Source of the DNA: Escherichia phage JH2 | Sequence record: KF055347 | Direction: 5' to 3' (one strand) | Length of the DNA stretch: 64,000 nucleotides | Shown: piece by piece, positions 1 to 64,000 of the stretch | Layout of the letters: every line of letters begins with the position of its first letter | Position numbering within the stretch: the first letter of the stretch is position 1 | Translations under genes and position numbers: made by a program | The notes under the pieces: generated by a model | The model's input: only the letters and a program-made list of their open reading frames with translations | What the model was told of the DNA's origin: nothing | Databases searched by the model: none

Positions 1-27
1 CAATTTACAGACTTTTATCAGGCTTGT

Positions 28-261
28 CTAGTCTTTTTCAATGATAATTTCATATTGACCATCAACGCTGTCAAAATAAACGCCGTCGCTGTCTTCTGTC
101 TTAAAATAACACTGAATGTCATCACTGGCGGGGTAGTCTTGTCTTGCTATCTGACAGACCTGAACGGCATTTTCTTTACTTCCTGTAAACTCCTCAAGCC
201 CTTTAAAATCACATGAATGGCCATTACAAATAGAAAGGATAAGATAAACGGTTGTAAGCAT
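28..261 (-). CDS. hypothetical early protein, N-terminal hydrophobic segment
   Basis: 77-aa ORF; N-terminus MLTTVYLILSICNGHSC is hydrophobic; same strand as the small-gene array. Confidence 0.4.
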   Translation of the reverse strand: MLTTVYLILSICNGHSCDFKGLEEFTGSKENAVQVCQIARQDYPASDDIQCYFKTEDSDGVYFDSVDGQYEIIIEKD

Positions 262-324
262 GATTGAAGCCCTCTAAATGGCCCTGTGTGGGCCTTAAGT
301 TAAAAGTTGGTGTCTTTGTACTGC

Positions 325-888
325 TTATCCTAAAAAGTCCTTTAAATTGCGTTCTGTGAGGTTTTCCGTGATTTTATCCAGTAGGTCACAAAACACGGAA
401 CTATCACCGCTATTCTGTACAATTTTTGCAATACTCAACAAATCATCGTCAACATATCCCAAATTGCGGTTTTTCGTATCAGGTACAAAGAAAGGTGCAT
501 ACATCGCACTAAATTTCGTTGAGTGGATACTAACAATCCAATTTTTATCAAAGTATCCGGTAAAGCTGGCAATTTCGCTCATGTTGTCACAAGAATAATC
601 GTCCTCTAGTTCTTCCTCTGGGATATCCATTTCAATAACAATTACGTCCTGCGTTTCCATTTGGAAAGCTGCTGTGATAAGCCCCGACTCTAAGGCGCTT
701 TGAATGCAGCGTTCACGGATATAAGAGACTTCCTCATCTTCCAGACATTCCGTTTTGATAACCTTATTCATTGGATAAACATAGAAACAATCGTCCATGT
801 AGGAACAGTTCCAGATACCTTCAGGCTTATCGCCACCATTCAGCAGGTTTACAAAGTTTTTGAGTGTAGTTCCGTGATAGCATTTCAT
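325..888 (-). CDS. hypothetical early protein
   Basis: 187-aa ORF; start preceded on the coding strand by conserved CCTTAAACTAGGAGATTCAAAA leader. Confidence 0.5.
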   Translation of the reverse strand: MKCYHGTTLKNFVNLLNGGDKPEGIWNCSYMDDCFYVYPMNKVIKTECLEDEEVSYIRERCIQSALESGLITAAFQMETQDVIVIEMDIPEEELEDDYSCDNMSEIASFTGYFDKNWIVSIHSTKFSAMYAPFFVPDTKNRNLGYVDDDLLSIAKIVQNSGDSSVFCDLLDKITENLTERNLKDFLG

Positions 889-980
889 TTTTGAATCTCC
901 TAGTTTAAGGACTTGATTTAGTGGTAAAGCTCTTTATCTGGGGCTTACTTTATCGAACTATAAGCCCCTTGTAAAGTACT
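889..980 (-). promoter_or_regulatory. early intergenic cassette type A: GGGGCTTA..TAAGCCCC hairpin plus conserved AGGAGA leader
   Basis: near-identical ~90-bp sequence recurs between consecutive small genes; stem GGGGCTTA (940-947) pairs with TAAGCCCC (961-968). Confidence 0.55.
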
Positions 981-1184
981 TTATCGGTTATTTTTGATAA
1001 CTTTTAAAACTGCGCGGTATCCTAAGCAATAAGAATCACCGAAGAGCGACCGACCCATGAATGAATCCTCTTTGATATCCTTTGCAGTGACAGTCTTTTC
1101 TACGCCGTGAAAAAGAACTATATCGCCAACTTTGATATCTTTGATATGAGTAGTTTCAATGTTTAAACCGTTGATAATAGCCAT
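981..1184 (-). CDS. hypothetical early protein
   Basis: 67-aa ORF flanked by cassettes. Confidence 0.4.
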   Translation of the reverse strand: MAIINGLNIETTHIKDIKVGDIVLFHGVEKTVTAKDIKEDSFMGRSLFGDSYCLGYRAVLKVIKNNR

Positions 1185-1284
1185 TCTTGAATCTCCTAGT
1201 TTAAGGACTTTACTTAGTGGGGAGGTTATCCCTCCCGTTGATTAGTAATTTACTTGTTTTAAAAATCAATGTCAACAAAATTTT
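1185..1284 (-). promoter_or_regulatory. early intergenic cassette type B: GGGAGG..CCTCCC hairpin plus conserved leader
   Basis: GGGAGG (1220-1225) pairs with CCTCCC (1231-1236); same unit recurs at 2048-2134. Confidence 0.5.
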
Positions 1285-1689
1285 TTAGAGTTCTGCATAA
1301 ATTGCATCGCAGATACCACGAAAATCATGATTTGTCAAATTACGTTGTAACCAAGTGGCGAAAAAGTCAGCGATTGCAAAGTTAGCGTCATACTCGACAG
1401 ATAGCCATACTTTAACAGCAAATCTAAGCATTTTCAAATCCAGCTCTCTATTCATTACCTTAGATTTGCCTAACATGTCGGTCATTTCATATTGCGCACC
1501 GTCTAGCGTGATACCGGCTGCAACGTCAGCCAATGAGTTTTTTACGCTTTCAACGTCTAAGATAACACTTTGAATCTTCCCGATAATGTTTTGCAGTGTT
1601 TCGTCTGGCGCTGATGACGTGATAACATTAATCCGGTTGACGGTCAAACGTGCTTTTAAGATTAATAATTCGCGGTTATTAATAGCCAT
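1285..1689 (-). CDS. hypothetical early protein
   Basis: 134-aa ORF flanked by cassettes. Confidence 0.5.
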   Translation of the reverse strand: MAINNRELLILKARLTVNRINVITSSAPDETLQNIIGKIQSVILDVESVKNSLADVAAGITLDGAQYEMTDMLGKSKVMNRELDLKMLRFAVKVWLSVEYDANFAIADFFATWLQRNLTNHDFRGICDAIYAEL

Positions 1690-1774
1690 TTTTGAATCTC
1701 CAATTTAGGATTTAGTGGTAAAGCTCTTTATCTGGGGCTTACTTTATCGAACTATAAGCCCCTTGTAAAGTACT
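1690..1774 (-). promoter_or_regulatory. early intergenic cassette type A
   Basis: repeat of ctctttatctggggcttactttatcgaactataagccccttgtaaagtactttat. Confidence 0.55.
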
Positions 1775-2047
1775 TTATACTAAATGCAGCTTTTTACCTT
1801 TTACTATGATGTAACTTGATGCGCTATTGCTGCAAACATCCTGATAAATTCTGCGCAAACGGCCTTCATAGTATACTTTCCAACTAGTTGGAATCTTTTT
1901 ACCATATCCCGTAGCAGTTTTTTGGAATCCAGCAAGTTGCCAATCCAAAATATGTTGTTCAGCTTGTAAATCCTCGAAGTGCATTACACCGTTCACATAG
2001 TGGCGCAAAGTTACATTTAGAGTACGACCGTTGTTAGTAGTATACAT
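1775..2047 (-). CDS. hypothetical early protein
   Basis: 90-aa ORF flanked by cassettes. Confidence 0.45.
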   Translation of the reverse strand: MYTTNNGRTLNVTLRHYVNGVMHFEDLQAEQHILDWQLAGFQKTATGYGKKIPTSWKVYYEGRLRRIYQDVCSNSASSYIIVKGKKLHLV

Positions 2048-2134
2048 TTTCTAATCTCCTAGTTTAAGGACTTTACTTAGTGGGGAGGTCATCCCTCCCG
2101 TTGATTAGTAATTTACTTGTTTTAAAAACCAAAA
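2048..2134 (-). promoter_or_regulatory. early intergenic cassette type B
   Basis: second copy of the GGGAGG..CCTCCC hairpin unit. Confidence 0.5.
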
Positions 2135-2467
2135 TCAAGAGAAATTTTTTCGTTTGCTCAATTCTTGAACAATTACAGCGTAGTAGTCTTTTAAGTCACT
2201 GATATTTAAAGCATTTATCAGTGAATTATAATCATCGACTAACTGAAAATCATCTTTGAAGATATCACTTATCTGATAGGTTTTCGCTTTGAATCTGAAG
2301 CTCATTTCTAGCCGCTTTATTTGCTCATCACTTAAACGCTCCAGAAAGCTCATTACAAGGCTATTATTGACCTGTTGCGTGATTGCCTTACTTGCCAGAT
2401 TGTAGGCGCTGTAAGCCTTATAAAGTGCTATAATGGCGATGATTGCAGTGATGCCCATCATTAGCAT
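2135..2467 (-). CDS. hypothetical membrane-associated early protein
   Basis: 110-aa ORF; N-terminus MLMMGITAIIAIIALY is hydrophobic. Confidence 0.5.
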   Translation of the reverse strand: MLMMGITAIIAIIALYKAYSAYNLASKAITQQVNNSLVMSFLERLSDEQIKRLEMSFRFKAKTYQISDIFKDDFQLVDDYNSLINALNISDLKDYYAVIVQELSKRKNFS

Positions 2468-2757
2468 GGTGTTACCTCTCTGCGTGATACTTTACCATTT
2501 ACAGTTATCTCATAAGCTTCTAATAAATCACTTTCAGATTTAACAGGACTTTTAAAAGTATCATCATAAACATTAATTTGCAATACAGGCTTTTTATACT
2601 CCCTGCAACTATTCCATAAGCAAATTACTACGCGACGGCCTTTTATTTTGCCGTGTAACCATTCCATAACATCATGACTATTTCTTGATGTCTCGATAAA
2701 ATCAATTTTATTGAGTAATTTGCTTAGATTTTCACGCACTTGATTTGATAATTTCAT
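2461..2757 (-). CDS. hypothetical early protein
   Basis: 98-aa ORF; 7-nt overlap with the downstream gene. Confidence 0.45.
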   Translation of the reverse strand: MKLSNQVRENLSKLLNKIDFIETSRNSHDVMEWLHGKIKGRRVVICLWNSCREYKKPVLQINVYDDTFKSPVKSESDLLEAYEITVNGKVSRREVTPC

Positions 2758-2849
2758 TTTTGAATCTCCTAGTTTAAGGGCTTTATTTGATAAATCTCTT
2801 TATCTGGGGCTATCCTACCAGCTTGTTAGCCCCGTGTAAAGAAATCTAT
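2758..2849 (-). promoter_or_regulatory. early intergenic cassette, type A variant
   Basis: same leader; hairpin variant ggggctatcctaccagcttgttagcccc. Confidence 0.45.
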
Positions 2850-3362
2850 TTAGTTCTTAAAGATATTCATCACTGAATCTTTCAACGATTCCAAACGTTC
2901 TAATACTTCAGATTCTGCGTCTGCGTTGTTCACCTCTTCTTTTAGTCTATCCTCTAAATCATCGCCGTCACGATAGCGCCAATCGAAAGCGTAACCAAGA
3001 TAAAAACTTTCTAAAACCGTGCTACCGTTTGCATCCACAACTTTCGCGGCAAGGCTATACTCTGAAGCCTCTAAATCTCTTTCTAGTTCTTTCTGTAAGC
3101 TTGTGTAAGCCTCTTTCGATGGATTCTCACGGCCTTGTTTTGCATAGTCACTTGAAAGCTGCTTAAGGCTGTAATGCAAAGGGATTGCATATTTAAACTC
3201 ATTACGCTGACAGTTGGTGTTTTTAATAGTTACACCGCCTTGATGGTCATCTGTAAACTCCCAATTATCCATATTATGGCTTGCTTCGTAGCAATTAACA
3301 GCCTCATAAATGATGGAAAATTTTTCTTTTACAACTTCAAAGGTAGCGTCTACAGTTTTCAT
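2850..3362 (-). CDS. hypothetical early protein
   Basis: 170-aa ORF. Confidence 0.5.
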   Translation of the reverse strand: MKTVDATFEVVKEKFSIIYEAVNCYEASHNMDNWEFTDDHQGGVTIKNTNCQRNEFKYAIPLHYSLKQLSSDYAKQGRENPSKEAYTSLQKELERDLEASEYSLAAKVVDANGSTVLESFYLGYAFDWRYRDGDDLEDRLKEEVNNADAESEVLERLESLKDSVMNIFKN

Positions 3363-3457
3363 TTTTGAATCTCCTAGTTTAAGGACTTGATTTAGTGGTA
3401 AAGCTCTTTATCTGGGGCTTAAGATATCAACTTTTAAGCCCCTTGTAAAGTACTTTA
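3363..3457 (-). promoter_or_regulatory. early intergenic cassette type A, GGGGCTTAA..TTAAGCCCC variant
   Basis: ggggcttaagatatcaacttttaagcccc followed by ttgtaaagtactttat. Confidence 0.55.
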
Positions 3458-3730
3458 TCAGATTAAATTGCCAGTTAATGATAAGTGCATTTTATAGCCT
3501 TTTTTGGTAAAAACGTTCACTTTACCGAGTGATTTTACACCTTTAAAAATGTTGTTTGAACTGCGTTTTAAGGTTAGTTGCTTATCAGCTTTCACGCCCC
3601 ACCTTACAGCAGTTTGTTTTCCGTTGTCAACCACTTTTCCGCATAACTTTTTAGCCATAACGCGAGCGTCATCACGAGTCTTTGCAGTAATTACAACGTT
3701 TTTGATAATAGCCATTTTTAAGTTCTCCAA
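3458..3730 (-). CDS. hypothetical early protein
   Basis: 90-aa ORF, basic. Confidence 0.45.
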   Translation of the reverse strand: MENLKMAIIKNVVITAKTRDDARVMAKKLCGKVVDNGKQTAVRWGVKADKQLTLKRSSNNIFKGVKSLGKVNVFTKKGYKMHLSLTGNLI

Positions 3731-3804
3731 TTTAGGATTTAGTGGTAAAGCTCTTTATCTGGGGCTTACTTTATCGAACTATAAGCCCCTTGTAAAGTAC
3801 TTTA
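3731..3804 (-). promoter_or_regulatory. early intergenic cassette type A
   Basis: repeat copy. Confidence 0.55.
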
Positions 3805-4185
3805 TTAGTTAATTTTGAAAATTGTCACATAACCATCGCTCCCGATGATTTGTGATACCCCAGCTTTCTCTACTTGATAGCCCATATTTTCAAGATGGTA
3901 AACAGCATCATCGTAACCATATGCGCCACCCTGATAACGTCGCTTATCACATTTTATCAGGTTTTTACCGCGTCCAGCAAGTGCATTCAGTACGGCTTTT
4001 TCACTTGATAGTGTACCATCTATCATGGTTGCCGTGTAATGGTTGATTTTATTCCCATTAATATCATACTTAAAATTGAATGCGTGAACAATAATCAATT
4101 TACCGTTAAATTTTTCATCAAGTGACTTCTCCAGTGCGTTGCGGAAGTTGTCTTTATTGATGAATTTCGGTGCACGATAAGCCAT
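3805..4185 (-). CDS. hypothetical early protein
   Basis: 126-aa ORF. Confidence 0.5.
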   Translation of the reverse strand: MAYRAPKFINKDNFRNALEKSLDEKFNGKLIIVHAFNFKYDINGNKINHYTATMIDGTLSSEKAVLNALAGRGKNLIKCDKRRYQGGAYGYDDAVYHLENMGYQVEKAGVSQIIGSDGYVTIFKIN

Positions 4186-4273
4186 TTTAGAATCTCCTAG
4201 TTTAAGGTAAGTTAGTAAAGCTCTTTATCTGGGGCTTAAGATATCAGCTTTTAAGCCCCTTGTAAAGTACTTT
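4186..4273 (-). promoter_or_regulatory. early intergenic cassette type A
   Basis: repeat copy, ggggcttaagatatcagcttttaagcccc. Confidence 0.55.
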
Positions 4274-4480
4274 TTATATATCGTAATAGTAAACCGCTGT
4301 CTGTTTTATATGTCGCTTTGTATTCTTTGTTAGGTAGCAATTAGAGTTAATTGCCGTTTCTACATAGTTGCAATAATCAGCTTCTGATATTCTACGCCAT
4401 GCGCCGCACACTTGCATATAAAAACGTTTTGCCTTTGTGTTAACGTTGGTTGTAACCATCAATTCGCGACTGTACATCAT
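4274..4480 (-). CDS. hypothetical early protein
   Basis: 68-aa ORF; first gene downstream of the repeat-rich non-coding region. Confidence 0.4.
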   Translation of the reverse strand: MMYSRELMVTTNVNTKAKRFYMQVCGAWRRISEADYCNYVETAINSNCYLTKNTKRHIKQTAVYYYDI

Positions 4481-4987
4481 TTTGGATTCTCCAGTTTAGG
4501 AAGTGGGCTTGCTTGCCCGTCTGATGCAAATATTAGATAACCATACTCAAAGAGTCAATAGGAATTTTAAAAATATTTTTGCAAAAAACTGTAATGAAAC
4601 GGGCGCACGCGACTACCACAAAACAGAACTACAATCAAGAATTATTTTTCAATCCGCTACAAATTTTTCTGTTGACTTTTCTTTTCGGATGTGGTAGCCT
4701 TGTGAGAAATGGCGACATCCCCACCTACACCCACCTACCTGCACAATTCTAAAATGATTTTTCTTGCCCGACCTGAGTGGGTTCTGCACGTTTTGAAAAT
4801 GAAAAAGCTCTTTGGAGATTACCTGCACAGTTTGAAAATGAATTTTCTCTTTGGAGTTCAAAATTCTCTCTACAGATTTCTGTCCAGAACTCTACCTGCA
4901 CAATCCTGAAATGAAAAAACCCTCCTTACCTGAAAAATTTACCAGATAAGAAAGGCTTAGTCTATTGTGAATATTCTACAGAGTTTC
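4481..4987. repeat. ~500-bp non-coding region with four direct repeats of CTGCACA(A/G)TT(C/T)TGAAAATGA
   Basis: repeat copies begin near 4737, 4784, 4821 and 4894; only short low-complexity ORFs; a GGGC..GCCC hairpin near 4504-4517. Confidence 0.5.
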
Positions 4988-5773
4988 TTAGTTCTTTGCG
5001 TCTAAGAAGGTAACTTCCGGTGAAGAGAAAATTTCCTCGATATCCTCATCAGTTCTTGCATAGATATACGTATCTGCATCACTGCCAAATGTTACTGCAA
5101 TCTTGTGATTGCTCTTCGACAGGTGGGTAACTAGGGCGTTACTTAGAGACATCTTTTCAACCGGAGGGTTACTTTGATGTATCTTGCCTTTTCTTCGTCT
5201 GAAGAGGGTAACTGCATCATCAGTGAACACTACTACACCTGCAAAGTATTCTGGTTCACAGTAGTTCTTCCAACCTGAGCGTAACTTGTGGTACATCTCT
5301 CCTTCGTAGACATACAGATACACATCTACACTCTTCATCAACTGATTAATGATAACGGTGACGGCTTGAGGGTCTAGCCCACCGATACCTGCACCAATCA
5401 TAGGTAACCCAACTTTCTTCAACTGATTAACTTCACAGTATCTGTTAAGCTGTTTCAAAGATGACTCTAAAGCACTATATCGGGCATCTTTACCAGTCTT
5501 AAGCTGAGTGTAAAGATTAGCTATACGGCCTTGTTCTAAACGTGCTACAGAGAAATTGCCTAGTAAATTTTCACAGGGTTTGTTACGAATGCCACCTGCA
5601 AACAGGTAAACTTCTGTGTTAGTATCATACACTTTTGGATAACGCTTAGAAATAGTTGCTGCAATACCTGCACCCATGAAATTCATACAGTTGCAACCAT
5701 GACCAATGATATCAAATTTACCTTTATCAAAGGCGTCAAAGATATCACCTTTGATGATTTTTACAATACCCAT
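4988..5773 (-). CDS. putative macro-domain (ADP-ribose binding/processing) protein
   Basis: 261 aa; N-terminal DIIGHGCNCMNFMGAGIAATISKRYP resembles the macro-domain Gly-rich ADP-ribose binding loop; C-terminal half unassigned. Confidence 0.4.
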   Translation of the reverse strand: MGIVKIIKGDIFDAFDKGKFDIIGHGCNCMNFMGAGIAATISKRYPKVYDTNTEVYLFAGGIRNKPCENLLGNFSVARLEQGRIANLYTQLKTGKDARYSALESSLKQLNRYCEVNQLKKVGLPMIGAGIGGLDPQAVTVIINQLMKSVDVYLYVYEGEMYHKLRSGWKNYCEPEYFAGVVVFTDDAVTLFRRRKGKIHQSNPPVEKMSLSNALVTHLSKSNHKIAVTFGSDADTYIYARTDEDIEEIFSSPEVTFLDAKN

Positions 5774-6010
5774 TTAACATCTCTCCCAAGATTCTTTATC
5801 TTCTGAAGGTTTTACACGCTGTCCTTCATGGTCTACCCAGATACATCCACAACCTTCACAGATTACTGGCATTGCATAGCCAGCTTTAAAGTCGTCTTCA
5901 GTGATAAGACCTTTTAAGTCACCTGTATCACGTCCGAACATTTCGATAGCACAGTCTTTACAGAAGTCAGCCATGAATAATTGCCTCTTGAATGATGATG
6001 CCTTTACCAC
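5774..6010 (-). CDS. hypothetical Cys-rich protein
   Basis: 78 aa with CKDC..CEGCGC. Confidence 0.4.
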   Translation of the reverse strand: MVKASSFKRQLFMADFCKDCAIEMFGRDTGDLKGLITEDDFKAGYAMPVICEGCGCIWVDHEGQRVKPSEDKESWERC

Positions 6011-6200
6011 AACGACTTTTAAAATCTTCTAATGGTTCAGAGAAGAAGTTACGGAAATGGTTACTGCACTCACGTTTCATCACCTTCTTGTAAGTTAACG
6101 CATCTTCTCCTGCAAACGGAACGACTTCATGTCTCCCTTTGAATACTGCTGAACTTACAATCTTACGTGTCTTTTTATCTCTGGCTAGTATTACTTTCAT
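5967..6200 (-). CDS. hypothetical protein
   Basis: 77-aa ORF; 44-nt overlap with the downstream ORF. Confidence 0.35.
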   Translation of the reverse strand: MKVILARDKKTRKIVSSAVFKGRHEVVPFAGEDALTYKKVMKRECSNHFRNFFSEPLEDFKSRCGKGIIIQEAIIHG

Positions 6201-6507
6201 AGTTTACCTTCTCAGTTAGCTCATACAAATCAACATGCTCAATACTATCAATGTTGATACCAATCTTTTTGAAGCGTTCTATCACTTCGTTGTCAGTCAT
6301 CCATATCAGACACCAATGATTGTGGATGGATTCTTCAAGAAGGTCAACACAATCTTTAAAAGTCTTTGTGTCACTTCTTGTTCCGACTACTGCGATTGTC
6401 CCATACAACCACTTACCATTACCATATGATACTTGTGCTACGCCAACTTCTTTATCTTTCTCGTAGTAAACGGCTACAAAGTCTCTTCCATTAATCTGCA
6501 TAGTCAC
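6175..6507 (-). CDS. hypothetical protein
   Basis: 110-aa ORF. Confidence 0.45.
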   Translation of the reverse strand: MTMQINGRDFVAVYYEKDKEVGVAQVSYGNGKWLYGTIAVVGTRSDTKTFKDCVDLLEESIHNHWCLIWMTDNEVIERFKKIGINIDSIEHVDLYELTEKVNYESNTSQR

Positions 6508-6773
6508 TTCCTCGTTTTAAGAACTGCTAAGATTTCTTTAGAGTCTGGTAAGAACCATGTGTAGTGATTCTCTTTGATTTCTGGATGAGTGTCAACCTTT
6601 ATTTTACACTCTTTACCAACATGCTTAAGCTGTGCTGTGACACCTTGCATAAAGATATGACACATCACGTTGTCCATAATGGTTGGTGAGAAATCAACCC
6701 GCATATAAGTTTCTTTTGGTCGTGGTAGCAGTAAGTACCCTTCTACATAGAAAGTGTCTTCATTCTCTGTCAT
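6504..6773 (-). CDS. hypothetical protein
   Basis: 89-aa ORF, 4-nt overlaps at both ends. Confidence 0.45.
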   Translation of the reverse strand: MTENEDTFYVEGYLLLPRPKETYMRVDFSPTIMDNVMCHIFMQGVTAQLKHVGKECKIKVDTHPEIKENHYTWFLPDSKEILAVLKTRK

Positions 6774-7039
6774 TGCTGTTTGTTTCCTAATAAAATCATA
6801 TCAATAAGGTTATTAGCTTTGATTGTGCACTGGTAAAAACCATCACGATAAAACTCAAGGGCTGCTGCCACATCACTACCAGTATTACCTTTGACAGTGA
6901 ATCTTGATTCTTCTTGAGTATACTTGTCACTCTCACTTACTTGGGAGTTTTTGAATGTACTGTTCACTTTGCTCGTTGAACACCCTGACATAATTATCAG
7001 TAACACAAACATTATAAAACTCTGGCTTAGTCTTTTCAT
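6770..7039 (-). CDS. putative o-spanin (outer-membrane lipoprotein, Rz1-like)
   Basis: 89 aa; signal peptide with lipobox IMSG-C; overlaps the 3-prime end of the upstream TM protein gene out of frame. Confidence 0.45.
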   Translation of the reverse strand: MKRLSQSFIMFVLLIIMSGCSTSKVNSTFKNSQVSESDKYTQEESRFTVKGNTGSDVAAALEFYRDGFYQCTIKANNLIDMILLGNKQQ

Positions 7040-7280
7040 ACGTTAGTACCTCTTTTGTATGCTTATTCTTAGCAAGCACATCTTTCAAATCATTTTTGTA
7101 ATTGGTGCTGAGTGTGGCTAAACCTTCCTGATAAGCATCTTTGGCAACACTTATTAGTTTCTCATTATTTAGCTCAGCTTCAGCAACTTGATAATCTCTG
7201 TAAGAGTATCCTCCCCAGACACCTGCCCCAACTAAGAAAACAATTATGAAAGTAGCTTGACAAAACTCTTTAAATGTCAT
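6933..7280 (-). CDS. putative i-spanin (Rz-like, N-terminal TM plus periplasmic helical domain)
   Basis: 115 aa; single N-terminal TM ATFIIVFLVGAGVWGGY then charged helical region; overlapped by a lipoprotein gene. Confidence 0.45.
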   Translation of the reverse strand: MTFKEFCQATFIIVFLVGAGVWGGYSYRDYQVAEAELNNEKLISVAKDAYQEGLATLSTNYKNDLKDVLAKNKHTKEVLTYEKTKPEFYNVCVTDNYVRVFNEQSEQYIQKLPSK

Positions 7281-7299
7281 TTAACAATCTCCTGAAATG

Positions 7300-7320
7300 A
7301 AAAAGGCTCCCGAAGGAGCC
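7300..7320 (-). terminator. rho-independent terminator-like hairpin
   Basis: GGCTCC-CGAA-GGAGCC (7305-7320) followed by a T-run on the minus strand. Confidence 0.5.
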
Positions 7321-7332
7321 TGTATCTTAACC

Positions 7333-7812
7333 TTAACTGAGGACTTTAGCAAGGATATTCGCAGCCATCGAAGAAGCTTTTGCAGCAGCAACTACGCCAG
7401 CTTTGACAGTGCCACCCTTAATAGCAGATACCGTTGCAGCATCAGTAAAGAGATAAGTGATTGTTTTAGAACCACTTGTAAAGGAAAGCATAAGAGTAGT
7501 TTCCAGATTGAAAGAGCGATACGGAGCACCTTCTTTAACGATACCTTCAGCACCTAACTCTGAAGCCTTACCCATATCATAGATAGTCATCAGGTTTTCT
7601 TTGTGTGCAGTCGTTGAACCAGCACCTTTTACGTGCTTCTTAACATTTAACAATGCACGATATTCACGAATGCTGCCATCAGCTTTTACATTAACAGCAC
7701 GGAAAATTTTACCTTCAAAGTTACCTTGAATCATTTTACGAACTACTTCAGATTTGTTTGCCGTATCGTCCAGTGCTACCGTAATGATATTGTTCATAAG
7801 TTTTTCTCTCAA
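7333..7812 (-). CDS. hypothetical protein
   Basis: 159-aa ORF. Confidence 0.5.
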   Translation of the reverse strand: MREKLMNNIITVALDDTANKSEVVRKMIQGNFEGKIFRAVNVKADGSIREYRALLNVKKHVKGAGSTTAHKENLMTIYDMGKASELGAEGIVKEGAPYRSFNLETTLMLSFTSGSKTITYLFTDAATVSAIKGGTVKAGVVAAAKASSMAANILAKVLS

Positions 7813-8504
7813 TGTTTAACTAACATGGTTTTAATGTGTGGAAGGATTCTGTTTACCTTCTGAACATTCTTCTCTGTATCTTCTATAAAGCATACTATAT
7901 TAAAGTAAGGAAGAATGCAAGACTGTATCATCCTCACTTTTAAACTTTCTGCACTTATAGAGTTAGTTCCAAAACCACGCATAAAAAGCATGTAATCATG
8001 CTCTATGTTATGCCTTAAAAACATCTCAGTAGGTATTCTCTGAGATTCACCTCTAGCTGTCAAGAGTCCAATGGCAGCATGATTAGCAATTGCATCAATA
8101 ATACTAAAAACATATGTTGGTTTTGCTCTTACAGAGTCAAGAAGATTAGTGTACTGTGAGAATGACCCATCAGTCAATTCCGTTGAGCAATCTTCGTGAT
8201 TAAAATTTGTAAGAACACCATCAATATCTGCTAAGATGAGGTTACCTTTTTCTACAAGGTCTTTATTGACTATGACTAAACTGTCACGTCTTACACCTAT
8301 AGATTGTCCGGTCTCTTTGTCCACAACGTTCACAATTGGTTCTGATGTGTGAAACTCTTCAAGTGAACATACAACTTCTCTTGCAGTATCTTCAAAATCT
8401 CTGCACTGTTCTGGAGTCCATACACAGTAATCGAGACCTAGCTCATGAGGATGCAAGTCGTAAGCATGACACAGTACTTCATCAGACTTTCTTAATTTTT
8501 TCAT
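7809..8504 (-). CDS. HAD-superfamily hydrolase-like protein (putative phosphatase)
   Basis: 231 aa; LILADIDGVLTNF matches the HAD DxDG(T/V) phosphoryl-acceptor motif. Confidence 0.45.
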   Translation of the reverse strand: MKKLRKSDEVLCHAYDLHPHELGLDYCVWTPEQCRDFEDTAREVVCSLEEFHTSEPIVNVVDKETGQSIGVRRDSLVIVNKDLVEKGNLILADIDGVLTNFNHEDCSTELTDGSFSQYTNLLDSVRAKPTYVFSIIDAIANHAAIGLLTARGESQRIPTEMFLRHNIEHDYMLFMRGFGTNSISAESLKVRMIQSCILPYFNIVCFIEDTEKNVQKVNRILPHIKTMLVKH

Positions 8505-9030
8505 GATTTACCTTAGAAATGTTTGTTGCAAATTCACATTGAGCGATAACTTTCATATTGTTATAGACATCTTGAGAGTATTTCTTAGCTTTAGGAATTT
8601 TGTACGAATACCCAGCATTATATGACGCTAAAACTTTTTGTAAAGTCTTCTTTGACTTTGGTTGACCATGTACCTTCGTCCAAAACTCAAGCTCTTTGTG
8701 TGTTTCCTTTGCAGCATAGTCGAAGTCTTTTAAGAGTTTCTTTTTAGCCACATTAGGACTGATTTTGTTACGCTTTACAACAGTCTTCAAGTGATTCTGG
8801 AAGATACCATAGTCATGGGTCTTTTTATTCTCCATATTCAGACCTAACTCTGACTCTTGTAAGGCTATAGCAGCTAGAGTGATGCCCCACCCTTTACCCA
8901 TATTATTCTCACCATACTGGTAAGCTTTTAACATATTTACTTTTTGGCTAATTGATAGCTCTGGGCAGTCAACTGCATAAGATAAGTGTGCTGTAAACAT
9001 TAAGCACAAACCTAGAATCAATTTCTTCAT
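8482..9030 (-). CDS. signal-peptide lytic transglycosylase-like protein (candidate endolysin)
   Basis: 182 aa; Sec-type signal MKKLILGLCLMFTAHLSYA; AIALQESELG...DYGIFQ resembles the family 1 lytic transglycosylase catalytic motif. Confidence 0.5.
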   Translation of the reverse strand: MKKLILGLCLMFTAHLSYAVDCPELSISQKVNMLKAYQYGENNMGKGWGITLAAIALQESELGLNMENKKTHDYGIFQNHLKTVVKRNKISPNVAKKKLLKDFDYAAKETHKELEFWTKVHGQPKSKKTLQKVLASYNAGYSYKIPKAKKYSQDVYNNMKVIAQCEFATNISKVNHEKIKKV

Positions 9031-9061
9031 TGGTTCTCCTGTTTAGTTTATCGTGACCACA

Positions 9062-9090
9062 ATTATACAGCACTCTGCACAAAATACAAA
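9062..9090 (-). promoter_or_regulatory. sigma70-like promoter candidate (TTTGTA-N17-TATAAT)
   Basis: on the minus strand a perfect TATAAT (plus 9062-9067) lies 17 nt after TTTGTA (plus 9085-9090), upstream of the transglycosylase gene. Confidence 0.4.
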
Positions 9091-9095
9091 TAAAA

Positions 9096-9115
9096 AAGGC
9101 CGCCGAAGCAGCCTT
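9096..9115 (-). terminator. terminator-like hairpin downstream of the rIIB-like gene
   Basis: AAGGC..GCCTT stem with GC-rich interior, flanked by A/T runs. Confidence 0.45.
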
Positions 9116-9130
9116 TTAAGAAATTACTTA

Positions 9131-10240
9131 TTAGATTTCACGTTTACGTTGGGAGATGAGTTCTCCAGCAGTGCCAACGATGATATGCAAAGCTTCAGTA
9201 TTACCATCCCATGCTTTCAGCACTTTACGTTGATTATCAACGATTGCTGCAACTTCATAACGAGAGGAACGCATCTTCATATCGTTGTAATCAGTTGGAA
9301 CAGATACAACATCTCGTGGATGGACACGAACCTTCAGGATGGTATCACCTGAGAAGTAACGAACATAACCCCAAGCACCAACATGAAGACCTTGAGAGCA
9401 AGTTACGTTACGATTGTTATCAACCATCCAACGTGGCATCTCTACAATGTTACCCAAATCATTAGGTACTTTGTAGGTGTGAGAGTCAACCAGCTTGCCT
9501 TCATGAGTAGAGACTTTCTTCCAACCAATGATGTAGCCTTCTTCATCAATTTCAACATCAAGGTGAGATACAAATCCCCAAAGTTGTTCTACAGAGTCTT
9601 TAGATGGGTTTTCCATCAGTTTTTCGAAGAACATTACAAGTCGTTCAAAACCTTTATCGCCAGTCTTCATCATGTGAAGGATACGGTCAACCAGAGTAGA
9701 ACGCATCTCAACAGCACCGTAGAATAACTTATCACCTTTGATTGTGATAGCACCCTGAGTGAAGTTTTCGATAGACTTACGAATGTTCATCAGTTCAAAG
9801 GCTTTCTTGAACTCACCTTTCACAACATGAACTACAATCTCTTGATAGTTCGGATGAGTAGACTCAACAATTTCAGATTCTGAACCATAAGTCATAATTA
9901 CAGAATCACCAGTAATCATGTATTCAATCTTGTCATCTTTCTGCATAGCTTCATGCAGTTTATTTACCGGAGCTTTTTGTACAGCCTCTTTAACAACCTT
10001 TTCAACTGGTTTTCCAGCTTTCTTTTTAACTGACTTAGCAACTTGCTTCAAAGTCTTCGTAGCTGGTTTAGAAGCTGCCTTTTTCTTACCTTTTAAGGTT
10101 GCTTCATGACGCTCTACAGCACGACCAACTGAACGGGTTGAAGTATTGAACTTCTGTGCAATAGCTGTTTTAGTCAGCTTACCTTCTTTAACCAGTTTGT
10201 AAATTTCTGCGTCAATCTGTGCTTTAGTTTTAGTAGTCAT
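9131..10240 (-). CDS. rIIB: rIIB-like protein
   Basis: 369 aa directly downstream of the rIIA-like gene; C-terminal CSQGLHV...VHPRDVVSVPTDYNDMKMR resembles T4 rIIB as I recall it. Confidence 0.6.
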   Translation of the reverse strand: MTTKTKAQIDAEIYKLVKEGKLTKTAIAQKFNTSTRSVGRAVERHEATLKGKKKAASKPATKTLKQVAKSVKKKAGKPVEKVVKEAVQKAPVNKLHEAMQKDDKIEYMITGDSVIMTYGSESEIVESTHPNYQEIVVHVVKGEFKKAFELMNIRKSIENFTQGAITIKGDKLFYGAVEMRSTLVDRILHMMKTGDKGFERLVMFFEKLMENPSKDSVEQLWGFVSHLDVEIDEEGYIIGWKKVSTHEGKLVDSHTYKVPNDLGNIVEMPRWMVDNNRNVTCSQGLHVGAWGYVRYFSGDTILKVRVHPRDVVSVPTDYNDMKMRSSRYEVAAIVDNQRKVLKAWDGNTEALHIIVGTAGELISQRKREI

Positions 10241-10284
10241 CTTATTACTCTCTCTTGTTAGTTAATAAATCATTTTGTGAGGTT

Positions 10285-10314
10285 ATTCTAAGGGGCTTCA
10301 AAGCCCCTTGTCAA
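10285..10314 (-). promoter_or_regulatory. sigma70-like promoter candidate with palindromic spacer (TTGACA-N18-TAGAAT)
   Basis: minus strand TTGACA (plus 10309-10314), spacer holds GGGGCTTTGAAGCCCC, then TAGAAT (plus 10285-10290); between rIIA and rIIB. Confidence 0.45.
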
Positions 10315-10319
10315 ACACT

Positions 10320-12686
10320 TTAATCGTAAATTGTAGTCCCTTCTGGAACACACTTCACATCAAAGCCTAAGAACTTACTCACTTCGATGGGTGACACTTT
10401 ATTCCAATCTAAATGAGAAAGCAAGAAGTTTTCTTGTTTTCTTTTTGAAAGATAGTTTGTCACCTTAATGACCATACGGTCACCAGCTTTCTTGATTTTC
10501 TTGTACAGCTTTGTATCGTTGTCAAGACATTCTTTCAAAGTTTGCAATCTACTAATAGTATAAGTGTATGCAAACGGTGCAGCAACGTATTGGATTTTAC
10601 CAAACATTGCCTCAACAGCATCTTCATTACCTTCTAAGAAGATGGTTTTGTTTGTGTCTCGTGAATAGCAATAGCCACGAGAAATCTTTCTGTTATTGAA
10701 CGTAAAGTTTCTGGCAATAATCCAACTGCTTGTAAGGTCGAGGACACCATCCATATAGATACGTGTCATATATCTGTTATGATTAATCCAATGAACATCA
10801 GTTAAGCTGTCGTTCAAGAGCTTCTCATCTACTTCAATCCAGTCTTCTGGTATCTTTTTCCAATTTGCTTTTCGGAAAACATATACTGTCTTTCCAATGA
10901 CATTGGCAACTGACTTAGCTACATCTTCTGGAGATGAGCAAAAACATTCGCCATCAACTGTGTCGCCTACTGCCTTAATATAAAGCTGAGGCTCTTCAAT
11001 CGTATCTAAGTCTTCTGACACCTCTTTGTATGAAGCTACACCTTCTGCTGGAACAGCTTTCCAAAGTTTTACAACACCTCTTACAGCTTCTTTACGCTGA
11101 TAATGATGTTCCTTATCAGACATCTTCACAATCTTTAACAAGCTTTTATCAAGTTTGTGCAGATTGATTAGGTTGTCTAACTCTTTTTCAGTCGAGAATA
11201 CAAAGACAATACCATTGTACCTGTGAAACATACTTGACTCGCTGGCATAGTCTCGACATGCACCACGCAGAATCTGGTTGCGTCCTACAGTTTTCTCAGT
11301 ACCATTTTTATTGCGACGGTCATTGATAACAAACAGAAACTGTTCAATTTGGCTTTTGCGCATTGCACCAAAGATATTGAACATACTTGCCTCTTGAGTG
11401 TAGGAAAGCGATGTTGCACGAATCTTACTCTCTAAAGAGTTGAACTTGACATAAGCAACTGGATTATAAAGATAATCTACTTTAGGGATGTTGTTTCCAT
11501 TCCTATCAACCTTAATATTACCTTTGCCGTCACGTTCATAGATGACTGAGCCGTCTTCTGCGTAGATAATTCCACGACGAATGTTTAGTAATTCTTCTTC
11601 CAGAGAATCAAGCTTAACACCTCCCCACTCTAGCTTTGGACACACAGCATTAAACATCTCTCGTGAGTTCAAGCGTAACTCAGCATAAGCCTGTGCAGCA
11701 TCCATGAGTGTAGGTTGGCTATTAACTTTCTTGATAACATCCTTTGTAATTGCTTCAGTTATCTTTTTAGTAGCCTCAATGATAACATTTTTTGTCGTAT
11801 CATTCATCTGCAATGCTTCACGAGAAGCTGCAATAGCAACTGAACCAATAGGCATGTAGATGTTTACAAGGTCTACGCTCCTACGGAAAAATTCTGGCAA
11901 TACTTTGAAGAAATCATCACCAAGTAATGCTTCCATATTAACAGGGTAGGCAATGTTACCCATCACCACATTAAACTCTGTCCTGTTACCACTAGAACGC
12001 CAGCTTTGCTTATGAATCATGGCATCATAAACACCTTCTTCACGGGCAATGACGTTCATATCTGCTAATACATCGTCATACTCGATATTACTTTCTGGTT
12101 TTACAGCAAAGTATGAGTATACGTGACCAGCCTCTTCAAAGAACTTTGAGATACGATGGTCAGCAACTGCTACACGTACAGCTAAACCATTAGGTTCTTT
12201 TGTTGGGTTGGTGGTCAGCTTAGTTACTTGAGGGATACCATTCTCAAGGTAAACAGAGTACTTATTAACAACACCATCAACATAGCTAGATACTGTGAAT
12301 GACTGAGCAATTGCAAATGGAGATTTTGAGCCGATACCCATTGCACCAATGTAGTCATTAGAGTCATTCTTCGTAGAAGCTCCGTAGTTTAGATACAAAC
12401 TCATAACTTTATCATGAGTCAATCCAGTTCCAAAATCACGAACTTCAAAGTAAGGCTCAAAACGAGTAGGTAAATGCACATGGAAAGGGGTGTTCTCTTT
12501 TCCAGCTTCTTTCTGAGCATCTACTGCGTTACATGACAGTTCACGAATAACTGCCCTTTCTTTAAAGGTATATACACCAGAACTCAAAAGGCTGAACATT
12601 TCAGGTGTCATTGTAATCTGTGCTTGAGACGTCTCTAAAGAAGTTGAACTCTTAATCACTTCTGCGTGGTCGTTTACCATGCGCAT
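10320..12686 (-). CDS. rIIA: rIIA-like protein with N-terminal GHKL-type ATPase domain
   Basis: 788 aa; ELSCNAVDA, DFGTGL and GAMGIGSKSPF match Bergerat-fold N/G1/G2 boxes; size and adjacency to rIIB fit rIIA. Confidence 0.65.
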   Translation of the reverse strand: MRMVNDHAEVIKSSTSLETSQAQITMTPEMFSLLSSGVYTFKERAVIRELSCNAVDAQKEAGKENTPFHVHLPTRFEPYFEVRDFGTGLTHDKVMSLYLNYGASTKNDSNDYIGAMGIGSKSPFAIAQSFTVSSYVDGVVNKYSVYLENGIPQVTKLTTNPTKEPNGLAVRVAVADHRISKFFEEAGHVYSYFAVKPESNIEYDDVLADMNVIAREEGVYDAMIHKQSWRSSGNRTEFNVVMGNIAYPVNMEALLGDDFFKVLPEFFRRSVDLVNIYMPIGSVAIAASREALQMNDTTKNVIIEATKKITEAITKDVIKKVNSQPTLMDAAQAYAELRLNSREMFNAVCPKLEWGGVKLDSLEEELLNIRRGIIYAEDGSVIYERDGKGNIKVDRNGNNIPKVDYLYNPVAYVKFNSLESKIRATSLSYTQEASMFNIFGAMRKSQIEQFLFVINDRRNKNGTEKTVGRNQILRGACRDYASESSMFHRYNGIVFVFSTEKELDNLINLHKLDKSLLKIVKMSDKEHHYQRKEAVRGVVKLWKAVPAEGVASYKEVSEDLDTIEEPQLYIKAVGDTVDGECFCSSPEDVAKSVANVIGKTVYVFRKANWKKIPEDWIEVDEKLLNDSLTDVHWINHNRYMTRIYMDGVLDLTSSWIIARNFTFNNRKISRGYCYSRDTNKTIFLEGNEDAVEAMFGKIQYVAAPFAYTYTISRLQTLKECLDNDTKLYKKIKKAGDRMVIKVTNYLSKRKQENFLLSHLDWNKVSPIEVSKFLGFDVKCVPEGTTIYD

Positions 12687-12714
12687 AATACTTTCCTCTT
12701 AGTTTACTGTTAAA

Positions 12715-12891
12715 TTACTTATTAAACATTTTACCAGAACCGCCACACATAGGGCAACAACCTGCCCTTATGTACCCCTCTCCGTTACAGTAGTCACATT
12801 TTTTGTGCTCTGCAAAGTACTTACAAAGAAGGTAAACAAACACTGCTACACTACCAAGTGACAGTAAAATTTCTATCCAATATGCTTGCAT
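12715..12891 (-). CDS. small TM protein with C-terminal CxxC..CxxC zinc ribbon (not in ORF track, under 60 aa)
   Basis: hand translation MQAYWIEILLSLGSVAVFVYLLCKYFAEHKKCDYCNGEGYIRAGCCPMCGGSGKMFNK; overlaps the 3-prime end of the upstream ORF by 19 nt. Confidence 0.3.
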   Translation of the reverse strand: MQAYWIEILLSLGSVAVFVYLLCKYFAEHKKCDYCNGEGYIRAGCCPMCGGSGKMFNK

Positions 12892-13208
12892 GACTCACCT
12901 CTCATATTTTTGTAAAGTATAAAGCTTCTGTCATGGACGATACTTGTAGATACTGCAAAGTTACTTTCAAGCATCTGTTTGTTTGGATTGTAGAAGCTTT
13001 CTTTAAACTCGTCAAGTGCAAATTGGTGATTGTCTGGAAGACCTTTTACACACACCTTTATTGTAATTGCTGCTGCAACCTTGCCAGTCAGTTCTTCTTT
13101 AGCTGCTACTAAAATTTTGTTAAGGAACTTATGACCGTTTTCAGGTTTCTTGATGTTCTCCCAGCGTTCTTCTAAGACAATATTGATATTCATTTCTTTG
13201 ATTTTCAT
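12873..13208 (-). CDS. hypothetical protein
   Basis: 111-aa ORF. Confidence 0.5.
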   Translation of the reverse strand: MKIKEMNINIVLEERWENIKKPENGHKFLNKILVAAKEELTGKVAAAITIKVCVKGLPDNHQFALDEFKESFYNPNKQMLESNFAVSTSIVHDRSFILYKNMRGESCKHIG

Positions 13209-13225
13209 AATCTTCTCCAGAAATT

Positions 13226-13246
13226 AAAAAGGCTCCCGTAGGAGCC
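13226..13246 (-). terminator. rho-independent terminator-like hairpin after the NAMPT-like gene
   Basis: GGCTCC-CGTA-GGAGCC (13231-13246) followed by a T-run on the minus strand. Confidence 0.5.
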
Positions 13247-13261
13247 TCTTATCATATACTT

Positions 13262-15043
13262 TTAAAGCTGCTTGTCAATATTATTTCGAATATCACCAAG
13301 AGTTGTGTAACCAAACTGCTCAGAGTCACTAAAGACTAAGCGTAAAGTACAAGCTGGATGTTCAAGCGCATCTGCAAAGCTCTGGAAACCATAGCCATCT
13401 ACAGCTTTCAGCTTATCACCATCCCACATAGGCGCTACACCACCAAAAGCAGACTTCTTAACACCACTATCTGTTTTAGGGTCTTTTGCAAGCATAATCT
13501 CTTTGCCACCAATACTTGCAAGAGTTGCTTTGACAGCAAATGCAAAGGTGTCACGAGTCATATACTGGTAAGTGTAAGAGCCTACACCAAATACTACGTT
13601 AGAGCTTGCAAAACCCATTTCATACAAACGCTTCAGGATTTCGTTTGCACGTTCCAACGTGATAGAGTCACCATAGATAAGTCCAATGTGCTCATCCAGT
13701 ACCTTAAAACCTTTAGAGTTGATAGTCCCTCCAAAGATGTTATACAGGGTCTTAATAGCCCCATCAATCTCTGCTACAGGACGTGTTACAACGTTTGCAG
13801 AACCAACCATATAAGCATTTTTCAACAGCACTGTATCAGCAACTTCAAAGTCTTCTCTGTCAACAACCATTTCGTAGCCTTCTGACAGTAGCCATCCAGC
13901 AATACCATAGTTGATATCCTCAAGCTTCATGTTCAGAACAGCATTCAGCATTGTGTCGCTGGCTTCCAGCTTGCTTAGGTGTTCGTAATAAGCCTTTTTA
14001 GCACACTCTAAGTGGATTGCTTTATAACCTGTGACAATATGTACAGGGTCGCCAGAGTCAGGACGAATTACCAGTTTGCCATCACGTTCCATAATCTCTT
14101 TACGAAGTGCTGGTAAGATTTCTGATACAGTTCTCCAGAAATTATAAGTGTCTGAAACAACACTTGCAATACCTGTTGGGTAAGTTTCTGTTAAGAAACG
14201 ACGGAAGGTTTGTAACTCACCTTTAAAGCGTCTTTCTTCTTCAATCAACTCATTACCACCTTCCCAAGCAATGTTTGCACACATTACAGAGTGTTCGGTG
14301 GCTGGTACAGAGCTACCAATATCAGAGATTGGGTAGGACTGTCCATAGATGCGTTTAGCTGTATACACAGCAGGGAAGCTATCAGTTCCTTTAAAGCTGG
14401 TTAAGTGGCCTACAGCGTTAAATGCGTCATCGGTAAAGCCGGACATACCACGCATAGCAAAATCATGGCACTGATAAGGCAAATGCAAGTCGTTGTCACA
14501 AGTAAGGTCAGACCACTTCTTACAGATACGTTTGTAGTGCAATGCAATAGTTGCAATGGTACAAGCCTTCCAAATCTCAGCAGAGAAAGCATCTTCCAGA
14601 TACCCAGCTACCCAATGGAAACCTGAAACAGTGTTCTGGAAGACAATCATTGGTACACGCATAGGGACAACTGTGCCTTCTTCTACAGCGTATACTTCAA
14701 CTGGTAGATAACCTAAATCGTGGAGTGCTTCCCAATGTTCTCGACCAATAGCATCTTTACCCAGAACACCATTCATGACTTCTAAGATTTCGTCAATTGC
14801 TTCTTTTTTGTCACGTTCAAAGAAGGTAGCGTTCCAGTGGTCTATCAAGTAATCTTTAACAAAGCGTTGAATACCAAAAGCCACTACACCGTCAATTGCT
14901 AAAGGGCTGTTAAACCATTTATCGCTACGTGGTGTCAGGTTAAACATCAAGTACTCTGTTGCACTAGGGTACTGGTAAACATGACCAGATTTGTAAGCAT
15001 CTGCATTAAGACCTGCTGGTACTGCGTAAAGTGACTTACTCAT
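13262..15043 (-). CDS. nicotinamide phosphoribosyltransferase-family protein (NadV-like; possible Namat-type enzyme)
   Basis: 593 aa; family-level resemblance to NAMPT/NadV; encoded directly next to a PRPP-synthetase-family gene. Confidence 0.7.
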   Translation of the reverse strand: MSKSLYAVPAGLNADAYKSGHVYQYPSATEYLMFNLTPRSDKWFNSPLAIDGVVAFGIQRFVKDYLIDHWNATFFERDKKEAIDEILEVMNGVLGKDAIGREHWEALHDLGYLPVEVYAVEEGTVVPMRVPMIVFQNTVSGFHWVAGYLEDAFSAEIWKACTIATIALHYKRICKKWSDLTCDNDLHLPYQCHDFAMRGMSGFTDDAFNAVGHLTSFKGTDSFPAVYTAKRIYGQSYPISDIGSSVPATEHSVMCANIAWEGGNELIEEERRFKGELQTFRRFLTETYPTGIASVVSDTYNFWRTVSEILPALRKEIMERDGKLVIRPDSGDPVHIVTGYKAIHLECAKKAYYEHLSKLEASDTMLNAVLNMKLEDINYGIAGWLLSEGYEMVVDREDFEVADTVLLKNAYMVGSANVVTRPVAEIDGAIKTLYNIFGGTINSKGFKVLDEHIGLIYGDSITLERANEILKRLYEMGFASSNVVFGVGSYTYQYMTRDTFAFAVKATLASIGGKEIMLAKDPKTDSGVKKSAFGGVAPMWDGDKLKAVDGYGFQSFADALEHPACTLRLVFSDSEQFGYTTLGDIRNNIDKQL

Positions 15044-15089
15044 ATTTTATATCTCTCTCAAAATGGGGCTTTTAAGCCCCTATAAAGTT

Positions 15090-15986
15090 TTAATCAAGGT
15101 TTGCTACAGTAACTTGGGCATAATGTGTTAAGCCACGGTCTTTAGCTTCCCCTAAAGAGTTTGTAGTGTAGATGTGGTCAATACCATTGTCAAGTAAGTT
15201 TTCAACACCTTTAGAGAAGATACCATGTGTTACATAGAGTTCCACACGTTTTGCACCTGCTTCACGAAGATGTTTAGCTGCTTCTATGAAGGTTCGACCA
15301 CCATCACAGATATCATCCAGAATCATGACGGTTTTATCTGTCAAATCAACATCATCAAGGATTCGCATACCAGTAATTTCACCAGTCTTAAGGTTACGTA
15401 CTTTAGACATTGTGATGTATGGCTTATCCACCTCTTTAGCAGTCTCTTCAGTCTTCTTAGCTGCACCTGCATCTGGGGCTACCAAGAAATCAATGCGTGG
15501 GTCACTTGCAAAGTGTGCTGCCACATCTTTTTGCTTCATGCTCTGAAAGCACTTAAATAAGTTTTCTGCAACATTACTGTGAGGGTCAAGAGCACATACT
15601 GCATCAAAGCCCATTGCATTAACGAGGTTGGCAAAAGCTTTCAGTGCTGCTGAATCACCTTTGAACATATGGCGGTCATATCGAGCATTCGGTAAGAACC
15701 CGAAAACAACGGTTTTCATCGCTGATTTATATGGAACAAGACTGTCAATGGCATCCTTAGCCAAAGCTAATGCAAACAGTGTATCTTTATCATATCCCTG
15801 CACAGTAAGTATAACATTGTCAATCTTACCAGCATTACGCTCAGTAAACTTAACAAAATCTTCAGAGAAGTTTCCACCAATTTCTCCAGATGGGAATTGG
15901 ATGATATTAAATTTTTCTGTGTGGAAGAATTTCTCTTGTGCGGTGACAACGGCTTCAATAATAGTTTTCATAGTTTTCTCTCTCAA
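15090..15986 (-). CDS. ribose-phosphate pyrophosphokinase-family protein (Prs-like; possible Adps-type enzyme)
   Basis: 298 aa; FPSGEIGG resembles the Prs FPDGE motif; VMILDDICDGGRTF is a PRPP-binding loop. Confidence 0.7.
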   Translation of the reverse strand: MREKTMKTIIEAVVTAQEKFFHTEKFNIIQFPSGEIGGNFSEDFVKFTERNAGKIDNVILTVQGYDKDTLFALALAKDAIDSLVPYKSAMKTVVFGFLPNARYDRHMFKGDSAALKAFANLVNAMGFDAVCALDPHSNVAENLFKCFQSMKQKDVAAHFASDPRIDFLVAPDAGAAKKTEETAKEVDKPYITMSKVRNLKTGEITGMRILDDVDLTDKTVMILDDICDGGRTFIEAAKHLREAGAKRVELYVTHGIFSKGVENLLDNGIDHIYTTNSLGEAKDRGLTHYAQVTVANLD

Positions 15987-16520
15987 TCAAAAGTTACGTT
16001 TGTTACTGCCATTGTAAGTTGCCTTATAAACTGTCTCGAACTTCAACAGGAGAGATATTGCCAAATCTGTATAGTTGTTGTCAAGCACATCTGGCATATT
16101 ATTTTTGATATATTTCTCTTGCTCTTCATAGGTCATCTTAGGGATGCTTAGAAGACTATCTCCTTGCTTCTGATTATCAGCTTTAGTCTGAATAAACCAG
16201 TTTGCGCAGTGATGTTCACCACCTTTTGTAACAGGTTTGTGGTGACCTAATGTGAAGGACTGGTTACCTGTGTATCTACAAAGCTTATTGAGCACTGCAA
16301 TGGTGTTCTTCACAACAAAACATTCATACAGATTATCTATGGTGTAATGTGGGTAATAGCGGAATAGTGCTCTTTCACGAGTACTATCACGATTCCAGAG
16401 AATCATGTGATTAGAGTTAGAAGGGTCGTATTGGTGGGAGTCAATGAACTCTTGACGTTCTTCAAAGCTGAGTCTTAGAACTGACATTGCAACCGAACGT
16501 TTCAGATTTGACAGGTACAT
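15987..16520 (-). CDS. hypothetical protein, weak HNH-like signature
   Basis: 177 aa; GHHKPVTKGGEHHCANW is loosely HNH-like but lacks the usual Cys ligands. Confidence 0.4.
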   Translation of the reverse strand: MYLSNLKRSVAMSVLRLSFEERQEFIDSHQYDPSNSNHMILWNRDSTRERALFRYYPHYTIDNLYECFVVKNTIAVLNKLCRYTGNQSFTLGHHKPVTKGGEHHCANWFIQTKADNQKQGDSLLSIPKMTYEEQEKYIKNNMPDVLDNNYTDLAISLLLKFETVYKATYNGSNKRNF

Positions 16521-16571
16521 GTTATCTCCAAAATAAAAAGGGAACCTTTACAGTTCCCTTATAGTATCTGT

Positions 16572-16892
16572 TTACTGAGCTACTTTCAAGATGCTTGTGA
16601 ACGAGATTTCACTCTCATCCATAAACTCTTTTGCTTCTCCAGTAACTTTCACAAAGTTATCTAGGCAGATAATCTTCTTATCTTTCTTGCTGTAGGTTAG
16701 CTTAACCTTTTCAATATCTTTCTTAGAGCTTTTCTCTTCATTGAAGAGTTTTACAGCCTCTTTGAATGGTAGATATGAGCCGTCATTATCACTGATGAAC
16801 CCTGTACCGCAATAGTAGCAGTTGTACTCTTTAGCCATAAACTGGCACAGTACGAAAATCTGTAATTTACGAGTGTTATAAACTTTGCTCAT
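16572..16892 (-). CDS. hypothetical protein
   Basis: 106-aa ORF. Confidence 0.45.
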   Translation of the reverse strand: MSKVYNTRKLQIFVLCQFMAKEYNCYYCGTGFISDNDGSYLPFKEAVKLFNEEKSSKKDIEKVKLTYSKKDKKIICLDNFVKVTGEAKEFMDESEISFTSILKVAQ

Positions 16893-16894
16893 GA

Positions 16895-17161
16895 TTATTT
16901 AGCCTTCTTGTTACGTTTACGGTTACGAGCTTTCTTAGCTGCACGTTTAATTGCTGCTGCACCAGTTGGTCGATGTGCTTGTTTTTTACCACCTTTTCCA
17001 CGTCCTACGTGGATGTAAGGCTGATGTTCAATTTGGTTTGCAAGAACTTGTGCAACTGCTGAAGCATCTACACCAACCTGCTTTCCAGTCGTAGAAATGA
17101 TTGCTGCTGCTTTTGCCAGTGCCTTCAAGAAGCCAGCCTTCATATTACCTAAAATTCCCAT
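16895..17161 (-). CDS. hypothetical highly basic protein
   Basis: 88 aa; Lys/Arg-rich C-terminus KRAAKKARNRKRNKKAK. Confidence 0.45.
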   Translation of the reverse strand: MGILGNMKAGFLKALAKAAAIISTTGKQVGVDASAVAQVLANQIEHQPYIHVGRGKGGKKQAHRPTGAAAIKRAAKKARNRKRNKKAK

Positions 17162-17176
17162 TTTTAGTCTCTCTCA

Positions 17177-17533
17177 TTAAAGTTTAATACAGAACTTATG
17201 AAGTTCTTCTTCAGTGATACCTATCGGAGTGATACCTCCTCTGATATTTTGAATCCTGTAGAAGTCTCCAAACTTATCTGATTCATGAATGACAAACGTG
17301 ACATTCTTTACAATCATTGCAAGAGCACATAATGAATGTGAACCAAATTTTTCTCTAGTATAAATCATCCAAGCATCTAACTTGTTGATGTCGTAAGTCC
17401 ACTTACCAGAATAATCATTCTGCTCGCCATTGACAATCACCTTGCCACCCATACTCTTTTCTCCAGAGGTTTTGGTTATCAGAACCACGATATGGTTTAA
17501 CTGTTGGTTTAGAAGAATCATACTTACCATCAA
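17177..17533 (-). CDS. hypothetical protein (true start probably internal)
   Basis: 118-aa ORF overlapping the 3-prime end of nrdG by ~119 nt in another frame. Confidence 0.3.
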   Translation of the reverse strand: MMVSMILLNQQLNHIVVLITKTSGEKSMGGKVIVNGEQNDYSGKWTYDINKLDAWMIYTREKFGSHSLCALAMIVKNVTFVIHESDKFGDFYRIQNIRGGITPIGITEEELHKFCIKL

Positions 17534-17900
17534 TCACCACGTCAACATATTTCATCACATCTAAGTGGATTTTTTCGTGCAGTTGAAAACCTGTCCAAAG
17601 CCATATAGACTTTTCTGGATAAACAGTTTTAATACGCTTACATATGTTAGTGACCTCTTGAATGTTTCTGTCATCCAGAGGCTCCCCACCAAGTATTGAC
17701 AGCCCACTGATAGCATTATCATCCATTAACTTAATGATGCCGTAGAGGTTTGCATAAGTAAACTCTTTACCAGCATTAAACTTCCAAGACTCCCTGTTAA
17801 AGCAGCCTTCACAGTGATGTTTGCAGCCAGCTACGAAGAGGCTTACCCGAACCCCTTCACCATTAGGTGTGTCAAATGGTCGAATCTCCATGTAATTCAT
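17415..17900 (-). CDS. nrdG: anaerobic ribonucleotide reductase activating protein (radical SAM)
   Basis: 161 aa; CKHHCEGC is a CxxxCxxC cluster motif; GGEP and RGSDNQNLW resemble T4 NrdG. Confidence 0.8.
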   Translation of the reverse strand: MNYMEIRPFDTPNGEGVRVSLFVAGCKHHCEGCFNRESWKFNAGKEFTYANLYGIIKLMDDNAISGLSILGGEPLDDRNIQEVTNICKRIKTVYPEKSIWLWTGFQLHEKIHLDVMKYVDVVIDGKYDSSKPTVKPYRGSDNQNLWRKEYGWQGDCQWRAE

Positions 17901-17935
17901 ATAGTTACCTCACCAATATTATTTAAGCCTTTTAC

Positions 17936-18331
17936 TCATTCAAACACTACCTGACAAGGAACCTGTTTAGTAATAAACTCTTCACAGTGTTCTTTAATGA
18001 AGTTTTGTAATGGCACACTGTCTTGTGCACAAGTCATTAGCATAATGTACTCTGGATTCATGATATTTTCAAGGGTGTAGAAGACAACATCGTCAGATAA
18101 TTCATGACCATCTTCTTCAGACCAAGTTCCAGTGACTACAGCTAGTTTATCAAGTAACTCATTAGGCAACGCTACACCGTCTTCTACGGAATCACTTAGA
18201 ACATTGTCGCTGATGTACAATGTGAAGACTGTATGGAATGTTGAGTATTTTACGTGATTCTTTTCGCAAGAGCCACACTCTGAGGCGTAGTCTTTAACCC
18301 ACTCTAACTGTTTTTGGTTCAACTTAATCAT
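17936..18331 (-). CDS. hypothetical protein
   Basis: 131-aa acidic ORF. Confidence 0.45.
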   Translation of the reverse strand: MIKLNQKQLEWVKDYASECGSCEKNHVKYSTFHTVFTLYISDNVLSDSVEDGVALPNELLDKLAVVTGTWSEEDGHELSDDVVFYTLENIMNPEYIMLMTCAQDSVPLQNFIKEHCEEFITKQVPCQVVFE

Positions 18332-18543
18332 AATTTCACCCTAGTTGGTAATGCACTGAATGCTATAGCTAACCCTAAAAATGGTTTGAAGCATGACCAT
18401 AAATCCATTTGTCCATGATATGATAAACTCCATTGTGGGTCTGAAAAACCCCATACCATAACACTAACCCCAAAGAAGAAGATTGCTATGTGTAGTATGG
18501 GTGCTAATACCCTTAAGAGTGTTGTCATTGTTAATTCCACCAT
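18328..18543 (-). CDS. hypothetical small membrane protein
   Basis: 71 aa, two hydrophobic segments. Confidence 0.4.
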   Translation of the reverse strand: MVELTMTTLLRVLAPILHIAIFFFGVSVMVWGFSDPQWSLSYHGQMDLWSCFKPFLGLAIAFSALPTRVKL

Positions 18544-18917
18544 ATAGTTTTACCATTATCACATGTGTAAAGATACTCTACAGAAGTTTGTGGGACAAGT
18601 ATAGTGGTGTTCCCACTAAGTACACTCACAAAATAAGTAACTTCACGATGTTGATGAGTTTTTACACAATTGTTTGCCTCCATCCATATCACAGTTTTGT
18701 ATGAATAGAACACCGCCAAGACACAAAGTGTAATAACCCCAACTATCATGGCAAACTCAGGCAAAAAATCTGACTGTATGATGTCCCTAAATCTCATTAT
18801 TCCAAGAATAAATAAGATTATCAGACATACAATCCCACAAACTGCTACATAAAGCCACAAGTCCATGATGCAACTCCAAATAAAAAGGTGATGTAAGCCT
18901 ATCAAGACCCACACCAC
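18531..18917 (-). CDS. hypothetical membrane protein
   Basis: 128 aa with several predicted TM segments. Confidence 0.45.
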   Translation of the reverse strand: MVWVLIGLHHLFIWSCIMDLWLYVAVCGIVCLIILFILGIMRFRDIIQSDFLPEFAMIVGVITLCVLAVFYSYKTVIWMEANNCVKTHQHREVTYFVSVLSGNTTILVPQTSVEYLYTCDNGKTIWWN

Positions 18918-18928
18918 CTTGTCAAGTT

Positions 18929-19495
18929 TTACATAAACTTATTTTTCTTACAATTGTCAAAATGGTAACGAGTCATGTTACCAGCACCACCAGTCATGCC
19001 ACAATGAGGGCAAGTTTTCTTTTCCTTTGGCTTTTTCCCAGCTTCTGACATCTTCTTCCTTGTTTCTATAGACCTTTTACATCCTTTTGATTTTGTATTA
19101 CCTATTTGGGCTTCTCCTAACCGTCTTCGATGTTCTTCAGTGAAAACCCTACCTTTATTCACAATAGATAAAGCTTTCGAGTTTAAAGCCCTTATCTTTT
19201 CATAGTCTCTGGATGATATTTTCCTGTCTAGTCCATCATGAGCTAACCTGTGCCATGCAAACCATAACTTATGGTTGTCTGGATACATCTTAACCAGCAA
19301 TTTATGAGCTATATAATGCTCTCTAGGTGTAAGTAAAGCAATATTGTCTCCACTAATTTTATCACCACCTAAGCATACTGGTATAATATGGTGTCTTTCA
19401 TAACCTTTGCCTTGACATTTGTAGTATGTGAGAGGCACACCCCTTTCAGAATGTGCCTTCTTAATAATTGCATTATAGATTAGTTCGTAATTCAT
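18929..19495 (-). CDS. free-standing HNH homing endonuclease-like protein
   Basis: 188 aa; ERHHIIPVCLGGDKISGDNIALLTPREHYIAH is an HNH motif; lies between nrdD exon 2 and nrdG. Confidence 0.65.
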   Translation of the reverse strand: MNYELIYNAIIKKAHSERGVPLTYYKCQGKGYERHHIIPVCLGGDKISGDNIALLTPREHYIAHKLLVKMYPDNHKLWFAWHRLAHDGLDRKISSRDYEKIRALNSKALSIVNKGRVFTEEHRRRLGEAQIGNTKSKGCKRSIETRKKMSEAGKKPKEKKTCPHCGMTGGAGNMTRYHFDNCKKNKFM

Positions 19496-19502
19496 TTAGA
19501 TG

Positions 19503-20450
19503 CTACATAGAAACCCTATCCTTAATTTCTGCCATCTTAGCGTCATTCATTCGAGACTGACCTTTAATTTTTGTGAATGACAAGTACCCGCACACCCTGT
19601 TAATCACAGAGATATCATGTGAATGGCAAACCTCACATTCTTCAACATCAGCCTTTGGTCTGTTACCGCAATGCTCACAGATTGCTAAGTCAAAGTTAAG
19701 TCCCTGATAAAAACCTTTCAACATCCCTCTTGTAATACAACTTTTAAGTGCTGGTAAGTTTTCTGGGTTAGCTACCCTCACATACTGGATTCTGCCACCT
19801 CTACAGATATGGAAGAATGGCTCTTCTAAGTCCTGCTTCTCAAATGGTGAGATGTTTGCTGCAACATTCATATGGAAACTGTTTGTAAAGTATTCCTTGT
19901 CAGAGACACCTTTAATAACGCCAAACATATCTCTGAACTGTTTTAACTGAGTTCCACAAAGTGATTCTGCTGGAGTGCCATATACCGCATACAAGAAGCC
20001 ATCTTCGTTCTTAAACTCTTCAGTTTTCATGTTAATGTATGCCAGAACATCGTATGCAAAACTATAGCTTCCAACTTCATGAAGTCGTTTACCTTCAGCA
20101 AGAACAGACAACTCATCAAGAGCAGTAACCCCAAAAGAGGCTGTGAAAGACTTCACAATATCCCAGCCAACCTTGTCAGTAGGTTTCTTAGTCCCTTTGT
20201 ACAGACCACCTTGTGTGAATGCAAGAGGGTTAGAACTTGCTGGCATATTAGCAATCATCTCGTAGCGTTTCTTGTGGAAGCTGCGAATCATCTCTAGGTA
20301 CTTATCAAGCTCCTTCCAGAAATCTAAACCATTCTCTTTAGAATATTGGTAAATCATTGGTAAGTTCAAAGATACAGCACCAATGTTAGCACGACCTACA
20401 TAAAACTCTTCACCATCTTCGTTATGATATGGTGATAAGAACGCTCTACA
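19503..20450 (-). CDS. nrdD: anaerobic ribonucleoside-triphosphate reductase NrdD, exon 2
   Basis: reading frame is open upstream of the annotated Met to CRAFLSP at 20450, continuing T4 NrdD ..PMG/CRSFLS; contains TNSFH and C-terminal Cys cluster. Confidence 0.75.
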   Translation of the reverse strand, partial: CRAFLSPYHNEDGEEFYVGRANIGAVSLNLPMIYQYSKENGLDFWKELDKYLEMIRSFHKKRYEMIANMPASSNPLAFTQGGLYKGTKKPTDKVGWDIVKSFTASFGVTALDELSVLAEGKRLHEVGSYSFAYDVLAYINMKTEEFKNEDGFLYAVYGTPAESLCGTQLKQFRDMFGVIKGVSDKEYFTNSFHMNVAANISPFEKQDLEEPFFHICRGGRIQYVRVANPENLPALKSCITRGMLKGFYQGLNFDLAICEHCGNRPKADVEECEVCHSHDISVINRVCGYLSFTKIKGQSRMNDAKMAEIKDRVSM

Positions 20451-21192
20451 CTTGTTGTTCAGGTAAGTTCGCTACGCTTACCCCGCTTTATTCAAGCTGC
20501 TTACTGTCACCAGTAAGTCCAGACTATATCTTCTACTTATTTCTAAGTAGCGTACCATTTCGAGTCGCTTGACCCTACACCGCTACATTCATCACGGTTA
20601 GTCGTTCGGCATTTAAATGTACTCAAAATCATGTTCAAAGTTATTATGCTCTTTTACACACTTCAATATTGAAGAGATAGTCTTGCGATTATACCCAAGT
20701 ACATTAGATAACTCTCGTATTGACTTAGCAACAATAACTTCTTTTGTCACTTTATGTGTAGCCTTCACAGCATATGAACGCTTACAAAACTTGTAGCAAC
20801 CATTCTCATAGCCTTCTTTAACATTCTCAGAATGAGTTCCCCATTCTAAGTTAGAAGCATGGTTGTTCAGTTTGTTATCATCTTTGTGTTTTACAATTGG
20901 AAGATTGTTAGGGTTAGGTACATACTTTTCAGCAACTAACCTATGGACATACATGTCACGATTCTTCCTTCCATAAAACCTTACTTTCATATAACCAGTG
21001 TTGGATTTCCACTGCGTAAGTTCTACACCATTTTTCCTAAAGACTCTTCCGTCCTCAGTAACATGATAATTTGGCATGTAATACTCCTATTTTATATAGT
21101 TTCTTACATCGTACATCATTTAGCACAGGATTGTCTACACCTGTAGAGTTTCCCTGTTTAGGCACGTTTTAGATGAGCTATAGAGCTTGTTA
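20451..21192 (-). mobile_element. group I intron in nrdD carrying an HNH homing endonuclease ORF
   Basis: exon 1 ends ..ISPMG with a U then an in-frame stop; conserved core element AAGATATAGTC on the minus strand (plus 20522-20530); intron ends in G before TGT. Confidence 0.7.
20613..21077 (-). CDS. intron-encoded HNH-family homing endonuclease
   Basis: 154 aa; HKDDNKLNNHASNLEWGTHSEN is an HNH_3-type motif; located inside the nrdD intron. Confidence 0.65.
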   Translation of the reverse strand: MPNYHVTEDGRVFRKNGVELTQWKSNTGYMKVRFYGRKNRDMYVHRLVAEKYVPNPNNLPIVKHKDDNKLNNHASNLEWGTHSENVKEGYENGCYKFCKRSYAVKATHKVTKEVIVAKSIRELSNVLGYNRKTISSILKCVKEHNNFEHDFEYI

Positions 21193-22389
21193 ACCCATCG
21201 GTGAAATAACCTTACCAGAACGCTCAAAAGCCTCTGCTACAGCACCGTGACCAGATACACTTAAGAAATCTGGATACATTGCTTTAGAGCAACACTCAAC
21301 GGCTTTACTGTACAGGTGTCCTTGACAGATATTCTCATTGTGTCTCTTCTGGTCATGAATATAAACCAGTTTAGGGAATACAACAGGCTTCTTACTCTTA
21401 CCTTGTCCATTCATGCGAACATCAAGAATGGTGTTTGCAATCATGTATTGCAGTCGGTTGTCTTCATTAGACATATCTGAGTCAAGTAAACCAAATGTTA
21501 AAGTTGTGAATGCAAAATCACCACGGCTACAAGGTACAGTATTTAGTTTCATTTCGAGTGACTGGAAGCCTTGAGTTAATTCAATCTGTAGCTGCTCCAT
21601 GACATAATTATGGTAATGTTCTTTAGGAATACCGTAAGATGCTGCTTTCTCAGCATGATAGCGTAGAGACTTCTTAGCATACGGTACAAGCACCTTATCA
21701 ATCTCTGCTAAAGTAAATCCACCAAATTGCTGTGCAGTTGCTGAAAGAACTACATCACCGATAACTTGTAAGGCTGACAGTACAGACTTCGGTTCACAGT
21801 ATTCGATGCCAGACATTTCAAAGCCGCCTTTCAGTACTTTACCAATGTCAAACAAGCAACAGTTAATACCGCCAAAAATCAGGTCTCTCAAATCGTGGAT
21901 ATAGATAAACCCTTTTTCAATGGATTCAAGTTCCTCTGGTGTTAAATGGTACTGTTTAAAGATTTCTTTAGTCAGATAACCACGAATAATTGAACCTTTT
22001 GTAGAAATTAAACTACTGTCAAAGTTAGCATTTTCACGGTCACCTAAGAAGAGTGTGTCTTTAGTCTTTTGGTAAAGCTCATCCCAATTTTGAGCAACCT
22101 CTTTACGATAATTTCTATATGTTGAGTAAGACTCATAAATCTCGTGATTTACTTCTGCCAAAGCACCCTCAACAATACTGTGAATATCGTTTACTGAGAT
22201 GAGCAAATTATTCTGCTTAGTGGACTTTACCAGAATCCTCATAAATGCTGACTCAAGAGCTTGAGTAACATCTGGTGGAAGTTCTTTATAACCAACCCTG
22301 TTAGCTGACTTTGTGACTGCTGCTAAAACTTTTTTGATATCAGGTTCTTCGAGTGAGCCATTCTTTTTAATAATCTGTACTTTGTTCAT
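21193..22389 (-). CDS. nrdD: anaerobic ribonucleoside-triphosphate reductase NrdD, exon 1
   Basis: N-terminal ATP-cone-like region; IYIHDLRDLIFGGINCCLFD aligns with T4 NrdD HVHDIDY..NCCLVD; ends ISPMG. Confidence 0.75.
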
Positions 22390-22413
22390 TATTGCCCCTT
22401 TACATGCTAAAAA

Positions 22414-22429
22414 GGTCTCCGAAGAGACC
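22414..22429 (-). terminator. terminator-like hairpin
   Basis: GGTCTC-CGAA-GAGACC followed by a T-run on the minus strand. Confidence 0.45.
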
Positions 22430-22437
22430 CTTTCATT

Positions 22438-22644
22438 TTAAATCTTTTTAGAAAACTTCACAAAGAGTTTTCTTAACTTTTCGGTGATGCCCAGATGTAT
22501 CTCTAGGATTTCAAATATAACCCATAGTAACATGACTCCAAACAACAAACCTTGTTTAAAGTCAGTAAATAGGTTAGCAATAAGCATACCAATTACAATA
22601 ACTGGTGCATCAATAACCAAACCTTCCCAAAGGCGTTTAAGCAT
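22438..22644 (-). CDS. hypothetical small membrane protein
   Basis: 68 aa, two hydrophobic helices. Confidence 0.4.
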   Translation of the reverse strand: MLKRLWEGLVIDAPVIVIGMLIANLFTDFKQGLLFGVMLLWVIFEILEIHLGITEKLRKLFVKFSKKI

Positions 22645-22879
22645 TATTCACCTCTGCCATAAAATTCTGTAGCGTCCCAACAGGTTTTAGGTTTTGTCCA
22701 TCAGTTTTCATGATGAATGGCATCTGACGAACTGGCATCTGTGCAATGTCCATTAATTCCGATAGCTCATAGTCCTGCCCTAACATTCTCACAACATGGT
22801 CAATACCACGAGCTTTTGCAAAATTCTTTGCAGTCTCACACTGATGGCATCCAGTTTTGGAATAAATTACATAAGTCAT
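22637..22879 (-). CDS. glutaredoxin-like protein (NrdH/NrdC-like redoxin)
   Basis: 80 aa; CHQC redox motif near the N-terminus; sits between RNR genes. Confidence 0.6.
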   Translation of the reverse strand: MTYVIYSKTGCHQCETAKNFAKARGIDHVVRMLGQDYELSELMDIAQMPVRQMPFIMKTDGQNLKPVGTLQNFMAEVNNA

Positions 22880-23952
22880 TAAGGAACCTCTAAAAATCCA
22901 CTATTCAAATCATCTACAACAGTATTCAATAAATACGCACCGTTCTGTTGCTCCTGATTAGCATTCTGCTCTTTATCAATTTCCATCTTCTTAATCATAT
23001 ACTTCAAAGGTGGTTCTTTAGGAGCTACAAAATCTCTGGGAATGCCAAACATATCATACAGTGGGGCAGCATTATAGTAAACCCACTCATGAAGAAGCTT
23101 TGTATTTAACCCAACTACAGCACGTCCTTCGGAGAAGATATAATACGACCATTTCTCTTCACTTTCAACTACTTCATCTAAGATTACTTTAATCTCTGGA
23201 AGAATTTGTTGGAAAGCTTTTTGCCACTCATCATCTCTTAAAGTTTCTTTTAAAACTTCAATATCAATTTTAGTGTGAAGGATTTCGTCAAGCATAATTT
23301 TCTGGACAGCTTGAGCAATACCTTGAAATTTATCTTGAGCATCAAGTGCAAAAGTACATGCAAAGGATGCCATAAAAGAAATACCTTCAAGTGCAGTCAC
23401 TGCAAATAGACCTTTTAGAATCACTTTATGGAAGTGTAAAGGGTCTTTGTCCAGAAGCGAGTCGCGGACATAACTCAGACGATAGTTTATACCTTCATCT
23501 AGTAATTCTTCAAGAACACGGTTCACAGTTTTTAATCGGTCTTGTACAGCAATGTTCTGGTTAATCTCATCTAAGATTGTTTCAGGATTTTTAATACATT
23601 GCCTTACAATCTCTGAGTAAGTAAGAGCATGTAGGTTTTCAATCTCAGACTGCTTCATAATTGCAGTTGCATAAATGTCATCAGAGATGAATGGTGCAAA
23701 GGCAAACGCTAAGCTCTTAGCAACTTGGGTATCTGCTTCCCACTGCCACTTAAGAATCTCAAGCATTACACCTGACATTGATGCTGGTACACTCTCAAAA
23801 TCAAGACGTGATTGTTCAAAAGGGAACTCATCTTCTGACCAGTCTTGTGCTTTTTGTTGTTTATATAGTTCAAAGATTTTTGGGTAGTGTTTATTAAGTG
23901 AGTCAAACGTCTTTCTCTCACCACCTAAAAAGATTGGGTGTTGGTTAATCAT
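22879..23952 (-). CDS. nrdB: ribonucleotide reductase class I small subunit
   Basis: di-iron ligand-like ExxH spacing (LDEILH); start at internal Met 23952 (MINQHPIF) has an AGGAG RBS and avoids overlap; longest ORF runs to 24012. Confidence 0.75.
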   Translation of the reverse strand: MINQHPIFLGGERKTFDSLNKHYPKIFELYKQQKAQDWSEDEFPFEQSRLDFESVPASMSGVMLEILKWQWEADTQVAKSLAFAFAPFISDDIYATAIMKQSEIENLHALTYSEIVRQCIKNPETILDEINQNIAVQDRLKTVNRVLEELLDEGINYRLSYVRDSLLDKDPLHFHKVILKGLFAVTALEGISFMASFACTFALDAQDKFQGIAQAVQKIMLDEILHTKIDIEVLKETLRDDEWQKAFQQILPEIKVILDEVVESEEKWSYYIFSEGRAVVGLNTKLLHEWVYYNAAPLYDMFGIPRDFVAPKEPPLKYMIKKMEIDKEQNANQEQQNGAYLLNTVVDDLNSGFLEVP

Positions 23953-24206
23953 AGTGTGATTTCTCCTTTCTTTATCATCTCTAAGGCTTGTTTTCTGTCT
24001 AAAACTTCCCAATTTTCTTTGTTAAACATCTCATAAGGTCTTGCGTAGATTTTACCATCTGCTGTAGAGATGTAAGAGATACCAGCAACCCATGAGTCAT
24101 CCTTTTGTTTTATCATCATATCTGTGCTACTCACATAGTACAGCGTTTTCCGAGGTTTATGGAGCAAATATATGGGCCACTCGTGATTTGCTATTAAGTC
24201 TTTCAT
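23949..24206 (-). CDS. hypothetical small protein between nrdA and nrdB
   Basis: ORF 23949..24290 trimmed to internal Met at 24206 (GGAGA RBS); stop overlaps nrdB start as ATGA. Confidence 0.35.
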   Translation of the reverse strand: MKDLIANHEWPIYLLHKPRKTLYYVSSTDMMIKQKDDSWVAGISYISTADGKIYARPYEMFNKENWEVLDRKQALEMIKKGEITL

Positions 24207-24261
24207 AGTTTCTCCAAAGTTAATTTTAGAGGGTCTTTTACGACCCTCATAGTTATTAAAA

Positions 24262-26496
24262 CTAAACACCACAACCCTCGCAATAAGCATCTTGCAGTGC
24301 AGATTTACCTACACCAATGCGACTGTTAAGGTAGTACATGGTTTTCATACCTACTGAGTTGGCATAAATCATGTACTTCAAAGCTTGAGCCAATGATACC
24401 TTCTTAGACTTTGCATAGTCAACATAGAAATCTGAAGAGATAGCTTGACCAGTGAACTTTTGAACAATTGCATAACAATCAATCAGGTCAAAGGTGTCAA
24501 TATCCCAAGCAATTTCATAGACATACTTCAACTCTTCGTAATCTGGAACAATAAACAGTACGTTACCAGTTGCAGACTTTTTAGTTAAAATAAAGTCACG
24601 AATTGGGTACAAACCATTTGTTGTATTAGTTGCCAGTGAAGAACTCTCATTAGGCATGTAAGCTTCTAATACAGAGTTACGGATTCCACCATTTTCTTTA
24701 ATACGTTGTGCTAAGTCATCCCAATCATAACGAAGTTTTGCATCATGCTTCTCATCAATCTTCCTGTTAGCTGTTTTCGGAGGAACCCAACCTTCAGGAT
24801 ACTTAGTGAACTGCATATACTCAGGTACACCACGTTCTTTAGCAAGTCTTAAAGAAGCTTCGTGTAAGTAGTAAGAGTGCATTTCAGCAAGCTCATGAAG
24901 CTTCGTCTTACCTGCTCTTGAAGAGTAGTTCACGTAGTTTTTCGCAAGGTAATGAGCCACATTTGTAAGGCCAATCCCAACAGAACGACGCTTCTGAACA
25001 TGGTTGCGCATCGACGGATACGGATAATCCATAAGGTCGATAACGGAGTCAACCATTGCAAGAGCATAATAAGCAACGTCAGCGTATTCATCTTCTGAAA
25101 TTCTCCCTGCAACCAAACTAGCTAGGAAGCAAAGGGCTACCTCACCATCCTCTTTCACAGCATCATCTCTGTAAAGGTCTGTCTCTTTCTCAAAGCCGTA
25201 CACTGGCAACACAATTTCCATACAAAGATTTGACATCTTCAAAGGTTCTTTAAATGGTGTATGTGTGTTTGCATTATTCGTGAAGAATGGATACACACGA
25301 CCTGTTGCATAACGCTGCTGGATAAACAGTTTAGCAATTTCACGAGCCTTCACCCGTCTGTGCTTAACACCTGAATGTACTGCATGACCAACTGCCATAG
25401 CAAACTCATCAGCAGATGCTGTGTAGAACATGTCATAGAGTTTTGGCGCATCCTTGTAAGAGAATAGCAACCAGTCTGTATCATATTGAACACACTGCCA
25501 GAAATAATCATTTGTACCAAATGAGTAGTCCATCTCGTTAATACGTTTTGAAGGAACCGTTGTAGGGTGCTTCAAACGTAGTAAATCTTCAATCTGCGGG
25601 TCTAGAGCAGTGTAGAAGTTGTTAGCTGAACCACCACGACTCTTCTGTTTGTTTGCCTCTACAGATGAACGTACAAGCTTGTAATAAGGTAGTTTACCCA
25701 TGTGCTCAATAGTATTTTGACGAATACCATCACCAATAGTGCGAGTCTCCATCAACATACCAATACCAGCTTGCTTTGTAGTCATATCATAAGCAACCTT
25801 TGCAGCAATACCTAGAGATTCAGCAGTATCATTTGCCTTAATCAAACAGCATGACGCATAACCTGATTTAGTAGCTCTTAAACCATTCAGATAAGGCGTA
25901 GGAGCGTTAATCTTCAGGTCAGATAGGTAAGTGTACAGCTTGATAACATCTTGCAGTCTACGGTGCTTTGGTTGCTTCTCGAAGGCTTTCATAGCCATAC
26001 CCATAAACATAAACTGCGGTGACTCAAAAAGTCTTCCCGTTTTAATATCACGGATACCATACTTGTCTCTGAACTGTTTCAGGACTGCATAGCCGTAAGA
26101 GATATCTTTTGAGTGTACGATGTAACCTTGCAGATATTCAAGTTCTTCCTGTGAATAATCCATCTTCTCCCAAAGTCCTGCTCTCTCCATATTTTTAACG
26201 AAGGTAACCAGCGTAGGAACCTTAGTAAATCCTCCAAAGGCTTCTTTGTAGATAATACCCAGAAGTAGCCGTCCAGCCATGTCTGAGTACTCTTGAGTTT
26301 GTTTATCAACACAAACATCAATCATGGCTTGGTGCATCTCTTTTGTGGTACAACCCTCATAGACACGTTTCATAGCTTCCATAGTGACTTCTGACCAGAT
26401 AATTCCACGCTTATCTGCCCATGATGCCCACTTATTCAGTCTTTCTGGGTCAAAGCTTACTACTGTACCGTTTGATTTTTTAATTGTCTTAATCAT
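24262..26496 (-). CDS. nrdA: ribonucleotide reductase class I large subunit
   Basis: 744 aa; N-terminal ATP-cone-like region; active-site SNLCMEI motif. Confidence 0.85.
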   Translation of the reverse strand: MIKTIKKSNGTVVSFDPERLNKWASWADKRGIIWSEVTMEAMKRVYEGCTTKEMHQAMIDVCVDKQTQEYSDMAGRLLLGIIYKEAFGGFTKVPTLVTFVKNMERAGLWEKMDYSQEELEYLQGYIVHSKDISYGYAVLKQFRDKYGIRDIKTGRLFESPQFMFMGMAMKAFEKQPKHRRLQDVIKLYTYLSDLKINAPTPYLNGLRATKSGYASCCLIKANDTAESLGIAAKVAYDMTTKQAGIGMLMETRTIGDGIRQNTIEHMGKLPYYKLVRSSVEANKQKSRGGSANNFYTALDPQIEDLLRLKHPTTVPSKRINEMDYSFGTNDYFWQCVQYDTDWLLFSYKDAPKLYDMFYTASADEFAMAVGHAVHSGVKHRRVKAREIAKLFIQQRYATGRVYPFFTNNANTHTPFKEPLKMSNLCMEIVLPVYGFEKETDLYRDDAVKEDGEVALCFLASLVAGRISEDEYADVAYYALAMVDSVIDLMDYPYPSMRNHVQKRRSVGIGLTNVAHYLAKNYVNYSSRAGKTKLHELAEMHSYYLHEASLRLAKERGVPEYMQFTKYPEGWVPPKTANRKIDEKHDAKLRYDWDDLAQRIKENGGIRNSVLEAYMPNESSSLATNTTNGLYPIRDFILTKKSATGNVLFIVPDYEELKYVYEIAWDIDTFDLIDCYAIVQKFTGQAISSDFYVDYAKSKKVSLAQALKYMIYANSVGMKTMYYLNSRIGVGKSALQDAYCEGCGV

Positions 26497-26518
26497 TTTT
26501 GAATCCTACAGGTGAAAA

Positions 26519-26536
26519 GAGCCTCCGAAGAGGCTC
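26519..26536 (-). terminator. terminator-like hairpin
   Basis: GAGCCTC-CGAA-GAGGCTC followed by a T-run on the minus strand. Confidence 0.45.
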
Positions 26537-26542
26537 CGTAGT

Positions 26543-26881
26543 TTAAATCTTGAAAATTTGCTCGTTCTGCCACATATCGTAAAACTTATCACTTACCTTT
26601 ATGACTGATGAAGTGTGCATACAATTCAGGGAGAACCATGATGGTGTATTATCATCCATAAGTGTTTCAAGTTTTTGTGTAACGTCCACATCCATGTCTG
26701 CAACAACGTAATTGCCTCGCATCTTGCAAACAATTCTTCCAAACAAGATTGCACTTCTGCCTCTTCGGTCATCACAGTACATAACTGTGTCACCGTGCTT
26801 AACATCTTGTCCGATACTATCAACACCTAATTTAGCACCTGAGATAATGTCATCATAAGATAGCTTTTTTGCTTTAGACAC
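26543..26881 (-). CDS. hypothetical protein
   Basis: 112-aa ORF. Confidence 0.45.
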   Translation of the reverse strand: MSKAKKLSYDDIISGAKLGVDSIGQDVKHGDTVMYCDDRRGRSAILFGRIVCKMRGNYVVADMDVDVTQKLETLMDDNTPSWFSLNCMHTSSVIKVSDKFYDMWQNEQIFKI

Positions 26882-27206
26882 GGTATTTCTCCAAGTTTCT
26901 TTTTAGATATAACCAACCATAGTCAGTTCTTTCTACACCCATGAATAGTGGAGCCATCACAACTTTACCGAAAGTATTCCTGTGTTGGCAGATTTCAAAG
27001 GAATACTCTTTCTCGATATCAATCCCGTATTTGTACAGAACTGCTTTTAAAACTTGTTCATTATCCAGAAGTGTATCTGGAGTCTCACCATACTTCTCAA
27101 GTAACGGGTCATACATAAACACCGTCATAGAGATATTGTAGTTTGAGAAGTGGCTCTTCTGAGCCACAACCTCTTTATTAATGCTCTGTGAATCCATTAT
27201 AACCAA
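26874..27206 (-). CDS. hypothetical protein
   Basis: 110-aa ORF. Confidence 0.45.
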   Translation of the reverse strand: MVIMDSQSINKEVVAQKSHFSNYNISMTVFMYDPLLEKYGETPDTLLDNEQVLKAVLYKYGIDIEKEYSFEICQHRNTFGKVVMAPLFMGVERTDYGWLYLKRNLEKYRV

Positions 27207-27933
27207 CCCCTTTTAACCAGCACTTCAGGTTATTAGCATCATAATTCAGTTTCGGGTATGAGGTTACATGGAACTGCTCACCATCATAGTAGACAATATC
27301 TGCAATCCATAGTCCATTCTCTTTACAGAAATCTTTATCTGCTTTAGAGGTAATTGGATTAACTTCTACAAAACCATCTACACCCAAATCCTTTAAGCTA
27401 CCTACAATACCTTTGCAGATAACGCATGTCTCAGATACTACCACAAAAAGTTCTTGGCTTTCAAGCTCTACAATGTATTCACCAAGCTGTACTTTAGGGA
27501 GATTTGACTGCTTCATAATCTTCCCATCGGCTGCACGAACAATTGCATACCATTCTTTACCATCAACTACTGACATTCTGATAACACACTCTTGACCAGT
27601 ACGCTTCTCAATATCTGCAAGACGTTTCAAAGCTTCTTCATAGTCGTCTGTGTACTTCAGGTCATTATTATGGCAAACAGCTTTCATAGCACCGTTATGG
27701 TCATGTTGTGACAGATAAATCAGACCATCAAGAACATATTGCAAATCTGCCTGAGCATCCAGTGTCTCAATGGGGTCTTTCTCTTCAATTGCTTTTACAA
27801 GCTCTTTTGCTTCTTCAAGCATACACAGGGACTGGGATTTTAAAGATTCCCAATACTCATCACTGTAAGGTTGCTTTTGAGTGTTTCCACAACGAAGATT
27901 CCAGTTTTTTACTGCTTCTCTTGAGTTAAACAT
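27178..27933 (-). CDS. MazG-like nucleotide pyrophosphohydrolase domain protein
   Basis: 251 aa; LEEAKELVKAIEEKD...DLQYVLD resembles the MazG E-E-x-x-E...D signature; extra C-terminal domain. Confidence 0.5.
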   Translation of the reverse strand: MFNSREAVKNWNLRCGNTQKQPYSDEYWESLKSQSLCMLEEAKELVKAIEEKDPIETLDAQADLQYVLDGLIYLSQHDHNGAMKAVCHNNDLKYTDDYEEALKRLADIEKRTGQECVIRMSVVDGKEWYAIVRAADGKIMKQSNLPKVQLGEYIVELESQELFVVVSETCVICKGIVGSLKDLGVDGFVEVNPITSKADKDFCKENGLWIADIVYYDGEQFHVTSYPKLNYDANNLKCWLKGVGYNGFTEH

Positions 27934-28171
27934 TTGGACTCCTTAAAAATCTGTTAACCTTTAGCTCTCGTGTTTCAATATATTCCAGATGCTCACGTAA
28001 CTCTTGACGTTTGAGCATTAGGTGCTGCATTTGAGATTCAACAGCTTCAACTTCTTTAATTATTGACTCTCTGGCATTTGCAAGAATGCGCTCAAGTTCT
28101 TCAATCTTGCTGTCAACCTTTGCTACATGACTCACAGCTTTACTTTTGTTAAACATTTTATTCTCTCTCAA
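27926..28171 (-). CDS. hypothetical coiled-coil protein
   Basis: 81-aa charged helical ORF. Confidence 0.4.
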   Translation of the reverse strand: MRENKMFNKSKAVSHVAKVDSKIEELERILANARESIIKEVEAVESQMQHLMLKRQELREHLEYIETRELKVNRFLRSPNV

Positions 28172-28177
28172 TAGTTA

Positions 28178-28675
28178 TCAAGCACAGTTTGCTTTCATTA
28201 CCTTATGGATTCTTCTTTCAGCATCTTCATAAGTTTCTTTAGTGATAAACTTAATTGCTGCAATGTTGGCATTGTAGAAGAGTCTGAGCTTAGAGTCAAT
28301 CCTTTTTGTCATTACATCGAATTTATGTTGGAGGTTTGCTTCACCATAAACTAGACCACCTTTCGTGTAGTAGGTTTGGATAATGTAAAAGTCAAAAAAT
28401 TCTTTTCCAAAGCTCTCAATATCTTTTTTAACATACTCAGAAGAAGTCTCATAAGTCATCCAATCACTCTCCTTAGTGACTACCTTCTTCCGAGTCTTGC
28501 CAGCAACTTTTCTTTTGGTCACGCTATTAAACTGTTTCTTTCCTATATAATATTGTCCGGTTTTCTTACAGTATACTAAATAGACAAAACCAAAATGTTT
28601 AGTGGGGTCAACTTCCCCACATAAAGATACCCAATGACCATAGGTAGGACAATTGCCAAATCCTTTAATCTTCAT
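28178..28675 (-). CDS. GIY-YIG nuclease-domain protein
   Basis: 165 aa; FGFVYLVYCKKTGQYYIGKK matches the GIY-YIG motif. Confidence 0.6.
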   Translation of the reverse strand: MKIKGFGNCPTYGHWVSLCGEVDPTKHFGFVYLVYCKKTGQYYIGKKQFNSVTKRKVAGKTRKKVVTKESDWMTYETSSEYVKKDIESFGKEFFDFYIIQTYYTKGGLVYGEANLQHKFDVMTKRIDSKLRLFYNANIAAIKFITKETYEDAERRIHKVMKANCA

Positions 28676-29705
28676 TCATACACGGCTCCCAATTATATTT
28701 CTTAAAAGAGAAATTATCTTTTGGATTTCTCTCTTGATATGCTACCCAGAAATGCTGCTCCATTAACTCTAATGGTGTTTTTGTAACAGTCTGTCCATCC
28801 CATGATACATAGGTATAAGACTCTTTTTTAGCATAGAGTTCATATATAGCGTCAAGACACTCTTTATAGGTCTCTTTACCATCTAAAGCATTCACCACAG
28901 CTACTTTTCCAGCACCTTTAAGGCCGAAGTAGTTGTCTGCATTATCTCCAGCAACAGCCTGATAACACAAGAATTTAAAACCTACACCAACTGTTTTTGC
29001 AGCTTTTGGTTTTGATTTGATAGGACAATCCCAGATATCACCAACATTATTATCAGCGATAAAAATTAGTGGTGATTTTTCATAAGTCATATCAATACAA
29101 TAGGTTCCTTCAGCTTGTCGAAGGTCTTTGTCAATACTCATAAGAGCAGCTTTCTTACCCATCTTTTCAGCTTTAGCAATTACGATGGAATCGGCTTCGA
29201 AGCCTCCCTTTAAGAGCTTGAACTCTGGTCTGGATAAAAGATATTCACGACAAGCGACTAAGTGTGTTGGTGTGACAGCATCTTTACGGTTACCTTGATA
29301 TTGGTGCTCAAGACCTTTAATGTCTTTATGTTTATGCACACCCTTCTCTGTTAAGTAACCTACCCAAGTTCTTTCTTTACCAACAACCTTAAGCCATTCC
29401 TGAAGAACCTGCTGAGTAGCCATGATAGCTTCTTTTTCACTCTTAGCTTCTTTCCAAGTCTGCCTTTCCCATTCATCTTCATCAAATGTTAGACCAAGCT
29501 CTTCCACAAAGATTCTCTGGTCTGCTAACCATCTTGCAGCATCTTTTGCATTATCAAATGGTTCAGATTCTTCTGCTGTGAGTTTATTGACGTATTTATA
29601 TTTTGCTTTCTCAACTACACAAGCACCTTTATAGGCAATACTGTCAGAGTCAATAAAGACATGTGTAACTGAATCGGGAAGTTTTGTTAGTGTATACTTC
29701 TCCAT
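28665..29705 (-). CDS. putative 5-prime-to-3-prime exonuclease / flap endonuclease
   Basis: 346 aa; acidic N-terminal VFIDSDSIAYK region; position among replication genes. Confidence 0.45.
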   Translation of the reverse strand: MEKYTLTKLPDSVTHVFIDSDSIAYKGACVVEKAKYKYVNKLTAEESEPFDNAKDAARWLADQRIFVEELGLTFDEDEWERQTWKEAKSEKEAIMATQQVLQEWLKVVGKERTWVGYLTEKGVHKHKDIKGLEHQYQGNRKDAVTPTHLVACREYLLSRPEFKLLKGGFEADSIVIAKAEKMGKKAALMSIDKDLRQAEGTYCIDMTYEKSPLIFIADNNVGDIWDCPIKSKPKAAKTVGVGFKFLCYQAVAGDNADNYFGLKGAGKVAVVNALDGKETYKECLDAIYELYAKKESYTYVSWDGQTVTKTPLELMEQHFWVAYQERNPKDNFSFKKYNWEPCMNED

Positions 29706-29767
29706 TGTGACTCTCCATATGAAAAAGCCCCATACTAAGTACAGGGCTTTAAAGTAACTTTTAGAGA

Positions 29768-30625
29768 TTAGTCTTCTGTATCGAAGTCTTCATCTTCTTC
29801 GTCATCTGGGTCTGGCAAGTCTTCATCGTCACCATCATCAGAATCATTAGAAGGTTTGTGGTCTTTTGCGTCTTCTTCAGTGATTTCACCGTTATCTTCA
29901 ACACCATCAAGACCAAGCATAGCCAGTTCGTCTTCATCCAGTTCAGGTTCACCGTTAGCACCGTTACCACCAGTGTAAGGTACAAGGGTATCAATGATAA
30001 ACTGTTCCTGAATAGGTTTTGTCAGAACATTGTTCTCAAAAGTGTAGAAGTGAGTAGAAAGAATCACACTACCAAAAGAACCGTTACCGACTGCAATATC
30101 TGGATGAATTACATCATAGTTCTTGTCATCTTCATGTTTGTCAGATGCTTGAGCTTTGATTTTCTTCATCGGCTGTTTAACAGCTACACGCTTACCATTT
30201 ACTTCTTCAATCAGCATTACAGGGAATGACTGTTTAGCTGTCCACACAGCACCATCTTTATAAGCTGCTGCACGACTTACTTTCAAGATGTGGTAAGTGT
30301 CTGCTTCAAATGGTGGTTTGCAACCAAACTTCTCTTCGAAGTCATCTGCATCAACTGCTTCAGTAGTAACTTTATCCCAACCTTCTGGGTTTTTCTTAGA
30401 CTTAGTAAACTCTTTAAACAGCTTGTTACCATCCTCTGCCAGAATTGAAACACTGTAGTTACAATCTTTTCCTGGGAATTTCTTATCAATGGATTTACCT
30501 TTTGCCGGACGTGGTGAAGTGTTCAGGTAATAAAACCAAACATCTTTCAGCAGGTAACGCAGAGTTTGACGTTCAGTACCATTGTACTTCTCTACCGGGG
30601 CTTTCATTTTAACAACTTTAGACAT
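29768..30625 (-). CDS. single-stranded DNA-binding protein, T7 gp2.5-like
   Basis: 285 aa; long acidic C-terminal tail ..DDEEDEDFDTED typical of gp2.5-type SSB. Confidence 0.6.
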   Translation of the reverse strand: MSKVVKMKAPVEKYNGTERQTLRYLLKDVWFYYLNTSPRPAKGKSIDKKFPGKDCNYSVSILAEDGNKLFKEFTKSKKNPEGWDKVTTEAVDADDFEEKFGCKPPFEADTYHILKVSRAAAYKDGAVWTAKQSFPVMLIEEVNGKRVAVKQPMKKIKAQASDKHEDDKNYDVIHPDIAVGNGSFGSVILSTHFYTFENNVLTKPIQEQFIIDTLVPYTGGNGANGEPELDEDELAMLGLDGVEDNGEITEEDAKDHKPSNDSDDGDDEDLPDPDDEEDEDFDTED

Positions 30626-30697
30626 TATTTAAACCTCTATCTCAATTTATGAAGAGTACCAATTCTAATTTGTTGATACTCTATTGTCAAACATTAA

Positions 30698-30847
30698 TTA
30701 CTGGAAGTTGTGCTTATCTTTAGAAGCTGCTTTACGTGCAGTTTTTCCAGTTCTTACACGCTTCTCTTCATAGTATTTTGCTGGTTTACCAGCAGTGGCT
30801 TTTAAGGAATCCCCAAAAACTTTTTCAAATGCTTTAGAGTGTTTCAT
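30698..30847 (-). CDS. small basic protein (not in ORF track, under 60 aa)
   Basis: hand translation MKHSKAFEKVFGDSLKATAGKPAKYYEEKRVRTGKTARKAASKDKHNFQ; GGAGA RBS; start overlaps upstream stop as ATGA. Confidence 0.3.
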   Translation of the reverse strand: MKHSKAFEKVFGDSLKATAGKPAKYYEEKRVRTGKTARKAASKDKHNFQ

Positions 30848-31137
30848 GATATTCTCCGATATACTTGATATTCAAACCCATTTTCTTTAATTATAAACAG
30901 CCAACTAATATTATGCTGAGGCAGTGTAATGATGACTGTAATCGTGCTTTGGTAGAAATCTTCTTTTATCTCAACTTCTCCATTGCATTTCATGAGGAGC
31001 ATTCTATAGAACCTATCAACCTTTGTCAAACACTCTTCATGAAATTTATTTAAACTTTTTTCTTCAAAGAAGGGTGTGAACCCCTCTCTTTTATAACTGT
31101 CACTCAGTTTCAAATGGGCAGTCATCTGCATCCTCAC
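30844..31137 (-). CDS. hypothetical protein
   Basis: 97-aa ORF; 38-nt overlap with the primase-helicase 3-prime end. Confidence 0.4.
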   Translation of the reverse strand: MRMQMTAHLKLSDSYKREGFTPFFEEKSLNKFHEECLTKVDRFYRMLLMKCNGEVEIKEDFYQSTITVIITLPQHNISWLFIIKENGFEYQVYRRIS

Positions 31138-33091
31138 TTAATACGGGTGGAATCGTTGAGCTTTGACGCTGTTCTTCAGTATAGACTTCACCAGTCTCAC
31201 GGTCAAACACTTCATCCTCATAATGAGGTAAAGAGTCATCATAATGGTCTTCAGCTTCACCAATGCCAAACTGTTGGCGAATATTTTCTGCTGCGCCATC
31301 AATGTCAACACCACATCCCGAAGCTTTGATGAGGCGTCCTGTGTCTGGATTGTACCAAGTATGACCAGCGATACCTGTTGACTTACCATGACGACGACAC
31401 TTAGTTAACTTGATTTTTGTCAAGTTTTTCTTAACAGGGTCTGGGTCAACCTTGTTACGCATTAACAGAATGTTATTCATAGAAATCTGGAAATACGCAC
31501 CAGAACCCTTAATATCCTCTTCAGAAATATCCCCACCTTCAGAGTTAGCTTTCTGACCACCTGCACTCTTACGAACGTGACAGACGTTCACCTGTGCATA
31601 CTGGTAGCGTTTGCAACGACGCAATAGCTCAGACAAAACTTCCTCTTCATCCGTATCTGAGCGTGACAGAGCCAACGTGATAGGGTCAAGAATGATAATC
31701 TTACAGTCTAAACTGTTAACAAGATAGTCAACAAACTCCAGCAAATTATCTTGGTCAATTGCCCCTTGATGGTCAACGATATGTATACGACGGCCTTTAG
31801 ACAGTTCTGCGTGTGCTTCCTTCAATTCATCCCAATCTCGTTCATCATAAGGAATCTCAGAAATCTGCTTGCTCAGGTGAATTGCACAGAGCATCTCCAT
31901 CAACTCTTCATAGGTATCTTCAACTGGAATTACACCAATATTGTAATCGGTTTCCTTCCAAGCAGTGTAAATCATTTCACGGGTATATGCTGATTTACCT
32001 ACTGAAGATGGTGCTGCCAGAGTTGTAATCTCACCTAAACCATAACCACCATAAGTCAACCTGTTCAAATCCCCGAAAGATTCTGGGAAAGGAATCAATG
32101 GAATCTGACCACGATTCTTCATTGCCTCAAAACCATCTGCGAAGTTCTTGATACCAGCAGGGCAGTAACGAGGTGCGTTGTAGATACGCTGTTTAAATCC
32201 TTCCAGAACTGTGTCTTTCTCTTTATAGAACTTTGTCCACCATTCGTTAAGGTCTTTTACGCCTTCTGGATACTGGAATAAACGAACCTTCTCAATAGGT
32301 AGTATGCCAGCCGCCTCTTTGGTAGCTTTAGCACCTGCTTCATCGTTATCAAAGCACAAGTAAATCTCATCAAATGATGTGATGTACTGATAGTTGTCTT
32401 TGATGGACTTAATGTTTGCACCTGATGGAACAGATACGTGACAGTAATTCTTACGACGAGACTTATCTTTAATCGCCAAAGAAGTCATGTAGATAGCTGT
32501 CGCACATTCCATCTCACCTTCCCAGATGAACAGTCGGTTCCCACCTTCTGGAGCAATCCATGAACCGAACATTGCCAGTTCACCTTTAATATCTCCAACA
32601 CCACCTGAAAAGTCTTTTAACTTACCACGTAGGTGTTCTTTTGGATGGTCTTCTGGGTAACGGTGACGAACACGATAACCAACATGTTCTAGCTTGCCAT
32701 CTTCATTACGCTTGTAAGTCGGATAGAAATGTGCATCAATTTCACCGTCACTATCAATATCAACCTTGATACCTAAACGTTCAAGGACTTTTGCAGGAAT
32801 CTTCCTATCTTTCAAGTCCATTGCTTCTAGGTTTTCTTTTACATCGTCTAAATCCATTCCACGGAAAGTACGGTTTTTATTATCTGAACCAGTAGAATAA
32901 GTGCTCACGATTTGTCCTTTATCAAAATCCCACTCTGGGAAACCTTTGTTACAACTAAAGCAAGTCATCGAATAAGAATCATCGTCATGATGGTAGATTG
33001 AACCAGCATCTGATGAACCACAACGTGGACATGCACAATGACCAATAAACTGACCAGCCTCTTTCAATTTACGACCTTTAGACATTAGCAC
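31100..33091 (-). CDS. DNA primase-helicase, T7 gp4-like
   Basis: 663 aa; N-terminal zinc ribbon CACPRCG...CFSCN; helicase Walker A GLGEITTLAAPSSVGKS. Confidence 0.8.
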   Translation of the reverse strand: MLMSKGRKLKEAGQFIGHCACPRCGSSDAGSIYHHDDDSYSMTCFSCNKGFPEWDFDKGQIVSTYSTGSDNKNRTFRGMDLDDVKENLEAMDLKDRKIPAKVLERLGIKVDIDSDGEIDAHFYPTYKRNEDGKLEHVGYRVRHRYPEDHPKEHLRGKLKDFSGGVGDIKGELAMFGSWIAPEGGNRLFIWEGEMECATAIYMTSLAIKDKSRRKNYCHVSVPSGANIKSIKDNYQYITSFDEIYLCFDNDEAGAKATKEAAGILPIEKVRLFQYPEGVKDLNEWWTKFYKEKDTVLEGFKQRIYNAPRYCPAGIKNFADGFEAMKNRGQIPLIPFPESFGDLNRLTYGGYGLGEITTLAAPSSVGKSAYTREMIYTAWKETDYNIGVIPVEDTYEELMEMLCAIHLSKQISEIPYDERDWDELKEAHAELSKGRRIHIVDHQGAIDQDNLLEFVDYLVNSLDCKIIILDPITLALSRSDTDEEEVLSELLRRCKRYQYAQVNVCHVRKSAGGQKANSEGGDISEEDIKGSGAYFQISMNNILLMRNKVDPDPVKKNLTKIKLTKCRRHGKSTGIAGHTWYNPDTGRLIKASGCGVDIDGAAENIRQQFGIGEAEDHYDDSLPHYEDEVFDRETGEVYTEEQRQSSTIPPVLSEDADDCPFETE

Positions 33092-33278
33092 CTCTTCGTT
33101 GTAGTTCTGCCTTCAATCCGTTTTCAATCTTGTCCAGTTCATGAATTTCATCTGCAATCTCTTTCCTTCGTGATTCAACTCTCTTAAGACGTTCAATCAT
33201 TACCTCATTGGAAAGAGATGAGAGTTCCACTAAACGATGGTCAATAACTTTAAAATTATCTTTTACTCTCATCTTCAT
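33078..33278 (-). CDS. hypothetical coiled-coil protein
   Basis: 66-aa ORF. Confidence 0.4.
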   Translation of the reverse strand: MKMRVKDNFKVIDHRLVELSSLSNEVMIERLKRVESRRKEIADEIHELDKIENGLKAELQRRGANV

Positions 33279-33286
33279 CCTCTCTT

Positions 33287-34045
33287 TTAAATTTTCAGGA
33301 TAGCTCTTAGCTTGCTTTCAAGGTCTTCAAGAGTACCATTATTCTGAATAATGTCACGCGCATATTTGGTAGAAATTCCATTTTCTGAAACATGTGATGA
33401 AACCTTGTCCACATTGTCTCTTTTTACTTCAATAGTCTGGTGTGCAAATCTACTCAGCCACTCAGCTTCAGAGTCAAACCTTAAGTCACTGATTAAAACA
33501 ACACCTTCTTGATTCCTAAGTGAGCAAACGTCAAAGAAATTTGCCATTCGTTTTTCTAGGTCTTTAGCCCAGAACTTGTCACCCATAACTTTACGGATAA
33601 CTTCAGTACCCCAAATCTGTTGAATTTGCCTTGATGAGAATTTATACTTTTTACCAAATCCCAGACGTGTTAATAGAGTTGGTTTAGCAACCCTCTTAAG
33701 TTCCATGATTAATCGTCCGGTTAACTCAGACATAAGCTTAAAGTCCATATGGTAACGTTCATCTCTGAAGGTGAACTCCATAGCTTCCGTAACTTTACTC
33801 ATAAGTTCAGGGTATGATAAATCAAAAACCTGTGGGGTCTCTTTAGTTTCTCCGTAAAGGTCATTCCATGTCAAGTCAAATATCTTTGATGCAGATAGCT
33901 TAAGATTGTCTGCATAAGCCATTACTGCAACATTGTAGCCATACTCATCTTCTAAGATATTCTTAACAATAGAACATGAGGTGTCTTTTCCAGAACGTGC
34001 CTTTCCAGTAAATGCAATAATACTACTCATTCTATTTCCCTTCAT
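33287..34045 (-). CDS. deoxynucleoside monophosphate kinase-like protein
   Basis: 252 aa; P-loop IIAFTGKARSGKDT at the N-terminus. Confidence 0.6.
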   Translation of the reverse strand: MKGNRMSSIIAFTGKARSGKDTSCSIVKNILEDEYGYNVAVMAYADNLKLSASKIFDLTWNDLYGETKETPQVFDLSYPELMSKVTEAMEFTFRDERYHMDFKLMSELTGRLIMELKRVAKPTLLTRLGFGKKYKFSSRQIQQIWGTEVIRKVMGDKFWAKDLEKRMANFFDVCSLRNQEGVVLISDLRFDSEAEWLSRFAHQTIEVKRDNVDKVSSHVSENGISTKYARDIIQNNGTLEDLESKLRAILKI

Positions 34046-34091
34046 TACTAAAAAGCCCCCAACTAAGGAGGCTTGTAAGGTTTATAAAGAC

Positions 34092-34904
34092 TTAGTGCAG
34101 TTGGCCACTGGTAATCTGTGAATGCTCTTTTTCAGCCATAGCTGAGATTTGCTTCACAAAATCATCACCGAAGTTAATGCGTAGCTTCTCTTCAATGATT
34201 GAAGCGCCAATGTTTACCAAAACATCATTGATTGCTTGCATACTTACACCGCCAGTCATCTCCTCAACGAACTCAATGGTTACCCCCAACATCTGAGAAA
34301 GTTGGATTAGTGCAACGATATTCATCATTGTAGAGATAGCTGGAATCATCAGAGCAACCTTCACCTGTAGTGGTTCTACATCAGCTACAGAGTCATCTTT
34401 CACAGCTTCTTCTAAAGAGTCTTTAGTTTGCTGGATAATCTCTTGGATTCGTGGGTTTAACTCTTCTACACCCCAATCAAGTTTTTCATATCGTGACAGC
34501 TTCTCTTCCATTCGCTTCTCAAGAGCAGCCATAACAGAACTTGTTGATGAAATTATCATGGAAACTAACTCATTATCACCTAATGAGAGTAACAAGTCCT
34601 TTTCTTCAGAGTTAAGGGAGATATAGTCATTTTTCTGCATCTCATAAAAAATGAACTCTGCAAGAGCATCAACACCTACAACGATAGATGCTAAGGCAAG
34701 TGTTTTGTCAGACAGCATCATATTAACCTGTTCTGCAAAAGCACCGTTATCAGACTTATCTTTAGGCAAGTTATAGCTTGCAGGCATAAACTGCTCTGTG
34801 TAGTTGTTTCCACGAAGAATCATAGCCATGCTTTCTACGGCATTGATTAAGAAAGCTTCGTCAACACCTTTTTCTTTAAGCATCTGGTCTACAGTAGTAT
34901 TCAT
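34092..34904 (-). CDS. hypothetical protein
   Basis: 270-aa ORF. Confidence 0.5.
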   Translation of the reverse strand: MNTTVDQMLKEKGVDEAFLINAVESMAMILRGNNYTEQFMPASYNLPKDKSDNGAFAEQVNMMLSDKTLALASIVVGVDALAEFIFYEMQKNDYISLNSEEKDLLLSLGDNELVSMIISSTSSVMAALEKRMEEKLSRYEKLDWGVEELNPRIQEIIQQTKDSLEEAVKDDSVADVEPLQVKVALMIPAISTMMNIVALIQLSQMLGVTIEFVEEMTGGVSMQAINDVLVNIGASIIEEKLRINFGDDFVKQISAMAEKEHSQITSGQLH

Positions 34905-34905
34905 A

Positions 34906-35328
34906 TTATTTCTCTCTCAGTTGGTTAAGTTTCTTTCTAGAACATTTTAAGTTTTCAGATGAAGAAAAGTCAAGCGTCTTTTCAGAACGTGGATAGTAAT
35001 GTCTATCCCAAGAAGTTTCAACATCGTTAATCAGTGACGCTAGACTACACAGGTCTGTACCACTTTGCAACCTCTTTTTAAGAGAATCTAGTAAAGCAAC
35101 TGTGTCTTTAGCTTTACGTCTCGCTGTAGCAACATCTTTCATATGCTCAAATACAGAGCATTTTAAGTCATCTTCGTAGTTTTCAGACAACTCTATTTCA
35201 TGTTGTATATCAACCATTCTCCTGTGATGGTGAGCATATTCCCGTTGAGCAGCAATGTCAAGTTCTTCCAACTTCTGCAAAGCCCTAACAAAGTCAGCTA
35301 TGTCTGGGTGAACAAACATTTTCTGCAT
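34906..35328 (-). CDS. hypothetical protein
   Basis: 140-aa ORF; last gene before the divergent intergenic region. Confidence 0.5.
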   Translation of the reverse strand: MQKMFVHPDIADFVRALQKLEELDIAAQREYAHHHRRMVDIQHEIELSENYEDDLKCSVFEHMKDVATARRKAKDTVALLDSLKKRLQSGTDLCSLASLINDVETSWDRHYYPRSEKTLDFSSSENLKCSRKKLNQLREK

Positions 35329-35585
35329 GTAAGCCTCTTTTAAGTAACTATTAAGTTTTAATCTTTTATCTTAACGTATTCTATACGTTATACTTTAAAG
35401 CTTTTTAAAAGCTATTAAATAATCTTTTAAGAGTTTTAAAGTATCTGTATAGTTAAACTGTTAAGTAACCTTTTAAGTAAAAACCCACTTCGCAAAGATT
35501 AACACCTTGTCAAGTACATTGTCAACTTGCTTTTTATAATTTTTTGCAGTAATGTATGTGGTTAATGATTTTAGAGGGAGTAAAA
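35329..35585. promoter_or_regulatory. divergent AT-rich intergenic control region
   Basis: 257 bp between divergent gene blocks; repeated CTTTTAAG motifs, duplicated TTGTCAA, TATAAT hexamer; GAGGGAG RBS before the polymerase start. Confidence 0.45.
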
Positions 35586-37728
35586 ATGGAAAACGTAGAT
35601 TTTAAAAACTTACATTTAGTTGGCGATACAGAAACTGATGGTTTACTCCTTGAGTTCACTAAAGTGCACGTAATGGCTTTCGCAGACTATAAATCTGACG
35701 ATGAAGAGCCACCTGTATGGGTCTTTACAGATGAGCCTATCCTCGGCCACAAGTATACCAAGTACATTAAAGGTGGTTTGCGTGAAGGTGTCGAGTTTGC
35801 GTTAAAGGCAAAACGGCTTTGCATCCATAATGGTCTGGGGTATGACTGGTGGGTTTTCAATCACATTGCACCTGATTTGTGGAACTTTGATAATCCAAAG
35901 TGTAAACCGTGGAGTAATTTCTTTCAGGATTCTCTTATCCAGTCTCGTGTTCAGTGGATGGATAGACCAACTCCAAAGGGTTATAAAGGTGCTCATGGTT
36001 TGGCTGCATGGGGTGCTCGTGTTGGTGTACGTAAACCAGAGATTGAACATTGGGGTGTGTGGAATGCAGAAATCTTCACTCGTGTTGTAGAAGATATCCG
36101 TATTAACGCCAAAACTAAACGTGCACTGGATAATGAATATCTCAAGCTGAAGAAGTGTGGCGTAGATACTTATGAAACCTACATGCGAGCTAAAGAAACA
36201 TCTTTCTGGATGAGTCAACAAGCTATCAATGGTTGGAAAGCTGATAAAGAACTTATGGAGTTCCATGTAAAGGAACTTGACAAGTTGACTAATGAGCTTG
36301 CTTCAGAAGTTGAACCACATCTTCCTCCAACTATTAAGACCAAAGGTAAAGTCACTGGAGAAGAGTTTGCAAAAGCTTGGAATGAGTATGTTGAAGCATT
36401 CGGTCATGCAGATGGACTGAAGAGAATTACCAAGTACCCTAAGACAAAGTATCGTCAGCAGGTACGTAACGGTGAGATGCAGACATATGAAATTAAGCCA
36501 TTTGGTAAGCCAACTACAAAGATTTTTAACATTGAAAAGCGGAATTGCTATACACCAACCAACTCTGTAACTGGTGAAGAGTACAAGGAAGGTTTTGTAG
36601 CAATGAAGGATGCTCGTGCAATTTGCAATGAGTTGAATGCAAAGATTGGTAAGAAATGCAAAGACTGGAAGCCAGTAAAAACAGTTAAAACTGTGAAGTA
36701 CTATAACAGTCATGTTGTGAACCACTTTGAGCTTGAGTCAAGTCGCTACACAGGTTTGATTGATGCACCATATACACCAATTGAGTTTGAAGTTTCTCGA
36801 ATGACTCAGGTGGCTGTTGTGAAGGACTACTTGAAATCAGTTGGTTGGATTCCTGATGACTGGAACTATAAGAAAGACTCTGATGGTCGTCCTGTTAAGG
36901 TTTGTCGTTTCAAAGACAACAAAAAGATGATTACCAAACATCCTAAATGGGATGAGATGGTTGAACGGTGCGGTTTGAGTTATGTTGAACATGAAGGTGT
37001 ACAGTACATTGAGCATAACTGGTCTGTTAAGAAGTACACAGATTTGCTTGAACCTTGCTTAATCCGTACTTCACCAAAACTTACTGAATCATCTTATGAT
37101 ACGATTGAAGGTGAGCTTGGGCAGAAGATTGCAAAATACTATACCTTGATGCACAGACGCAGAACTATTGAGAACTCAAAGGATGATGAAAAAGGTTGGT
37201 TAAACCAGATTCGTCCTGATGGTCGCCTTAGTGCTGGTGCAATGGTGTTTGGTACTTCAACTGGACGTATGACACAATATGGTATTGTAAACGTACCGTC
37301 TGGCGCTGCTGTCTATGGAGCACCCATGAGGGAAGTTTGGACTTGTGAAGAGGGTACTAATATTGTTTCAGCCGACATGAATAGCGCCCAACTTGTGCTG
37401 CTGTGTAACTTTATGGGTGATAAAGATTTCACTAAAGCGGTGACAGAGGGTAAAGAAGAGGTTGAGTTTGTCAAACAAGAGGATGGTAGATACTATTGCA
37501 AACATTTTAACCAGTATCTAAACCCAGCTATTGACAAGTATTTACATTATGATTCTGAAAATGACTTATACGTGGTGTACTCAGGGACTGATGCACATAC
37601 TTTAAACAGTATCTACTTCAGCCTTAATAAAGAGGAAGACATCTTGACATGTCGAGCTACTCAGGATGCAAATCTTCTTCAAGAAATTAGTAAAGGCCGT
37701 AAGAAAGCCAAAAATGGCATTTATGCGT
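35586..37728 (+). CDS. DNA polymerase family A, exon 1 (3-prime-5-prime exonuclease plus polymerase through first half of motif B)
   Basis: Exo I motif LVGDTETDGL; ends ..RKKAKNGIY inside motif B; start moved to ATG 35586 with RBS. Confidence 0.75.
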
Positions 37729-38530
37729 CAGTGGCGCATGTAAAACGTTGTGAATTGCTGGAAGCCTAAGTCTGTAAAGATATGGTAATCAGCAGCGAAG
37801 TCTCTGTTAGGACTCCTAAAACAAAGGAGAGAGACAATGGCAGGTTACGAAGAGAGATTATGCACTGAGTGTGGTACGGAGTTTAAACCATATCAATACA
37901 ATCAGAAACGGTGCAGAAGTTGTGTATTAAAGTTTGACAGAAGGGCAGAACACAGGGTTCTTACTAAGAAATGCCCTAGTTGTGAGAAGGTGTTCATGCC
38001 GAGAACAGCAAGGCAAGTTTATTGTTCGTCACATTGCGGTGAGAAAGGTAGAGTTAAGAATTACTACCTAAGAACATATGGATTGGAAAGAGAAGAGGTT
38101 GAGTCTCTACTCCGTGACTGTGATTACAAATGTCAAATTTGTGGCGGCGAAGGTTTTATCATGAATGGTTCACGACACAAGGCTAAACTTGTTGTTGACC
38201 ATGACCATAAAACCGGAAAGGTAAGAGGTATGTTATGCCACAATTGCAACAGAGCTTTGGGGTTGCTTGCAGATAGTGTTGATAACATGCAAAGAGCGAT
38301 TGACTATCTAAGCAAATGATATAACTATAGAGATTCCTAACAGAGAAACGTTCAGAGACTATCGAAAAGCATACTTAACGTATGAACTGAGTAGAGTAGG
38401 GTGGTAAGCTAATGACCATCCCCAAGTGCAACGGTAGCATCACTGCTACGTGATATAGTCCGACACTCCGTAGAAATGCGGAGAAGTTCATAAGAGAACT
38501 GGTACACCTTGCGAGTGTATTGACCAGATG
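37729..38530 (+). mobile_element. group I intron in the DNA polymerase gene carrying an EndoVII-type HNH ORF
   Basis: polymerase motif B split (..KNGIY / ..LFGAGDEKFAK); exon 1 ends in U at 37728; intron ends in G at 38530; conserved GATATAGTCC at 38452-38461; boundaries inferred. Confidence 0.65.
37837..38319 (+). CDS. intron-encoded HNH endonuclease, endonuclease VII-like
   Basis: 160 aa; VVDHDHKTGKVRGMLCHNCNRALG typical of EndoVII-type HNH; several CxxC pairs; good RBS. Confidence 0.65.
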   Translation: MAGYEERLCTECGTEFKPYQYNQKRCRSCVLKFDRRAEHRVLTKKCPSCEKVFMPRTARQVYCSSHCGEKGRVKNYYLRTYGLEREEVESLLRDCDYKCQICGGEGFIMNGSRHKAKLVVDHDHKTGKVRGMLCHNCNRALGLLADSVDNMQRAIDYLSK

Positions 38531-39087
38531 TATTGTTCGGGGCTGGCGATGAGAAATTTGCTAAGACGATTAAAGCATCTACAACTGAGGAAGGTGCTTT
38601 AACTAAGCAAACATACTTTGTACGTCTCCCTAAAATTAAGAAGTTGATAGATAATTTAGAAGCAGACTTCAAAGCCACTAAGAAGGCTCTTGAAGAGGTA
38701 TTTGGTAAGACTGCCGCAATCTCTAAAGGGGGGTTTGTAAAGGTTGCTGGAGCTTGGTTGTGGTGTAAATCTCCACATAAGTTATTGAATTATTTGCTTA
38801 TGGGTTCGGAAAGTCAGGTTCAGAATGAAGCCATCAACCTCGCTTGTAGAAGAACTTGTGAAGAGGGTCTTACAAAGTTGAATGGTCGAAAACCAGCTAT
38901 TGGCGCTAGATTGCTTTTAGCATATCACGATGAGAATAGTTGGGAGTGTCCAGAAGACATGACGCAGGATGTTAAAGCAGTAATTGACTGGATGTATGGT
39001 CAAGCATCAAGAAATTTAGGGCTTAAGGAGGAAACTCTCGTAACTGGCACTGGTAAAGTTGGTAAAAATTGGCTTGAGGTACACTGA
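38531..39087 (+). CDS. DNA polymerase family A, exon 2 (second half of motif B through C-terminus)
   Basis: begins LFGAGDEKFAK aligning with T7 gp5 ..YGAGDEKIG; no ATG start, consistent with an exon. Confidence 0.7.
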
Positions 39088-39148
39088 TTAGTATTGACAA
39101 GGTGCTCATGGAAGAGTACCTTATACAATATCTTATATAGGAGGTCAC

Positions 39149-39367
39149 ATGACGCTTTCAGAGATTGAAGTTCAGTTGCAATGTGCAGGTTATTCTCAAA
39201 AAGAGATTGAAGGGATGTTTATTGTTCTTTGCAGTAGCTGTAGGAATTTGAAGGTAAAACCTGAAGTTCTACGTAGAGTCGATATCTTTATTGCTGGAGG
39301 CAAAATCGCAAAAGATAAGACGGGTTACTTAAAAGGTGAGCGTGTAAACATTGAGACTTTACTATGA
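39149..39367 (+). CDS. hypothetical small protein, paralog A
   Basis: 72 aa; AGGAGG RBS; C-terminus IAGGKIAKDKTGYLKGERVNIETLL similar to ORF 39570..39782. Confidence 0.5.
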   Translation: MTLSEIEVQLQCAGYSQKEIEGMFIVLCSSCRNLKVKPEVLRRVDIFIAGGKIAKDKTGYLKGERVNIETLL

Positions 39368-39573
39368 GCCACCGTGGAAGAACCCATGCAGCAATGATGA
39401 AAGGTGCTTCAAAGGAAACTATCAAGAATCGTAAACAGAAGTTGTTTGAGAGGATGAACAGGTTAATTGACAATTCATCTCTTTCAGGTTCTGAGAAGGT
39501 TTTCTTGAAAGGTAATCTGAAAAGCATTGCACAAGAACTTATTGACATTGAGTATTGGAGACACCAAAAATGA
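39364..39573 (+). CDS. hypothetical basic protein
   Basis: 69-aa ORF, ATGA coupling at both ends. Confidence 0.4.
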   Translation: MSHRGRTHAAMMKGASKETIKNRKQKLFERMNRLIDNSSLSGSEKVFLKGNLKSIAQELIDIEYWRHQK

Positions 39574-39782
39574 CACTTGCAGACGTTATTCAGCAACTTC
39601 ACAACAACTGCTACACTCCAGAGTTGATTCAGGAGATGCTCATTGTAGTAATACCTAGTAAGTTCGTAAAAGGTTTTAATCGTGACTCCTTAATGTCTGC
39701 ACATATCATTATTGTTGACGGTAAGATTGCAAGAGACCGTACAGGAGTCCTTAAGGGTGAACGTATTAGCATTGACATCTGA
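39570..39782 (+). CDS. hypothetical small protein, paralog B
   Basis: 70 aa from ATG 39570; IVDGKIARDRTGVLKGERISIDI parallels paralog A; upstream DNA motif repeated at 39774-39803. Confidence 0.5.
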   Translation: MTLADVIQQLHNNCYTPELIQEMLIVVIPSKFVKGFNRDSLMSAHIIIVDGKIARDRTGVLKGERISIDI

Positions 39783-39799
39783 GTATTGGAGATACCAAA

Positions 39800-39955
39800 A
39801 TGAAACGCAAAGTAAAATTCTTTAGTTTATATGGAAGAGTCGGTAAAGGTTTTGATTGGCAACTCCTACGTTCAGATGTTAAAAGCAACGAGTTAGCACA
39901 GCTTATTATAAACTATCGACGAACGTACAGAGAAGTAGAACATCGTGAACAGTAA
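39800..39955 (+). CDS. small basic protein (not in ORF track, under 60 aa)
   Basis: hand translation MKRKVKFFSLYGRVGKGFDWQLLRSDVKSNELAQLIINYRRTYREVEHREQ; preceded by the duplicated leader motif. Confidence 0.3.
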   Translation: MKRKVKFFSLYGRVGKGFDWQLLRSDVKSNELAQLIINYRRTYREVEHREQ

Positions 39956-39968
39956 CAGGAGAAGTATT

Positions 39969-40205
39969 ATGTGGAAAGCAGTAATTGTGCTTAGTGTTAT
40001 CTTTCTATCTGGCTGTAATCCCTCTTACGAGGACAAAAACGCTTCTTATAGCCTCCCACCAGAGATGCAAGATTGCAAAGTCTATAAGTTACATGGTGAT
40101 GCCATAAGCAGAGACATTGTTGTTGTCAGATGTCCAAACTCTCAAACAACAACATCTTATAGCTATGGTAAAAATGGTCAATCACACACTACTGTTATTG
40201 AGTGA
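39969..40205 (+). CDS. putative lipoprotein
   Basis: signal peptide MWKAVIVLSVIFLSG-C with lipobox; start at ATG 39969 behind AGGAGA RBS; longest ORF begins 39945. Confidence 0.5.
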   Translation: MWKAVIVLSVIFLSGCNPSYEDKNASYSLPPEMQDCKVYKLHGDAISRDIVVVRCPNSQTTTSYSYGKNGQSHTTVIE

Positions 40206-40215
40206 GGTGTTCAAG

Positions 40216-40422
40216 ATGGAAGTTCTAGTAAACTATATCTACTGTTATGATACTGTTCACTCCACTACAACGGTAGCCCAACGTAACCCAATCGTCCCAC
40301 GAGAAGGTGAGTTGGTTCGAATCGAGGGTTGGACTTACACTGTGGAAAGCATCATTCATAAGTTTGATGTTGCTGGTGATGTTCAAGTTATTGACGTAGA
40401 GATTGGTGGTAAGAGAAAATGA
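40216..40422 (+). CDS. hypothetical small protein
   Basis: ORF 40117..40422 trimmed to internal Met MEVLVNY to avoid overlapping the lipoprotein gene. Confidence 0.35.
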   Translation: MEVLVNYIYCYDTVHSTTTVAQRNPIVPREGELVRIEGWTYTVESIIHKFDVAGDVQVIDVEIGGKRK

Positions 40423-40578
40423 AACCTAAGCAAACAATGACAGATGCAACCTTCACAGTACACAGTTTCGATAGATTGCACATCAAAGACACAAAAGATA
40501 CACCAAAATGCGTTGTACATTTTATTAAAAGGCATAGTAACATGTCCTATATGAAATCTGACAAAGGCAATATCACAA

Positions 40579-40770
40579 ATGAATAAAGAAGACAAGCATA
40601 AAAATGCTGTACGGACTCCTGATGGAAAGGTTCAATCCTTCATCCTGACAGTTGGTGGAAATCCGTTTCGTTGCCACTGCGGAGCAAACTGTTTTCATAA
40701 ACCAGATAAAAATGACTTAGAGCTTTACGCATGTAATGCTTGCAATACTTGGTATCACTCAGAGGAATAA
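40579..40770 (+). CDS. hypothetical Cys-rich small protein
   Basis: 63 aa; CHCGANC...CNAC. Confidence 0.4.
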   Translation: MNKEDKHKNAVRTPDGKVQSFILTVGGNPFRCHCGANCFHKPDKNDLELYACNACNTWYHSEE

Positions 40771-40771
40771 A

Positions 40772-41875
40772 ATGACAATACTGTACAAACAAAATAAAGA
40801 CGGCTCTTTTAGCGTCTGGTCATGCGTTGCTGTAGGTGACAAAGTTGTTACCACGTATGGCAAAGAAAATGGCAAGATGATGTTTGAAGAGTATACAGCA
40901 GAACCTAAAAACATCGGTAAAAAGAATGAGCGTAACGCTGAACAACAAGCTCTCTTTGAAGTTGCTGCAAAGTATAAAAAGCAGGTTGACCGCAAAGGTT
41001 ATGCTTACACAAAAGAGTCTGCACAGAATACTGAGAAGGTAGGTGTACAGCTTGCTCATGATGCTGCAAAGGTTAGCCATGCAAAGTATCTGAAGTTCCC
41101 TGCTGATGCTCAACCGAAACTTGATGGTGTCCGTTGTAGGATTTCAAGGCACTTGAGTATTGGCAGTGTATTTACAGCATATTCTCGTGAGAATACTGTT
41201 TACAAAATCCCTACTGAACTAATACCTGACATTATGGCAATGTTAAGGCTCCACAAAGATGTTGATGAATTTGATGGAGAGATTTATGCTCATGGGTGGG
41301 ACTTAGAAGATATCGTCTCCATGATTAAAAATGAAGACAATCCTGACAGACACTTGCTCAAGTTTTACTGGTATGATATCTGCGACAGTACTAAGACGTG
41401 GCCTGAGCGTAGAGATATCATTGAGACTTCACCATTGAATGACTTTAGAGACGGCTGTAAAGTTGTTCCTGTTAAGTCTCGTCGTGTGAACTCTTGGGAA
41501 GAGTTTGATGAAGCTCATGATAAGTGGGTTGAAGCTAAGTTTGAAGGTGCAATGTACCGTTCAATCTCTGAAGAATCTTTCTACGAGTGTTGTCACCGTT
41601 CATACTTCTTGATTAAGCACAAGAAGATGCACACTGAAGAGTTTAAAGTGACTGGTGTCAAGACCGATAAACGTGGTCATGGCAAGTTCGTTGTAGAGAC
41701 TCTTCCTAACGTCTTTGTAGATGTATCATGGAAGACTACTCATGAGAAGAAACAGTATCTTGCTGAGCATCCTGAAGAGTTTATCGGGAAACCTTTAACG
41801 GTTCAGTTCCAGAAGATGACTCGTAAGGGGTCTTTACAGTTCCCTGTTGGTCTAGTTATACGAGATTATGAATAA
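40772..41875 (+). CDS. ATP-dependent DNA ligase
   Basis: adenylation motif KLDGVRC (KxDG); start at ATG 40772 after GAGGA RBS; longest ORF begins 40736. Confidence 0.75.
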   Translation: MTILYKQNKDGSFSVWSCVAVGDKVVTTYGKENGKMMFEEYTAEPKNIGKKNERNAEQQALFEVAAKYKKQVDRKGYAYTKESAQNTEKVGVQLAHDAAKVSHAKYLKFPADAQPKLDGVRCRISRHLSIGSVFTAYSRENTVYKIPTELIPDIMAMLRLHKDVDEFDGEIYAHGWDLEDIVSMIKNEDNPDRHLLKFYWYDICDSTKTWPERRDIIETSPLNDFRDGCKVVPVKSRRVNSWEEFDEAHDKWVEAKFEGAMYRSISEESFYECCHRSYFLIKHKKMHTEEFKVTGVKTDKRGHGKFVVETLPNVFVDVSWKTTHEKKQYLAEHPEEFIGKPLTVQFQKMTRKGSLQFPVGLVIRDYE

Positions 41876-41881
41876 AAGTTG

Positions 41882-41909
41882 TTGACATAGAAAATTTGGT
41901 GAGTATACT
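41882..41909 (+). promoter_or_regulatory. sigma70-like promoter candidate (TTGACA-N16-TATACT)
   Basis: TTGACA at 41882-41887 and TATACT at 41904-41909; inverted repeat GGTGAGTA / TACTCACC spans the -10. Confidence 0.45.
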
Positions 41910-42043
41910 GAGCAGCATAAACCAACGGGTACTCACCAGCATCACTTAAGAGTCTTCTAAAAGGGTTTTTAAGTGAGGTTCAGTGTTGTATGTTTTGGTA
42001 TGGTTTGGTAAGGTAGGGTTTGGTATGGAAGGATGGCAGTAGC

Positions 42044-42107
42044 CTTATAAAAATCTGCCAAATAAGCTATAAAATCTGTTGACAAGTCAGGTGTTATAGC
42101 TTATTTT
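42044..42107 (+). promoter_or_regulatory. promoter/operator candidate: TTGACA flanked by a perfect 12-bp inverted repeat
   Basis: AATAAGCTATAA (42061-42072) and TTATAGCTTATT (42094-42105) bracket TTGACA (42079-42084); direct repeats of TATAAAA(A)TCTG; TATTTT 17 nt after the -35. Confidence 0.45.
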
Positions 42108-42151
42108 TATACTCAATGTAATACAAAATTTAATATAACTTTGAGGTCATT

Positions 42152-42535
42152 ATGAAAAAGATTTTATTAGCTGCTGCAATGGTTATGGCAATGAATTTAC
42201 CAGTCAATGCAACAGAACTCCCCAATGTGGACTTATCAGGTGTTCCAGAAGACACTTGCCAGATTGTAAAAGGTGTTGCTCTATCTAATGGTGAGTTACT
42301 TAAACCAATCTCTGAAGAGTCTTTGACAGAGATGACTGATAAGGTAACTGACTATCAGTATCGCGTTCTTGCAGAGTATTTCCTGCAATCTGCAAATATT
42401 AAAGAGAAACACCATGATGATATTGATGTACAGGCTATGCTCAACCATCGTATTCAGTTTAAAGAAGATTTGATGCAAAAAGCTATGTACGGTGTTGAGT
42501 ATTTCTTAGAAAACAGAAGCTGCACAGGTATTTGA
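42152..42535 (+). CDS. hypothetical secreted protein
   Basis: 127 aa; Sec-type signal MKKILLAAAMVMAMNLPVNA. Confidence 0.5.
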   Translation: MKKILLAAAMVMAMNLPVNATELPNVDLSGVPEDTCQIVKGVALSNGELLKPISEESLTEMTDKVTDYQYRVLAEYFLQSANIKEKHHDDIDVQAMLNHRIQFKEDLMQKAMYGVEYFLENRSCTGI

Positions 42536-42536
42536 T

Positions 42537-42749
42537 ATGGCTCTTAAAAAGTTACATCCCAGAAGCGGTTATGGTAAGATAATTGATGATACAGATGGCT
42601 TTACAGTCTTTACAGTTATCTGTCAAGATGATTCACAGATTGAAAAGGCTCTTGACGATTATCTTAATGATGAACGTGAAAAGGTTAGGGCTACAAACAT
42701 AGATTCATTGATTGACACTTCACGTAAACGGAAGAAGAAAGATGAATGA
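42537..42749 (+). CDS. hypothetical protein
   Basis: 70-aa ORF, Lys-rich C-terminus. Confidence 0.4.
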   Translation: MALKKLHPRSGYGKIIDDTDGFTVFTVICQDDSQIEKALDDYLNDEREKVRATNIDSLIDTSRKRKKKDE

Positions 42750-43041
42750 GGTTTTTGACCCTTATGCTCCACAAGATGATTGGGAGGCTGACAGAGAGGC
42801 TGAAATGGAGAGTTATATTTGTCCAATGGATGTAGACGAAATGAGAGATTTCGTTGCACATCGTTTTAAGAGAGAGATTAAATCCAGAGGTCTTTCTCAA
42901 GAGCAAGTTGCTAAAATTTGTGGTATCTCTCAGGCTCGTGTATCCAACATAATCAATCTCACTGGTAATGTCTCTCTTGAGTTTATGTTGGAAGTATGTG
43001 AAAAATTTGGTGTTAATTTTAATTTAAGGTTGGCAGATTAA
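42742..43041 (+). CDS. helix-turn-helix (XRE/Cro-like) DNA-binding protein
   Basis: RGLSQEQVAKICGISQARVSNIIN is a classic HTH; acidic N-terminal region; start at internal ATG 42742. Confidence 0.55.
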   Translation: MNEVFDPYAPQDDWEADREAEMESYICPMDVDEMRDFVAHRFKREIKSRGLSQEQVAKICGISQARVSNIINLTGNVSLEFMLEVCEKFGVNFNLRLAD

Positions 43042-43042
43042 T

Positions 43043-43402
43043 ATGAAACGTGAAAACATTATCCACTCCGAAAACTTTGCATTAGGCTTTTATGGTGTAC
43101 CTACTCACCTTGAAAAGTATTATGGTGTGAAGATTCTTTCCAACCTCATTATGGCTTACAAAGATGGTAAGATTAAGCATACTGAGAAGAAACGTGTCAT
43201 GGGTTACATGGCTGTAGGTTCAGCAATCTCAAACATTAAGCTGGAAACAACTAGCAGCCAGATTGTGAAAGACCACTTCATCAAAGAGCTTTACCACAAT
43301 CTTGATGGTGTAGATGTTCAGGCTGTTTGGCTGGATGTTGACGGTCACAACTACACAAGCTTCGTTTTCAAAAACGATGACATTAAATGTTTGTTCCCAT
43401 AA
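43043..43402 (+). CDS. hypothetical protein
   Basis: 119-aa ORF. Confidence 0.45.
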   Translation: MKRENIIHSENFALGFYGVPTHLEKYYGVKILSNLIMAYKDGKIKHTEKKRVMGYMAVGSAISNIKLETTSSQIVKDHFIKELYHNLDGVDVQAVWLDVDGHNYTSFVFKNDDIKCLFP

Positions 43403-43415
43403 TAGGTGATTAACT

Positions 43416-43931
43416 ATGATTGATATCTACTTACAAGATGCTCATGCAGACTTCCTTAAAGTGATGCTTAAAAAGTTTATGGCTTCACAGTATGAGAATG
43501 AAGCATCTTTTAAAATAGTTACATGTGGCGATGAAGCTGGTTTTGTTGAGATTGAACATGAAGGTACTGGAAAGACTGTTTGCAAGTTACCTGATAGTAT
43601 GTTCTCTAGCACGTTCTTAGCAAAGACTAGTATAAATGTTAAGCTTGTTCCTCAGATTGAAACATACTCTGGTACAGATTATCCTAAAGGCTTTAAGTCA
43701 CTGATGAAGTACTTCTTAGATGACTTTGTGAGCAATCTTATTAGTGAGGTAACAGAAAGCCGTACAATATTAACTGTAGAGAATATCGGAGGGACTATCA
43801 GGATTACTTCTGACCGCTACTCTATGAGTCTCTTCGACTTCGTTCCTAAGAACTTTGATGGTATTCTGGATGAAGAAGATGACTGTGTAGACTTTATATT
43901 GGTTCTTGAACCAGTTTTTGAGGTTAAATAA
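43416..43931 (+). CDS. hypothetical protein
   Basis: 171-aa ORF. Confidence 0.45.
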   Translation: MIDIYLQDAHADFLKVMLKKFMASQYENEASFKIVTCGDEAGFVEIEHEGTGKTVCKLPDSMFSSTFLAKTSINVKLVPQIETYSGTDYPKGFKSLMKYFLDDFVSNLISEVTESRTILTVENIGGTIRITSDRYSMSLFDFVPKNFDGILDEEDDCVDFILVLEPVFEVK

Positions 43932-44192
43932 ATGAAAATTGAACACTGCTATGAGTCTGATGGAACACCCATTCGTTGTCCACATTGTGGGTGTACAGAC
44001 TTGCAAGGTGAAGTTCATATGATTGTTAATGGTCATATAGCTGAAGAAAGTACTACATGTGTTGGTTGTGGTGAGCATCTATCATTCTGGGCTTATGGTT
44101 CATACCAACCTACACCACACTTAATCTACCATAGCAATAAAGCTGTGAAGAATGTTATCAACTGGTTCATTAAGAAAGGATTTACAAAATGA
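43932..44192 (+). CDS. hypothetical zinc-ribbon protein
   Basis: 86 aa; CPHCGC...CVGCG. Confidence 0.45.
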   Translation: MKIEHCYESDGTPIRCPHCGCTDLQGEVHMIVNGHIAEESTTCVGCGEHLSFWAYGSYQPTPHLIYHSNKAVKNVINWFIKKGFTK

Positions 44193-44734
44193 TTAAATTA
44201 ATCTTTGCAAGTGGTGAAAATGGTGAGTTTGGTACTCCAACTGGTATGCCGTGGCCTCGACATAAACAGGATATGCAAGAGTTTAAGAGACTCACTAAAA
44301 ATAACTTAGTAGTGATGGGGAATGAGACTTTTAAGACTCTGGGTAGTAAACCTTTACCAGAACGTGCAAACCTCATCTTAACAAATTCTGTACCATACTT
44401 AGGCATAGACTTTGGCAAAGATGACGTAATGTATGCTAAAGCCAGTAAAGAGTCATTTGGAGCATTTTTGAAATATCTTGATAGCTCTATTGATGAAGAT
44501 ATCTTTGTAATTGGTGGTGCAGGTGTCCTTGTCAATGCTTTACCGTATGCTAGTGTGGTGTTCCATACTGTTTTCCATAAAGTTACTGAAGAAGCCACTG
44601 TGTATTTACCTTTTGAAAACTTCTTTGAGAAGCTGTATGATAACCGTGTATTTACAAAGGTACAGTCAAAACCATCAGAGGATGGTAAAGCAACTTTTGA
44701 AATTTATGTTCCACAAGTAAAAGGACACTTTTGA
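44189..44734 (+). CDS. frd: dihydrofolate reductase
   Basis: 181 aa; N-terminal IFASGENGEFG..GMPW resembles the DHFR fingerprint; immediately upstream of thymidylate synthase. Confidence 0.75.
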   Translation: MIKLIFASGENGEFGTPTGMPWPRHKQDMQEFKRLTKNNLVVMGNETFKTLGSKPLPERANLILTNSVPYLGIDFGKDDVMYAKASKESFGAFLKYLDSSIDEDIFVIGGAGVLVNALPYASVVFHTVFHKVTEEATVYLPFENFFEKLYDNRVFTKVQSKPSEDGKATFEIYVPQVKGHF

Positions 44735-44735
44735 T

Positions 44736-45635
44736 ATGTCACAAGCAGATACAAGTTACAAAAATATCCTGAACCATGTTTTATCCGTTGGTGAACTGCG
44801 TACTACACGAACTGGAGATGTTATCTCTGCATTTGCTCCACCTCAGTTTCGTTTTGATATGCGAACTGGTTTCCCGCTCTTAACATCTAAACAGGTGTTT
44901 ACACGGCAAGTTATTGGGGAAGCTTTATGGTTCCTGAATGGTGAGAATAAGCTTGGTGAACTCCGTTATCGTACTTGGGGTGAAAATGATGGGGAACGCT
45001 GGACTATCTGGTCAGATGATTTTAAACGCTGGTTAAGCTCTAATTATTCTTCTGAACAAGATTGGTTAGAAGATGCAGGTGGAAGAATCTATGGGGTTCA
45101 GTGGAGAAACTTTGAAGGCCATAACGGTTGTGTTGTAGACCAGTTAGATGCCTTAGTAACAAAGATGAAGGGTGATATCACAGACCGTTACATGCTTGTT
45201 AATGCTTGGAATGCAGCAGACATTGCAGCAAACTCAATGGCTTTAGCACCTTGTCATGTTCTGTTTCAGATTTATATCACTAATGAGGGTGAAGTTGACT
45301 TACAATGGTATCAGCGTTCAGTAGACACCTTTTTAGGACTTCCATTTAATATTGCATCTTATGGTTTTATTCTGGAAGTTCTTTGTAAGATGACTGGATA
45401 CACTCCACGGTACTTGATAGGTGTCTTTGGGGATACTCAGATTTATCAGAACCATATGAAACAGGTTTATGAACTGATGAACAATGAAGAGTTCCATGCA
45501 CCAACTTTTGAGATTGGTCTACAACTTAATACTTTAAGTGACCTAAAACATCTCACTGCAAGTGACTTTATCGGTGGCATTAACAACTACCAACATGCAG
45601 GAAAGATTGAAGCACCTTTATCAGTAGGTAAGTAA
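44736..45635 (+). CDS. thyA: thymidylate synthase
   Basis: 299 aa; catalytic-Cys context ALAPCHVLFQ; adjacency to DHFR; a dCMP hydroxymethylase-type relative cannot be excluded. Confidence 0.7.
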   Translation: MSQADTSYKNILNHVLSVGELRTTRTGDVISAFAPPQFRFDMRTGFPLLTSKQVFTRQVIGEALWFLNGENKLGELRYRTWGENDGERWTIWSDDFKRWLSSNYSSEQDWLEDAGGRIYGVQWRNFEGHNGCVVDQLDALVTKMKGDITDRYMLVNAWNAADIAANSMALAPCHVLFQIYITNEGEVDLQWYQRSVDTFLGLPFNIASYGFILEVLCKMTGYTPRYLIGVFGDTQIYQNHMKQVYELMNNEEFHAPTFEIGLQLNTLSDLKHLTASDFIGGINNYQHAGKIEAPLSVGK

Positions 45636-45644
45636 AACAAAAAA

Positions 45645-45664
45645 GGCTCCTTTTTATGGGAGCC
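45645..45664. terminator. bidirectional terminator-like hairpin between convergent blocks
   Basis: GGCTCC (45645-45650) pairs with GGAGCC (45659-45664), A/T-rich flanks. Confidence 0.5.
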
Positions 45665-45671
45665 TTAAATT

Positions 45672-46043
45672 TTACTTTTCAGTATTCTTTGTGTTCTTTT
45701 CAGTAATAGCTTGGAGGGCTGATACTGATTGAGCCAGATTGTTCACACTATCAGAGAATTTATCAAGGGTCTTAGTAAGTTTTGCGTTCTCACCCTTAAC
45801 ATTCTCTAACTGGACTTTCTGGTTCTCCATCCCTAGCTGAAGCAGCCTCATATCAGACTGTAAATCACGAATAGCTGAATAATTACTTTTGGAATAATTA
45901 TCTAACTGCTGTAACTTTGTTGTGATAGACACTTCTTGTTTACCACTTGCAACCTGCATTGTGGTATACATCCCAATAACACTAAAAATACCAACTACAA
46001 TTGCACCAATATTGTTTTTAAAAGCTTCCTCTAGCCACTTCAT
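45672..46043 (-). CDS. hypothetical membrane-anchored coiled-coil protein
   Basis: 123 aa; N-terminal TM IGAIVVGIFSVIGMY then helical region; last gene of the late block. Confidence 0.45.
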   Translation of the reverse strand: MKWLEEAFKNNIGAIVVGIFSVIGMYTTMQVASGKQEVSITTKLQQLDNYSKSNYSAIRDLQSDMRLLQLGMENQKVQLENVKGENAKLTKTLDKFSDSVNNLAQSVSALQAITEKNTKNTEK

Positions 46044-46237
46044 TTATTCTCCCCCTTAAAAGCTTTTTCTAAGTTATCTACGAACTCATCATCAATAGGT
46101 GTGTCTGTTTTACTCGCAAGGTATCTTGCAAGTCTAAAGAACACTTTCTCAATCATGTATTCACTTAGAAGGGATAAAATGAGTTTCCAGAAGAAGCTAC
46201 CTAGATTTTTTAGAAGAATTGCTAGGATTGTAGGCAT
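46040..46237 (-). CDS. hypothetical small hydrophobic protein
   Basis: 65 aa; hydrophobic N-terminus then acidic tail. Confidence 0.4.
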   Translation of the reverse strand: MPTILAILLKNLGSFFWKLILSLLSEYMIEKVFFRLARYLASKTDTPIDDEFVDNLEKAFKGENK

Positions 46238-46316
46238 TTAATCACCTCATCAGCCAAGATGGTGAGAATACCCATAAAGAATATTAACACCATCTTAACA
46301 ATCAGTCAACAAGGGA

Positions 46317-48662
46317 TTAAGCAGTTCTCACCCAAGCCATTAACTTATAGAACTGGTTAATTACACTAAATGCTGAACCAGAACCTGTACCACCAGTGTT
46401 ACCACTTACTGTGTGGCTGTGAGCACCAATACCAACTGAGTGAGCGTGGTTACCATTTGATGCAGCAGTACCACTTACTGAGTGTGAGTGATTCCCAGCA
46501 CTACCCGTTTGTACGGTATTTCTGTTACCATCAGAATCCCAATCACCCCTTGTACCACTTGGTTGCGCACCAGTAATATAACCATGTGTATGAGCACCTG
46601 TTGTATTCGTTGAACCACTCACTGAGTGGGTGTGAGCACCAGTAGTGTTAGTGGTTTTAGTACCGTAGTCAAAGCTAGAGGTTGTCGCAGAGAAACTATG
46701 CGTGTGTGAAGGTAAGTTACCAACAGCTAACGTCACAGAATCTGAACCACCTGTTGTAGCAACATCTGAACCGTTTGCTGCTGCAATTCTGATAGTTCTA
46801 CCAACACCATTGTTGAGGTACGTCCAAGTTAGACCAGGAAGTGCTGTATTAGGGTTAACATTGCTGTTAAACCAAGTTACAATACCTACTGGATAGATTT
46901 TATTAAGGTCTGTAGAGTCACTAATTGCCTGTGCAATCTTCTGGTCAGTTTCAGCTTTAGTGTATGCACCAATATCTGAAGGGGTTGGTTTAAAATCAGT
47001 TGTGTAAAGCTGTGCTTCCCCAGCATATCTGCCGTCTTTGTCATAGGCATAGGTGAATGTTGCCAGTCCATTTGAGCCATACACAAAAGAGATTCCTCTT
47101 GCATGTGCAGCAGTCTTATTAGAGTGAGCAACATGAATTGCCAACTCTTTCAGTCCACTAGTAACAGCATTGTTTCTGACAAAACCTGAGTACCCAAGAT
47201 TAAACCCTGAAGGGTTTTCAAGGTTATCTACAGATAATGTCATTAAGGATTGGTTTAATAACTGAGTTTTAACAAAATATCTAGCATCTAAGTTAGAAAA
47301 GTTCGAAGGTTGAACTTGACCAGTGATTGCTAAATTCTTATTCGCAACAATTGCTGATGGTTCAAGGGCAATTTGAGTACCAGAGTAACTATTGTTTAAG
47401 GTTACCACATTAGAGTTTGGGCCACCTACACCTAACCACCACCTCGATACGTTCGCGGTATCCACACCACGGATATATAGCGGTTGCCCCTGTGTCAAGT
47501 TTCTTAATACTAAACCTTCGTTATTTGATACGATAGTCTGCACATTCACGAAAGTGTTTGCCACATTAAGTTTAGGGAGATTACTCAAAGTAGCTGCTGG
47601 AATATATCTAGAGTCAATATTAGCCCAATCAGAAGGTTGAACTTGACCAGTGATTCTGAAGTCCTTGTTTACTGCGACATGCCCATTGTCAAGTCTAAGA
47701 TAAGAACCATACACATAGTTGCTGATGAATACAGCAGGTGTATTATCACCATTTCCTACATACCACTTACCAGAACCATCATTAGCTTCGGCTTTAACGT
47801 ATAGTGCAGCATTTGCTACAGTATTTTTCAACCTTAAAGCAGCACTGTCACTAATAATAAGTAGGTTTCTGCTAAACGTGTTAGTGCCAGTGAAATTGTT
47901 ATTAGCAGCTAACTGTGCAAATCTCTGATTAGCAACTGTCTGTGTGAAGTATCTAGCATCTAAGTTAGAGAAGTCAGAAGGTTGAACTTGACCAGTGATT
48001 GCTAAAGACTTATTAACAGAGACATTGCTTGCAATAGTCAAAGCTGAGTCATATTTATTATTGTACAGTTGCACTGCATCAGAGCCATTTTTACTAATAC
48101 CAACCAACCATCTAGCTGAACCATCTAGGTTTACACCTTCAATATATTGTGCATTGTTTGCATTTTGGTTTCTAAGGCGAAGTAAGTTAACATCACCTTG
48201 AATGTTCTGAGTTCCAGAGAATGTGTTTGTGACAGCAAGCCTTGCATATCTTGCATCATTCTCTTCATTAGTTCTCATACCAAGCTCATTAGGGCTTGGC
48301 TTATTCAGAGTATGATAAACAGTTGCCGACCTTGAAGCATCTGCAATAGTTAGTTTAAGACCATTTGCGTTGATTTTAAAAGTCTTTAAAACATCCCCAA
48401 TATTAATCTCAGAAGAACCTGTAGGGTCAAAGACTGCCTTACCACCATAAAGTAACTTAACAATACCTAAGTCACCCGTCATAGTACTACCAGCAATCTG
48501 AACAAATCTCTCAAGTTTAAAAGACGCTAAGAAGTCTTGATAGGTCATTCGACGGTCTTCATCACCTAGCATTTCAGGTCTCTTTTTAACCCTGACATGA
48601 AGAAGGTCATCTGAACGGATTGTGTCGATTGAGTTTAATTCACTCAACTTGTAATCTGCCAT
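46317..48662 (-). CDS. long tail fibre protein with triplicated internal module and His-rich C-terminal tip
   Basis: 781 aa; ITGQVQPS(D/N)(F/W)(S/A)N(L/I)D(A/S)RY occurs three times; C-terminal HTHS/HSHS/HAHS motifs shared with the neighbouring fibre gene. Confidence 0.7.
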
Positions 48663-48682
48663 TATAAATTTTCCTCTTAAAA

Positions 48683-48698
48683 GGGGCTATAAAGCCCC
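48683..48698 (-). terminator. hairpin between the two fibre genes
   Basis: GGGGCT-ATAA-AGCCCC followed by a T-run on the minus strand; preceded by TTTACA. Confidence 0.4.
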
Positions 48699-48708
48699 TG
48701 TAAAGAAA

Positions 48709-49878
48709 TTAAGCTGTTCTTTGCCATACATAAACTACAAAAGATGGTTGCTCAACACTAAATGCTTGACCAGCACCAACAGACCCTGTAGTTCCTGAAT
48801 GGGTGTGTTCTCCAACTCCAGTAATGCTAACCGTTACATTGTGTGAATGTGCCCCGATAGCAACAGTGTGTGAGTGCGAGCCAATAGCCACCGTGTGATT
48901 ATGATTACCATTAGACGCAGCAGTACCACTGATGGAGTGAGAGTGGTTACCAGCACTATCTGTCTGAACAGTATTCCTGTGCCCATCCCTATCCCAGTCC
49001 CCTGACGCACCAGTATCTTGGTAACCAGTGACATATCCATGCGTGTGAGCACCTGTTGTATTTGTTGAACCACTCACAGAGTGTGTATGAGCACCAGTAG
49101 TGTTTGTGGTCTTAGTACCGTAATCAAATGACGAGGTTGATTTAGTACCATAATCAAACGCACTAACTGAGACATTTGCACCATGACTATGATTTCCACC
49201 TGTTAGGTAGATAGAATGACTGTGTGATGGTAAATTGTTGCTAGACAAACTAACACTACTAGAGCCAAAGTTACTACCGACTGGCCTTGAGTTATCACTG
49301 TAGCCTACTAATGCCCGACCTTTTGATACCAACTCCCAAGTACCTCCACAAATTAGGTAGGTAGCTGGGTTAGCAGAGTTCATCGAAAGGTGCAATGTAC
49401 CAACAGGATAAGAAGCCTGAACAGCCTTATACAAGTTATTTACTGCTCTTGCTGTAGCGTACTTATCTGCATCCTCATTATAAAGGTTAGATGTTGTCCA
49501 GTTCTGGACATTACTTAAACCAACCTGCGCCTTAGTTGTATTGTGTGGGTTGCTCTTGTCATTAATATGCTGTTGAATAAGGCTATTAACCTCTTCTGAA
49601 GACATAATCTGTAGATTTGCTCTTGCCTCAGCTACATTAACAATATCTGATAAGTTATTTGCAGCAACTAACTGAAGAGCATTAATAACATTGTCTAGAC
49701 CAATTTGTGTCTTAGTAACACCATGAGGGTTATTTCTTAGGCTTGAGTGTGGAGCAAGTAGTTGCTCAAGAGTACATCTCTTATCCTCAATACCCTGCTT
49801 AAGATGGAAGATATCACTAAGGTCAATTGGTAAGGCTGCTTGAGGCAAGGCACTAATTTGAATTTCACCTACTGCCAT
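48709..49878 (-). CDS. tail fibre protein with His-rich C-terminal tip
   Basis: 389 aa; C-terminal ~120 aa near-identical to the long fibre tip with repeated HxH motifs. Confidence 0.65.
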   Translation of the reverse strand: MAVGEIQISALPQAALPIDLSDIFHLKQGIEDKRCTLEQLLAPHSSLRNNPHGVTKTQIGLDNVINALQLVAANNLSDIVNVAEARANLQIMSSEEVNSLIQQHINDKSNPHNTTKAQVGLSNVQNWTTSNLYNEDADKYATARAVNNLYKAVQASYPVGTLHLSMNSANPATYLICGGTWELVSKGRALVGYSDNSRPVGSNFGSSSVSLSSNNLPSHSHSIYLTGGNHSHGANVSVSAFDYGTKSTSSFDYGTKTTNTTGAHTHSVSGSTNTTGAHTHGYVTGYQDTGASGDWDRDGHRNTVQTDSAGNHSHSISGTAASNGNHNHTVAIGSHSHTVAIGAHSHNVTVSITGVGEHTHSGTTGSVGAGQAFSVEQPSFVVYVWQRTA

Positions 49879-49880
49879 TA

Positions 49881-57911
<8,031 letters not shown>

Positions 57912-57912
<1 letters not shown>

Positions 57913-58151
57913 TACATTTTTCCTGCTCTTCTAAGTTCGTTGTAAGCAATTTCCTCTTTATACGACCTCTGAATTTCAAGAAATTGTCTCAATGATAATA
58001 AATCAGAGAATGTCATAGCAAAGAGTTGGTCAAGTGTTTCTTTACACCCTTCCATACCATAAATAGCAAGCACAAATTTCATCTCGTCTGCTTCTTCATA
58101 GGTTGACTCTACAGCAGCATCAGTTAGTGGTGTCTGTAGAGTGTTACCCAT
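57912..58151 (-). CDS. tail assembly chaperone ORF 2 (possible frameshift extension)
   Basis: 79 aa; its frame stays open upstream into the 3-prime end of ORF 58154..58552, offset -1. Confidence 0.45.
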
Positions 58152-58153
58152 GT

Positions 58154-58552
58154 TTACTGAGAAGTTAGGCTTTTGAAAATGCTTGCTTCGAAAAAACTTC
58201 CGAAGTTTGCCTCCAGCGCAAATGCTAAGTAATCAATAAATTCACCATAGTTTGCTTGGAAGTATGTATCAATATTAAGTGGGAAGTCATCAACAGTTGC
58301 CCCTTGAAATAACATGGTAGCCATTTCTTCAAGGTTAATTTCTTCAATTCTGTCAAAACAAGCTTCAACAAGTTCTTTAAATGGAACCATTGGAACATCT
58401 TTCTTACCTTTATCAGTCAGACTTGATAGCATCTGTGCAAAAGTTGGAACAACAATTTTACCCAACTTCATAGACATCTTAATACCATCTCTTGCCCCAA
58501 GCAGAATGATATTTACTTTCTTACCATTAATTACTCTAGATTCTGTTTTCAT
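58154..58552 (-). CDS. tail assembly chaperone
   Basis: 132 aa between tube and tape measure; slippery U_UUU_UUC heptamer near its 3-prime end. Confidence 0.55.
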   Translation of the reverse strand: MKTESRVINGKKVNIILLGARDGIKMSMKLGKIVVPTFAQMLSSLTDKGKKDVPMVPFKELVEACFDRIEEINLEEMATMLFQGATVDDFPLNIDTYFQANYGEFIDYLAFALEANFGSFFEASIFKSLTSQ

Positions 58553-58625
58553 TGTGATTCCTTAATACTTTTAAAAGAAACAAAAAAGGGGAAGACCTTT
58601 TAAAGTCTCCCCCTTATAGGATATA

Positions 58626-59072
58626 TTAAACACTTGACGCTGGAATTGTAGAAGTGTAGTCTAGCTTCTCACAACCAAAAATCCAAGTTTTAGAGTTCTG
58701 GTCACGACCAAGTTCAATCTGTGGTAATTCCTGCAACCAAGCATTAATACCAGTTGCCAGAACAGAGCCTGATGGGTCGTAGATTACGAAGTTAGAAGAG
58801 ATATCTTCTTCAAGTTCCATATTGTCTTGTTTAGCTTGAATTGCAGAAAGCATCTGGTTAGAGAGAGAAGTCTGCATTAGCTCAATCTCAATAGTACCTG
58901 TCTTGTCTGCATTTCTTGTCAGAGCAACTTGACCACCTGCACCTACAACTGGTGTAATAAGTGGTGATGTTCTCTGTAGACGTAAGAATGAGTCTGGGGC
59001 AAAGCCTTCAATAGCAATGCCGTTCCAGCTACATACAACGTCTTTAGGGGAATATTGCTGATACATAGCCAT
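58626..59072 (-). CDS. tail tube protein
   Basis: 148 aa immediately after the sheath gene. Confidence 0.6.
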   Translation of the reverse strand: MAMYQQYSPKDVVCSWNGIAIEGFAPDSFLRLQRTSPLITPVVGAGGQVALTRNADKTGTIEIELMQTSLSNQMLSAIQAKQDNMELEEDISSNFVIYDPSGSVLATGINAWLQELPQIELGRDQNSKTWIFGCEKLDYTSTIPASSV

Positions 59073-59087
59073 TCCAATTTACCTCTA

Positions 59088-60440
59088 TTATTCGTAAGCC
59101 ACTGTACCTTTCAAGTCAACATCCAAGATAGCGCCTGCTAAGATACCTGCAAAGGTAATGTCTTTCAGGATACGAGCTTTCTTGTCTGCCAAAGCAACTT
59201 GAGAGGCTTTAGGAACATTAACTGTGTAAGATGACAGGAAGTTTCTGTTGACTGCTCTTTGTAGAGAGGTTTCAATGACTTGACGAATACGAGTAATACC
59301 AGTATCATCATAAGTAATCTTACCACCCTTCTGGTTAATTAGCAAGTCTCTCAGAGAAGTTTTCAGGTCTGATTCTAACCAGTCAACACCACGGATGATA
59401 TCAATCCATTCCCCACCAGAAGTAATCCCTCTACGAACCACTGGAACACCACCATCAAGGTCAATAAAGTTACAGTGACGTGCATCTAAAGCTGACTTCT
59501 GAATACTTGTCAGAGGTCTCTGATTAGATGGTTGTAGAGAAGCAGCTACACCAGTTAACTGTGCGTTACCCCAAGCAATTGAACCTGCATCATATGGAGC
59601 ACCATAAGCAATGTATGCCATTTCTGGATAATCTTCTGCTGCTGTGTGATGCCATAAGCAAACTGTACGAGTGTACTTATTCTTAGCAAGTTGTGCTGGA
59701 ACATCATTTGCACTGGCTAATTCTGTACCTTGCAGTGCTGCTACATCAGAGTTAGCTGTAAAGAAAATCTTCTTGCGAGCCTGAATCTCAGAAGCCATTG
59801 CTAAGACAAACTGTTGAGTTCTATCTTCTGCTGCAATGAAATACCAGTCGGTAGAATAAGCTTCGATGGCTGCCAGAGCAGTTGATGCTGTATCAGCAGT
59901 TGTGCTTGCAATAAATACAGTCTGTGCTATAGTTGTTACTTTCACGAAATCATTGTCACCAGCTTTGGTAATAATCATTGTGGCAGAACCAGCACTACCA
60001 GTTACGTTCACAGAAACCTTATCTTTGATTGTTGGGTCAGCTTCAATCTGTGTTTTAAACTGTTGCAATACTTTTTCAGCAGTGTCTGAGCTTTTCGCTG
60101 TATACTGATATGGTTGAGAAACTCCACCGCCCACAGCTACAGTTAAAGAATAATCGGTACTTTCAGTAACAGAGTCAGGAATTGATACAGTATACTGCAT
60201 AGCACGTCTACCAATATAAAGCTGAGTTACTTTAGGAGTTTGACTCCAAAGTTGTTTAGCAGCCTTATATGCAGCAGACTTCTCATCGAAATCTTCAGCA
60301 ACTTCAGTTAAGGAAGTGTAACCACGCACTCTTTCTTCAAAGTTATCTGTTGAAGCTAAGAATAGTGGCAAACCAAAACCTTCTCTTGTAGTTCCTGCGG
60401 TGTTCAATGTAATATCTACATTAACAATTGGATTCCACAT
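59088..60440 (-). CDS. tail sheath protein
   Basis: 450 aa immediately before the tube gene. Confidence 0.65.
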   Translation of the reverse strand: MWNPIVNVDITLNTAGTTREGFGLPLFLASTDNFEERVRGYTSLTEVAEDFDEKSAAYKAAKQLWSQTPKVTQLYIGRRAMQYTVSIPDSVTESTDYSLTVAVGGGVSQPYQYTAKSSDTAEKVLQQFKTQIEADPTIKDKVSVNVTGSAGSATMIITKAGDNDFVKVTTIAQTVFIASTTADTASTALAAIEAYSTDWYFIAAEDRTQQFVLAMASEIQARKKIFFTANSDVAALQGTELASANDVPAQLAKNKYTRTVCLWHHTAAEDYPEMAYIAYGAPYDAGSIAWGNAQLTGVAASLQPSNQRPLTSIQKSALDARHCNFIDLDGGVPVVRRGITSGGEWIDIIRGVDWLESDLKTSLRDLLINQKGGKITYDDTGITRIRQVIETSLQRAVNRNFLSSYTVNVPKASQVALADKKARILKDITFAGILAGAILDVDLKGTVAYE

Positions 60441-61040
60441 TTATTTTACCCCTTTGGAGTCTACATCTAGATGGATAGTATATTCTGGTGGCTCTTGTCC
60501 TTCTTCATAAACTAACTCACCATCAACAATGACACGCTCAATAATACTTCCACGTTCATCTTTCAGGACTGAGTTTTTTACAAGAGTTACAACAAGAGGT
60601 GCAGAATTTTCGAAATCTGTATTGAGATAAGTGTAATCATTCGGGATTGCTCCAGTGTCTAGTACTGTAGCTCCTGTCTCTTCAAGAATTAAATCTCTGA
60701 CTGAACTCATCTCTAATCGTTGTTTAAGCTCAAGCATAATACTGTGAGCACCTTTACCATTCACCGTAATCAATACAGGAATCTGAAAAGCAATTCTGTA
60801 GCAAACTACATCATCCTCAACAAACTTATCAAGAACCCAACCATAAGGTGTTGCAGCATCTTGACAATATACGGTGATAAATGGCTGGTCAGGTTTTAAA
60901 CCTTTGTCATTTGAGTTATCAGAAGGGTAAGCTCTAATTACATTTGGTCTATTATTTTTATCACGAGCTAGTCTGTGACCAATAACATCCACTAAGGTTC
61001 TAACTAGACCTTTTTCAAGTTCTGCTGTTTCTAACTGCAT
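60441..61040 (-). CDS. putative neck / tail completion protein
   Basis: 199 aa between head genes and sheath. Confidence 0.4.
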   Translation of the reverse strand: MQLETAELEKGLVRTLVDVIGHRLARDKNNRPNVIRAYPSDNSNDKGLKPDQPFITVYCQDAATPYGWVLDKFVEDDVVCYRIAFQIPVLITVNGKGAHSIMLELKQRLEMSSVRDLILEETGATVLDTGAIPNDYTYLNTDFENSAPLVVTLVKNSVLKDERGSIIERVIVDGELVYEEGQEPPEYTIHLDVDSKGVK

Positions 61041-61416
61041 TCATTTTATCCCTTCTAATAATGATATATTCATAATGGGACGTATGGGCTAATTGCTGTG
61101 ACCAATCCATAGTCATAAATACTTCATACTCATGACCATCAATCATAACAATGTCAGACTCATTCCACTCTACATCGTCTGAAGTTCTAAGTTTGTATGT
61201 AGTATACAGGATTCTTGTGTCGGTAAGTCTAATACCTTCCGGTAAAGCAATCTGTGTACCATTCTTTACAGAACCTTTGATATATGGCTGGATATTACCT
61301 TTACAGTTAACCTCTACAATATCTTGTGAAGCTACCCAATCACCATCATCATTATAATAACCGTCTTCAGAGACTTTACGCTTTACTACAAAGCTGTGCC
61401 TGTTTAAGAGTCTCAT
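61015..61416 (-). CDS. putative head-tail joining protein
   Basis: 133 aa; small overlaps with neighbours. Confidence 0.4.
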   Translation of the reverse strand: MRLLNRHSFVVKRKVSEDGYYNDDGDWVASQDIVEVNCKGNIQPYIKGSVKNGTQIALPEGIRLTDTRILYTTYKLRTSDDVEWNESDIVMIDGHEYEVFMTMDWSQQLAHTSHYEYIIIRRDKMNAVRNSRT

Positions 61417-61895
61417 TTTTTAATACCCTTCTTAGTAGAAATTTTATAAGCAAGGTTATCCCTTAAGTCACCTGTCTCAACAAGAGGTGCGTTAAAGCCT
61501 TTTTTCTTGACTGTGGAAGGTGCGTTAGGAGGGAGGATAGCAGAATTACCAAAACCTCTTTTAATTGCCTTCTGAGCATTCTTTGCAAATGCTTCTAAGG
61601 TATTTGAAGGGTCTGTGTTGAGACTGCTAAGTTGCTTATATAGATTCTTCTTAGTCTGCTCTAACAAGGTCTGTTTGTTTAGCATCATAGTGATTTCAAA
61701 CAACCTACGATATACTTTACCAGAAGCTGAAGGAACCCCAATAACTTCTTGTAAATACATTAAAGCAGGATAAGAAAAACCAGAGCTATGTTGACCTTGT
61801 TCTTGAAAATACCCAACTTGAGCATTAGCCGTGTGCAAGTTCTTCATAGCCCCGACTAATTTTGCTCTAGCGGGGTGAATAACCCTTTTAACCAT
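61413..61895 (-). CDS. putative head-tail joining protein
   Basis: 160-aa ORF. Confidence 0.4.
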   Translation of the reverse strand: MVKRVIHPARAKLVGAMKNLHTANAQVGYFQEQGQHSSGFSYPALMYLQEVIGVPSASGKVYRRLFEITMMLNKQTLLEQTKKNLYKQLSSLNTDPSNTLEAFAKNAQKAIKRGFGNSAILPPNAPSTVKKKGFNAPLVETGDLRDNLAYKISTKKGIKK

Positions 61896-62344
61896 TATTC
61901 ATCTCGCTCGATAATAAATACGCCATTAACACGGTTGCAGTAATCTCTGCCTTCGTATCTGGCAGCATCACCATATTCTGTGTATTTCTTGACAGAGCAA
62001 GGATTCTGACGACGCATGTCAATATCACACTGGCTAATACCACCCGCATAGGGTAGTCCTGAAACAGAGCTTTTAATAAGGTCGTCATAAACAGCTTTCA
62101 GAGATTTGAATCTGGAAGAGTTACGTAAGTAAACACCACCAACTTTCTCATCTCCCATCTTGGCTACTTGAAAGAGTAAATATTTAAGAGCTTTGATGGC
62201 TGCTTTCTTTTCATCCTTTCCAGATTCTAGATAGAACCACTCTAGCACAGACTGCTCAATAAGAATTTCATCATTATTGGTGTCTGTGCAGAGGATTCTT
62301 ACTCTATCAAGAGGGTTATTGGCTGGGTCGCCTGTATAACACAT
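61895..62344 (-). CDS. putative head-tail adaptor protein
   Basis: 149 aa directly after the capsid gene. Confidence 0.4.
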   Translation of the reverse strand: MCYTGDPANNPLDRVRILCTDTNNDEILIEQSVLEWFYLESGKDEKKAAIKALKYLLFQVAKMGDEKVGGVYLRNSSRFKSLKAVYDDLIKSSVSGLPYAGGISQCDIDMRRQNPCSVKKYTEYGDAARYEGRDYCNRVNGVFIIERDE

Positions 62345-62364
62345 TCATAACCCTCCTAAGTTTA

Positions 62365-63471
62365 TCAGCCACCTTGAGCGTCAGCGCGAACATCTACCAG
62401 CAACTGAGGGCGAGTGCAGTATGGCAGCATGTAAGAGTGAGCTTCGAAGTCAATACCTTCGTCACGGTCTTTTTCGTATTCAAATACGTACAGTTCCTGA
62501 CCAAGTGTATTTGCATAACCCATCTTAGGACATGGGCCATATGCCACTTCGAAGATGTTGTTAGCTTCACCCAGCATAGATACGTTAGGGAAGGCATGAC
62601 CAACACCAACAGTTGCTGCTACATCATCAATGCCCACCAGAGTGTGAACCTTACCACGCTTGTCTTTGAACTTACCGTTGTACTGGACAAACTTAACACC
62701 ACCGTAGTAGAAGGTGTTCATGTGAGCCTGAACGCCGTCAGTACCACCAGTTCTCAGAGAACCAGTAATCTGTTGCCAAGCCAGCGGAGTCTGCTGTGCA
62801 AGATAAGCGTCACGAATCTTAGGATGCTTAACCAGTTTGCTGAAGAATACACGGTCAACAACTACGTGAATTTCTTCGCCGTTGATTACAGTGCCAGTCT
62901 TAGCTTCGTCTTCCATGTGCATACGCAGTTCTTCGATAGAAGCGTCGATGTCAGCATTAGGGTTGGCAAGGTCGAAGTAAACAGTCTTCTTCTCAACGTC
63001 GAACTGCTTGTACAGGTCAGCGTACAGAGTACCACGAGCATCAACAACTTTACCCTTCAGAGCTTGCATAAACAGGAACTCACGAGTAATATCGAACTTG
63101 GTACGAATCTTCATCAGCTTCTTAGCACGTACTACAGCTTCAGTAGTCAGTTCGTTTGCAGTGCCTGGCTGACGTACACCCTGAATCTCATCAGGAGTAA
63201 TGCTTTCAACTTCTTTGAAGTACATCATTGGGAAGCTGATTTGACGAACACGCTCAGGTGCGCTAGTCTCTGCTTTACGGCTATCACGGTCTACCGCATC
63301 AAGTAAGCTAACATCCCAATCAGTCAAGTCCATAAGGAAAGTGGTTTGGGTGATTGGTGCTGAACGGAACAGACCTAAGTTGGAAATATACCCATAAGTA
63401 TTTGGGATAGACTGGACTTCACCAGTCAGGTCAGCAAGGAAAAATCTGCTTTTTTCAGAATTAGTCAACAT
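62365..63471 (-). CDS. major capsid protein
   Basis: 368 aa; size and position after a decoration-like gene. Confidence 0.6.
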   Translation of the reverse strand: MLTNSEKSRFFLADLTGEVQSIPNTYGYISNLGLFRSAPITQTTFLMDLTDWDVSLLDAVDRDSRKAETSAPERVRQISFPMMYFKEVESITPDEIQGVRQPGTANELTTEAVVRAKKLMKIRTKFDITREFLFMQALKGKVVDARGTLYADLYKQFDVEKKTVYFDLANPNADIDASIEELRMHMEDEAKTGTVINGEEIHVVVDRVFFSKLVKHPKIRDAYLAQQTPLAWQQITGSLRTGGTDGVQAHMNTFYYGGVKFVQYNGKFKDKRGKVHTLVGIDDVAATVGVGHAFPNVSMLGEANNIFEVAYGPCPKMGYANTLGQELYVFEYEKDRDEGIDFEAHSYMLPYCTRPQLLVDVRADAQGG

Positions 63472-63504
63472 TGTAAAATTCTCCAGAATGTCTTATTATT
63501 GTTA

Positions 63505-63882
63505 TTACAGGCCAGTTGGTACGAAATCAATACCTTTAGCAGCCAGAGCTTTCTTGACTTCAGCAGCATCAACGCTTGATTCAAGAATTAGCAGGTCTTT
63601 TAGCTCTGCATCACGGTGGATACCAACAACTTTCAACTGACCGTGGTAAGACAGTTGCAGGTCTGCATAAAAGTTAACGATACATACAGAATCAGCCTGA
63701 GATTCTTCTCCTGCTGCAACTTTAGAGCCATCTGCTTTCAGAACTTCACCTACACGGTATTCTGTAGAAGCTTTTGGAGTATACTCTTTACGAGAGTGGC
63801 CTGTTGGGGTAACCTGTTCCCAAAGAATGATATCATTCAGAGGTTCTCTTTTACCTAGCTTAGTAAAACCTTCATATGCCAT
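63505..63882 (-). CDS. putative head decoration protein
   Basis: 125 aa immediately upstream of the capsid gene. Confidence 0.4.
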   Translation of the reverse strand: MAYEGFTKLGKREPLNDIILWEQVTPTGHSRKEYTPKASTEYRVGEVLKADGSKVAAGEESQADSVCIVNFYADLQLSYHGQLKVVGIHRDAELKDLLILESSVDAAEVKKALAAKGIDFVPTGL

Positions 63883-63893
63883 TATTGTGTTCC

Positions 63894-64000
63894 TTATTTA
63901 ATAAGAGATTTTAGAGCATTCTGGAGAGCCAGTTTGCGTTGTTCAGCGGTGTCTTCGGAAGCATTCTTAGCTGGTTCTTTTTCTTCTTCAACCAAATCAG
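63894..64000 (-). CDS. 3-prime fragment of a gene running off the window (possibly scaffolding protein)
   Basis: open frame to the window edge; hand translation ..LVEEEKEPAKNASEDTAEQRKLALQNALKSLIK then stop at 63894-63896. Confidence 0.35.
   Translation of the reverse strand, partial: DLVEEEKEPAKNASEDTAEQRKLALQNALKSLIK

What the first reader, a model, noticed from the sequence alone, without database searches (positions are those of the whole stretch)
13262..15986. Adjacent NAMPT-like and PRPP-synthetase-like genes: candidate NAD+ reconstitution anti-defence module
A 593-aa nicotinamide phosphoribosyltransferase-family protein is encoded directly next to a 298-aa ribose-phosphate pyrophosphokinase-family protein (FPSGE and VMILDDICDGGRTF motifs). 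A virulent phage has little need for de novo NAD salvage. As I recall, exactly this pairing has been described as a two-enzyme route that rebuilds NAD+ from ADP-ribose and nicotinamide to counter NAD-depleting immunity such as Thoeris or DSR. The NAMPT-like protein is about 100 aa longer than typical NadV. If the hint about an undescribed system refers to this window, this is my leading candidate.
Basis: partly seen in the sequence, partly recalled or inferred. Interest (0 to 1): 0.8.

Follow-up and report, generated by a model that had tools for sequence, protein, structure and literature searches.

The report
Known phage NAD-rebuilding gene pair NARP1
These two adjacent genes are the published phage pathway NARP1 (Adps + Namat), which rebuilds NAD+ from the fragments left by NAD-destroying bacterial immune systems. 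The copy here is 95-98% identical in protein to that of phage Bas63, where the pathway was discovered, so it is real but not new.

Summary
Two same-strand (-) ORFs, 13262..15043 (593 aa, Nampt family) and 15090..15986 (Prs family), lie 46 nt apart in a Felixounavirus genome. The second more likely starts at the ATG at 15971, giving 293 aa.

The proteins are 98% (581/593, no gaps) and 95% (279/293) identical to Bas63_0080 and Bas63_0079. That is the gene pair whose deletion led Osterman et al. to define NARP1: Adps converts ADPR + ATP to ADPR-PP, and Namat converts ADPR-PP + nicotinamide to NAD+.

The published Namat-defining features are all present:
- the catalytic core residues;
- the clamp-helix motif GSYTYQYMTRD;
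- the clamp-loop K42-W43.

Adps keeps the catalytic Lys and is closer to the biochemically characterised SPbetaL1 Adps than to E. coli Prs. No Macro-domain (Adpp) or RyR-domain (RyDEP) accessory gene is present, so this is the plain two-gene form.

The one undescribed detail is the reason for the extra ~100 aa. An 88-aa, confidently folded mini-domain (residues 340-427) is found, among phage records, only in FelixO1-like (Ounavirinae-type) phages. It is under purifying selection, has no sequence or structural relatives, and sits at a loop where other Namat lineages carry unrelated inserts. Its function is unknown.

Interest is low.

The parts
15090..15971 (-). adps: ADP-ribose pyrophosphate synthetase (Prs-family), 293 aa from the ATG. 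The mechanical ORF extends to a TTG at 15986 (298 aa).
   Evidence: ORF. Pfam PF00156/PF14572, TIGR01251 and phrog_619. 95% identical (279/293) to Bas63_0079. 34% identical to the biochemically characterised SPbetaL1 Adps (E 5e-28) against 27% to E. coli Prs (E 4e-16). Catalytic Lys K190 aligns with SPbetaL1 K162 and E. coli K194.
15044..15089 (-). 46-nt adps-namat spacer. It holds the hairpin GGGGCT-TAAA-AGCCCC (15065-15080) followed by AUUUU, then the GAGAGAGA-type ribosome-binding region of namat.
   Evidence: Sequence. RNA fold dG -11.5 kcal/mol, z -2.3. The equivalent site is annotated as a rho-independent terminator in phage AYO145A. It was not called by the consensus terminator scan here. 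In FelixO1 this spacer is occupied by an HNH endonuclease gene.
13262..15043 (-). namat: nicotinamide ADP-ribose transferase (Nampt-family), 593 aa.
   Evidence: ORF. PF04095, PF18127, NF006629 and phrog_448. 98% identical (581/593, no gaps) to Bas63_0080. Best PDB matches are the SPbetaL1 Namat structures 9W5W/9W5X (E 1e-127). All core residues are conserved: D15, Y17, F195, R198, D221, A248, H251, R327, D329, G458-D459, G488-S489, T496-R497-D498.
13550..13582 (-). Selectivity-clamp helix (SCH) signature GSYTYQYMTRD (Namat residues 488-498), with adenine-stacking aromatics Y490 and Y494.
   Evidence: Translation and motif search. It fits the published consensus GS-X-phi-X-phi-X-phi-TRD (PMC12774641). 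Contrast: SPbetaL1 Namat GSFTYQYNTRD, Xcc Nampt GGALLQKVDRD, 9KE8 GAQTYQRNTRD.
14911..14925 (-). Selectivity-clamp loop (SCL) residues S40-D41-K42-W43-F44. Lys is at the third position and W43 is the stacking residue.
   Evidence: Alignment to SPbetaL1 R40 and residues confirmed. PMC12774641 states that when Lys or Tyr occupies the third SCL position, the fourth residue stacks on adenine, 'e.g. Bas63 Namat'. This segment is identical in Bas63.
13763..14026 (-). 88-aa insert in Namat (residues 340-427). It is predicted to be a compact alpha/beta mini-domain and, among phage records, matched only FelixO1-like (Ounavirinae-type) phages. Function unknown.
13227..13250 (-). Intrinsic terminator-like hairpin plus T-run immediately after namat. 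A near-consensus sigma-70-like promoter (13278..13251, 11/12) for the downstream genes overlaps it.
   Evidence: Terminator and promoter scan. RNA fold dG -17.2 kcal/mol, z -3.5. A promoter is annotated at the equivalent site in AYO145A. These are consensus matches only.
15987..16520 (-). Context only: a 177-aa ORF directly upstream (Bas63_0077 homologue, phrog_3500, weak HNH-like signal). It is probably co-transcribed from about 16590 and is not a NARP1 component.
   Evidence: phrog_3500 E 2.6e-92, phrog_2214 HNH E 1.5e-4. No Macro or RyR Pfam domain. A terminator at 16560-16538 and a promoter-like site at 16589-16561 lie upstream.

Best explanation
This is the two-gene NAD+ reconstitution pathway 1 (NARP1) of a FelixO1-like (Felixounavirus) phage, an orthologue of Bas63 genes 79-80.

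Proposed mechanism. A host SIR2-, TIR- or SEFIR-type defence cleaves NAD+ into ADP-ribose and nicotinamide. Adps (15090-15971, -) then transfers pyrophosphate from ATP to the free ribose of ADPR, giving ADPR-PP. Namat (13262-15043, -) replaces that pyrophosphate with nicotinamide and regenerates NAD+ directly, without needing host NMN adenylyltransferase activity. The phage can therefore keep replicating despite NAD+-depleting immunity.

Shown elsewhere for the near-identical Bas63 genes (in vivo): the anti-SIR2-HerA phenotype, NAD+ restoration, ADPR-PP accumulation, and independence of host pncC/nadR.

Shown elsewhere for the SPbetaL1 homologues (in vitro): both reactions and the Namat structure.

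Inferred here: that the window's proteins do the same. This rests on 95-98% identity, conserved catalytic residues and the conserved clamp motifs.
For: Identity and context:
- The window is a Felixounavirus: 250 phage records match the module, the best at 96% nt.
- Namat is 581/593 identical and Adps 279/293 identical to Bas63_0080 and Bas63_0079.
- The module is collinear with Bas63 at 94% nt.

Published evidence (Osterman et al.):
- Deleting genes 79-80 of Bas63 gave ~20-fold fewer plaques on SIR2-HerA cells and abolished NAD+ restoration.
- ADPR-PP appeared only with wild-type phage plus the defence system.
- The SPbetaL1 enzymes performed ADPR + ATP -> ADPR-PP and ADPR-PP + Nam -> NAD+.
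- NARP1 countered type I Thoeris, DSR1, DSR2 and SEFIR.

Namat signature (PMC12774641):
- The core residues, the SCH motif GSYTYQYMTRD and the SCL K42-W43 are all present.

Adps:
- The catalytic Lys is conserved.
- It shares the flexible-loop pattern K-x-R-N-x-x-T-G-E-I with SPbetaL1 Adps, where E. coli Prs has KRRPRANVSQV.
- All cellular Prs equivalog models score far below their cut-offs, for example 111 against 296 bits.

Selection: both genes are under strong purifying selection, dN/dS 0.03-0.08 against Bas63.
Against: - No enzyme from a Felixounavirus has been assayed in vitro. The Bas63 protein 'did not purify well', so substrate specificity for this lineage rests on in vivo metabolomics plus homology at 34-45% identity to the SPbetaL1 enzymes.
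- The window's Namat carries an 88-aa insert that the crystallised enzyme lacks.
- Namat retains some PRPP -> NMN activity in vitro, so a minor salvage contribution is not excluded.
- The window phage itself was never tested. It differs from Bas63 by 12 and 14 residues and by loss of two small flanking ORFs.
- Curated annotation models still call these proteins nicotinate phosphoribosyltransferase and ribose-phosphate diphosphokinase.
Confidence: 0.93

Rival explanations
1. Canonical salvage, as GenBank records annotate it. The Prs-like enzyme makes PRPP from ribose-5-phosphate, the Nampt-like enzyme makes NMN from PRPP and nicotinamide, and host NadR/PncC finish NAD+ synthesis.
For: Pfam and NCBIfam names. 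Annotations in nearly all 250 related phage records read 'nicotinamide phosphoribosyltransferase' and 'ribose-phosphate pyrophosphokinase'. Namat can make NMN from PRPP in vitro when ADPR-PP is absent.
Against: - For the 95-98% identical Bas63 genes, protection was independent of host pncC and nadR, and ADPR-PP rather than a PRPP-derived product accumulated.
- SPbetaL1 Adps gave no product in the control assay for Prs-type activity, and Namat made only NAD+ when given both donors.
- The window protein carries the adenine-clamp motif that true Nampts lack.
- Adps fails every cellular Prs equivalog cut-off.
Confidence: 0.03
2. The pair is mainly a metabolic booster that keeps NAD+ high for phage enzymes during any infection. 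It would be a housekeeping auxiliary metabolic module rather than a counter-defence.
For: The genes sit in the nucleotide-metabolism and early region, between nrdD/nrdG and rIIA/rIIB. The closest cellular relatives lie in a conserved Klebsiella chromosomal neighbourhood next to an NrtR-type NAD regulator, which suggests a homeostatic ancestry.
Against: ADPR-PP was detected only when the defence system was present. The reported defect of the Bas63 deletion mutant was specific to SIR2-HerA-expressing cells. NARP1 needs ADPR and nicotinamide, which become abundant only after NAD+ cleavage.
Confidence: 0.03
3. It is an extended or variant pathway rather than plain NARP1: NARP1-AP (with an ADPR-1''-phosphate phosphatase), a RyDEP-coupled form, or NARP2.
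For: Such variants exist in other phages. Namat here has an extra 88-aa domain of unknown role.
Against: - The spacer between the two genes is 46 nt, with no third gene.
- The flanking ORFs have no Macro (PF01661/PF14519) or RyR (PF02026) domain.
- The insert has no Pfam, PDB or BFVD relative.
- Presence of Adps and the clamp motif excludes NARP2.
Confidence: 0.01

Closest known systems
NARP1 of Escherichia phage JohannRWettstein (Bas63), genes bas63_0079/0080 (Osterman et al., 10.1101/2024.02.11.579819)
   Same: Same genus, gene order, strand arrangement and 46-nt-class spacer. Adps is 95% and Namat 98% identical, including the 88-aa insert and both clamp elements.
   Different: There are 14 and 12 amino-acid substitutions. 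The window lacks the small flanking ORFs bas63_0078 and bas63_0081. The window phage itself has not been tested.
NARP1 of Bacillus phage SPbetaL1 (in vitro biochemistry; Namat structures 9W5X/9W5W, PMC12774641)
   Same: Same two-gene operon order. The catalytic Lys of Adps, all Namat core residues, the SCH motif and an SCL stacking residue are conserved.
   Different: - Only 34% (Adps) and 42-49% (Namat) identity.
- SPbetaL1 Namat is 491 aa and lacks the 88-aa insert and the 15-aa insert after the catalytic His.
- SCL uses R40 directly where the window uses K42-W43.
- The SPbetaL1 genes overlap instead of being separated by a hairpin spacer.
NARP1-AP (Adps-Adpp-Namat, Vibrio phage Gary) and RyDEP-containing NARP1 (phage DyoEdafos)
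   Same: Same Adps and Namat core.
   Different: The window has no Macro-domain phosphatase or RyR-domain glycosidase in or next to the operon. By inference it should not overcome aRES (ADPR-1P-forming) defence or degrade cADPR signals.
NARP2 (Nampt + bifunctional Nmnat, Vibrio phage KVP40) and cellular Prs + NadV/Nampt salvage
   Same: Same protein superfamilies, and the Nampt-like catalytic chemistry of attaching nicotinamide to an activated ribose.
   Different: NARP2 and cellular salvage use PRPP and produce NMN. Their Nampts lack the aromatic clamp (Xcc Nampt GGALLQKVDRD), and no Adps-clade gene is adjacent.
NrtR-linked chromosomal 'prs-nadV' operons of gamma-proteobacteria (Rodionov et al. 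2008, PMC2330246) and bacterial NARP1 (Paenibacillus foliorum, PMC12774641)
   Same: Klebsiella chromosomes carry an adjacent Adps-like (46% id, E 2e-51) and Namat-like (47% id, SCH GSFTYQYNTRD) pair. These are the closest non-phage relatives found here.
   Different: They are chromosomal and sit next to a divergent Nudix/WHD NrtR-type regulator. They have no 88-aa insert (496 aa). Their function in Enterobacteria is untested.

Membership tests
NARP1 (pathway) | Adps-clade and Namat-clade genes in close proximity, typically in one operon | tested here: met
   Both genes are on the minus strand, 46 nt apart, with a terminator-like hairpin only after namat.
NARP1 (pathway) | Orthology to an experimentally validated NARP1 operon | tested here: met
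   98% and 95% aa identity to Bas63_0080 and Bas63_0079, full length, collinear.
NARP1 (pathway) | Counteracts NAD+-depleting defences and restores NAD+ from ADPR + nicotinamide + ATP | not testable with these tools
   Requires phage genetics and biochemistry. Shown for Bas63 (in vivo) and SPbetaL1 (in vitro).
Namat | Nampt-like catalytic core: nicotinamide-stacking Phe/Tyr, Asp, catalytic His, and ribose-binding Arg/Asp | tested here: met
   Y17, F195, R198, D221, A248, H251, R327 and D329 align to SPbetaL1 Y15, F189, R192, D215, A242, the catalytic His, R306 and D308.
Namat | [quoted passage not shown] | tested here: met
   GSYTYQYMTRD at residues 488-498. phi3 is Met rather than the usual Asn/Val. 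True Nampts differ.
Namat | SCL (beta1-beta2 loop) supplying an adenine-stacking residue: Arg at position 3, or position 4 when position 3 is Lys/Tyr | tested here: met
   S40-D41-K42-W43, with K42 aligned to SPbetaL1 R40.
Namat | Preference for ADPR-PP over PRPP | not testable with these tools
   Biochemical property. Shown only for SPbetaL1 Namat.
Adps | Prs-family fold with the catalytic Lys (SPbetaL1 K162, B. subtilis Prs K197) | tested here: met
   TIGR01251 137 bits against a cut-off of 113. K190 aligns with SPbetaL1 K162 and E. coli K194.
Adps | Belongs to the phage Adps clade, separate from cellular Prs | tested here: met
   No tree was built, so these are proxies:
- 95% identity to Bas63 Adps, a query sequence of the published clade.
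- Higher similarity to SPbetaL1 Adps (34%, E 5e-28) than to E. coli Prs (27%, E 4e-16).
- All Prs equivalog models score far below their cut-offs.
- phrog_619 E 4e-99.
Adps | Namat homologue within ten genes (97% of the clade) | tested here: met
   Namat is the adjacent gene.
Adps | Pyrophosphorylates ADPR, not ribose-5-phosphate | not testable with these tools
   Shown for SPbetaL1 Adps in vitro, and inferred for Bas63 from ADPR-PP in infected cells.
NARP1-AP | Macro-domain ADPR-1''-phosphate phosphatase (Adpp) within or next to the operon | tested here: not met
   No third gene lies between adps and namat. Pfam scans of the two flanking ORFs on each relevant side found no Macro domain.
RyDEP-coupled NARP1 | RyR/R12-domain (PF02026) protein in the operon | tested here: not met
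   No PF02026 hit in the neighbouring ORFs or in the Namat insert.
NARP2 | Nampt-clade enzyme without an Adps partner, paired with Nmnat | tested here: not met
   Adps is adjacent and the Namat clamp motif is present. The whole window was not scanned for Nmnat.
Cellular ribose-phosphate diphosphokinase (Prs) | Passes a curated Prs equivalog model | tested here: not met
   Best equivalog is NF002095 at 111 bits against a cut-off of 296. Others score 50-100 bits against cut-offs of 297-536.

The most novel reading that the evidence does not exclude
The 88-aa mini-domain inserted in Namat (residues 340-427; window 13763-14026) may be a functional add-on rather than a passive loop expansion. It matched only FelixO1-like phages among phage records. 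Possible roles include docking Adps to channel the hydrolysis-prone ADPR-PP, regulating Namat, or shielding it from a host counter-measure.

It is confidently folded and under purifying selection within the genus. It has no sequence or structural relatives and is absent from the only crystallised Namat. It sits at a loop where other Namat lineages have independently acquired unrelated inserts.
Probability: 0.15. Interest if true: 0.4.

Novelty: already known. Interest (0 to 1): 0.12.

Why it matters
As a discovery it does not matter much. NARP1 was published in 2024, was found by deleting essentially these same genes in the sister phage Bas63, has a solved Namat structure, and is catalogued in 859 phage genomes.

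Its practical value is in annotation. Public records for about 250 FelixO1-like phages, many of them phage-therapy or biocontrol candidates against E. coli, Salmonella and Shigella, still label these genes 'ribose-phosphate pyrophosphokinase' and 'nicotinamide/nicotinate phosphoribosyltransferase'. NCBI's equivalog model still passes Namat as a nicotinate phosphoribosyltransferase. Recognising them as Adps and Namat predicts that these phages resist SIR2-, TIR- and SEFIR-based NAD+-depleting defences. By inference it also predicts that they do not resist aRES.

Two small open points came out of the analysis: the uncharacterised insert domain of Ounavirinae-type Namat, and the possible link between phage NARP1 and ADPR-induced, NrtR-regulated chromosomal 'prs-nadV' operons.

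Tried and rejected

2. I tested for accessory NARP1 genes (Adpp, RyDEP) in the flanks. None were found.

3. I searched Rfam for a structured RNA in the module region. Nothing credible turned up.

4. A PADLOC scan gave only weak PRTase-domain similarity of Adps to the PsyrT and ShosT toxins (E about 4e-6). I rejected this as shared fold, not a defence system.

5. I considered whether the insert is recently acquired foreign DNA. Its GC (0.417) equals the rest of the gene (0.423), and it is present across divergent FelixO1-like phages, so it is old.

6. My first guess at the Bas63 accession (MZ501111) was wrong. I found MZ501086 by bisection.

I could not measure the distance from the insert to the active site or the dimer interface.
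Full report
**Observation.** The window contains, on the minus strand, a 593-aa ORF at 13262..15043 and, 46 nt upstream of it, a 298-aa ORF at 15090..15986.

Profile searches place the first protein in the Nampt/NAPRTase family: PF04095 E 6.8e-35, PF18127, NCBIfam NF006629 E 8e-140, phrog_448 E 3e-201. They place the second in the Prs family: PF00156/PF14572, TIGR01251 E 5.5e-40, phrog_619 E 4e-99.

The second gene most likely starts at the ATG at 15971 (293 aa). That start is used for the orthologues in Bas63, AYO145A and FelixO1, and it is preceded by a GAGAGAGA stretch like the one before namat.

**Where the window comes from.** Megablast of the module finds 250 phage records, nearly all FelixO1-like phages of Escherichia, Salmonella, Shigella and Citrobacter. 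The best hits are at 96% nt. The window is collinear with Escherichia phage JohannRWettstein (Bas63, MZ501086) over almost its whole length at about 94% nt.

**What it is.** That paper discovered the pathway by deleting 'genes 79-80' of Bas63. I located Bas63 and compared the proteins directly:
- The window's Nampt-like protein is 581/593 identical to Bas63_0080, without gaps.
- The Prs-like protein is 279/293 identical to Bas63_0079.

The finding is therefore a near-identical orthologue of the founding example of NARP1.

**Mechanism and what is shown versus inferred.**

Shown for Bas63 in vivo:
- The deletion mutant makes about 20-fold fewer plaques on SIR2-HerA cells and no longer restores NAD+.
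- A new metabolite, ADPR-pyrophosphate (m/z 720.010), appears only with wild-type phage plus the defence system.
- Protection does not need host pncC or nadR.

Shown in vitro, but with SPbetaL1 homologues because the Bas63 protein 'did not purify well':
- Adps gave no product in the control assay for Prs-type activity, and converts ADPR + ATP to ADPR-PP.
- Namat converts ADPR-PP + nicotinamide to NAD+, and prefers ADPR-PP when PRPP is also offered.

NARP1 also cancels type I Thoeris, DSR1, DSR2 and SEFIR, but not type II Thoeris. That the window's proteins do the same is inferred from the sequence evidence below.

- **Core.** Aligning the window protein to the crystallised SPbetaL1 Namat (9W5X/9W5W, the best PDB hits, E about 1e-127) shows every core residue conserved: D15, Y17, F195, R198, D221, A248, catalytic H251, R327, D329, G458-D459, G488-S489, T496-R497-D498.
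- **Clamp helix.** The motif reads GSYTYQYMTRD. SPbetaL1 Namat has GSFTYQYNTRD. The genuine Nampt of Xanthomonas has GGALLQKVDRD, and PDB 9KE8 has GAQTYQRNTRD.
- **Clamp loop.** The loop has K42-W43, the arrangement the paper describes for Bas63 Namat.

**Adps membership.** The published definition is phylogenetic plus contextual: a phage clade, 97% of whose members lie next to Namat. The evidence here:
- The protein is 95% identical to one of the clade's query sequences.
- It is more similar to SPbetaL1 Adps (34%, E 5e-28) than to E. coli Prs (27%, E 4e-16).
- It keeps the catalytic Lys (K190 = SPbetaL1 K162 = E. coli K194).
- It shares a flexible-loop pattern K-x-R-N-x-x-T-G-E-I with SPbetaL1 Adps, where Prs has KRRPRANVSQV.
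- It fails every curated cellular Prs equivalog cut-off.

**Which NARP1 flavour.** Later work describes operons extended by a Macro-domain ADPR-1''-phosphate phosphatase (NARP1-AP, countering aRES) or by a RyR-domain cADPR glycosidase (RyDEP). Here the two genes are separated only by a 46-nt spacer. The flanking ORFs are a 177-aa Bas63_0077 homologue with a weak HNH signal, a 111-aa phrog_4262 protein and a 58-aa membrane protein, and none has such a domain. This is the plain two-gene form.

**Regulatory anatomy (consensus-level evidence only).**
- A terminator-like hairpin and a promoter-like site lie upstream of the 177-aa ORF, at 16560-16538 and 16589-16561.
- A strong terminator-like hairpin follows namat at 13250-13227 (dG -17.2, z -3.5).
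- A smaller hairpin sits in the adps-namat spacer at 15065-15080 (dG -11.5, z -2.3). It is annotated as a terminator in AYO145A and could attenuate read-through.
- In FelixO1 itself that spacer is occupied by an HNH homing-endonuclease gene.

**The extra ~100 aa.** 'Insertion' does not occur in PMC12774641.

- **Location.** Relative to SPbetaL1 Namat, the window protein has an 88-aa segment (residues 340-427) in place of about 13 residues. It lies between the RPDSGDP strand/helix and the G-x-I-E-x-L-W-x-IFGG helix. There is also a ~15-aa insert after the catalytic His.
- **Fold.** AlphaFold2 with a 30-sequence alignment gives a confident full-length model (pLDDT 92.6). The insert forms a compact alpha/beta unit with pLDDT 92-97 across residues 341-430. 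It also folds on its own (pLDDT 86.8, pTM 0.76).
- **Distribution.** tblastn finds it only in 252 FelixO1-like phage records. Among homologues of 582-610 aa it persists down to about 45% overall identity.
- **Selection.** Within the genus it is under purifying selection as strong as the core (dN/dS 0.02-0.10 against 0.03-0.045). Over longer distances it diverges about twice as fast, for example 45% against 84% and 25% against 58%.
- **Insertion site.** Other Namat lineages carry unrelated inserts of 20-75 aa at the same loop, so the site tolerates insertions.

The most economical reading is a lineage-specific peripheral decoration. A functional role is not excluded (probability about 0.15). 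I could not measure its position relative to the active site because model coordinates were not exposed.

**Rivals.**
- **Canonical Prs + Nampt salvage.** This is contradicted by the Bas63 genetics and metabolomics, the SPbetaL1 enzymology and the clamp motif.
- **Pure housekeeping.** This is contradicted by the defence-dependence of ADPR-PP formation and of the mutant phenotype.
- **Extended or NARP2-type variants.** These fail their defining features.

**Verdict.** Novelty is 'already known' and interest is low (0.12). The residual value lies in correcting annotation for a large group of therapeutically relevant phages, plus two small leads: the insert domain and the NrtR link described below.

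**Side observation.** The nearest cellular relatives of both proteins are adjacent chromosomal genes in Klebsiella and related Enterobacteria. The Adps-like protein is 46% identical (E 2e-51) and the Namat-like protein 47% identical, with clamp motif GSFTYQYNTRD. They are transcribed divergently from a Nudix + WHD_NrtR regulator.

Rodionov et al. 2008 (PMC2330246) described NrtR-controlled 'prs-nadV' operons in gamma-proteobacteria. They showed that ADP-ribose is the most effective anti-repressor, and called the co-regulation of a second prs paralogue with nadV 'quite unexpected' and unexplained.

If these are Adps/Namat pairs, ADPR would be both inducer and substrate. No paper in the searchable library mentions NrtR together with NARP1, and the Namat structure paper does not mention NrtR. 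This is an inference from homology and context only.

Noticed in passing
L011:3217-6491 (Klebsiella-type chromosomal contig); compared with window 13262-15971: The closest non-phage relatives of the window's Adps and Namat are adjacent chromosomal genes: a 284-aa protein 46% identical to Adps and a 496-aa protein 47% identical to Namat, with clamp motif GSFTYQYNTRD. They lie next to a divergent NrtR-type (Nudix+WHD) regulator. Rodionov 2008 showed that NrtR releases 'prs-nadV' operators in response to ADP-ribose and found the prs co-regulation unexplained. ADPR may therefore be both inducer and substrate of a chromosomal NARP1. No paper in the library links NrtR and NARP1.
   Followed up: partly
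window 35556-39087 (+): The DNA polymerase gene is split into a 737-aa N-part (35556..37769) and a 184-aa C-part (38533..39087). The 804-bp segment between them (37727-38530) is absent from Bas63, where the polymerase is one ORF. The segment encodes a 160-aa Endo VII/HNH-type protein (37837..38319) and has a sub-threshold Rfam group I intron match at 37756-37846 (24.6 bits, gathering 50, E 7e-4). It is probably an intron carrying a homing endonuclease.
   Followed up: partly
window 15044-15089; L009:2451-2942 (FelixO1): In FelixO1 and several relatives, an HNH homing-endonuclease gene (163 aa) sits between adps and namat. The window and Bas63 instead have a 46-nt spacer with a small hairpin. 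The spacer is thus a recurrent homing-endonuclease insertion site that splits the NARP1 operon.
   Followed up: partly
window 18500-19503: This 1-kb segment is absent from Bas63. It carries a 188-aa HNH-like ORF (18929..19495, 'YERHHIIP' motif) and a 128-aa membrane-like ORF (18531..18917), and looks like another mobile endonuclease cassette.
   Followed up: no
window 15987-16014 and 13206-13209 (junctions): Relative to Bas63, the window lacks two small ORFs flanking NARP1: bas63_0078 (92 aa, upstream of adps) and bas63_0081 (114 aa, downstream of namat). It also lacks bas63_0072. The upstream 177-aa ORF consequently abuts adps directly.
   Followed up: partly
window 46992-49107: The tail-fibre region is only 76-78% identical to Bas63, with unmatched stretches, while the rest of the window is about 94% identical. 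This is the usual host-range hypervariable locus.
   Followed up: no
window 880-3820: A family of ~100-bp repeats (79-95% similar to one another and to Bas63 64.8-68.2 kb) recurs between small early ORFs. They are presumably repeated promoter/terminator intergenic units.
   Followed up: no
window 15972-15990 and 15044-15062 (-): Both adps and namat are preceded by the same TGAGAGAGA element 8-13 nt upstream of the ATG. It may be a shared, non-canonical ribosome-binding or regulatory sequence.
   Followed up: no
proteins P0092, P0110, P0099, P0090 (Namat homologues from metagenomes): Other Namat lineages carry unrelated inserts at the same loop as the FelixO1-type insert, for example a ~75-aa Tyr-rich segment 'YNRYDKQYYYIDG' in P0092 and P0110. 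This points to independent domain acquisitions at one hot spot.
   Followed up: partly
window 1-64000: No tRNA genes were found in the window (ARAGORN). The tRNA cluster annotated in Bas63 lies at 81.9-86.9 kb of its genome, outside the Bas63 span this window matches (about 5.4-69.0 kb).
   Followed up: yes

What the first reader, a model, noticed from the sequence alone, without database searches (positions are those of the whole stretch)
18929..38319. High density and diversity of homing-endonuclease-like genes
Within about 20 kb there are a free-standing HNH gene (18929..19495), an intron-borne HNH_3-type gene (20613..21077), a GIY-YIG-domain gene (28178..28675) and an intron-borne EndoVII-type HNH gene (37837..38319), plus a weak HNH-like ORF at 15987..16520. 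All sit in or beside nucleotide-metabolism and replication genes, the usual homing targets.
Basis: partly seen in the sequence, partly recalled or inferred. Interest (0 to 1): 0.5.

Follow-up and report, generated by a model that had tools for sequence, protein, structure and literature searches.

The report
Homing endonucleases and introns, Felix-O1-like phage
This stretch of a Felix-O1-like phage genome carries three real selfish homing-endonuclease genes, two of them inside self-splicing group I introns, plus two nuclease-like genes that are fixed core genes rather than mobile elements; the pattern is well known in large lytic phages.

Summary
The window is a Felixounavirus genome segment (about 95% identical to Salmonella phage Sl26). 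All five ORFs exist at the stated coordinates.

Three are genuine, sporadically distributed homing endonuclease genes:
- A Mob-type HNH-NUMOD3 gene lies in a 568-bp cassette inserted exactly at the nrdD stop codon.
- An I-HmuI-like HNH_3 gene lies in a 742-nt group I intron of nrdD (21192..20451, minus strand).
- An endonuclease-VII-type HNH gene lies in an 802-nt group I intron of the family-A DNA polymerase gene (37729..38530).

Both introns are absent, ORF-less or ORF-containing in close relatives. The ORF-less forms pass Rfam's group I threshold. In pairs where it could be computed (dS not saturated), HEG dN/dS is 0.03-0.06.

- The GIY-YIG gene occurs in about 296 of about 299 Ounavirinae records. 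In every locus examined it overlaps the end of the exonuclease gene, and it has no DNA-binding domain.
- ORF 15987 has only a motif-level HNH signature and is a core gene, deleted in a few phages.

These genes are already annotated in dozens of GenBank records, and homing endonucleases in Felix-O1-like phages are published. The modest additions are exact intron boundaries and the reclassification of the GIY-YIG gene. Interest is low.

The parts
15987..16520 (-). ORF 15987 (177 aa). A conserved Ounavirinae protein with a motif-level HNH (beta-beta-alpha) signature. It is not a sporadic HEG.
18885..18920 (-). Terminator-like hairpin that follows nrdD directly in HEG-less relatives and follows the Mob-type HEG here.
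   Evidence: 16-pair stem followed by a T run. The same sequence directly follows the nrdD stop codon in allfine and ph2-2.
18929..19495 (-). Free-standing Mob-type HNH-NUMOD3 homing endonuclease gene (188 aa). The inserted cassette is about 18936-19503 (568 bp).
   Evidence: Domain evidence. The cassette is absent from allfine, ph2-2, I14.1, BPS17L1 and Mordin. The junction reads ...TCTATGTA(A/G) | cassette ending ...TTTATGTAA | AACTTGACAAGG. Present in 47 records by megablast. It is 28-39% identical to T4 MobC, MobD and MobE. dN/dS is 0.03 against Sl26.
19503..20450 (-). nrdD exon 2. It begins with the codons for CRAFLSPYH and includes the stop codon.
20451..21192 (-). Group I intron in nrdD (742 nt, T4-td-like). 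The 5' splice site follows U21193 and the intron ends with G20451.
   Evidence: Rfam Intron_gpI scores 35.7 bits (E 3e-7) plus 17.7 bits in the window. The 316-nt ORF-less homologue in ph2-2 has a core 96-99% identical and scores 52.1 bits, above the gathering score of 50. The intron is precisely absent from I14.1, which restores ...SPMG|CRAFL. A possible P1 pairs AUGGGU (21198-21193) with GCUCAU (21178-21173), with U.G at the splice site. The 3' half is 71% identical to the T4 td intron, E 1e-11. The core is present in 92 records.
20613..21077 (-). Intron-encoded I-HmuI-like HNH_3 homing endonuclease gene (154 aa), lying in the P6 region of the nrdD intron.
   Evidence: Domain evidence. A Shine-Dalgarno AGGAG lies 8 nt upstream. 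Present in 50 records. Segment 20646-21068 is missing in ph2-2, which keeps a fused start/stop remnant of the ORF. dN/dS is 0.05-0.06.
21193..22389 (-). nrdD exon 1 (ATP-cone plus the N-terminal half of NrdD), ending ...ISPMG.
28178..28675 (-). GIY-YIG-domain-only protein (165 aa). It overlaps the upstream 5'-3' exonuclease gene, suggesting translational coupling, and is a core gene of the Ounavirinae, not a mobile HEG.
35556..37728 (+). Family-A DNA polymerase exon 1, ending ...KAKNGIYA plus the first base of a Leu codon.
37729..38530 (+). [quoted passage not shown]
   Evidence: Rfam Intron_gpI scores 24.6 bits (E 6e-4) for P4-P6 in the window. The 268-nt ORF-less homologue in BPS17L1 has a core 96-97% identical and scores 63.8 bits, above the gathering score of 50. 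P1 pairs AUGCGU (37723-37728) with GCGCAU (37734-37739), with U.G at the splice site, and the last intron base is G. The intron is precisely absent from I14.1, Mordin and phiEa21-4 and from ph2-2. The core is present in about 121 records.
37837..38319 (+). Intron-encoded endonuclease-VII-type HNH homing endonuclease gene (160 aa) with N-terminal Cys-rich, zinc-ribbon-like motifs. It sits in the P6 loop, which is closed by an 11-bp stem (37801-37811 with 38336-38346).
   Evidence: Domain evidence. The stem was checked. The window-type ORF is in 19 records. A second lineage, 82% identical in protein and 73% in DNA, occupies the same intron in allfine, Tribble and FM4b. dN/dS is 0.03 against Sl26.
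38531..39087 (+). DNA polymerase exon 2, reading (L)LFGAGDEKFAKT...

Best explanation
The region is the nucleotide-metabolism and replication module of a Felixounavirus. It has been colonised by three selfish homing elements, and it also contains two core genes with nuclease folds.

1. nrdD intron. A td-like group I intron (21192..20451) splits nrdD between Gly399 and the Cys of the conserved SPMG|CR motif. It carries an I-HmuI-like HNH_3 endonuclease gene in its P6 region.

2. DNA polymerase intron. A group I intron (37729..38530) splits the PolA gene inside the ...KNGIYA|LLFGAG... segment. I recall that segment as the O-helix / motif B region. The intron carries an endonuclease-VII-type HNH gene in its P6 loop.

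3. Mob-type cassette. A free-standing HNH-NUMOD3 gene sits in a 568-bp cassette inserted exactly at the nrdD stop codon, upstream of the nrdD terminator. It is therefore probably co-transcribed with nrdD.

Inferred mechanism (not shown here). During mixed infection each endonuclease cuts or nicks the empty allele of a co-infecting relative. Recombinational repair then copies the HEG, with its intron and nearby exon bases, into the break. RNA self-splicing restores intact NrdD and polymerase mRNAs, so the host genes remain functional.

The GIY-YIG-only protein (28178-28675) and ORF 15987 are not part of this mobile set. They are vertically inherited core genes. The GIY-YIG protein is most likely a non-homing nuclease that works with, or is co-expressed with, the adjacent 5'-3' exonuclease. 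That function is inferred only.
For: Identity of the window: megablast at 93-96% to many Felixounavirus genomes.

Group I introns:
- Sub-threshold covariance-model hits lie on the coding strand in both gaps.
- ORF-less homologues with near-identical cores exceed Rfam's gathering score, at 52.1 and 63.8 bits against 50.
- Both show a P1 with U.G at the 5' splice site and a terminal G.
- Intron-less alleles in close relatives restore uninterrupted conserved protein sequence at exactly these points.
- The nrdD intron is similar to the T4 td intron.

Sporadic distribution: the HEGs are in 47, 50 and 19 or more records, and the intron cores in 92 and about 121. The flanking genes are in about 230-300 records.

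All three life-cycle states (empty, ORF-less, ORF-containing) occur for both introns.

Purifying selection on the HEGs: dN/dS is 0.03-0.06.

Flanking exon bases differ. Intron-containing pol alleles all read GCG|TTATTG, while intron-less alleles read GCACTGCTG or similar synonymous variants.

Mob cassette boundaries and terminator. Homology to T4 MobC, MobD and MobE, and the same nrdD-mob-nrdG layout as T4.

Core status of the GIY-YIG gene and ORF 15987.
Against: No activity was measured: neither splicing nor cleavage.

In the window itself both introns score below Rfam's gathering threshold, because the ORF interrupts the model. The above-threshold scores come from close ORF-less relatives.

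Covariation cannot be used, because the intron cores are 93-100% identical.

An intact, conserved HEG does not prove that homing is still occurring.

The GIY-YIG protein keeps its catalytic-type residues and belongs by sequence to the SegE family. A homing past, or residual site-specific activity, is therefore not excluded.
Confidence: 0.88

Rival explanations
1. Genes in pieces. nrdD and the DNA polymerase gene are each split into two separately translated polypeptides by insertion of a free-standing HEG. This is how Aeromonas phage Aeh1 nrdA/mobE works, and it is how phage Mushroom was described in its genome announcement. No RNA splicing is involved.
For: [quoted passage not shown] Most GenBank records annotate two CDSs. 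Rfam reports nothing in the window at gathering threshold.
Against: The ORF-less versions of both intervening sequences pass Rfam's group I threshold. Both have a P1 with U.G and a terminal G.

The conserved coding sequence of each second half begins directly at the 3' splice site, with no start codon. The first in-frame start for nrdD exon 2 is a TTG 27 codons downstream of the CRAFL motif.

The polymerase is also split in phages whose 268-nt insert has no ORF at all. HEG insertion cannot explain that.
Confidence: 0.04
2. All five ORFs, including the GIY-YIG gene and ORF 15987, are active homing endonucleases. The last two have simply swept to fixation in the subfamily.
For: The GIY-YIG domain belongs to the SegE family at 7.5e-28 and keeps catalytic-type residues. 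Several GenBank records call it a 'GIY-YIG homing endonuclease'. ORF 15987 has an HNH-like motif and is missing from BPS17L1.
Against: The GIY-YIG gene is in about 296 of about 299 Ounavirinae records. It sits at the same position overlapping the exonuclease stop codon in three genera. It diverges in step with its neighbour: 63% against 54% protein identity to phiEa21-4. Only 27 residues follow the catalytic domain, so there is no room for a DNA-binding domain. Homologues of similar length and 29-38% identity are found in several hundred cyanophage records.

A fixed HEG with no empty targets is expected to decay. This gene is instead under strong constraint.

ORF 15987 is conserved to 45% identity in Kolesnikvirus at a syntenic position.
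Confidence: 0.08

Closest known systems
Phage T4 nrdD (sunY) group I intron with I-TevII, and the adjacent free-standing mobC
   Same: The gene layout is the same: nrdD interrupted by a group I intron that encodes an endonuclease, then a free-standing HNH 'mob' gene immediately downstream, then nrdG. The window's Mob-type protein is 28.6% identical to T4 MobC over its full length, E 1.5e-12.
   Different: The intron site differs. The T4 intron falls at about residue 280 of the window's NrdD numbering; the window's intron falls after residue 399. The T4 intron ORF is GIY-YIG (I-TevII), whereas here it is an I-HmuI-like HNH_3. The ribozyme resembles the T4 td intron rather than the T4 nrdD intron.
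Phage T4 td group I intron (subgroup IA2 in the literature)
   Same: The 3' half of the nrdD intron core is 71% identical to the td intron, E 1e-11, with the hit lying under the td/I-TevI annotation. By my recollection of td, which I did not test, both begin with an in-frame UAA and both carry the ORF in the P6 region.
   Different: The host gene differs (nrdD rather than td) and so does the endonuclease family (HNH_3 rather than GIY-YIG I-TevI).
Group I introns with HNH endonucleases in phage family-A DNA polymerase genes (SPO1 I-HmuI, SP82 I-HmuII, Bastille I-BasI, Pf-WMP3 I-PfoP3I, PhiI/W31 I-TslI, phiL7)
   Same: A self-splicing intron carrying an HNH-family ORF in a highly conserved part of a PolA-type polymerase gene. 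The literature reports at least three such insertion sites, one in the fingers subdomain (PMC3428280).
   Different: The ORF here is of the endonuclease VII (PF02945) type with Cys-rich, zinc-ribbon-like motifs, not the I-HmuI type. Whether the insertion site coincides with any of the published sites was not tested.
T4 MobE / MobD free-standing HNH endonucleases and MobE-driven trans-homing of the nrdB intron
   Same: An HNH motif plus NUMOD3, an intergenic position next to a ribonucleotide reductase gene, and sporadic distribution. An intron lies about 1 kb away, as in the T4 nrdA-mobE-nrdB(intron) arrangement (PMC2790892, listed).
   Different: Protein identity is only 32-39%. The target gene is unknown. 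The Mob cassette and the nrdD intron are not strictly linked: allfine and BPS17L1 have the intron and its HEG but no Mob gene.
T4 SegE and the I-TevI GIY-YIG catalytic domain
   Different: There is no C-terminal DNA-binding domain. The gene is fixed and syntenic across a whole subfamily, and it overlaps the exonuclease gene.

Membership tests
Group I intron (Rfam RF00028) | Covariance-model score at or above the gathering score (50 bits) | tested here: met
   The window copies score 35.7 bits (nrdD) and 24.6 bits (pol), because the ORF interrupts the model. The ORF-less homologues, whose cores are 96-99% identical, score 52.1 and 63.8 bits.
Group I intron (Rfam RF00028) | P1 helix pairing the 5' exon end with an internal guide sequence, with U.G at the splice site, and a terminal G at the 3' end | tested here: met
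   pol: AUGCGU (37723-37728) pairs with GCGCAU (37734-37739), and the intron ends ...CCAGAUG. nrdD: AUGGGU pairs with GCUCAU, and the intron ends ...AACAAG.
Group I intron (Rfam RF00028) | Precise removal restores an uninterrupted conserved reading frame, and intron-less alleles exist | tested here: met
   Insert length is 0 in I14.1 (both genes) and in Mordin and phiEa21-4 (pol). The junctions read SPMG|CRAFL and GIYA|LLFGAG.
Group I intron (Rfam RF00028) | Self-splicing of the RNA | not testable with these tools
   Needs in vitro transcription and splicing, or RT-PCR from infected cells.
Intron-encoded HNH homing endonuclease (I-HmuI-like, Pfam HNH_3) | HNH_3 domain above the Pfam threshold, and homology to a characterised member | tested here: met
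   40.2 bits against a cut-off of 24.8. I-HmuI (1U3E) matches at E 1.6e-9 over residues 3-114.
Intron-encoded HNH homing endonuclease (I-HmuI-like, Pfam HNH_3) | Sporadic presence/absence at a fixed site among close relatives | tested here: met
   The ORF is in 50 records and the intron core in 92, out of about 257 Ounavirinae nrdD genes at 80% identity or more.
Intron-encoded HNH homing endonuclease (I-HmuI-like, Pfam HNH_3) | Site-specific nicking or cleavage of the intron-less allele | not testable with these tools
   Requires a biochemical assay.
Endonuclease VII-type (PF02945) HNH homing endonuclease | Endonuclease_7 domain above threshold with the DHDH...C..CN motif and zinc-binding cysteines; intron-encoded and sporadic | tested here: met
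   70.5 bits against a cut-off of 23.6. The motif reads CQICGG...VVDHDHKTGKVRGMLCHNCN. Hpy99I and T4 endonuclease VII match. The window-type ORF is in 19 records, a second lineage occupies the same intron in other phages, and the intron core is in about 121 records.
Mob-type free-standing HNH homing endonuclease (T4 MobC/MobD/MobE) | HNH catalytic motif plus NUMOD3 DNA-binding module, and homology to T4 Mob proteins | tested here: met
   NUMOD3 at 25.3 bits against a cut-off of 20.4. The HNH motif aligns with colicin E9 and pyocin AP41. T4 MobE, MobD and MobC are 32%, 39% and 29% identical.
Mob-type free-standing HNH homing endonuclease (T4 MobC/MobD/MobE) | Intergenic cassette with clean empty sites in relatives | tested here: met
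   The 568-bp cassette lies between the nrdD stop codon and its terminator. Empty sites occur in allfine and ph2-2, with the locus also lacking the gene in I14.1, BPS17L1 and Mordin.
GIY-YIG homing endonuclease (Seg / I-TevI type) | GIY-YIG catalytic domain | tested here: met
GIY-YIG homing endonuclease (Seg / I-TevI type) | A separate sequence-specific DNA-binding domain attached to the catalytic domain | tested here: not met
   The domain covers residues 21-138 of 165. No further Pfam domain was found. All homologues are 132-171 aa.
GIY-YIG homing endonuclease (Seg / I-TevI type) | Sporadic distribution and variable genomic position | tested here: not met
   Found in 296 records at 60% identity or more, against about 299 for the polymerase. 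It overlaps the exonuclease gene in the same way in Felixounavirus, Mooglevirus and Kolesnikvirus.
HNH endonuclease (for ORF 15987) | Significant match to an HNH profile or to the beta-beta-alpha-Me fold | tested here: inconclusive
Genes-in-pieces (Aeh1 nrdA/mobE type) | The second half has its own start codon and ribosome-binding site at the beginning of the conserved sequence | tested here: not met
   Conserved coding sequence starts at the 3' splice site with no start codon. The first in-frame start in nrdD exon 2 is a TTG at 20369, 27 codons into the conserved sequence.

The most novel reading that the evidence does not exclude
The small GIY-YIG-only protein is encoded by a gene that overlaps, and may be translationally coupled to, the 5'-3' exonuclease gene. 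It could be a domesticated derivative of a Seg-type homing endonuclease that became a core nuclease. Possible roles are host-DNA breakdown for nucleotide salvage, or a replication/recombination function. The family would then be shared by all Ounavirinae and, distantly, by hundreds of cyanomyoviruses, where it is mis-annotated as 'NAD synthetase'.

A second, weaker reading concerns the pol-intron ribozyme core. It is an island of 93-100% identity inside exon and HEG sequence that is only 65-80% identical. That pattern could mean the core spreads independently of its own ORF, through trans-homing or collaborative homing driven by neighbouring free-standing HNH genes.
Probability: 0.35. Interest if true: 0.45.

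Novelty: already known. Interest (0 to 1): 0.2.

Why it matters
Practical value is mainly for annotation. In Felixounavirus records, nrdD and the DNA polymerase gene should be annotated as joined exons across group I introns, not as two genes or as 'disrupted by a free-standing HEG'. The exact splice junctions are given here. The widespread labels 'GIY-YIG homing endonuclease' and 'NAD synthetase' for the conserved 165-aa protein are probably both wrong.

For phage-therapy genomics of Felix-O1-like phages, the three HEG sites and their co-converted flanks are expected hot spots of mosaicism. They should be excluded from phylogenies. Nothing here opens a long-standing question.

Tried and rejected
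- Rfam at gathering threshold on the whole window found nothing. The introns appear only with E-value thresholds or in ORF-less relatives.
- NCBIfam gave no hit for any of the six proteins tested.
- A PDB sequence search for the GIY-YIG protein found nothing meaningful.
- A profile search of ORF 15987 against the PDB returned only a repeat-inflated match of residues 11-56 to protein A domains. I judged this to be chance.
- hhalign of the ORF 15987 family against the Mob-type HNH was not significant.
- The word-indexed homologue searches found only 13 and 20 close relatives, all on contigs of Ounavirinae size. They added little beyond the alignments.
- ORF 16572-16892 is labelled 'HNH endonuclease' in some RefSeq relatives. 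It is DUF7390 and I saw no HNH motif in its sequence, so I did not count it.
- Covariation analysis of the introns was not attempted, because the cores are 93-100% identical.
- Collaborative homing by the HNH gene downstream of pol was considered. It is not supported, because ph2-2 carries that HNH together with an intron-less pol gene.
- My automated junction finder mis-placed a few distant loci (negative or very large 'insert lengths'). Those rows were ignored.

Full report
**What the window is.** The region 18000-39000 matches 386 phage records. The best are Felixounavirus genomes at 93-96% identity, for example Salmonella phage Sl26 at 94.9% over 98% of the query. The annotated gene order in Sl26 and allfine is nadV, prs, small ORFs, nrdG, nrdD, grx, nrdB, nrdA, a MazG-like gene, the GIY-YIG gene, a 5'-3' exonuclease, primase/helicase, dNMP kinase and then a family-A DNA polymerase on the other strand. 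This is the nucleotide-metabolism and replication module of a Felix-O1-like myovirus.

**Check of the observation.** All five ORFs exist as stated.
- 18929-19495(-): NUMOD3 above threshold, plus a weak colicin-type HNH match. The HNH motif ERHHIIPVCLGGDKISGDNIALLTPREHYIAHK aligns with the pyocin AP41 and colicin E9 DNase motifs.
- 20613-21077(-): HNH_3 above threshold.
- 28178-28675(-): SegE_GIY-YIG above threshold.
- 37837-38319(+): Endonuclease_7 above threshold.
- 15987-16520(-): no significant family match. There is only a weak PHROG HNH hit.

PHROGs agrees on four of the five but labels the GIY-YIG family 'NAD synthetase'.

**The nrdD split is a group I intron.** The NrdD N-terminal half (21190-22389) and C-terminal half (19503-20369 as an ORF) are separated by about 820 nt.

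A permissive Rfam scan finds Intron_gpI on the coding strand. It scores 35.7 bits (E 3e-7) over 20500-20785 and 17.7 bits over the P4-P6 part at 21083-21157.

Phage I14.1 has an uninterrupted nrdD. Aligning it to the window places the insertion at 21192..20451, which is 742 nt.
- Exon 1 ends ...CCG AUG GGU.
- The intron begins with an in-frame UAA and ends ...AACAAG.
- Exon 2 begins UGU AGA GCG UUC.
- The spliced protein therefore reads ...ISPMG|CRAFLSPYH....
- AUGGGU at the exon end can pair with GCUCAU 15 nt into the intron, giving U.G at the splice site.

Phage ph2-2 carries a 316-nt ORF-less version. Its core is 96-99% identical to the window's and it scores 52.1 bits, above Rfam's gathering score of 50. 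It retains ATGCCAAAT...GGATACATCTAA, a fusion of the HEG start and stop. It therefore looks like a deletion derivative of an ORF-containing intron.

The 3' half of the core is 71% identical to the T4 td intron, E 1e-11, with hits lying under td/I-TevI annotations.

The T4 nrdD intron lies elsewhere, about 119 codons upstream in the window's numbering.

**The polymerase split is a group I intron.** Exon 1 as an ORF runs to a stop codon at 37769. Exon 2 homology starts near 38531.

Rfam finds the P4-P6 part at 37756-37846, scoring 24.6 bits with E 6e-4.

Intron-less polymerases in I14.1, ph2-2, Mordin and phiEa21-4 read ...KNGIYALLFGAGDEKF.... The only splice that reproduces this and obeys group I rules is the following:
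- Exon 1 ends ...UAU GCG U at 37728.
- The intron is 37729-38530, which is 802 nt.
- Exon 2 begins UA UUG UUC GGG.

Other structural features fit:
- P1 pairs AUGCGU (37723-37728) with GCGCAU (37734-37739), with U.G at the splice site.
- The last intron base is G.
- The ORF sits in the P6 loop, which is closed by an 11-bp stem: TCTCTGTTAGG at 37801-37811 with CCTAACAGAGA at 38336-38346.

BPS17L1 has a 268-nt ORF-less form in which P6 is a simple hairpin. It scores 63.8 bits in Rfam.

All intron-containing alleles share GCG U|UA UUG at the junction. Intron-less alleles use other synonymous codons: GCA CUG CUG, GCC CUG UUA and GCC UUG UUG. That is what P1 and P10 pairing and co-conversion would predict.

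**The free-standing HNH.** HEG-less relatives read ...GTTTCTATGTAA|AACTTGACAAGGTGG.... The nrdD stop codon is followed directly by a 16-bp terminator-like hairpin. The window and Sl26 instead read ...TCTATGTAG CATCTAA ATG...(HEG)...TTTATGTAA|AACTTGACAAGG.

The 568-bp cassette (about 18936-19503) is therefore inserted exactly at the nrdD stop codon and upstream of the nrdD terminator.

The protein is 32-39% identical to T4 MobE and MobD and 28.6% identical to T4 MobC. Relatives occur in more than 800 phage records, in many different contexts and often in several copies per genome. T4 has the same layout: nrdD (intron, I-TevII), then mobC, then nrdG.

**Presence/absence.** Megablast finds the elements in the following numbers of records.

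| Element | Records |
|---|---|
| Mob-type gene | 47 |
| nrdD-intron ORF | 50 |
| Window-type pol-intron ORF | 19 |
| nrdD intron core | 92 |
| pol intron core | about 121 (94 at 90% or more, 27 at 80-90%) |

For comparison, NrdD at 80% protein identity or more is in 257 records, and the polymerase junction at 60% or more is in about 299.

Among the fetched genomes every combination occurs:

| Phage | Mob cassette | nrdD | pol |
|---|---|---|---|
| I14.1 | absent | no intron | no intron |
| ph2-2 | absent | ORF-less intron | no intron |
| allfine | absent | intron + ORF | intron + second-lineage ORF |
| BPS17L1 | absent | intron + ORF | ORF-less intron |
| Sl26 and the window | present | intron + ORF | intron + window-type ORF |

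.

A second pol-intron ORF lineage occupies the same intron in allfine, Tribble and FM4b. It is 82% identical in protein and 73% in DNA.

All three HEGs have intact reading frames. dN/dS is 0.03-0.06 in the comparisons where dS is not saturated. That fits functional proteins.

**The two genes that are not mobile.**

The GIY-YIG gene:
- It is in 227 records by megablast and in 296 at 60% protein identity or more.
- In Felixounavirus, in Mooglevirus (Mordin, 86.5% identity) and in Kolesnikvirus (phiEa21-4, 63%) it lies in the same place, directly after the exonuclease gene. In the window its start overlaps the exonuclease stop by 11 nt, and GGGAG lies upstream.
- It is at least as conserved as the exonuclease itself, which is 54% identical in phiEa21-4.
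- The GIY-YIG domain spans residues 21-138 of 165. No DNA-binding domain follows it.
- All homologues are 132-171 aa, and G28, Y31, Y42, G44, E111 and N134 are invariant.
- Homologues at 29-38% identity occur in several hundred cyanomyovirus records, mostly labelled 'NAD synthetase'.

My conclusion is that this is a core GIY-YIG nuclease and not a currently mobile HEG. Its role, perhaps acting with the exonuclease, is inference only.

ORF 15987:
- It is in 202 records by megablast, is 75% identical in Mordin and 45% in phiEa21-4 at a syntenic position, and is deleted in BPS17L1.
- Its homologues share an invariant FTLGH-x6-GG-x-HH-xx-NW-x-IQ-x3-DNQ segment. The AF2 model places this in a strand-strand-helix unit.
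- No profile or fold search reached significance.

I classify it as an HNH-motif core protein, with the fold not established.

**Comparison with the literature.**
- The Felix O1 genome paper reported six HNH genes and no introns (PMC3185647).
- Later notes recorded split nrdD and split polymerase genes in relatives. They described them as split genes or as disruption by a free-standing HEG (PMC4392139, PMC4837284).
- The BASEL collection paper states that intron boundaries were annotated for its phages. Under the HEG match, the JohannRWettstein record lists the nrdD large-subunit feature as well as the HEG.
- Group I introns with HNH genes in phage PolA genes, and Mob-type genes beside RNR genes, are textbook cases (PMC3428280; PMC2988022 and PMC2790892, listed).

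The finding is therefore real but ordinary. The additions here are exact boundaries, formal group I assignment through the ORF-less homologues, and removal of two of the five genes from the mobile set.

**An observation left open.** Between the window and allfine, Tribble or FM4b, the pol ribozyme core is 90-100% identical. The flanking exons and the ORF are only 52-90% identical per 40-nt bin, mostly 65-80%. Strong structural constraint on the RNA is the simplest explanation. ORF-independent spread of the core is not excluded.

Noticed in passing
L003 25087-25578; L004 2663-3196; L007 24001-24513; L009 1-375; L005 28208-28684: Relatives carry HNH genes at sites that are empty in the window. 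One lies between prs and nadV (I14.1). One lies immediately downstream of the polymerase gene (ph2-2, BPS17L1, FM4b). One lies upstream of the polymerase gene (phiEa21-4). The module therefore has more HEG landing sites than the window shows.
   Followed up: partly
window 37430-39087, compared with L002, L003, L004, L007, L008, L009: The 3' part of the polymerase gene is only 65-84% identical to most Felixounaviruses, while the backbone is about 93-95% identical. The intron's ribozyme core inside it is 93-100% identical, so it forms an island of conservation in a mosaic region.
   Followed up: partly
L004 20295-20610: The ORF-less nrdD intron of phage ph2-2 keeps the first 9 nt and about the last 30 nt of the endonuclease ORF fused in frame (ATGCCAAAT...TACATCTAA). 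This is evidence of ORF loss from an ORF-containing intron.
   Followed up: yes
window 16572-16892 (-): This 106-aa ORF is annotated 'HNH endonuclease' in RefSeq relatives (BPS17L1, allfine). It matches only DUF7390, and I saw no HNH motif in its sequence. The annotation is probably a propagated error.
   Followed up: yes
window 28178-28675 (-): The GIY-YIG family is widely annotated 'NAD synthetase' (phrog_447; RefSeq phiEa21-4 gp98). It has 29-38% identical homologues in several hundred Synechococcus and Prochlorococcus myovirus records. The name has no support from any domain search here.
   Followed up: partly
window 15987-16520 (-), residues 11-56: The N-terminal segment LSFEERQEFIDSHQYDPSNSNHM resembles the repeated B-domain motif of staphylococcal protein A ([25 protein letters not shown]). 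The E-value is inflated by the repeats, and the match is probably chance.
   Followed up: no
L010 (T4 41500-46500): T4 has the same local layout as the window: nrdD with a group I intron (I-TevII), then the free-standing HNH gene mobC, then nrdG. The intron sites are about 119 codons apart, so the introns were acquired independently.
   Followed up: yes
L003 (PP892526.1): The GenBank record of phage vB_EcoM_I14.1 carries a Tequintavirus (Demerecviridae) taxonomy line. Its sequence is collinear with and 92-96% identical to Felixounavirus genomes.
   Followed up: no
window 17015-17418, 18483-18874, 39091-39569, 39956-40215, 40424-40576, 4216-4515: These short segments (150-400 bp, small ORFs) are replaced or absent in one or more close relatives. 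They are too small to be HEGs, and their function is unknown.
   Followed up: no
window 1-64000: There is no Rfam hit of any kind at gathering threshold in the whole 64-kb window, so no tRNA genes were detected in this part of the genome. Both group I introns were missed at that threshold because their ORFs interrupt the model.
   Followed up: yes

What the first reader, a model, noticed from the sequence alone, without database searches (positions are those of the whole stretch)
20451..21192. nrdD is split by a ~740-nt group I intron carrying an HNH homing endonuclease
The NrdD reading frame stops right after ..ISPMG at 21193 and resumes at 20450 with CRAFLSP, matching the contiguous T4 NrdD segment ..PMG-CRSFLS. 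The intervening sequence contains an HNH ORF and, 3-prime of it, the conserved core motif AAGATATAGTC. The 5-prime exon ends in U and the intron ends in G.
Basis: partly seen in the sequence, partly recalled or inferred. Interest (0 to 1): 0.6.

Follow-up and report, generated by a model that had tools for sequence, protein, structure and literature searches.

The report
Self-splicing intron splitting phage nrdD

Summary
On the minus strand, nrdD exon 1 (22389..21193) ends ..ISPMG/ggU. A 742-nt insert (21192..20451) follows, and exon 2 (20450..19503) resumes with CRAFLSP. The joined 714-aa protein aligns without a gap to solved NrdD structures across PMG|CRSF.

The insert is a T4 td/sunY-like subgroup IA group I intron. 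It has P1 with a U·G pair at the splice site, P10, P3 to P9.2 with P7.1/P7.2, and a terminal G. This structure is 93% paired in 10 homologues, with compensatory changes in 42 of 77 pairs.

An I-HmuI-like HNH gene (21077..20613) sits in loop L6a. It is under purifying selection (dN/dS about 0.05).

Felix O1-like phages show all stages of the element: an empty site, intron with HNH, and two independent HNH-deleted introns. The HNH-deleted copies pass Rfam's group I threshold.

Homologous introns occupy the same site in JSE, phi92, rV5-like and Vibrio phages. The T4 nrdD intron lies about 110 codons upstream and carries a different endonuclease.

Splicing and cleavage are inferred, not shown. The literature I could search notes only a "split nrdD". 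Verdict: new member of a known kind, modest interest.

The parts
21193..22389 (-). nrdD exon 1 (399 codons: ATP-cone plus the N-terminal half of NrdD), ending ..ISPMG with U at 21193
   Evidence: ORF list. Pfam ATP-cone and NRDD profile positions 1-250. Contiguous alignment to 1h78 and 9d3x.
20451..21192 (-). Group I intron, 742 nt, subgroup IA (td/sunY-like). Starts UAA (in-frame stop) and ends with the terminal G at 20451.
   Evidence: Rfam RF00028 sub-threshold hits. Orthologues pass the gathering score. About 71% identity of the 3' core to the T4 td intron. Covariation.
21173..21185 (-). Internal guide sequence. CUCUAUA (21185..21179) pairs with the 3' exon UGUAGAG (P10). GCUCAU (21178..21173) pairs with the 5' exon AUGGGU (P1, U·G at the splice site).
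   Evidence: Sequence complementarity checked by script. P1 is 88% paired in 10 homologues.
21111..21166 (-). 5' half of the core: P3 5' strand (21166..21161), P4-P5-P4' (21157..21125), P6 5' strand (21124..21123), P6a 5' strand (21117..21111)
   Evidence: Rfam hit to model positions 60-138. Helix coordinates. P3, P4, P5 and P6a all show compensatory changes.
20613..21077 (-). I-HmuI-like HNH homing-endonuclease ORF (154 aa) in loop L6a, with SD AGGAG 7 nt upstream. Its last codons (GAG UAC AUU UAA) form the 3' strand of P6a.
   Evidence: Pfam HNH_3. PDB 1u3e at E = 1.6e-9. phrog_59 at E = 1.3e-42. dN/dS 0.05-0.08.
20451..20622 (-). 3' half of the core: P6a', P6', P7 (20603..20599 with 20526..20522), P7.1, P7.2, P3' (20556..20551), P8 (GAAA loop), J8/7-P7' AAGAUAUAGUC (20532..20522), P9 (GUGA loop), P9.1, P9.2, terminal G
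   Evidence: Blastn to the td intron.
19503..20450 (-). nrdD exon 2 (315 codons plus stop), beginning with the finger-loop Cys codon UGU. It contains the Zn-site cysteines and the glycyl-radical region (..NRVCGYL..).
   Evidence: Pfam NRDD profile positions 264-560 and Gly_radical. Alignment to NrdD structures. There is no ATG/GTG/TTG between the in-frame TAG in the intron and TTG 20369.

Best explanation
The phage's nrdD gene (class III anaerobic ribonucleotide reductase, a Felixounavirus gene) is interrupted by a mobile, self-splicing subgroup IA group I intron.

**Splicing (inferred).** After transcription the intron folds into the P3-P9 ribozyme core. The guide sequence GCUCAU pairs with the exon end AUGGGU (P1, U·G at the cleavage site). 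An exogenous guanosine attacks the 5' splice site. The adjacent guide segment CUCUAUA aligns the 3' exon UGUAGAG (P10). The freed exon 3'-OH then attacks after the terminal G (20451), ligating ..PMG to CRAFLS.. and restoring an intact 714-aa NrdD. The in-frame UAA at the first intron codon stops ribosomes at the intron border.

**Mobility (inferred).** The intron carries, in loop L6a, a 154-aa I-HmuI-type HNH endonuclease. In mixed infections this enzyme presumably nicks or cuts intron-less nrdD alleles near the G399|C400 codon boundary. Repair from the intron-containing allele then copies the intron and flanking exon sequence into the empty site (homing).

**Shown here:** the anatomy, the homology, the covariation, purifying selection on both exons, the ORF and the RNA core, and the natural presence/absence alleles.

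**Inferred:** the splicing chemistry, the endonuclease activity and target, and homing.
For: 1. **Exact junction.** The spliced protein aligns without a gap to T4 NrdD and 9d3x. Intron-less Felix O1 nrdD is colinear with the spliced sequence.
2. **Group I identity.** RF00028 hits at E = 2.6e-7. ORF-less orthologues EC6 (97.8% identical core) and phi92 exceed the Rfam gathering score, at 53.6 and 70.6 against 50 bits. The 3' core is about 71% identical to the T4 td intron.
3. **Structure.** The model has 77 pairs in 15 helices, 93.2% paired over 10 homologues. Of these, 42 pairs have changes on both sides. No shuffle out of 500 reached this, and slid controls gave 32-40% paired. P1 and P10 lie contiguously on the guide sequence.
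4. **Function retained.** dN/dS of spliced nrdD is 0.03-0.07 among intron-containing and intron-less alleles. For the HNH ORF it is 0.05-0.08. The RNA core has only 6-7 differences in 277 nt, against 26-51 in 465 nt of the ORF.
5. **Splicing is needed.** No start codon lies upstream of the Cys codon in exon 2, so an unspliced product could not contain the finger-loop cysteine.
6. **Mobility signature.**
   - Empty site, intron with HNH, and two different HNH-deletion derivatives (316 nt and 292 nt) coexist among Felix O1-like phages.
   - Exon divergence between intron-containing and intron-less alleles peaks at the junction, at 14-16 per 100 nt against about 6 elsewhere.
   - Homologous intron-plus-HNH units sit at the same site in JSE, SD2/phi92, a Vequintavirus and Vibrio phage F96. 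Their NrdD is only 29-36% identical to this one, while the intron cores are 67-73% identical and the HNH proteins 41-53%.
7. **Endonuclease family.** The HNH protein matches I-HmuI (1u3e) at E = 1.6e-9, with the H..N..N residues aligned.
Against: - There is no experimental evidence of splicing or cleavage for this element.
- The window copy itself is below Rfam's gathering score (35.7 against 50 bits).
- P2 is absent, as it also is in the T4 sunY intron.
- P7 and P6 are invariant, so covariation neither supports nor contradicts them.
- P10 is only 69% paired across the alignment. Part of this is because td and the Aeromonas intron have other exons.
- The HNH protein is 9-19 residues shorter at the N terminus and 5 shorter at the C terminus than its relatives, so reduced activity cannot be excluded.
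- The junction divergence peak rests on three genomes.
Confidence: 0.93

Rival explanations
1. Genes-in-pieces: the HNH gene simply split nrdD into two separately translated polypeptides that reassemble, as in Aeromonas phage Aeh1 nrdA split by mobE, with no RNA splicing.
For: GenBank records of related phages annotate two separate nrdD CDS plus an endonuclease. The UAB_Phi87 paper describes only a 'split gene' (PMC4837284). The Aeh1 precedent is cited in PMC3653736.
Against: The intervening sequence has a full, covarying group I core with P1 and P10. ORF-less copies of the same insert persist and pass the Rfam threshold, which this model does not explain. Exon 2 has no start codon or RBS before the essential Cys codon: the first start is TTG, 27 codons downstream. 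The RNA core is far more conserved than synonymous sites.
Confidence: 0.03
2. The intron is a dead relic and nrdD is a disrupted pseudogene in this phage. Class Ia NrdAB, encoded just upstream, would suffice.
For: The window copy scores below the Rfam gathering threshold. nrdB lies next door at 22879..24012. The phage also has other routes to dNTPs.
Against: Both exons keep intact frames with dN/dS of 0.03-0.05 between intron-containing genomes (WIN, Si3, skuden, EC6). All core helices are intact in the window copy. The RNA core is under strong constraint. The sub-threshold score is explained by the ORF inserted in L6a.
Confidence: 0.03
3. The intron splices but is no longer mobile: the HNH protein has been domesticated (for example as a maturase or regulator) or is inactive.
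For: The protein is shorter at both ends than its JSE, F96 and SD2 homologues. The C-terminal NUMOD1/HTH match is weak (E = 0.039, below the cut-off). ORF-deleted introns persist, so the ORF is dispensable for splicing.
Against: The ORF has strong purifying selection (dN/dS 0.05-0.08 with dS up to 0.65). The catalytic H..N..N residues align with I-HmuI. The patchy distribution and the junction-centred exon divergence fit ongoing homing.
Confidence: 0.12

Closest known systems
Phage T4 td intron with I-TevI (subgroup IA2 group I intron)
   Same: The core architecture matches: P3-P9.2 with P7.1/P7.2, GNRA-capped P9, and J8/7-P7 AGAUAUAGUC. The 3' core is about 71% identical and the whole core about 64%. 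Both have the endonuclease ORF in loop L6a and an in-frame UAA directly after GGU at the 5' splice site.
   Different: The host gene differs (thymidylate synthase). td has a P2 hairpin that is absent here. Its ORF is a GIY-YIG enzyme, not HNH.
Phage T4 nrdD (sunY) intron with I-TevII
   Same: The host gene is the same. The guide sequence GCUCAU is identical and P2 is missing in both. Core identity through P9 is 75%, the closest non-cognate relative found.
   Different: The insertion site differs: T4 has ..QAYEY|EVN.. after nt 538 of the CDS, about 110 codons upstream. T4's ORF is the GIY-YIG I-TevII, placed 3' of P9 rather than in L6a.
Same-site nrdD introns of phi92/SD2 (Justusliebigvirus), a Vequintavirus (record 'Campylobacter phage A140'), JSE (Krischvirus) and Vibrio phage F96
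   Same: The insertion point is identical (..ATGGGT|TGY..). The cores are homologous (67-73%). Where an ORF is present, it is a homologous I-HmuI-like HNH ORF in L6a, 41-53% identical. The phi92 GenBank record already annotates a 'spliced variant'.
   Different: The host NrdD proteins are only 29-36% identical to this one. In those phages the HNH ORF reads on through P6'/J6-7/P7 (..EMPND*), while here it stops 5 codons earlier. phi92 has lost the ORF.
I-HmuI (Bacillus phage SPO1 DNA-polymerase intron HNH nicking endonuclease, PDB 1U3E)
   Same: The N-terminal DNA-binding region plus the HNH motif align over residues 3-114 at E = 1.6e-9. Both are encoded in a phage group I intron.
   Different: Sequence identity is low and the host gene and target differ. 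The C-terminal DNA-binding module matches NUMOD1 only weakly. Whether this enzyme nicks one strand as I-HmuI does is untested.

Membership tests
Group I catalytic intron (Rfam RF00028) | Covariance-model match at or above the curated gathering score | tested here: inconclusive
   The window copy scores 35.7 bits (E = 2.6e-7) plus 17.7 bits for the P4-P6 half, against a cut-off of 50, because a 465-nt ORF splits the core. Orthologues with the ORF deleted pass: EC6 (97.8% identical core) at 53.6 bits and phi92 at 70.6 bits.
Group I catalytic intron | Conserved core helices P3-P8 and P4-P6 with a P7 pseudoknot, supported by covariation | tested here: met
   93.2% of cells are paired, 42 of 77 pairs have double changes, and slid controls give 32-40% paired. 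P3, P4, P5, P6a, P7.1, P7.2, P8, P9, P9.1 and P9.2 all covary. P6 and P7 are invariant.
Group I catalytic intron | 5' splice site after a U that forms a U·G wobble in P1 with the internal guide sequence; P10 with the 3' exon | tested here: met
   Exon AUGGGU pairs with GCUCAU (intron 15-20), placing U(-1)·G15. CUCUAUA (intron 8-14) pairs with the 3' exon UGUAGAG, and the two are contiguous on the guide.
Group I catalytic intron | Terminal guanosine as the last intron nucleotide | tested here: met
   The intron ends ..AACAACAAG at 20451. Shifting the boundary by one base would end the intron in U.
Group I catalytic intron | Guanosine-dependent self-splicing | not testable with these tools
   Requires in vitro transcription with GTP labelling, or RT-PCR from infected cells.
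Subgroup IA (T4 td/nrdB/sunY type) | Extra helices P7.1 and P7.2 between P7 and P3', with a peripheral P9.1/P9.2 | tested here: met
   P7.1 (ACCG/CGGU) and P7.2 (GGGUC/GACUC) are 97-100% paired with compensatory changes. The sequence is homologous to the td and sunY introns. The T4 record calls the sunY intron 'group 1A'. P2 is absent, as in sunY.
HNH homing endonuclease, I-HmuI-like (Pfam HNH_3) | HNH_3 domain above the gathering score, with catalytic His and Asn residues present | tested here: met
   PF13392 scores 40.2 bits against 24.8. In the 1u3e alignment..VKHKDDNKLNNHASNLEWGTHSEN.. aligns to ..VDHKDGNKDNNLSTNLRWVTQKIN...
HNH homing endonuclease, I-HmuI-like | Site-specific nicking or cleavage of the intron-less allele, and intron homing | not testable with these tools
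   The support is indirect only: patchy presence/absence, degenerate ORF-less copies, a divergence peak at the junction, and purifying selection.
Class III ribonucleotide reductase NrdD | Full-length NRDD domain with the finger-loop Cys and the C-terminal glycyl-radical region after exon joining | tested here: met
   PF13597 profile positions 1-250 lie in exon 1 and 264-560 in exon 2, with Gly_radical in exon 2. The protein aligns at E = 5e-77 and 5e-75 to 9d3x and 1h78, contiguous across PMG|C. [quoted passage not shown]

The most novel reading that the evidence does not exclude
The introns at the two nrdD sites may be one ribozyme lineage that transposed between two positions of the same gene. 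The two sites are the T4 sunY site (..UAUGAGU|) and this finger-loop Cys site (..GAUGGGU|). Both introns use the identical guide sequence GCUCAU, which pairs with AUGAGU or AUGGGU. Both lack P2, and their cores are about 75% identical. They carry unrelated endonucleases (GIY-YIG after P9, HNH in L6a). This would be a natural example of ectopic intron movement guided by P1 pairing (reverse splicing or illegitimate repair), followed by independent endonuclease-gene invasion.
Probability: 0.3. Interest if true: 0.5.

Novelty: new member of a known kind. Interest (0 to 1): 0.3.

Why it matters
This is mainly a matter of annotation and natural history.

- **Annotation.** Dozens of Felix O1-like phage genomes, several of them biocontrol or therapy candidates, annotate nrdD as two truncated genes plus an endonuclease. 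The correct product is one spliced 714-aa enzyme.
- **Homing-endonuclease life cycle.** This phage group shows the whole cycle in one place: an empty site, an invaded site, and two independent endonuclease deletions.
- **Spread between phage groups.** The same intron-plus-HNH unit has spread between five very different phage groups at one site, directly before the radical-carrying cysteine codon.
- **Experimental system.** Felix O1 crossed with an intron-carrying relative gives a convenient system outside T4 for studying homing by I-HmuI-type enzymes and the link between translation and splicing.

It does not change any concept.

Tried and rejected
- **Rfam at gathering threshold** on the whole window found nothing. 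The ORF in L6a explains this, and the E-value mode and ORF-less orthologues resolved it.
- **An RBS-sequestering hairpin** upstream of the HNH start, as in the T4 intron endonuclease genes: the local fold is no better than shuffles (z = -0.14), so I make no such claim.
- **Sigma-70 promoter and terminator scan** of the region: fewer promoter-like hits than in shuffles, and nothing usable inside the intron.
- **Same site as the T4 nrdD intron?** Rejected: T4's intron lies after nt 538 of the CDS.
- **Intein.** Rejected: a stop codon follows the junction immediately, and the ORF is separate with its own SD.
- **Literature.** The searches found no description of this element as a group I intron. 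They found only 'split nrdD' (PMC4837284), 'two introns' listed without location in a Felixounavirus (PMC9951933), and a statement that Felix O1 itself has no introns (PMC3185647), which is correct for nrdD.
- **Two searches failed on term length**. One search for 'Cys290' returned nothing. The C290 numbering therefore comes from counting residues in the 1h78 alignment.

Full report
**Identity of the window.** The region is 93-96% identical to Felix O1-like Salmonella and Escherichia phages (Felixounavirus, Ounavirinae) such as BPS15S6, Si3 and Mushroom. The local gene order on the minus strand is nrdB (24012..22879), glutaredoxin, a small membrane ORF, nrdD, then a free-standing homing endonuclease.

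**Observation.**
- Exon 1 (22389..21193) ends ..VISPMG with GGT at 21195..21193, and TAA follows at once.
- Exon 2 starts at 20450 with TGT AGA GCG TTC TTA TCA CCA (CRAFLSP) and runs to the stop at 19503.
- The insert is 742 nt, begins after a U and ends in G.
- It contains a 154-aa ORF (21077..20613) with a Pfam HNH_3 domain.
- It contains AAGATATAGTC at 20532..20522.
- Joining the exons gives a 714-aa protein. Pfam NRDD profile positions 1-250 fall in exon 1 and 264-560 in exon 2.
- That protein aligns without interruption to the solved NrdD structures 9d3x (E = 5e-77) and T4 1h78 (E = 5e-75) across ..SPMG|CRSFLS...
- Counting along the 1h78 alignment puts the junction between G289 and C290 of T4 NrdD. 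This is directly before the finger-loop cysteine that starts the radical chemistry, two residues after the finger-loop methionine. The roles of these residues come from PMC4493059. The numbering is my count.

**Nature of the insert.**
- Rfam's group I model matches both halves of the insert: 20785..20500 at 35.7 bits and E = 2.6e-7, and 21157..21083 at 17.7 bits on model positions 60-138, the P4-P6 region. The match stays below the 50-bit gathering score, and the reason is visible in the alignment: the ORF interrupts the model.
- The same intron with its ORF deleted passes the threshold. Phage EC6 (core 97.8% identical) scores 53.6 bits and phi92 scores 70.6 bits.
- Blastn shows the 3' 160 nt to be about 71% identical to the 3' core of the T4 td intron. 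It is also related to introns in many other phages.

**Secondary structure.** Using td and sunY as guides, I derived a full structure in intron numbering (coordinates):

| Element | Sequence or position |
|---|---|
| P10 | 8-14 CUCUAUA with 3' exon UGUAGAG |
| P1 | 15-20 GCUCAU with 5' exon AUGGGU (U·G at the splice site) |
| P2 | absent |
| P3 | 27-32 with 637-642 |
| P4 | 36-41 with 63-68 |
| P5 | 46-50 with 55-59 |
| P6 | 69-70 with 583-584 |
| P6a | 76-82 with 571-577, enclosing the ORF |
| P7 | 590-594 with 667-671 |
| P7.1, P7.2 | present |
| P8 | GAAA loop |
| P9 | GUGA loop |
| P9.1, P9.2 | present |
| terminal G | position 742 |

- I tested this structure on an alignment of 10 cores: this window, EC6, RPN213, phi92, a Vequintavirus, Vibrio phage F96, T4 td, an Aeromonas terminase intron, T4 sunY and a sunY variant.
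- 93.2% of cells are standard pairs, and 42 of 77 pairs show changes on both sides.
- No shuffle out of 500 reached these values, and sliding the 3' partners by 1-3 columns drops pairing to 32-40%.
- P6 and P7 are invariant, so they are neither supported nor contradicted.
- The P7.1/P7.2 pair and the homology to the T4 introns place this intron in subgroup IA. The T4 record calls sunY 'group 1A'.

**Evidence that the element functions.**
- Both exons, the ORF and the RNA core are under selection. dN/dS of spliced nrdD is 0.03-0.07 in all comparisons, including those between intron-carrying genomes. For the HNH ORF it is 0.05-0.08, with dS up to 0.65.
- The non-coding intron parts differ at only 6-7 of 277 positions, while the ORF differs at 26-51 of 465.
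- Exon 2 has no ATG, GTG or TTG between an in-frame TAG in the intron and TTG 20369, 27 codons past the junction. Without splicing, no product could contain the catalytic cysteine. This argues against the 'genes in pieces' alternative known from Aeh1 nrdA/mobE (PMC3653736).

**The endonuclease.**
- The ORF matches I-HmuI, the strand-specific nicking endonuclease of the SPO1 DNA-polymerase intron. The PDB 1u3e match has E = 1.6e-9 over residues 3-114, and the catalytic H..N..N positions align.
- It also matches phrog_59 (E = 1e-42).
- A C-terminal NUMOD1/HTH-like match is weak (E = 0.039).
- The ORF has an AGGAG 7 nt upstream of its ATG. I found no significant RBS-sequestering hairpin.

**Population picture among Felix O1-like genomes.**
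- *Empty site.* A spliced-junction probe finds a contiguous, intron-less nrdD in Felix O1 itself and many others.
- *Intron with HNH.* The full 742-nt intron is present in about 59 records.
- *ORF-less introns.* Shorter introns occur in others. EC6, DE7 and REP5 (316 nt) keep only the first 3 and last roughly 9 codons of the ORF. RPN213 (292 nt) keeps only the 3' end. These are two independent deletions.
- *Junction divergence.* Exon divergence between intron-carrying alleles and Felix O1 peaks in the 100-nt windows flanking the junction, at 14-16 differences against about 6 elsewhere. Two intron-carrying alleles differ there by only 1-7. All Felix-type intron alleles read TGT AGA at the 3' exon where Felix O1 has TGC AGA. 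This is what co-conversion during homing would leave, although it rests on few genomes.

**Wider distribution.**
- Homologous introns sit at exactly this position (..ATGGGT|TGY..) in four other groups:
  - JSE (a T4-like Krischvirus; 760 nt, HNH 53% identical).
  - phi92 (ORF-less, 279 nt, already annotated 'spliced variant') and SD2 (with ORF).
  - A Vequintavirus deposited as 'Campylobacter phage A140'.
  - Vibrio phage F96.

- Their NrdD proteins are only 29-36% identical to this one. The intron cores are 67-73% identical and the HNH proteins 41-53%. This fits horizontal spread of the intron-endonuclease unit.
- In those relatives the ORF reads through P6', J6/7 and P7 (..EMPND*). Here a UAA stops it five codons earlier.

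**Relation to T4.**
- T4's own nrdD (sunY) intron is at another site, after nt 538 of the CDS (..QAYEY|EVN..). It carries the GIY-YIG I-TevII downstream of P9.
- Even so, it has the identical guide sequence GCUCAU, which pairs with AUGAGU there and AUGGGU here. It also lacks P2, and it is the closest non-cognate core, 75% identical through P9.
- One ribozyme lineage having moved between two sites of nrdD is therefore possible but unproven.

**Literature.**
- The Felix O1 genome paper reports no introns (PMC3185647), which is consistent with its empty site.
- The UAB_Phi87 paper notes a 'split gene (nrdD)' interrupted by a homing endonuclease 53% identical to a JSE protein, but never calls it an intron (PMC4837284).
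- A Felixounavirus paper lists 'two introns' among ncRNAs without location (PMC9951933).
- I found no structural or experimental description.

**Verdict.** It is a new, well-populated member of a classical family, the phage subgroup IA introns in nucleotide-metabolism genes. Splicing and homing are inferred from anatomy, conservation and population pattern, and need RT-PCR, GTP labelling, and nicking and cross experiments. Interest is modest at 0.3.

Noticed in passing
window 37768-38533 (+ strand), within 35556-39087: There is a probable second group I intron in the family-A DNA polymerase gene. The ORF 35556..37769 ends ..GCC-TAA. Next comes an Endonuclease_7-type ORF of 160 aa (37837..38319; PF02945, E = 1e-19). 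The polymerase then resumes at about 38534 with a DNA_pol_A C-terminal match. Rfam RF00028 gives a sub-threshold hit at 37756..37846 (24.6 bits). R-like GTTCAGAGACTATCG and S-like GTGATATAGTCCG elements follow the ORF. Related phages have this region with the ORF, without the ORF, or only the downstream exon matching.
   Followed up: partly
window 18929-19495 (- strand): A free-standing HNH plus NUMOD3 homing endonuclease (188 aa; phrog_655 at E = 9e-57) lies 8 nt downstream of the nrdD stop. mobC occupies the same relative position between nrdD and nrdG in T4. It is absent from Felix O1 and EC6 at this position.
   Followed up: partly
L001 1701-2016 (EC6) and L007 401-692 (RPN213): There are two independent deletion derivatives of the HNH gene inside otherwise intact introns. 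EC6 keeps a 12-codon mini-ORF (MPNNFEYEFEYI*). RPN213 keeps only the ORF's 3' end and has no start. Together with the empty sites, these show the full homing-endonuclease gain, decay and loss cycle in one phage genus.
   Followed up: yes
L004 (Vibrio phage F96) 225-1383 and 1888-2706: The nrdD of this phage is cut into at least three pieces by two intervening sequences, each with an HNH ORF (310 aa and 168 aa). The second is the homologue of the intron studied here. The first was not analysed.
   Followed up: no
public records MG065674 (L010) and MG065664: Records named 'Campylobacter phage A140' and 'A132' are, by sequence and taxonomy line, a Vequintavirus and a Felix O1-like genome. The names are misleading. 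Most Felixounavirus records annotate nrdD as two CDS, with the second started at an internal TTG or ATG that omits the catalytic Cys.
   Followed up: no
window 22414-22429: A GC-rich palindromic hairpin (GGTCTC-TTCG-GAGACC) is followed by a T-run on both strands, about 25 nt upstream of the nrdD start codon. It is a terminator-like element between the small membrane ORF and nrdD.
   Followed up: no

What the first reader, a model, noticed from the sequence alone, without database searches (positions are those of the whole stretch)
35329..35585. Divergent AT-rich control region between the minus-strand block and the DNA polymerase gene
The 257-bp gap has reiterated CTTTTAAG motifs (at least three copies), a duplicated TTGTCAA, and a TATAAT hexamer, but no clean sigma70 spacing. 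It is the only divergent junction in the window, so it probably holds back-to-back promoters and could also be a replication-associated AT-rich site.
Basis: seen in the sequence. Interest (0 to 1): 0.4.

Follow-up and report, generated by a model that had tools for sequence, protein, structure and literature searches.

The report
Divergent promoter region with palindromic leader
This 257-bp gap in a Felix O1-like phage genome is the control region from which the DNA polymerase genes and the primase-helicase genes are probably transcribed in opposite directions; its repeated CTTTTAAG words are the arms of a conserved 96-bp palindrome downstream of the leftward promoter, so it is a fairly ordinary regulatory region with one detail not described before.

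Summary
The window is a Felixounavirus genome. The gap is the ORF96 (DNA polymerase)/ORF97 junction of phage Felix O1, where divergent promoters were assumed in 2010 but not located.

Their reading changes:
- TTGTCAA x2 is TTGACAA on the minus strand. The right copy is the -35 of a good leftward sigma70 promoter (TTGACA-N18, TGn, TAATCT; 35525-35496). This promoter is conserved in four genera of Ounavirinae.
- A weak rightward promoter (TTGCTT-N17-TAATGT; 35527-35555) abuts it back to back. Its hexamers are conserved, while its spacer and leader are the most variable parts of the gap.
- TATAAT lies in that spacer and is not conserved.
- The CTTTTAAG-type words form a 96-bp imperfect palindrome (35370-35465) in the predicted leftward leader. 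It folds far better than shuffles and shows two compensatory pairs.

The AT-rich 150 bp holding the palindrome is the least stable duplex in the window. A paralogous module sits at the genome's other divergent junction in a relative.

Best reading: back-to-back host-type promoters plus a structured 5' leader. An operator array or a transcription-activated origin is not excluded. No start site has been mapped. Modest interest.

The parts
35329..35585 (.). Whole intergenic gap (Felix O1 ORF96/ORF97 junction): 257 bp, 25.6% G+C
   Evidence: Identity to the window is 98-100% within Felixounavirus and 79-85% in Suspvirus/Mooglevirus. Third codon positions of the flanking genes are 82-96% and 53-66% identical.
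35520..35525 (-). P_L -35 hexamer, TTGACA (the right-hand TTGTCAA of the finding, read on the minus strand)
   Evidence: The promoter scores 12.5 bits, rank 22 of all positions on both strands of the window. All 6 columns are invariant in 33 haplotypes of 3 genera. Kolesnikvirus has TTGACA at the same place.
35505..35513 (-). Second CTTGACAAGG copy (the left-hand TTGTCAA), inside the P_L spacer; role unexplained
   Evidence: 8 of 9 columns are invariant. It has no -10 partner at 16-18 bp. The same 25-bp double element, 24/25 identical, occurs at the second divergent junction of pEP20.
35496..35504 (-). P_L extended -10: TGn (35504-35502) plus TAATCT (35501-35496), 18-nt spacer
   Evidence: The pattern TTGACA-N15-TGNTANNNT has 2 hits in the window against 0.08 expected. 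T1, A2, T6 and the TG are kept as TAGTCT in Mooglevirus and one Suspvirus-like contig (L031). The same promoter is annotated in GenBank records AYO145A and ASO1A.
35488..35490 (-). Predicted P_L transcription start (6-8 nt after the -10); about 160-nt leader to the ORF97 ATG
   Evidence: Inferred from the promoter geometry; not mapped.
35527..35532 (+). P_R -35 hexamer, TTGCTT, 1 bp from the P_L -35 (back to back)
   Evidence: All 6 columns are invariant. In Kolesnikvirus the rightward -35 also abuts TGTCAAG: TTGTAT-N18-TGaTATGAT in Hena2.
35533..35549 (+). P_R 17-nt spacer; contains the non-conserved TATAAT (35535-35540)
   Evidence: Only 29% of columns are invariant, while the length is constant. 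TATAAT becomes GAAACT, GAAGAT or CAAAAA in other genera.
35550..35555 (+). P_R -10, TAATGT (TA[A/G][T/G]GT in relatives); weak score of 6.1 bits
   Evidence: T1, A2, G5 and T6 are invariant.
35573..35588 (+). Polymerase Shine-Dalgarno AGAGGGAG (35573-35580) and ATG (35586-35588)
   Evidence: The SD is invariant in all 8 columns. The 17 nt before it are 11% invariant.
35370..35465 (.). 96-bp imperfect palindrome centred near 35417. Helices: 35370-75/35460-65, 35382-86/35447-51, 35393-99/35435-41, 35401-03/35429-31, 35407-13/35421-27
   Evidence: the repeat finder pair I1. The consensus fold has 27 pairs, 99.8% of cells paired in 20 haplotypes and 2 compensatory pairs; slid controls give 22-56%. 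Fold z = -4.35 (minus RNA), -4.90 (plus RNA) and -3.70 (DNA), with 0 of 200 shuffles as good.
35372..35390 (.). Local 8-bp hairpin TAACGTAT-tct-ATACGTTA, an alternative to the outer helices
   Evidence: the repeat finder pair I20. It changes to ATGTAT-gtt-ATACAT in the Moogle clade, which keeps the pairing.
35337..35344 (+). CTTTTAAG copy 1; on the minus strand it overlaps the ORF97 Shine-Dalgarno (CTTAAAAGAGGC-N4-ATG)
   Evidence: The first gene at the second junction has the same context, CTTATAAGAGGC.
35424..35431 (+). CTTTTAAG copy 2; inner right arm of the palindrome
   Evidence: Invariant in 3 genera. Lies in helices 4 and 5.
35467..35478 (+). AACCTTTTAAGT, which includes CTTTTAAG copy 3; about +12 to +23 of the predicted P_L transcript
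   Evidence: The identical 12-mer lies at the same distance (35-36 bp) from the double TTGTCAA element at the second junction.
35335..35485 (.). Least stable 150 bp of duplex DNA in the window
   Evidence: -1.075 kcal/mol per step against a mean of -1.281 (sd 0.043); the next lowest is -1.153. It is also the minimum in the 87 kb read from the genome of pEP20.

Best explanation
The gap is the transcription control region of the replication module of a Felix O1-like phage. Two host-type (sigma70) promoters sit back to back, with their -35 hexamers 1 bp apart.

Leftward promoter P_L. It reads TTGACA, an 18-nt spacer holding TGn, then TAATCT (35525-35496). It is a good extended -10 promoter that reads towards ORF97, dNMP kinase and the primase-helicase.

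Rightward promoter P_R. It reads TTGCTT-N17-TAATGT (35527-35555). It is weak and reads into the DNA polymerase gene through a leader of about 25 nt.

The AT-rich 160 bp. This stretch holds the CTTTTAAG words. It is not a promoter but the predicted transcribed leader of P_L. It is built as a 96-bp imperfect palindrome whose arms are CTTWWAAG-type words.

Most likely mechanism. The palindrome acts as a long RNA hairpin in the 5' leader that controls processing, stability or translation of the leftward operon. The closest comparison is the RNase III hairpin between the T7 early promoters and gene 0.3.

Shown: the sequence elements, their conservation pattern, the covariation, and the paralogous module at the second junction. 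Inferred: the start sites, that the leader is transcribed, and everything about what the hairpin does.
For: Identity of the locus. The window is a Felixounavirus and the gap is the ORF96/97 junction.

P_L.
- It ranks 22nd among all positions on both strands of the window.
- Its strict pattern has 2 hits against 0.08 expected.
- The critical bases are kept in Suspvirus and Mooglevirus.
- Kolesnikvirus has TTGACA-N17/18-TACATT at the same place.
- GenBank records of two relatives annotate the same site.

Conservation follows promoter logic. Both -35 hexamers are invariant in all 6 columns and the -10 hexamers in 67-83%. The P_R spacer is 29% invariant, the P_R leader 11%, and the SD 100%.

The gap evolves more slowly than synonymous sites.

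The palindrome.
- z = -4.35 and -4.90, with 0 of 200 shuffles as good.
- 27 pairs, 99.8% of cells paired across 3 genera.
- Two pairs have changes on both sides (A:U to U:A, and C:G to U:A); slid controls give 22-56%.

The second divergent junction of the relative pEP20.
- It shares the 25-bp double TTGTCAA element, the 12-mer AACCTTTTAAGT at the same distance, and the SD context.
- Its leftward leader also has a hairpin of about 100 nt, z = -3.09.
- One pair there goes from C:G to U:A through U:G, which pairs only on the minus-strand RNA.

The long structured stretch lies on the leftward side at both junctions.
Against: - No transcription start, RNA-seq or footprint data exist for this phage group in the searched library.
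- P_R matches only 3 of 6 bases in each hexamer and scores 6.1 bits. It may need an activator, or the polymerase may be transcribed from elsewhere, for example from the invariant TATAGT at 35448-35453.
- Most stem positions never vary, so the covariation rests on two or three evolutionary events.
- The palindrome folds at least as well on the plus strand and as DNA, so the strand and the molecule are not settled.
- Invariance of the stem sequences suggests sequence-specific recognition as well as pairing.
- An RNA hairpin has no need to be AT-rich, yet this is the least stable duplex in the genome.
- The conserved second TTGACAAGG is not explained by this model.
- The promoter score matrix used approximate frequencies recalled from the literature.
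Confidence: 0.55

Rival explanations
1. Operator array. The CTTWWAAG palindromes, and the palindromic CTTGACAAG in the P_L spacer, are DNA binding sites for a dimeric regulator that switches the two divergent control regions during infection. The regulator could be phage-encoded (for example the Cro/C1-type HTH protein at 42744-43041, or ORF97 itself) or a host protein. This can coexist with the promoter model.
For: - CTTWWAAG is an 8-bp palindrome. It has 42 sites in the 87 kb read from the genome of pEP20, and the two divergent junctions are the two densest 260-bp windows (4 each, next 2).
- The stem sequences are nearly invariant rather than merely paired.
- An HTH_3 protein is encoded in the rightward block.
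- The second TTGACAAGG is conserved but has no -10 partner, and it sits between the -35 and the -10, where repressors commonly bind.
Against: - The covarying partners of helix 1 (CTTAAC/GTTAAG changing to CTTTAC/GTAAAG and CTTTAT/ATAAAG) are not both good CTTWWAAG sites. Their correlated change is explained more simply by pairing.
- At the second junction the intermediate state is a U:G wobble, which means something only for RNA.
- No binding data exist, and no known host-factor consensus matches (IHF, CRP, DnaA and Fis were checked).
Confidence: 0.25
2. Transcription-activated replication origin. P_L fires into the AT-rich palindrome, which serves as the unwinding element. The transcript or the opened duplex lets the phage primase-helicase and polymerase load, as at the T7 primary origin or T4 oriF/oriG.
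For: - 35335-35485 is the least stable 150 bp of duplex in the window and in a whole related genome.
- A conserved promoter points into it.
- It lies between the polymerase gene and the primase-helicase operon.
- The large AT-rich palindrome also folds as DNA (z = -3.7).
- Coding-strand GC skew is lower in the block that a fork from here would meet head-on (0.080 against 0.127 and 0.162).
Against: - The same motif set, double -35 element and leader palindrome recur at the second divergent junction, which lies next to tRNA and structural genes. This fits transcription control better than a unique origin, although phages can have several origins.
- There are no iterons of 17-22 bp and no good DnaA box.
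- The GC skew follows gene orientation and can also be explained by gene content.
- No replication data exist for Ounavirinae in the searched library.
Confidence: 0.17
3. Nothing special: an AT-rich low-complexity spacer in which short words recur by chance, with the flanking genes expressed by read-through from distant promoters.
For: Three copies of some 8-mer occur in 10.5% of shuffles of the gap. The promoter scanner finds no more sites here than in shuffles (5 against 2.8 +/- 1.8).
Against: - The gap is far more conserved than synonymous sites.
- Conservation is patterned exactly as promoters predict.
- The palindrome beats 200 of 200 shuffles.
- Read-through is impossible at a divergent junction, because both flanking blocks begin here.
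Confidence: 0.03

Closest known systems
Felix O1 ORF96/ORF97 intergenic region, and the promoter features in GenBank records of phages AYO145A and ASO1A
   Same: It is the same locus, 98-99% identical. Whichard et al. 2010 assumed divergent early promoters here. The AYO145A and ASO1A records annotate a minus-strand promoter at the position of P_L.
   Different: The 2010 paper reported finding no promoter-like sequence here. The GenBank features are pattern matches, and the two records disagree on the plus-strand promoter. Not described in the papers searched and read here: the abutting -35 hexamers, the palindromic leader, its covariation, and the paralogous module at the second junction.
Second divergent junction of the same phages (Felix O1 genes 40/41, with promoter P41); outside this window
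   Same: It shares the 25-bp double TTGTCAA element (24/25), the AACCTTTTAAGT word at the same distance, the CTTWWAAG clusters, a leader hairpin of about 100 nt and the SD context.
   Different: Its rightward promoter is strong (TTGACT-N17-TACCAT) and lies about 25 bp from the double -35 element rather than abutting it. It flanks tRNA, packaging and lysis genes, not replication genes.
T7 early control region: host-polymerase promoters A1-A3 followed by the R0.3 RNase III hairpin ahead of gene 0.3 (from general knowledge)
   Same: Strong sigma70 promoters are followed by a long imperfect hairpin in the leader of the first early gene.
   Different: There is no sequence similarity. RNase III cleavage is untested here. 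T7 has no divergent partner promoter. No RNA family matched.
Transcription-activated phage origins: the T7 primary origin (promoters 1.1A/B plus an AT-rich region) and T4 oriF/oriG (promoter plus unwinding element) (from general knowledge)
   Same: A promoter points into the most easily unwound DNA of the genome, next to the replication genes.
   Different: Origin activity is untested. The module is duplicated at a junction that has no replication genes.
Herpes simplex virus oriL: an AT-rich palindrome between the divergent DNA polymerase and ssDNA-binding protein genes (from general knowledge)
   Same: An AT-rich palindrome of about 100 bp between divergently transcribed replication genes, one of them the DNA polymerase.
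   Different: This is an analogy of layout only. No initiator binding sites were identified, and there is no evidence of origin function.

Membership tests
Sigma70 promoter, extended -10 class (P_L, minus strand) | -35 hexamer close to TTGACA | tested here: met
   TTGACA, 6 of 6, at 35525-35520; invariant in 33 haplotypes.
Sigma70 promoter, extended -10 class (P_L, minus strand) | -10 hexamer TAnnnT at 16-18 bp, preceded by TGn | tested here: met
   18-nt spacer, TGT, then TAATCT (3 of 6, with T1, A2 and T6). The pattern has 2 hits against 0.08 expected. It is kept as TAGTCT in Mooglevirus and one Suspvirus-like contig and as TACATT in Kolesnikvirus.
Sigma70 promoter, extended -10 class (P_L, minus strand) | A primary transcript starts 6-8 nt downstream | not testable with these tools
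   No start-site data found.
Sigma70 promoter (P_R, plus strand) | Both hexamers resemble the consensus at 16-18 bp spacing | tested here: inconclusive
   TTGCTT (3 of 6), N17, TAATGT (3 of 6); score 6.1 bits, rank above 1200. However, the hexamers are conserved, the spacer is variable and its length is fixed. The Kolesnikvirus counterpart has a good extended -10.
Back-to-back divergent promoter pair | Two promoters on opposite strands with adjacent upstream elements; both flanking operons begin here | tested here: met
   The -35 hexamers lie at 35520-25 (minus strand) and 35527-32 (plus strand). The strand switch is at the gap. RT-PCR transcripts of ORF96 and ORF97 are reported in PMC3185647.
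RNase III-type leader hairpin (T7 R0.3-like) | About 20 bp or more of imperfect double-stranded RNA in a transcribed leader | tested here: met
   Predicted 27-36 pairs, z = -4.35. It lies inside the predicted P_L leader. That the leader is transcribed is inferred.
RNase III-type leader hairpin (T7 R0.3-like) | Pairing maintained by compensatory change | tested here: met
   2 pairs at this junction and 1 pair, with U:G intermediates, at the paralogous junction. These are few independent events.
RNase III-type leader hairpin (T7 R0.3-like) | Cleavage by RNase III | not testable with these tools
   Needs a comparison of rnc and wild-type hosts, or in vitro cleavage.
Transcription-activated phage origin (T7 / T4 oriF type) | A promoter directly upstream of a DNA unwinding element | tested here: met
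   P_L points into the least stable 150 bp of the window and of a related genome.
Transcription-activated phage origin (T7 / T4 oriF type) | Replication initiates there | not testable with these tools
   No replication data. GC skew is confounded with gene orientation.
Iteron / DnaA-box origin (lambda or plasmid type) | Three or more direct repeats of about 17-22 bp, DnaA boxes, and an adjacent initiator gene | tested here: not met
   The longest multi-copy direct repeat is 11 nt. There is one DnaA-like site with 1 mismatch, in a non-conserved stretch. The flanking ORF97 has no known domain.
Any curated RNA family (Rfam 15) | Covariance-model match in the gap | tested here: not met
   No match in the gap up to E = 1.

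The most novel reading that the evidence does not exclude
The promoter-plus-palindrome module is the replication origin of Felix O1-like phages, possibly one of two. Host RNA polymerase firing from P_L would open the least stable, cruciform-prone 96-bp palindrome between the polymerase and primase-helicase genes, and the T7-like replisome would load there. The layout parallels herpesvirus oriL.
Probability: 0.17. Interest if true: 0.55.

Novelty: new member of a known kind. Interest (0 to 1): 0.33.

Why it matters
Felix O1-like phages are widely used for Salmonella and E. coli typing, biocontrol and therapy. How they time their transcription and where they start replication is still unknown; the 2010 genome paper says so explicitly.

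This analysis gives exact, testable coordinates for:
- the two promoters that launch the replication module;
- a conserved palindromic leader shared by both divergent control regions of the genome;
- the most easily unwound DNA of the genome.

These are direct targets for start-site mapping, engineering (for example, safe insertion sites and expression control) and origin mapping. It does not reveal a new kind of system.

Tried and rejected
- TATAAT (35535-35540) as a -10. Rejected: it has no -35 partner at 16-18 bp and is not conserved beyond the genus.
- The second TTGACA (35513-35508) as a promoter of its own. Rejected: there is no -10 at 15-19 bp, either here or at the paralogous junction.
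- CTATWAAGTTTTAATC as a phage-specific promoter consensus. Rejected: only two exact copies in the window.
- A T4 MotA-box reading of TTGCTT. Rejected on spacing: 15 bp to the -10 against the 11-13 bp known for T4 (reasoned from the sequence and general knowledge).
- A pho-box-like reading of TTGTCAA-N5-TTGTCAA. Rejected on period (12, not 11) and on position.
- Host-factor sites (IHF, CRP, DnaA, Fis). No convincing match.
- Small leader ORFs on either strand. No start codon follows the SD-like words (read from the sequence).
- CTTTACAG repeats upstream of the HTH gene as operators. Rejected: they lie in a 70-codon ORF and encode a repeated FTV.
- A metagenome scan with TTGTCAACTTGCTTTTT. Of 120 stretches, only 2 were relatives; the rest were chance matches.
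- Pairing of the leader's 5' end with the ORF97 SD (seen in the single-sequence fold). Not supported by the consensus fold.
- Literature searches for start-site or origin data in this phage group found nothing.

Full report
**What the window is.** A 4-kb stretch around the finding is 90-97% identical to about 250 Felix O1-like myoviruses of the genus Felixounavirus. The gap corresponds to the junction between ORF96 (DNA polymerase) and ORF97 (a hypothetical protein) of phage Felix O1. To the left, on the minus strand, lie ORF97, a protein annotated as minor tail protein, dNMP kinase and a primase-helicase. To the right, on the plus strand, lie a family A DNA polymerase, a DNA ligase, an HTH regulator, dihydrofolate reductase and thymidylate synthase.

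**What was already said about this locus.** The Felix O1 genome paper (PMC3185647) assumed that transcription starts from divergent promoters between genes 96 and 97. It reported finding no promoter-like sequence there, and it detected transcripts of both genes by RT-PCR. Two GenBank records of relatives carry pattern-based promoter features in the gap. I found no start-site mapping, RNA-seq or origin mapping for this phage group.

**Check of the observation.**
- The gap is 35329-35585, 257 bp. The minus-strand ATG is at 35328-35326 and the polymerase ATG at 35586.
- CTTTTAAG occurs at 35337, 35424 and 35470.
- TTGTCAA occurs at 35507 and 35519.
- TATAAT is at 35535-35540.
- G+C is 25.6% against 38.9% for the window.
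- It is the only divergent junction in the window.

Three copies of some 8-mer arise in 10.5% of dinucleotide shuffles of the gap, so the repeat count alone is not remarkable. The window-wide excess of CTTTTAAG (20 against 5 expected) comes from mixed contexts such as hairpin loops and ribosome-binding sites.

**The gap is under selection.** Against the window, the gap is 98-100% identical within Felixounavirus and 79-85% identical in Suspvirus and Mooglevirus. Third codon positions of the two flanking genes are only 82-96% and 53-66% identical.

**Leftward promoter, P_L.** Read on the minus strand, the duplicated TTGTCAA is TTGACAA. The right copy (35525-35520) is a perfect -35. It is followed by an 18-nt spacer that ends in TGT, and then by TAATCT (35501-35496). 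This is an extended -10 promoter.
- In a simple sigma70 score it ranks 22nd among all positions on both strands of the window. The matrix frequencies were recalled from the literature and are approximate.
- The strict pattern TTGACA-N15-TGNTANNNT has 2 hits against 0.08 expected.
- The tool's own scanner missed it because it requires 4 of 6 matches in each hexamer.
- T1, A2, T6 and the TG are retained in Suspvirus and Mooglevirus.
- The Erwinia phages of Kolesnikvirus have ORF97 only 44% identical in protein and a gap that no longer aligns. They still carry TTGACA-N17/18-TACATT at the equivalent place.

The predicted start is near 35489, which gives a leader of about 160 nt.

**Rightward promoter, P_R.** One base pair from the P_L -35 lies TTGCTT (35527-35532). 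Seventeen nt later lies TAATGT (35550-35555). The conservation pattern is what a promoter predicts:
- both -35 hexamers are invariant in all 6 columns;
- the -10 hexamers are 67-83% invariant, with T1, A2 and T6 fixed;
- the 17-nt spacer is 29% invariant, with constant length;
- the leader ahead of the invariant Shine-Dalgarno is 11% invariant.

TATAAT lies in that spacer and is replaced by unrelated sequence in other genera. In Kolesnikvirus the rightward -35 again abuts TGTCAAG, and there it is followed by a good extended -10 (TTGTAT-N18-TGaTATGAT). I therefore take the back-to-back arrangement as real. P_R is either weak or dependent on an activator.

**The CTTTTAAG words and the AT-rich part.** These words belong to a looser family, CTNTWAAG, with six sites in the gap. 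This is the densest 300 bp in the window. They are the arms of a 96-bp imperfect palindrome, 35370-35465, centred near 35417 (repeat finder pair I1). The five helices are listed under parts.
- The 104-nt stretch folds with z = -4.35 (minus-strand RNA), -4.90 (plus-strand RNA) and -3.70 (DNA). None of 200 shuffles does as well.
- Across 20 distinct haplotypes from three genera, the 27 consensus pairs are formed in 99.8% of cells. Registers slid by 1-3 columns give 22-56%.
- Two pairs of the outer helix changed on both sides (A:U to U:A, and C:G to U:A).
- Most pairs never vary, so this rests on few events.
- A local hairpin (35372-79/35383-90) is an alternative for part of the left arm and also keeps its pairing in the Moogle clade.
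- Kolesnikvirus has an analogous dyad with CTTTAAAG arms in the same place.
- No Rfam family matches.

CTTTTAAG copy 1 overlaps the ORF97 Shine-Dalgarno (CTTAAAAGAGGC on the minus strand). Copy 3 lies just outside the palindrome, at about +12 to +23 of the predicted transcript.

**A paralogous module elsewhere in the genome.** The relative pEP20 is collinear with the window and 96.6% identical over 4 kb. It has a second divergent junction at record positions 80055-80303, outside the window. That junction shares four things with the gap:
- the 25-bp element ACACCTTGTCAAGTAC[A/T]TTGTCAAC, 24 of 25 identical;
- the 12-mer AACCTTTTAAGT, 35-36 bp to its left;
- a 14-mer in inverted orientation;
- the Shine-Dalgarno context CTTWWAAGAGGC.

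CTTWWAAG has 42 sites in the 87 kb read from that genome, and the two junctions are the two densest 260-bp windows (4 each, next 2). The second junction also has a leader hairpin of about 100 nt on the leftward side (z = -3.09) and is 93% conserved across genera. One of its pairs goes from C:G to U:A through U:G, and the consensus structure has no A:C cell on the minus-strand RNA. This is a small hint that the leftward transcript is the folded molecule. Its rightward promoter, TTGACT-N17-TACCAT, is invariant.

**DNA stability.** The stretch 35335-35485 is the least stable 150 bp of duplex in the 64-kb window: -1.075 kcal/mol per step against a mean of -1.281 (sd 0.043), with the next lowest at -1.153. 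It is also the minimum in the genome of pEP20 (87 kb read). Coding-strand GC skew is 0.127 and 0.162 in the two blocks that leave the gap and 0.080 in the third block. That would fit forks leaving the gap, but it can equally reflect gene content.

**Interpretation.** The promoter part is well supported for P_L and reasonably supported for P_R. There are three readings for the palindromic AT-rich leader.
- A structured 5' leader RNA. This is my preferred reading. It is favoured by the covariation, by the placement downstream of the leftward promoter at both junctions, by the U:G intermediates, and by the proximity of the SD.
- An array of operators for a dimeric regulator. This is favoured by the palindromic 8-mer, the invariance of the stems and the unexplained second TTGACAAGG. 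An HTH_3 gene is available in the rightward block.
- A transcription-activated origin. This is favoured by the stability minimum and the replication-gene context. It is weakened by the duplicate module next to tRNA and structural genes, and by the absence of iterons and DnaA boxes.

The three readings are not mutually exclusive, and none can be settled without experiments.

**Verdict.** This is the early/middle control region of the replication module, already presumed in the literature. It is now resolved into specific elements, and it carries a conserved palindromic leader that I did not find described in the papers searched. It is a new member of a known kind, of modest interest.

Noticed in passing
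window 37727-38532 (ORF 37837-38319): The DNA polymerase gene is interrupted. The window aligns to the uninterrupted 2721-bp Felix O1 gene at 35557-37726 and 38533-39065, with an insert of about 806 bp between Felix positions 2170 and 2175. The insert encodes an endonuclease VII/HNH-type protein. It has a sub-threshold group I intron match at 37756-37846 (24.6 bits, E = 0.0026). It is probably a mobile intron carrying a homing endonuclease. The downstream exon is only 73% identical to Felix O1.
   Followed up: partly
L170:28355-28603 (pEP20 record 80055-80303; outside the window): A second divergent junction of the genome carries a paralogous control module: the double TTGTCAA element, CTTWWAAG clusters, a leader hairpin of about 100 nt, and an invariant rightward promoter TTGACT-N17-TACCAT. 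It is at least 99% identical in 185 phage records.
   Followed up: yes
window 35233-35261, minus strand: A high-scoring sigma70-like site (TTGACA-N17-TATGCT, rank 13 in the window) lies inside the ORF97 coding sequence. It may be an internal promoter for the genes downstream of ORF97.
   Followed up: no
window 30662-30690 and 31001-31029, minus strand: These are the two best sigma70-like sites in the window. Both read TTGACA-N17-TAGAAT and lie about 340 bp apart, upstream of small minus-strand ORFs next to the primase-helicase gene. Many other top sites also lie on the coding strand of the minus-strand block, which suggests wide use of host-type promoters.
   Followed up: no
window 3406-3463 and 4223-4280: A repeated intergenic element of about 50 bp, ctttatctGGGGCTTAAGatatca[a/g]CTTTTAAGCCCCttgtaaagtacttt, whose 9-bp arms form a hairpin. 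The two copies lie in gaps between small minus-strand genes.
   Followed up: no
window 15080-15095 and 35348-35363: The 16-mer CTAT[A/T]AAGTTTTAATC occurs exactly twice in the window. Each copy lies just upstream of a minus-strand gene start (ORF97, and the nicotinate phosphoribosyltransferase gene 13262-15043). At 15069 it sits beside a GGGGCTTTTAAGCCCC hairpin.
   Followed up: partly
window 42744-43041, plus strand: A Cro/C1-type HTH protein (Pfam HTH_3, E = 5e-11) is encoded in the rightward block. It is a candidate regulator of the palindromic words in the gap.
   Followed up: no
window 34092-34904, minus strand: A gene named 'minor tail protein' in many records and in PHROGs (phrog_4251) sits between ORF97 and dNMP kinase, inside the replication module, and has no Pfam domain. 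The name looks doubtful.
   Followed up: no
window 42019-42169: This is the second least stable duplex stretch of the window. It lies upstream of the gene at 42152 and has a TTGACA-N17-TATTTT site at 42079.
   Followed up: no
NC_041922.1 (Salmonella phage Si3), record end 84300-84419: The Si3 record ends in the middle of the second divergent junction, and the match is split over two places. The deposited genome ends there could be arbitrary, or could mark a physical terminus.
   Followed up: no
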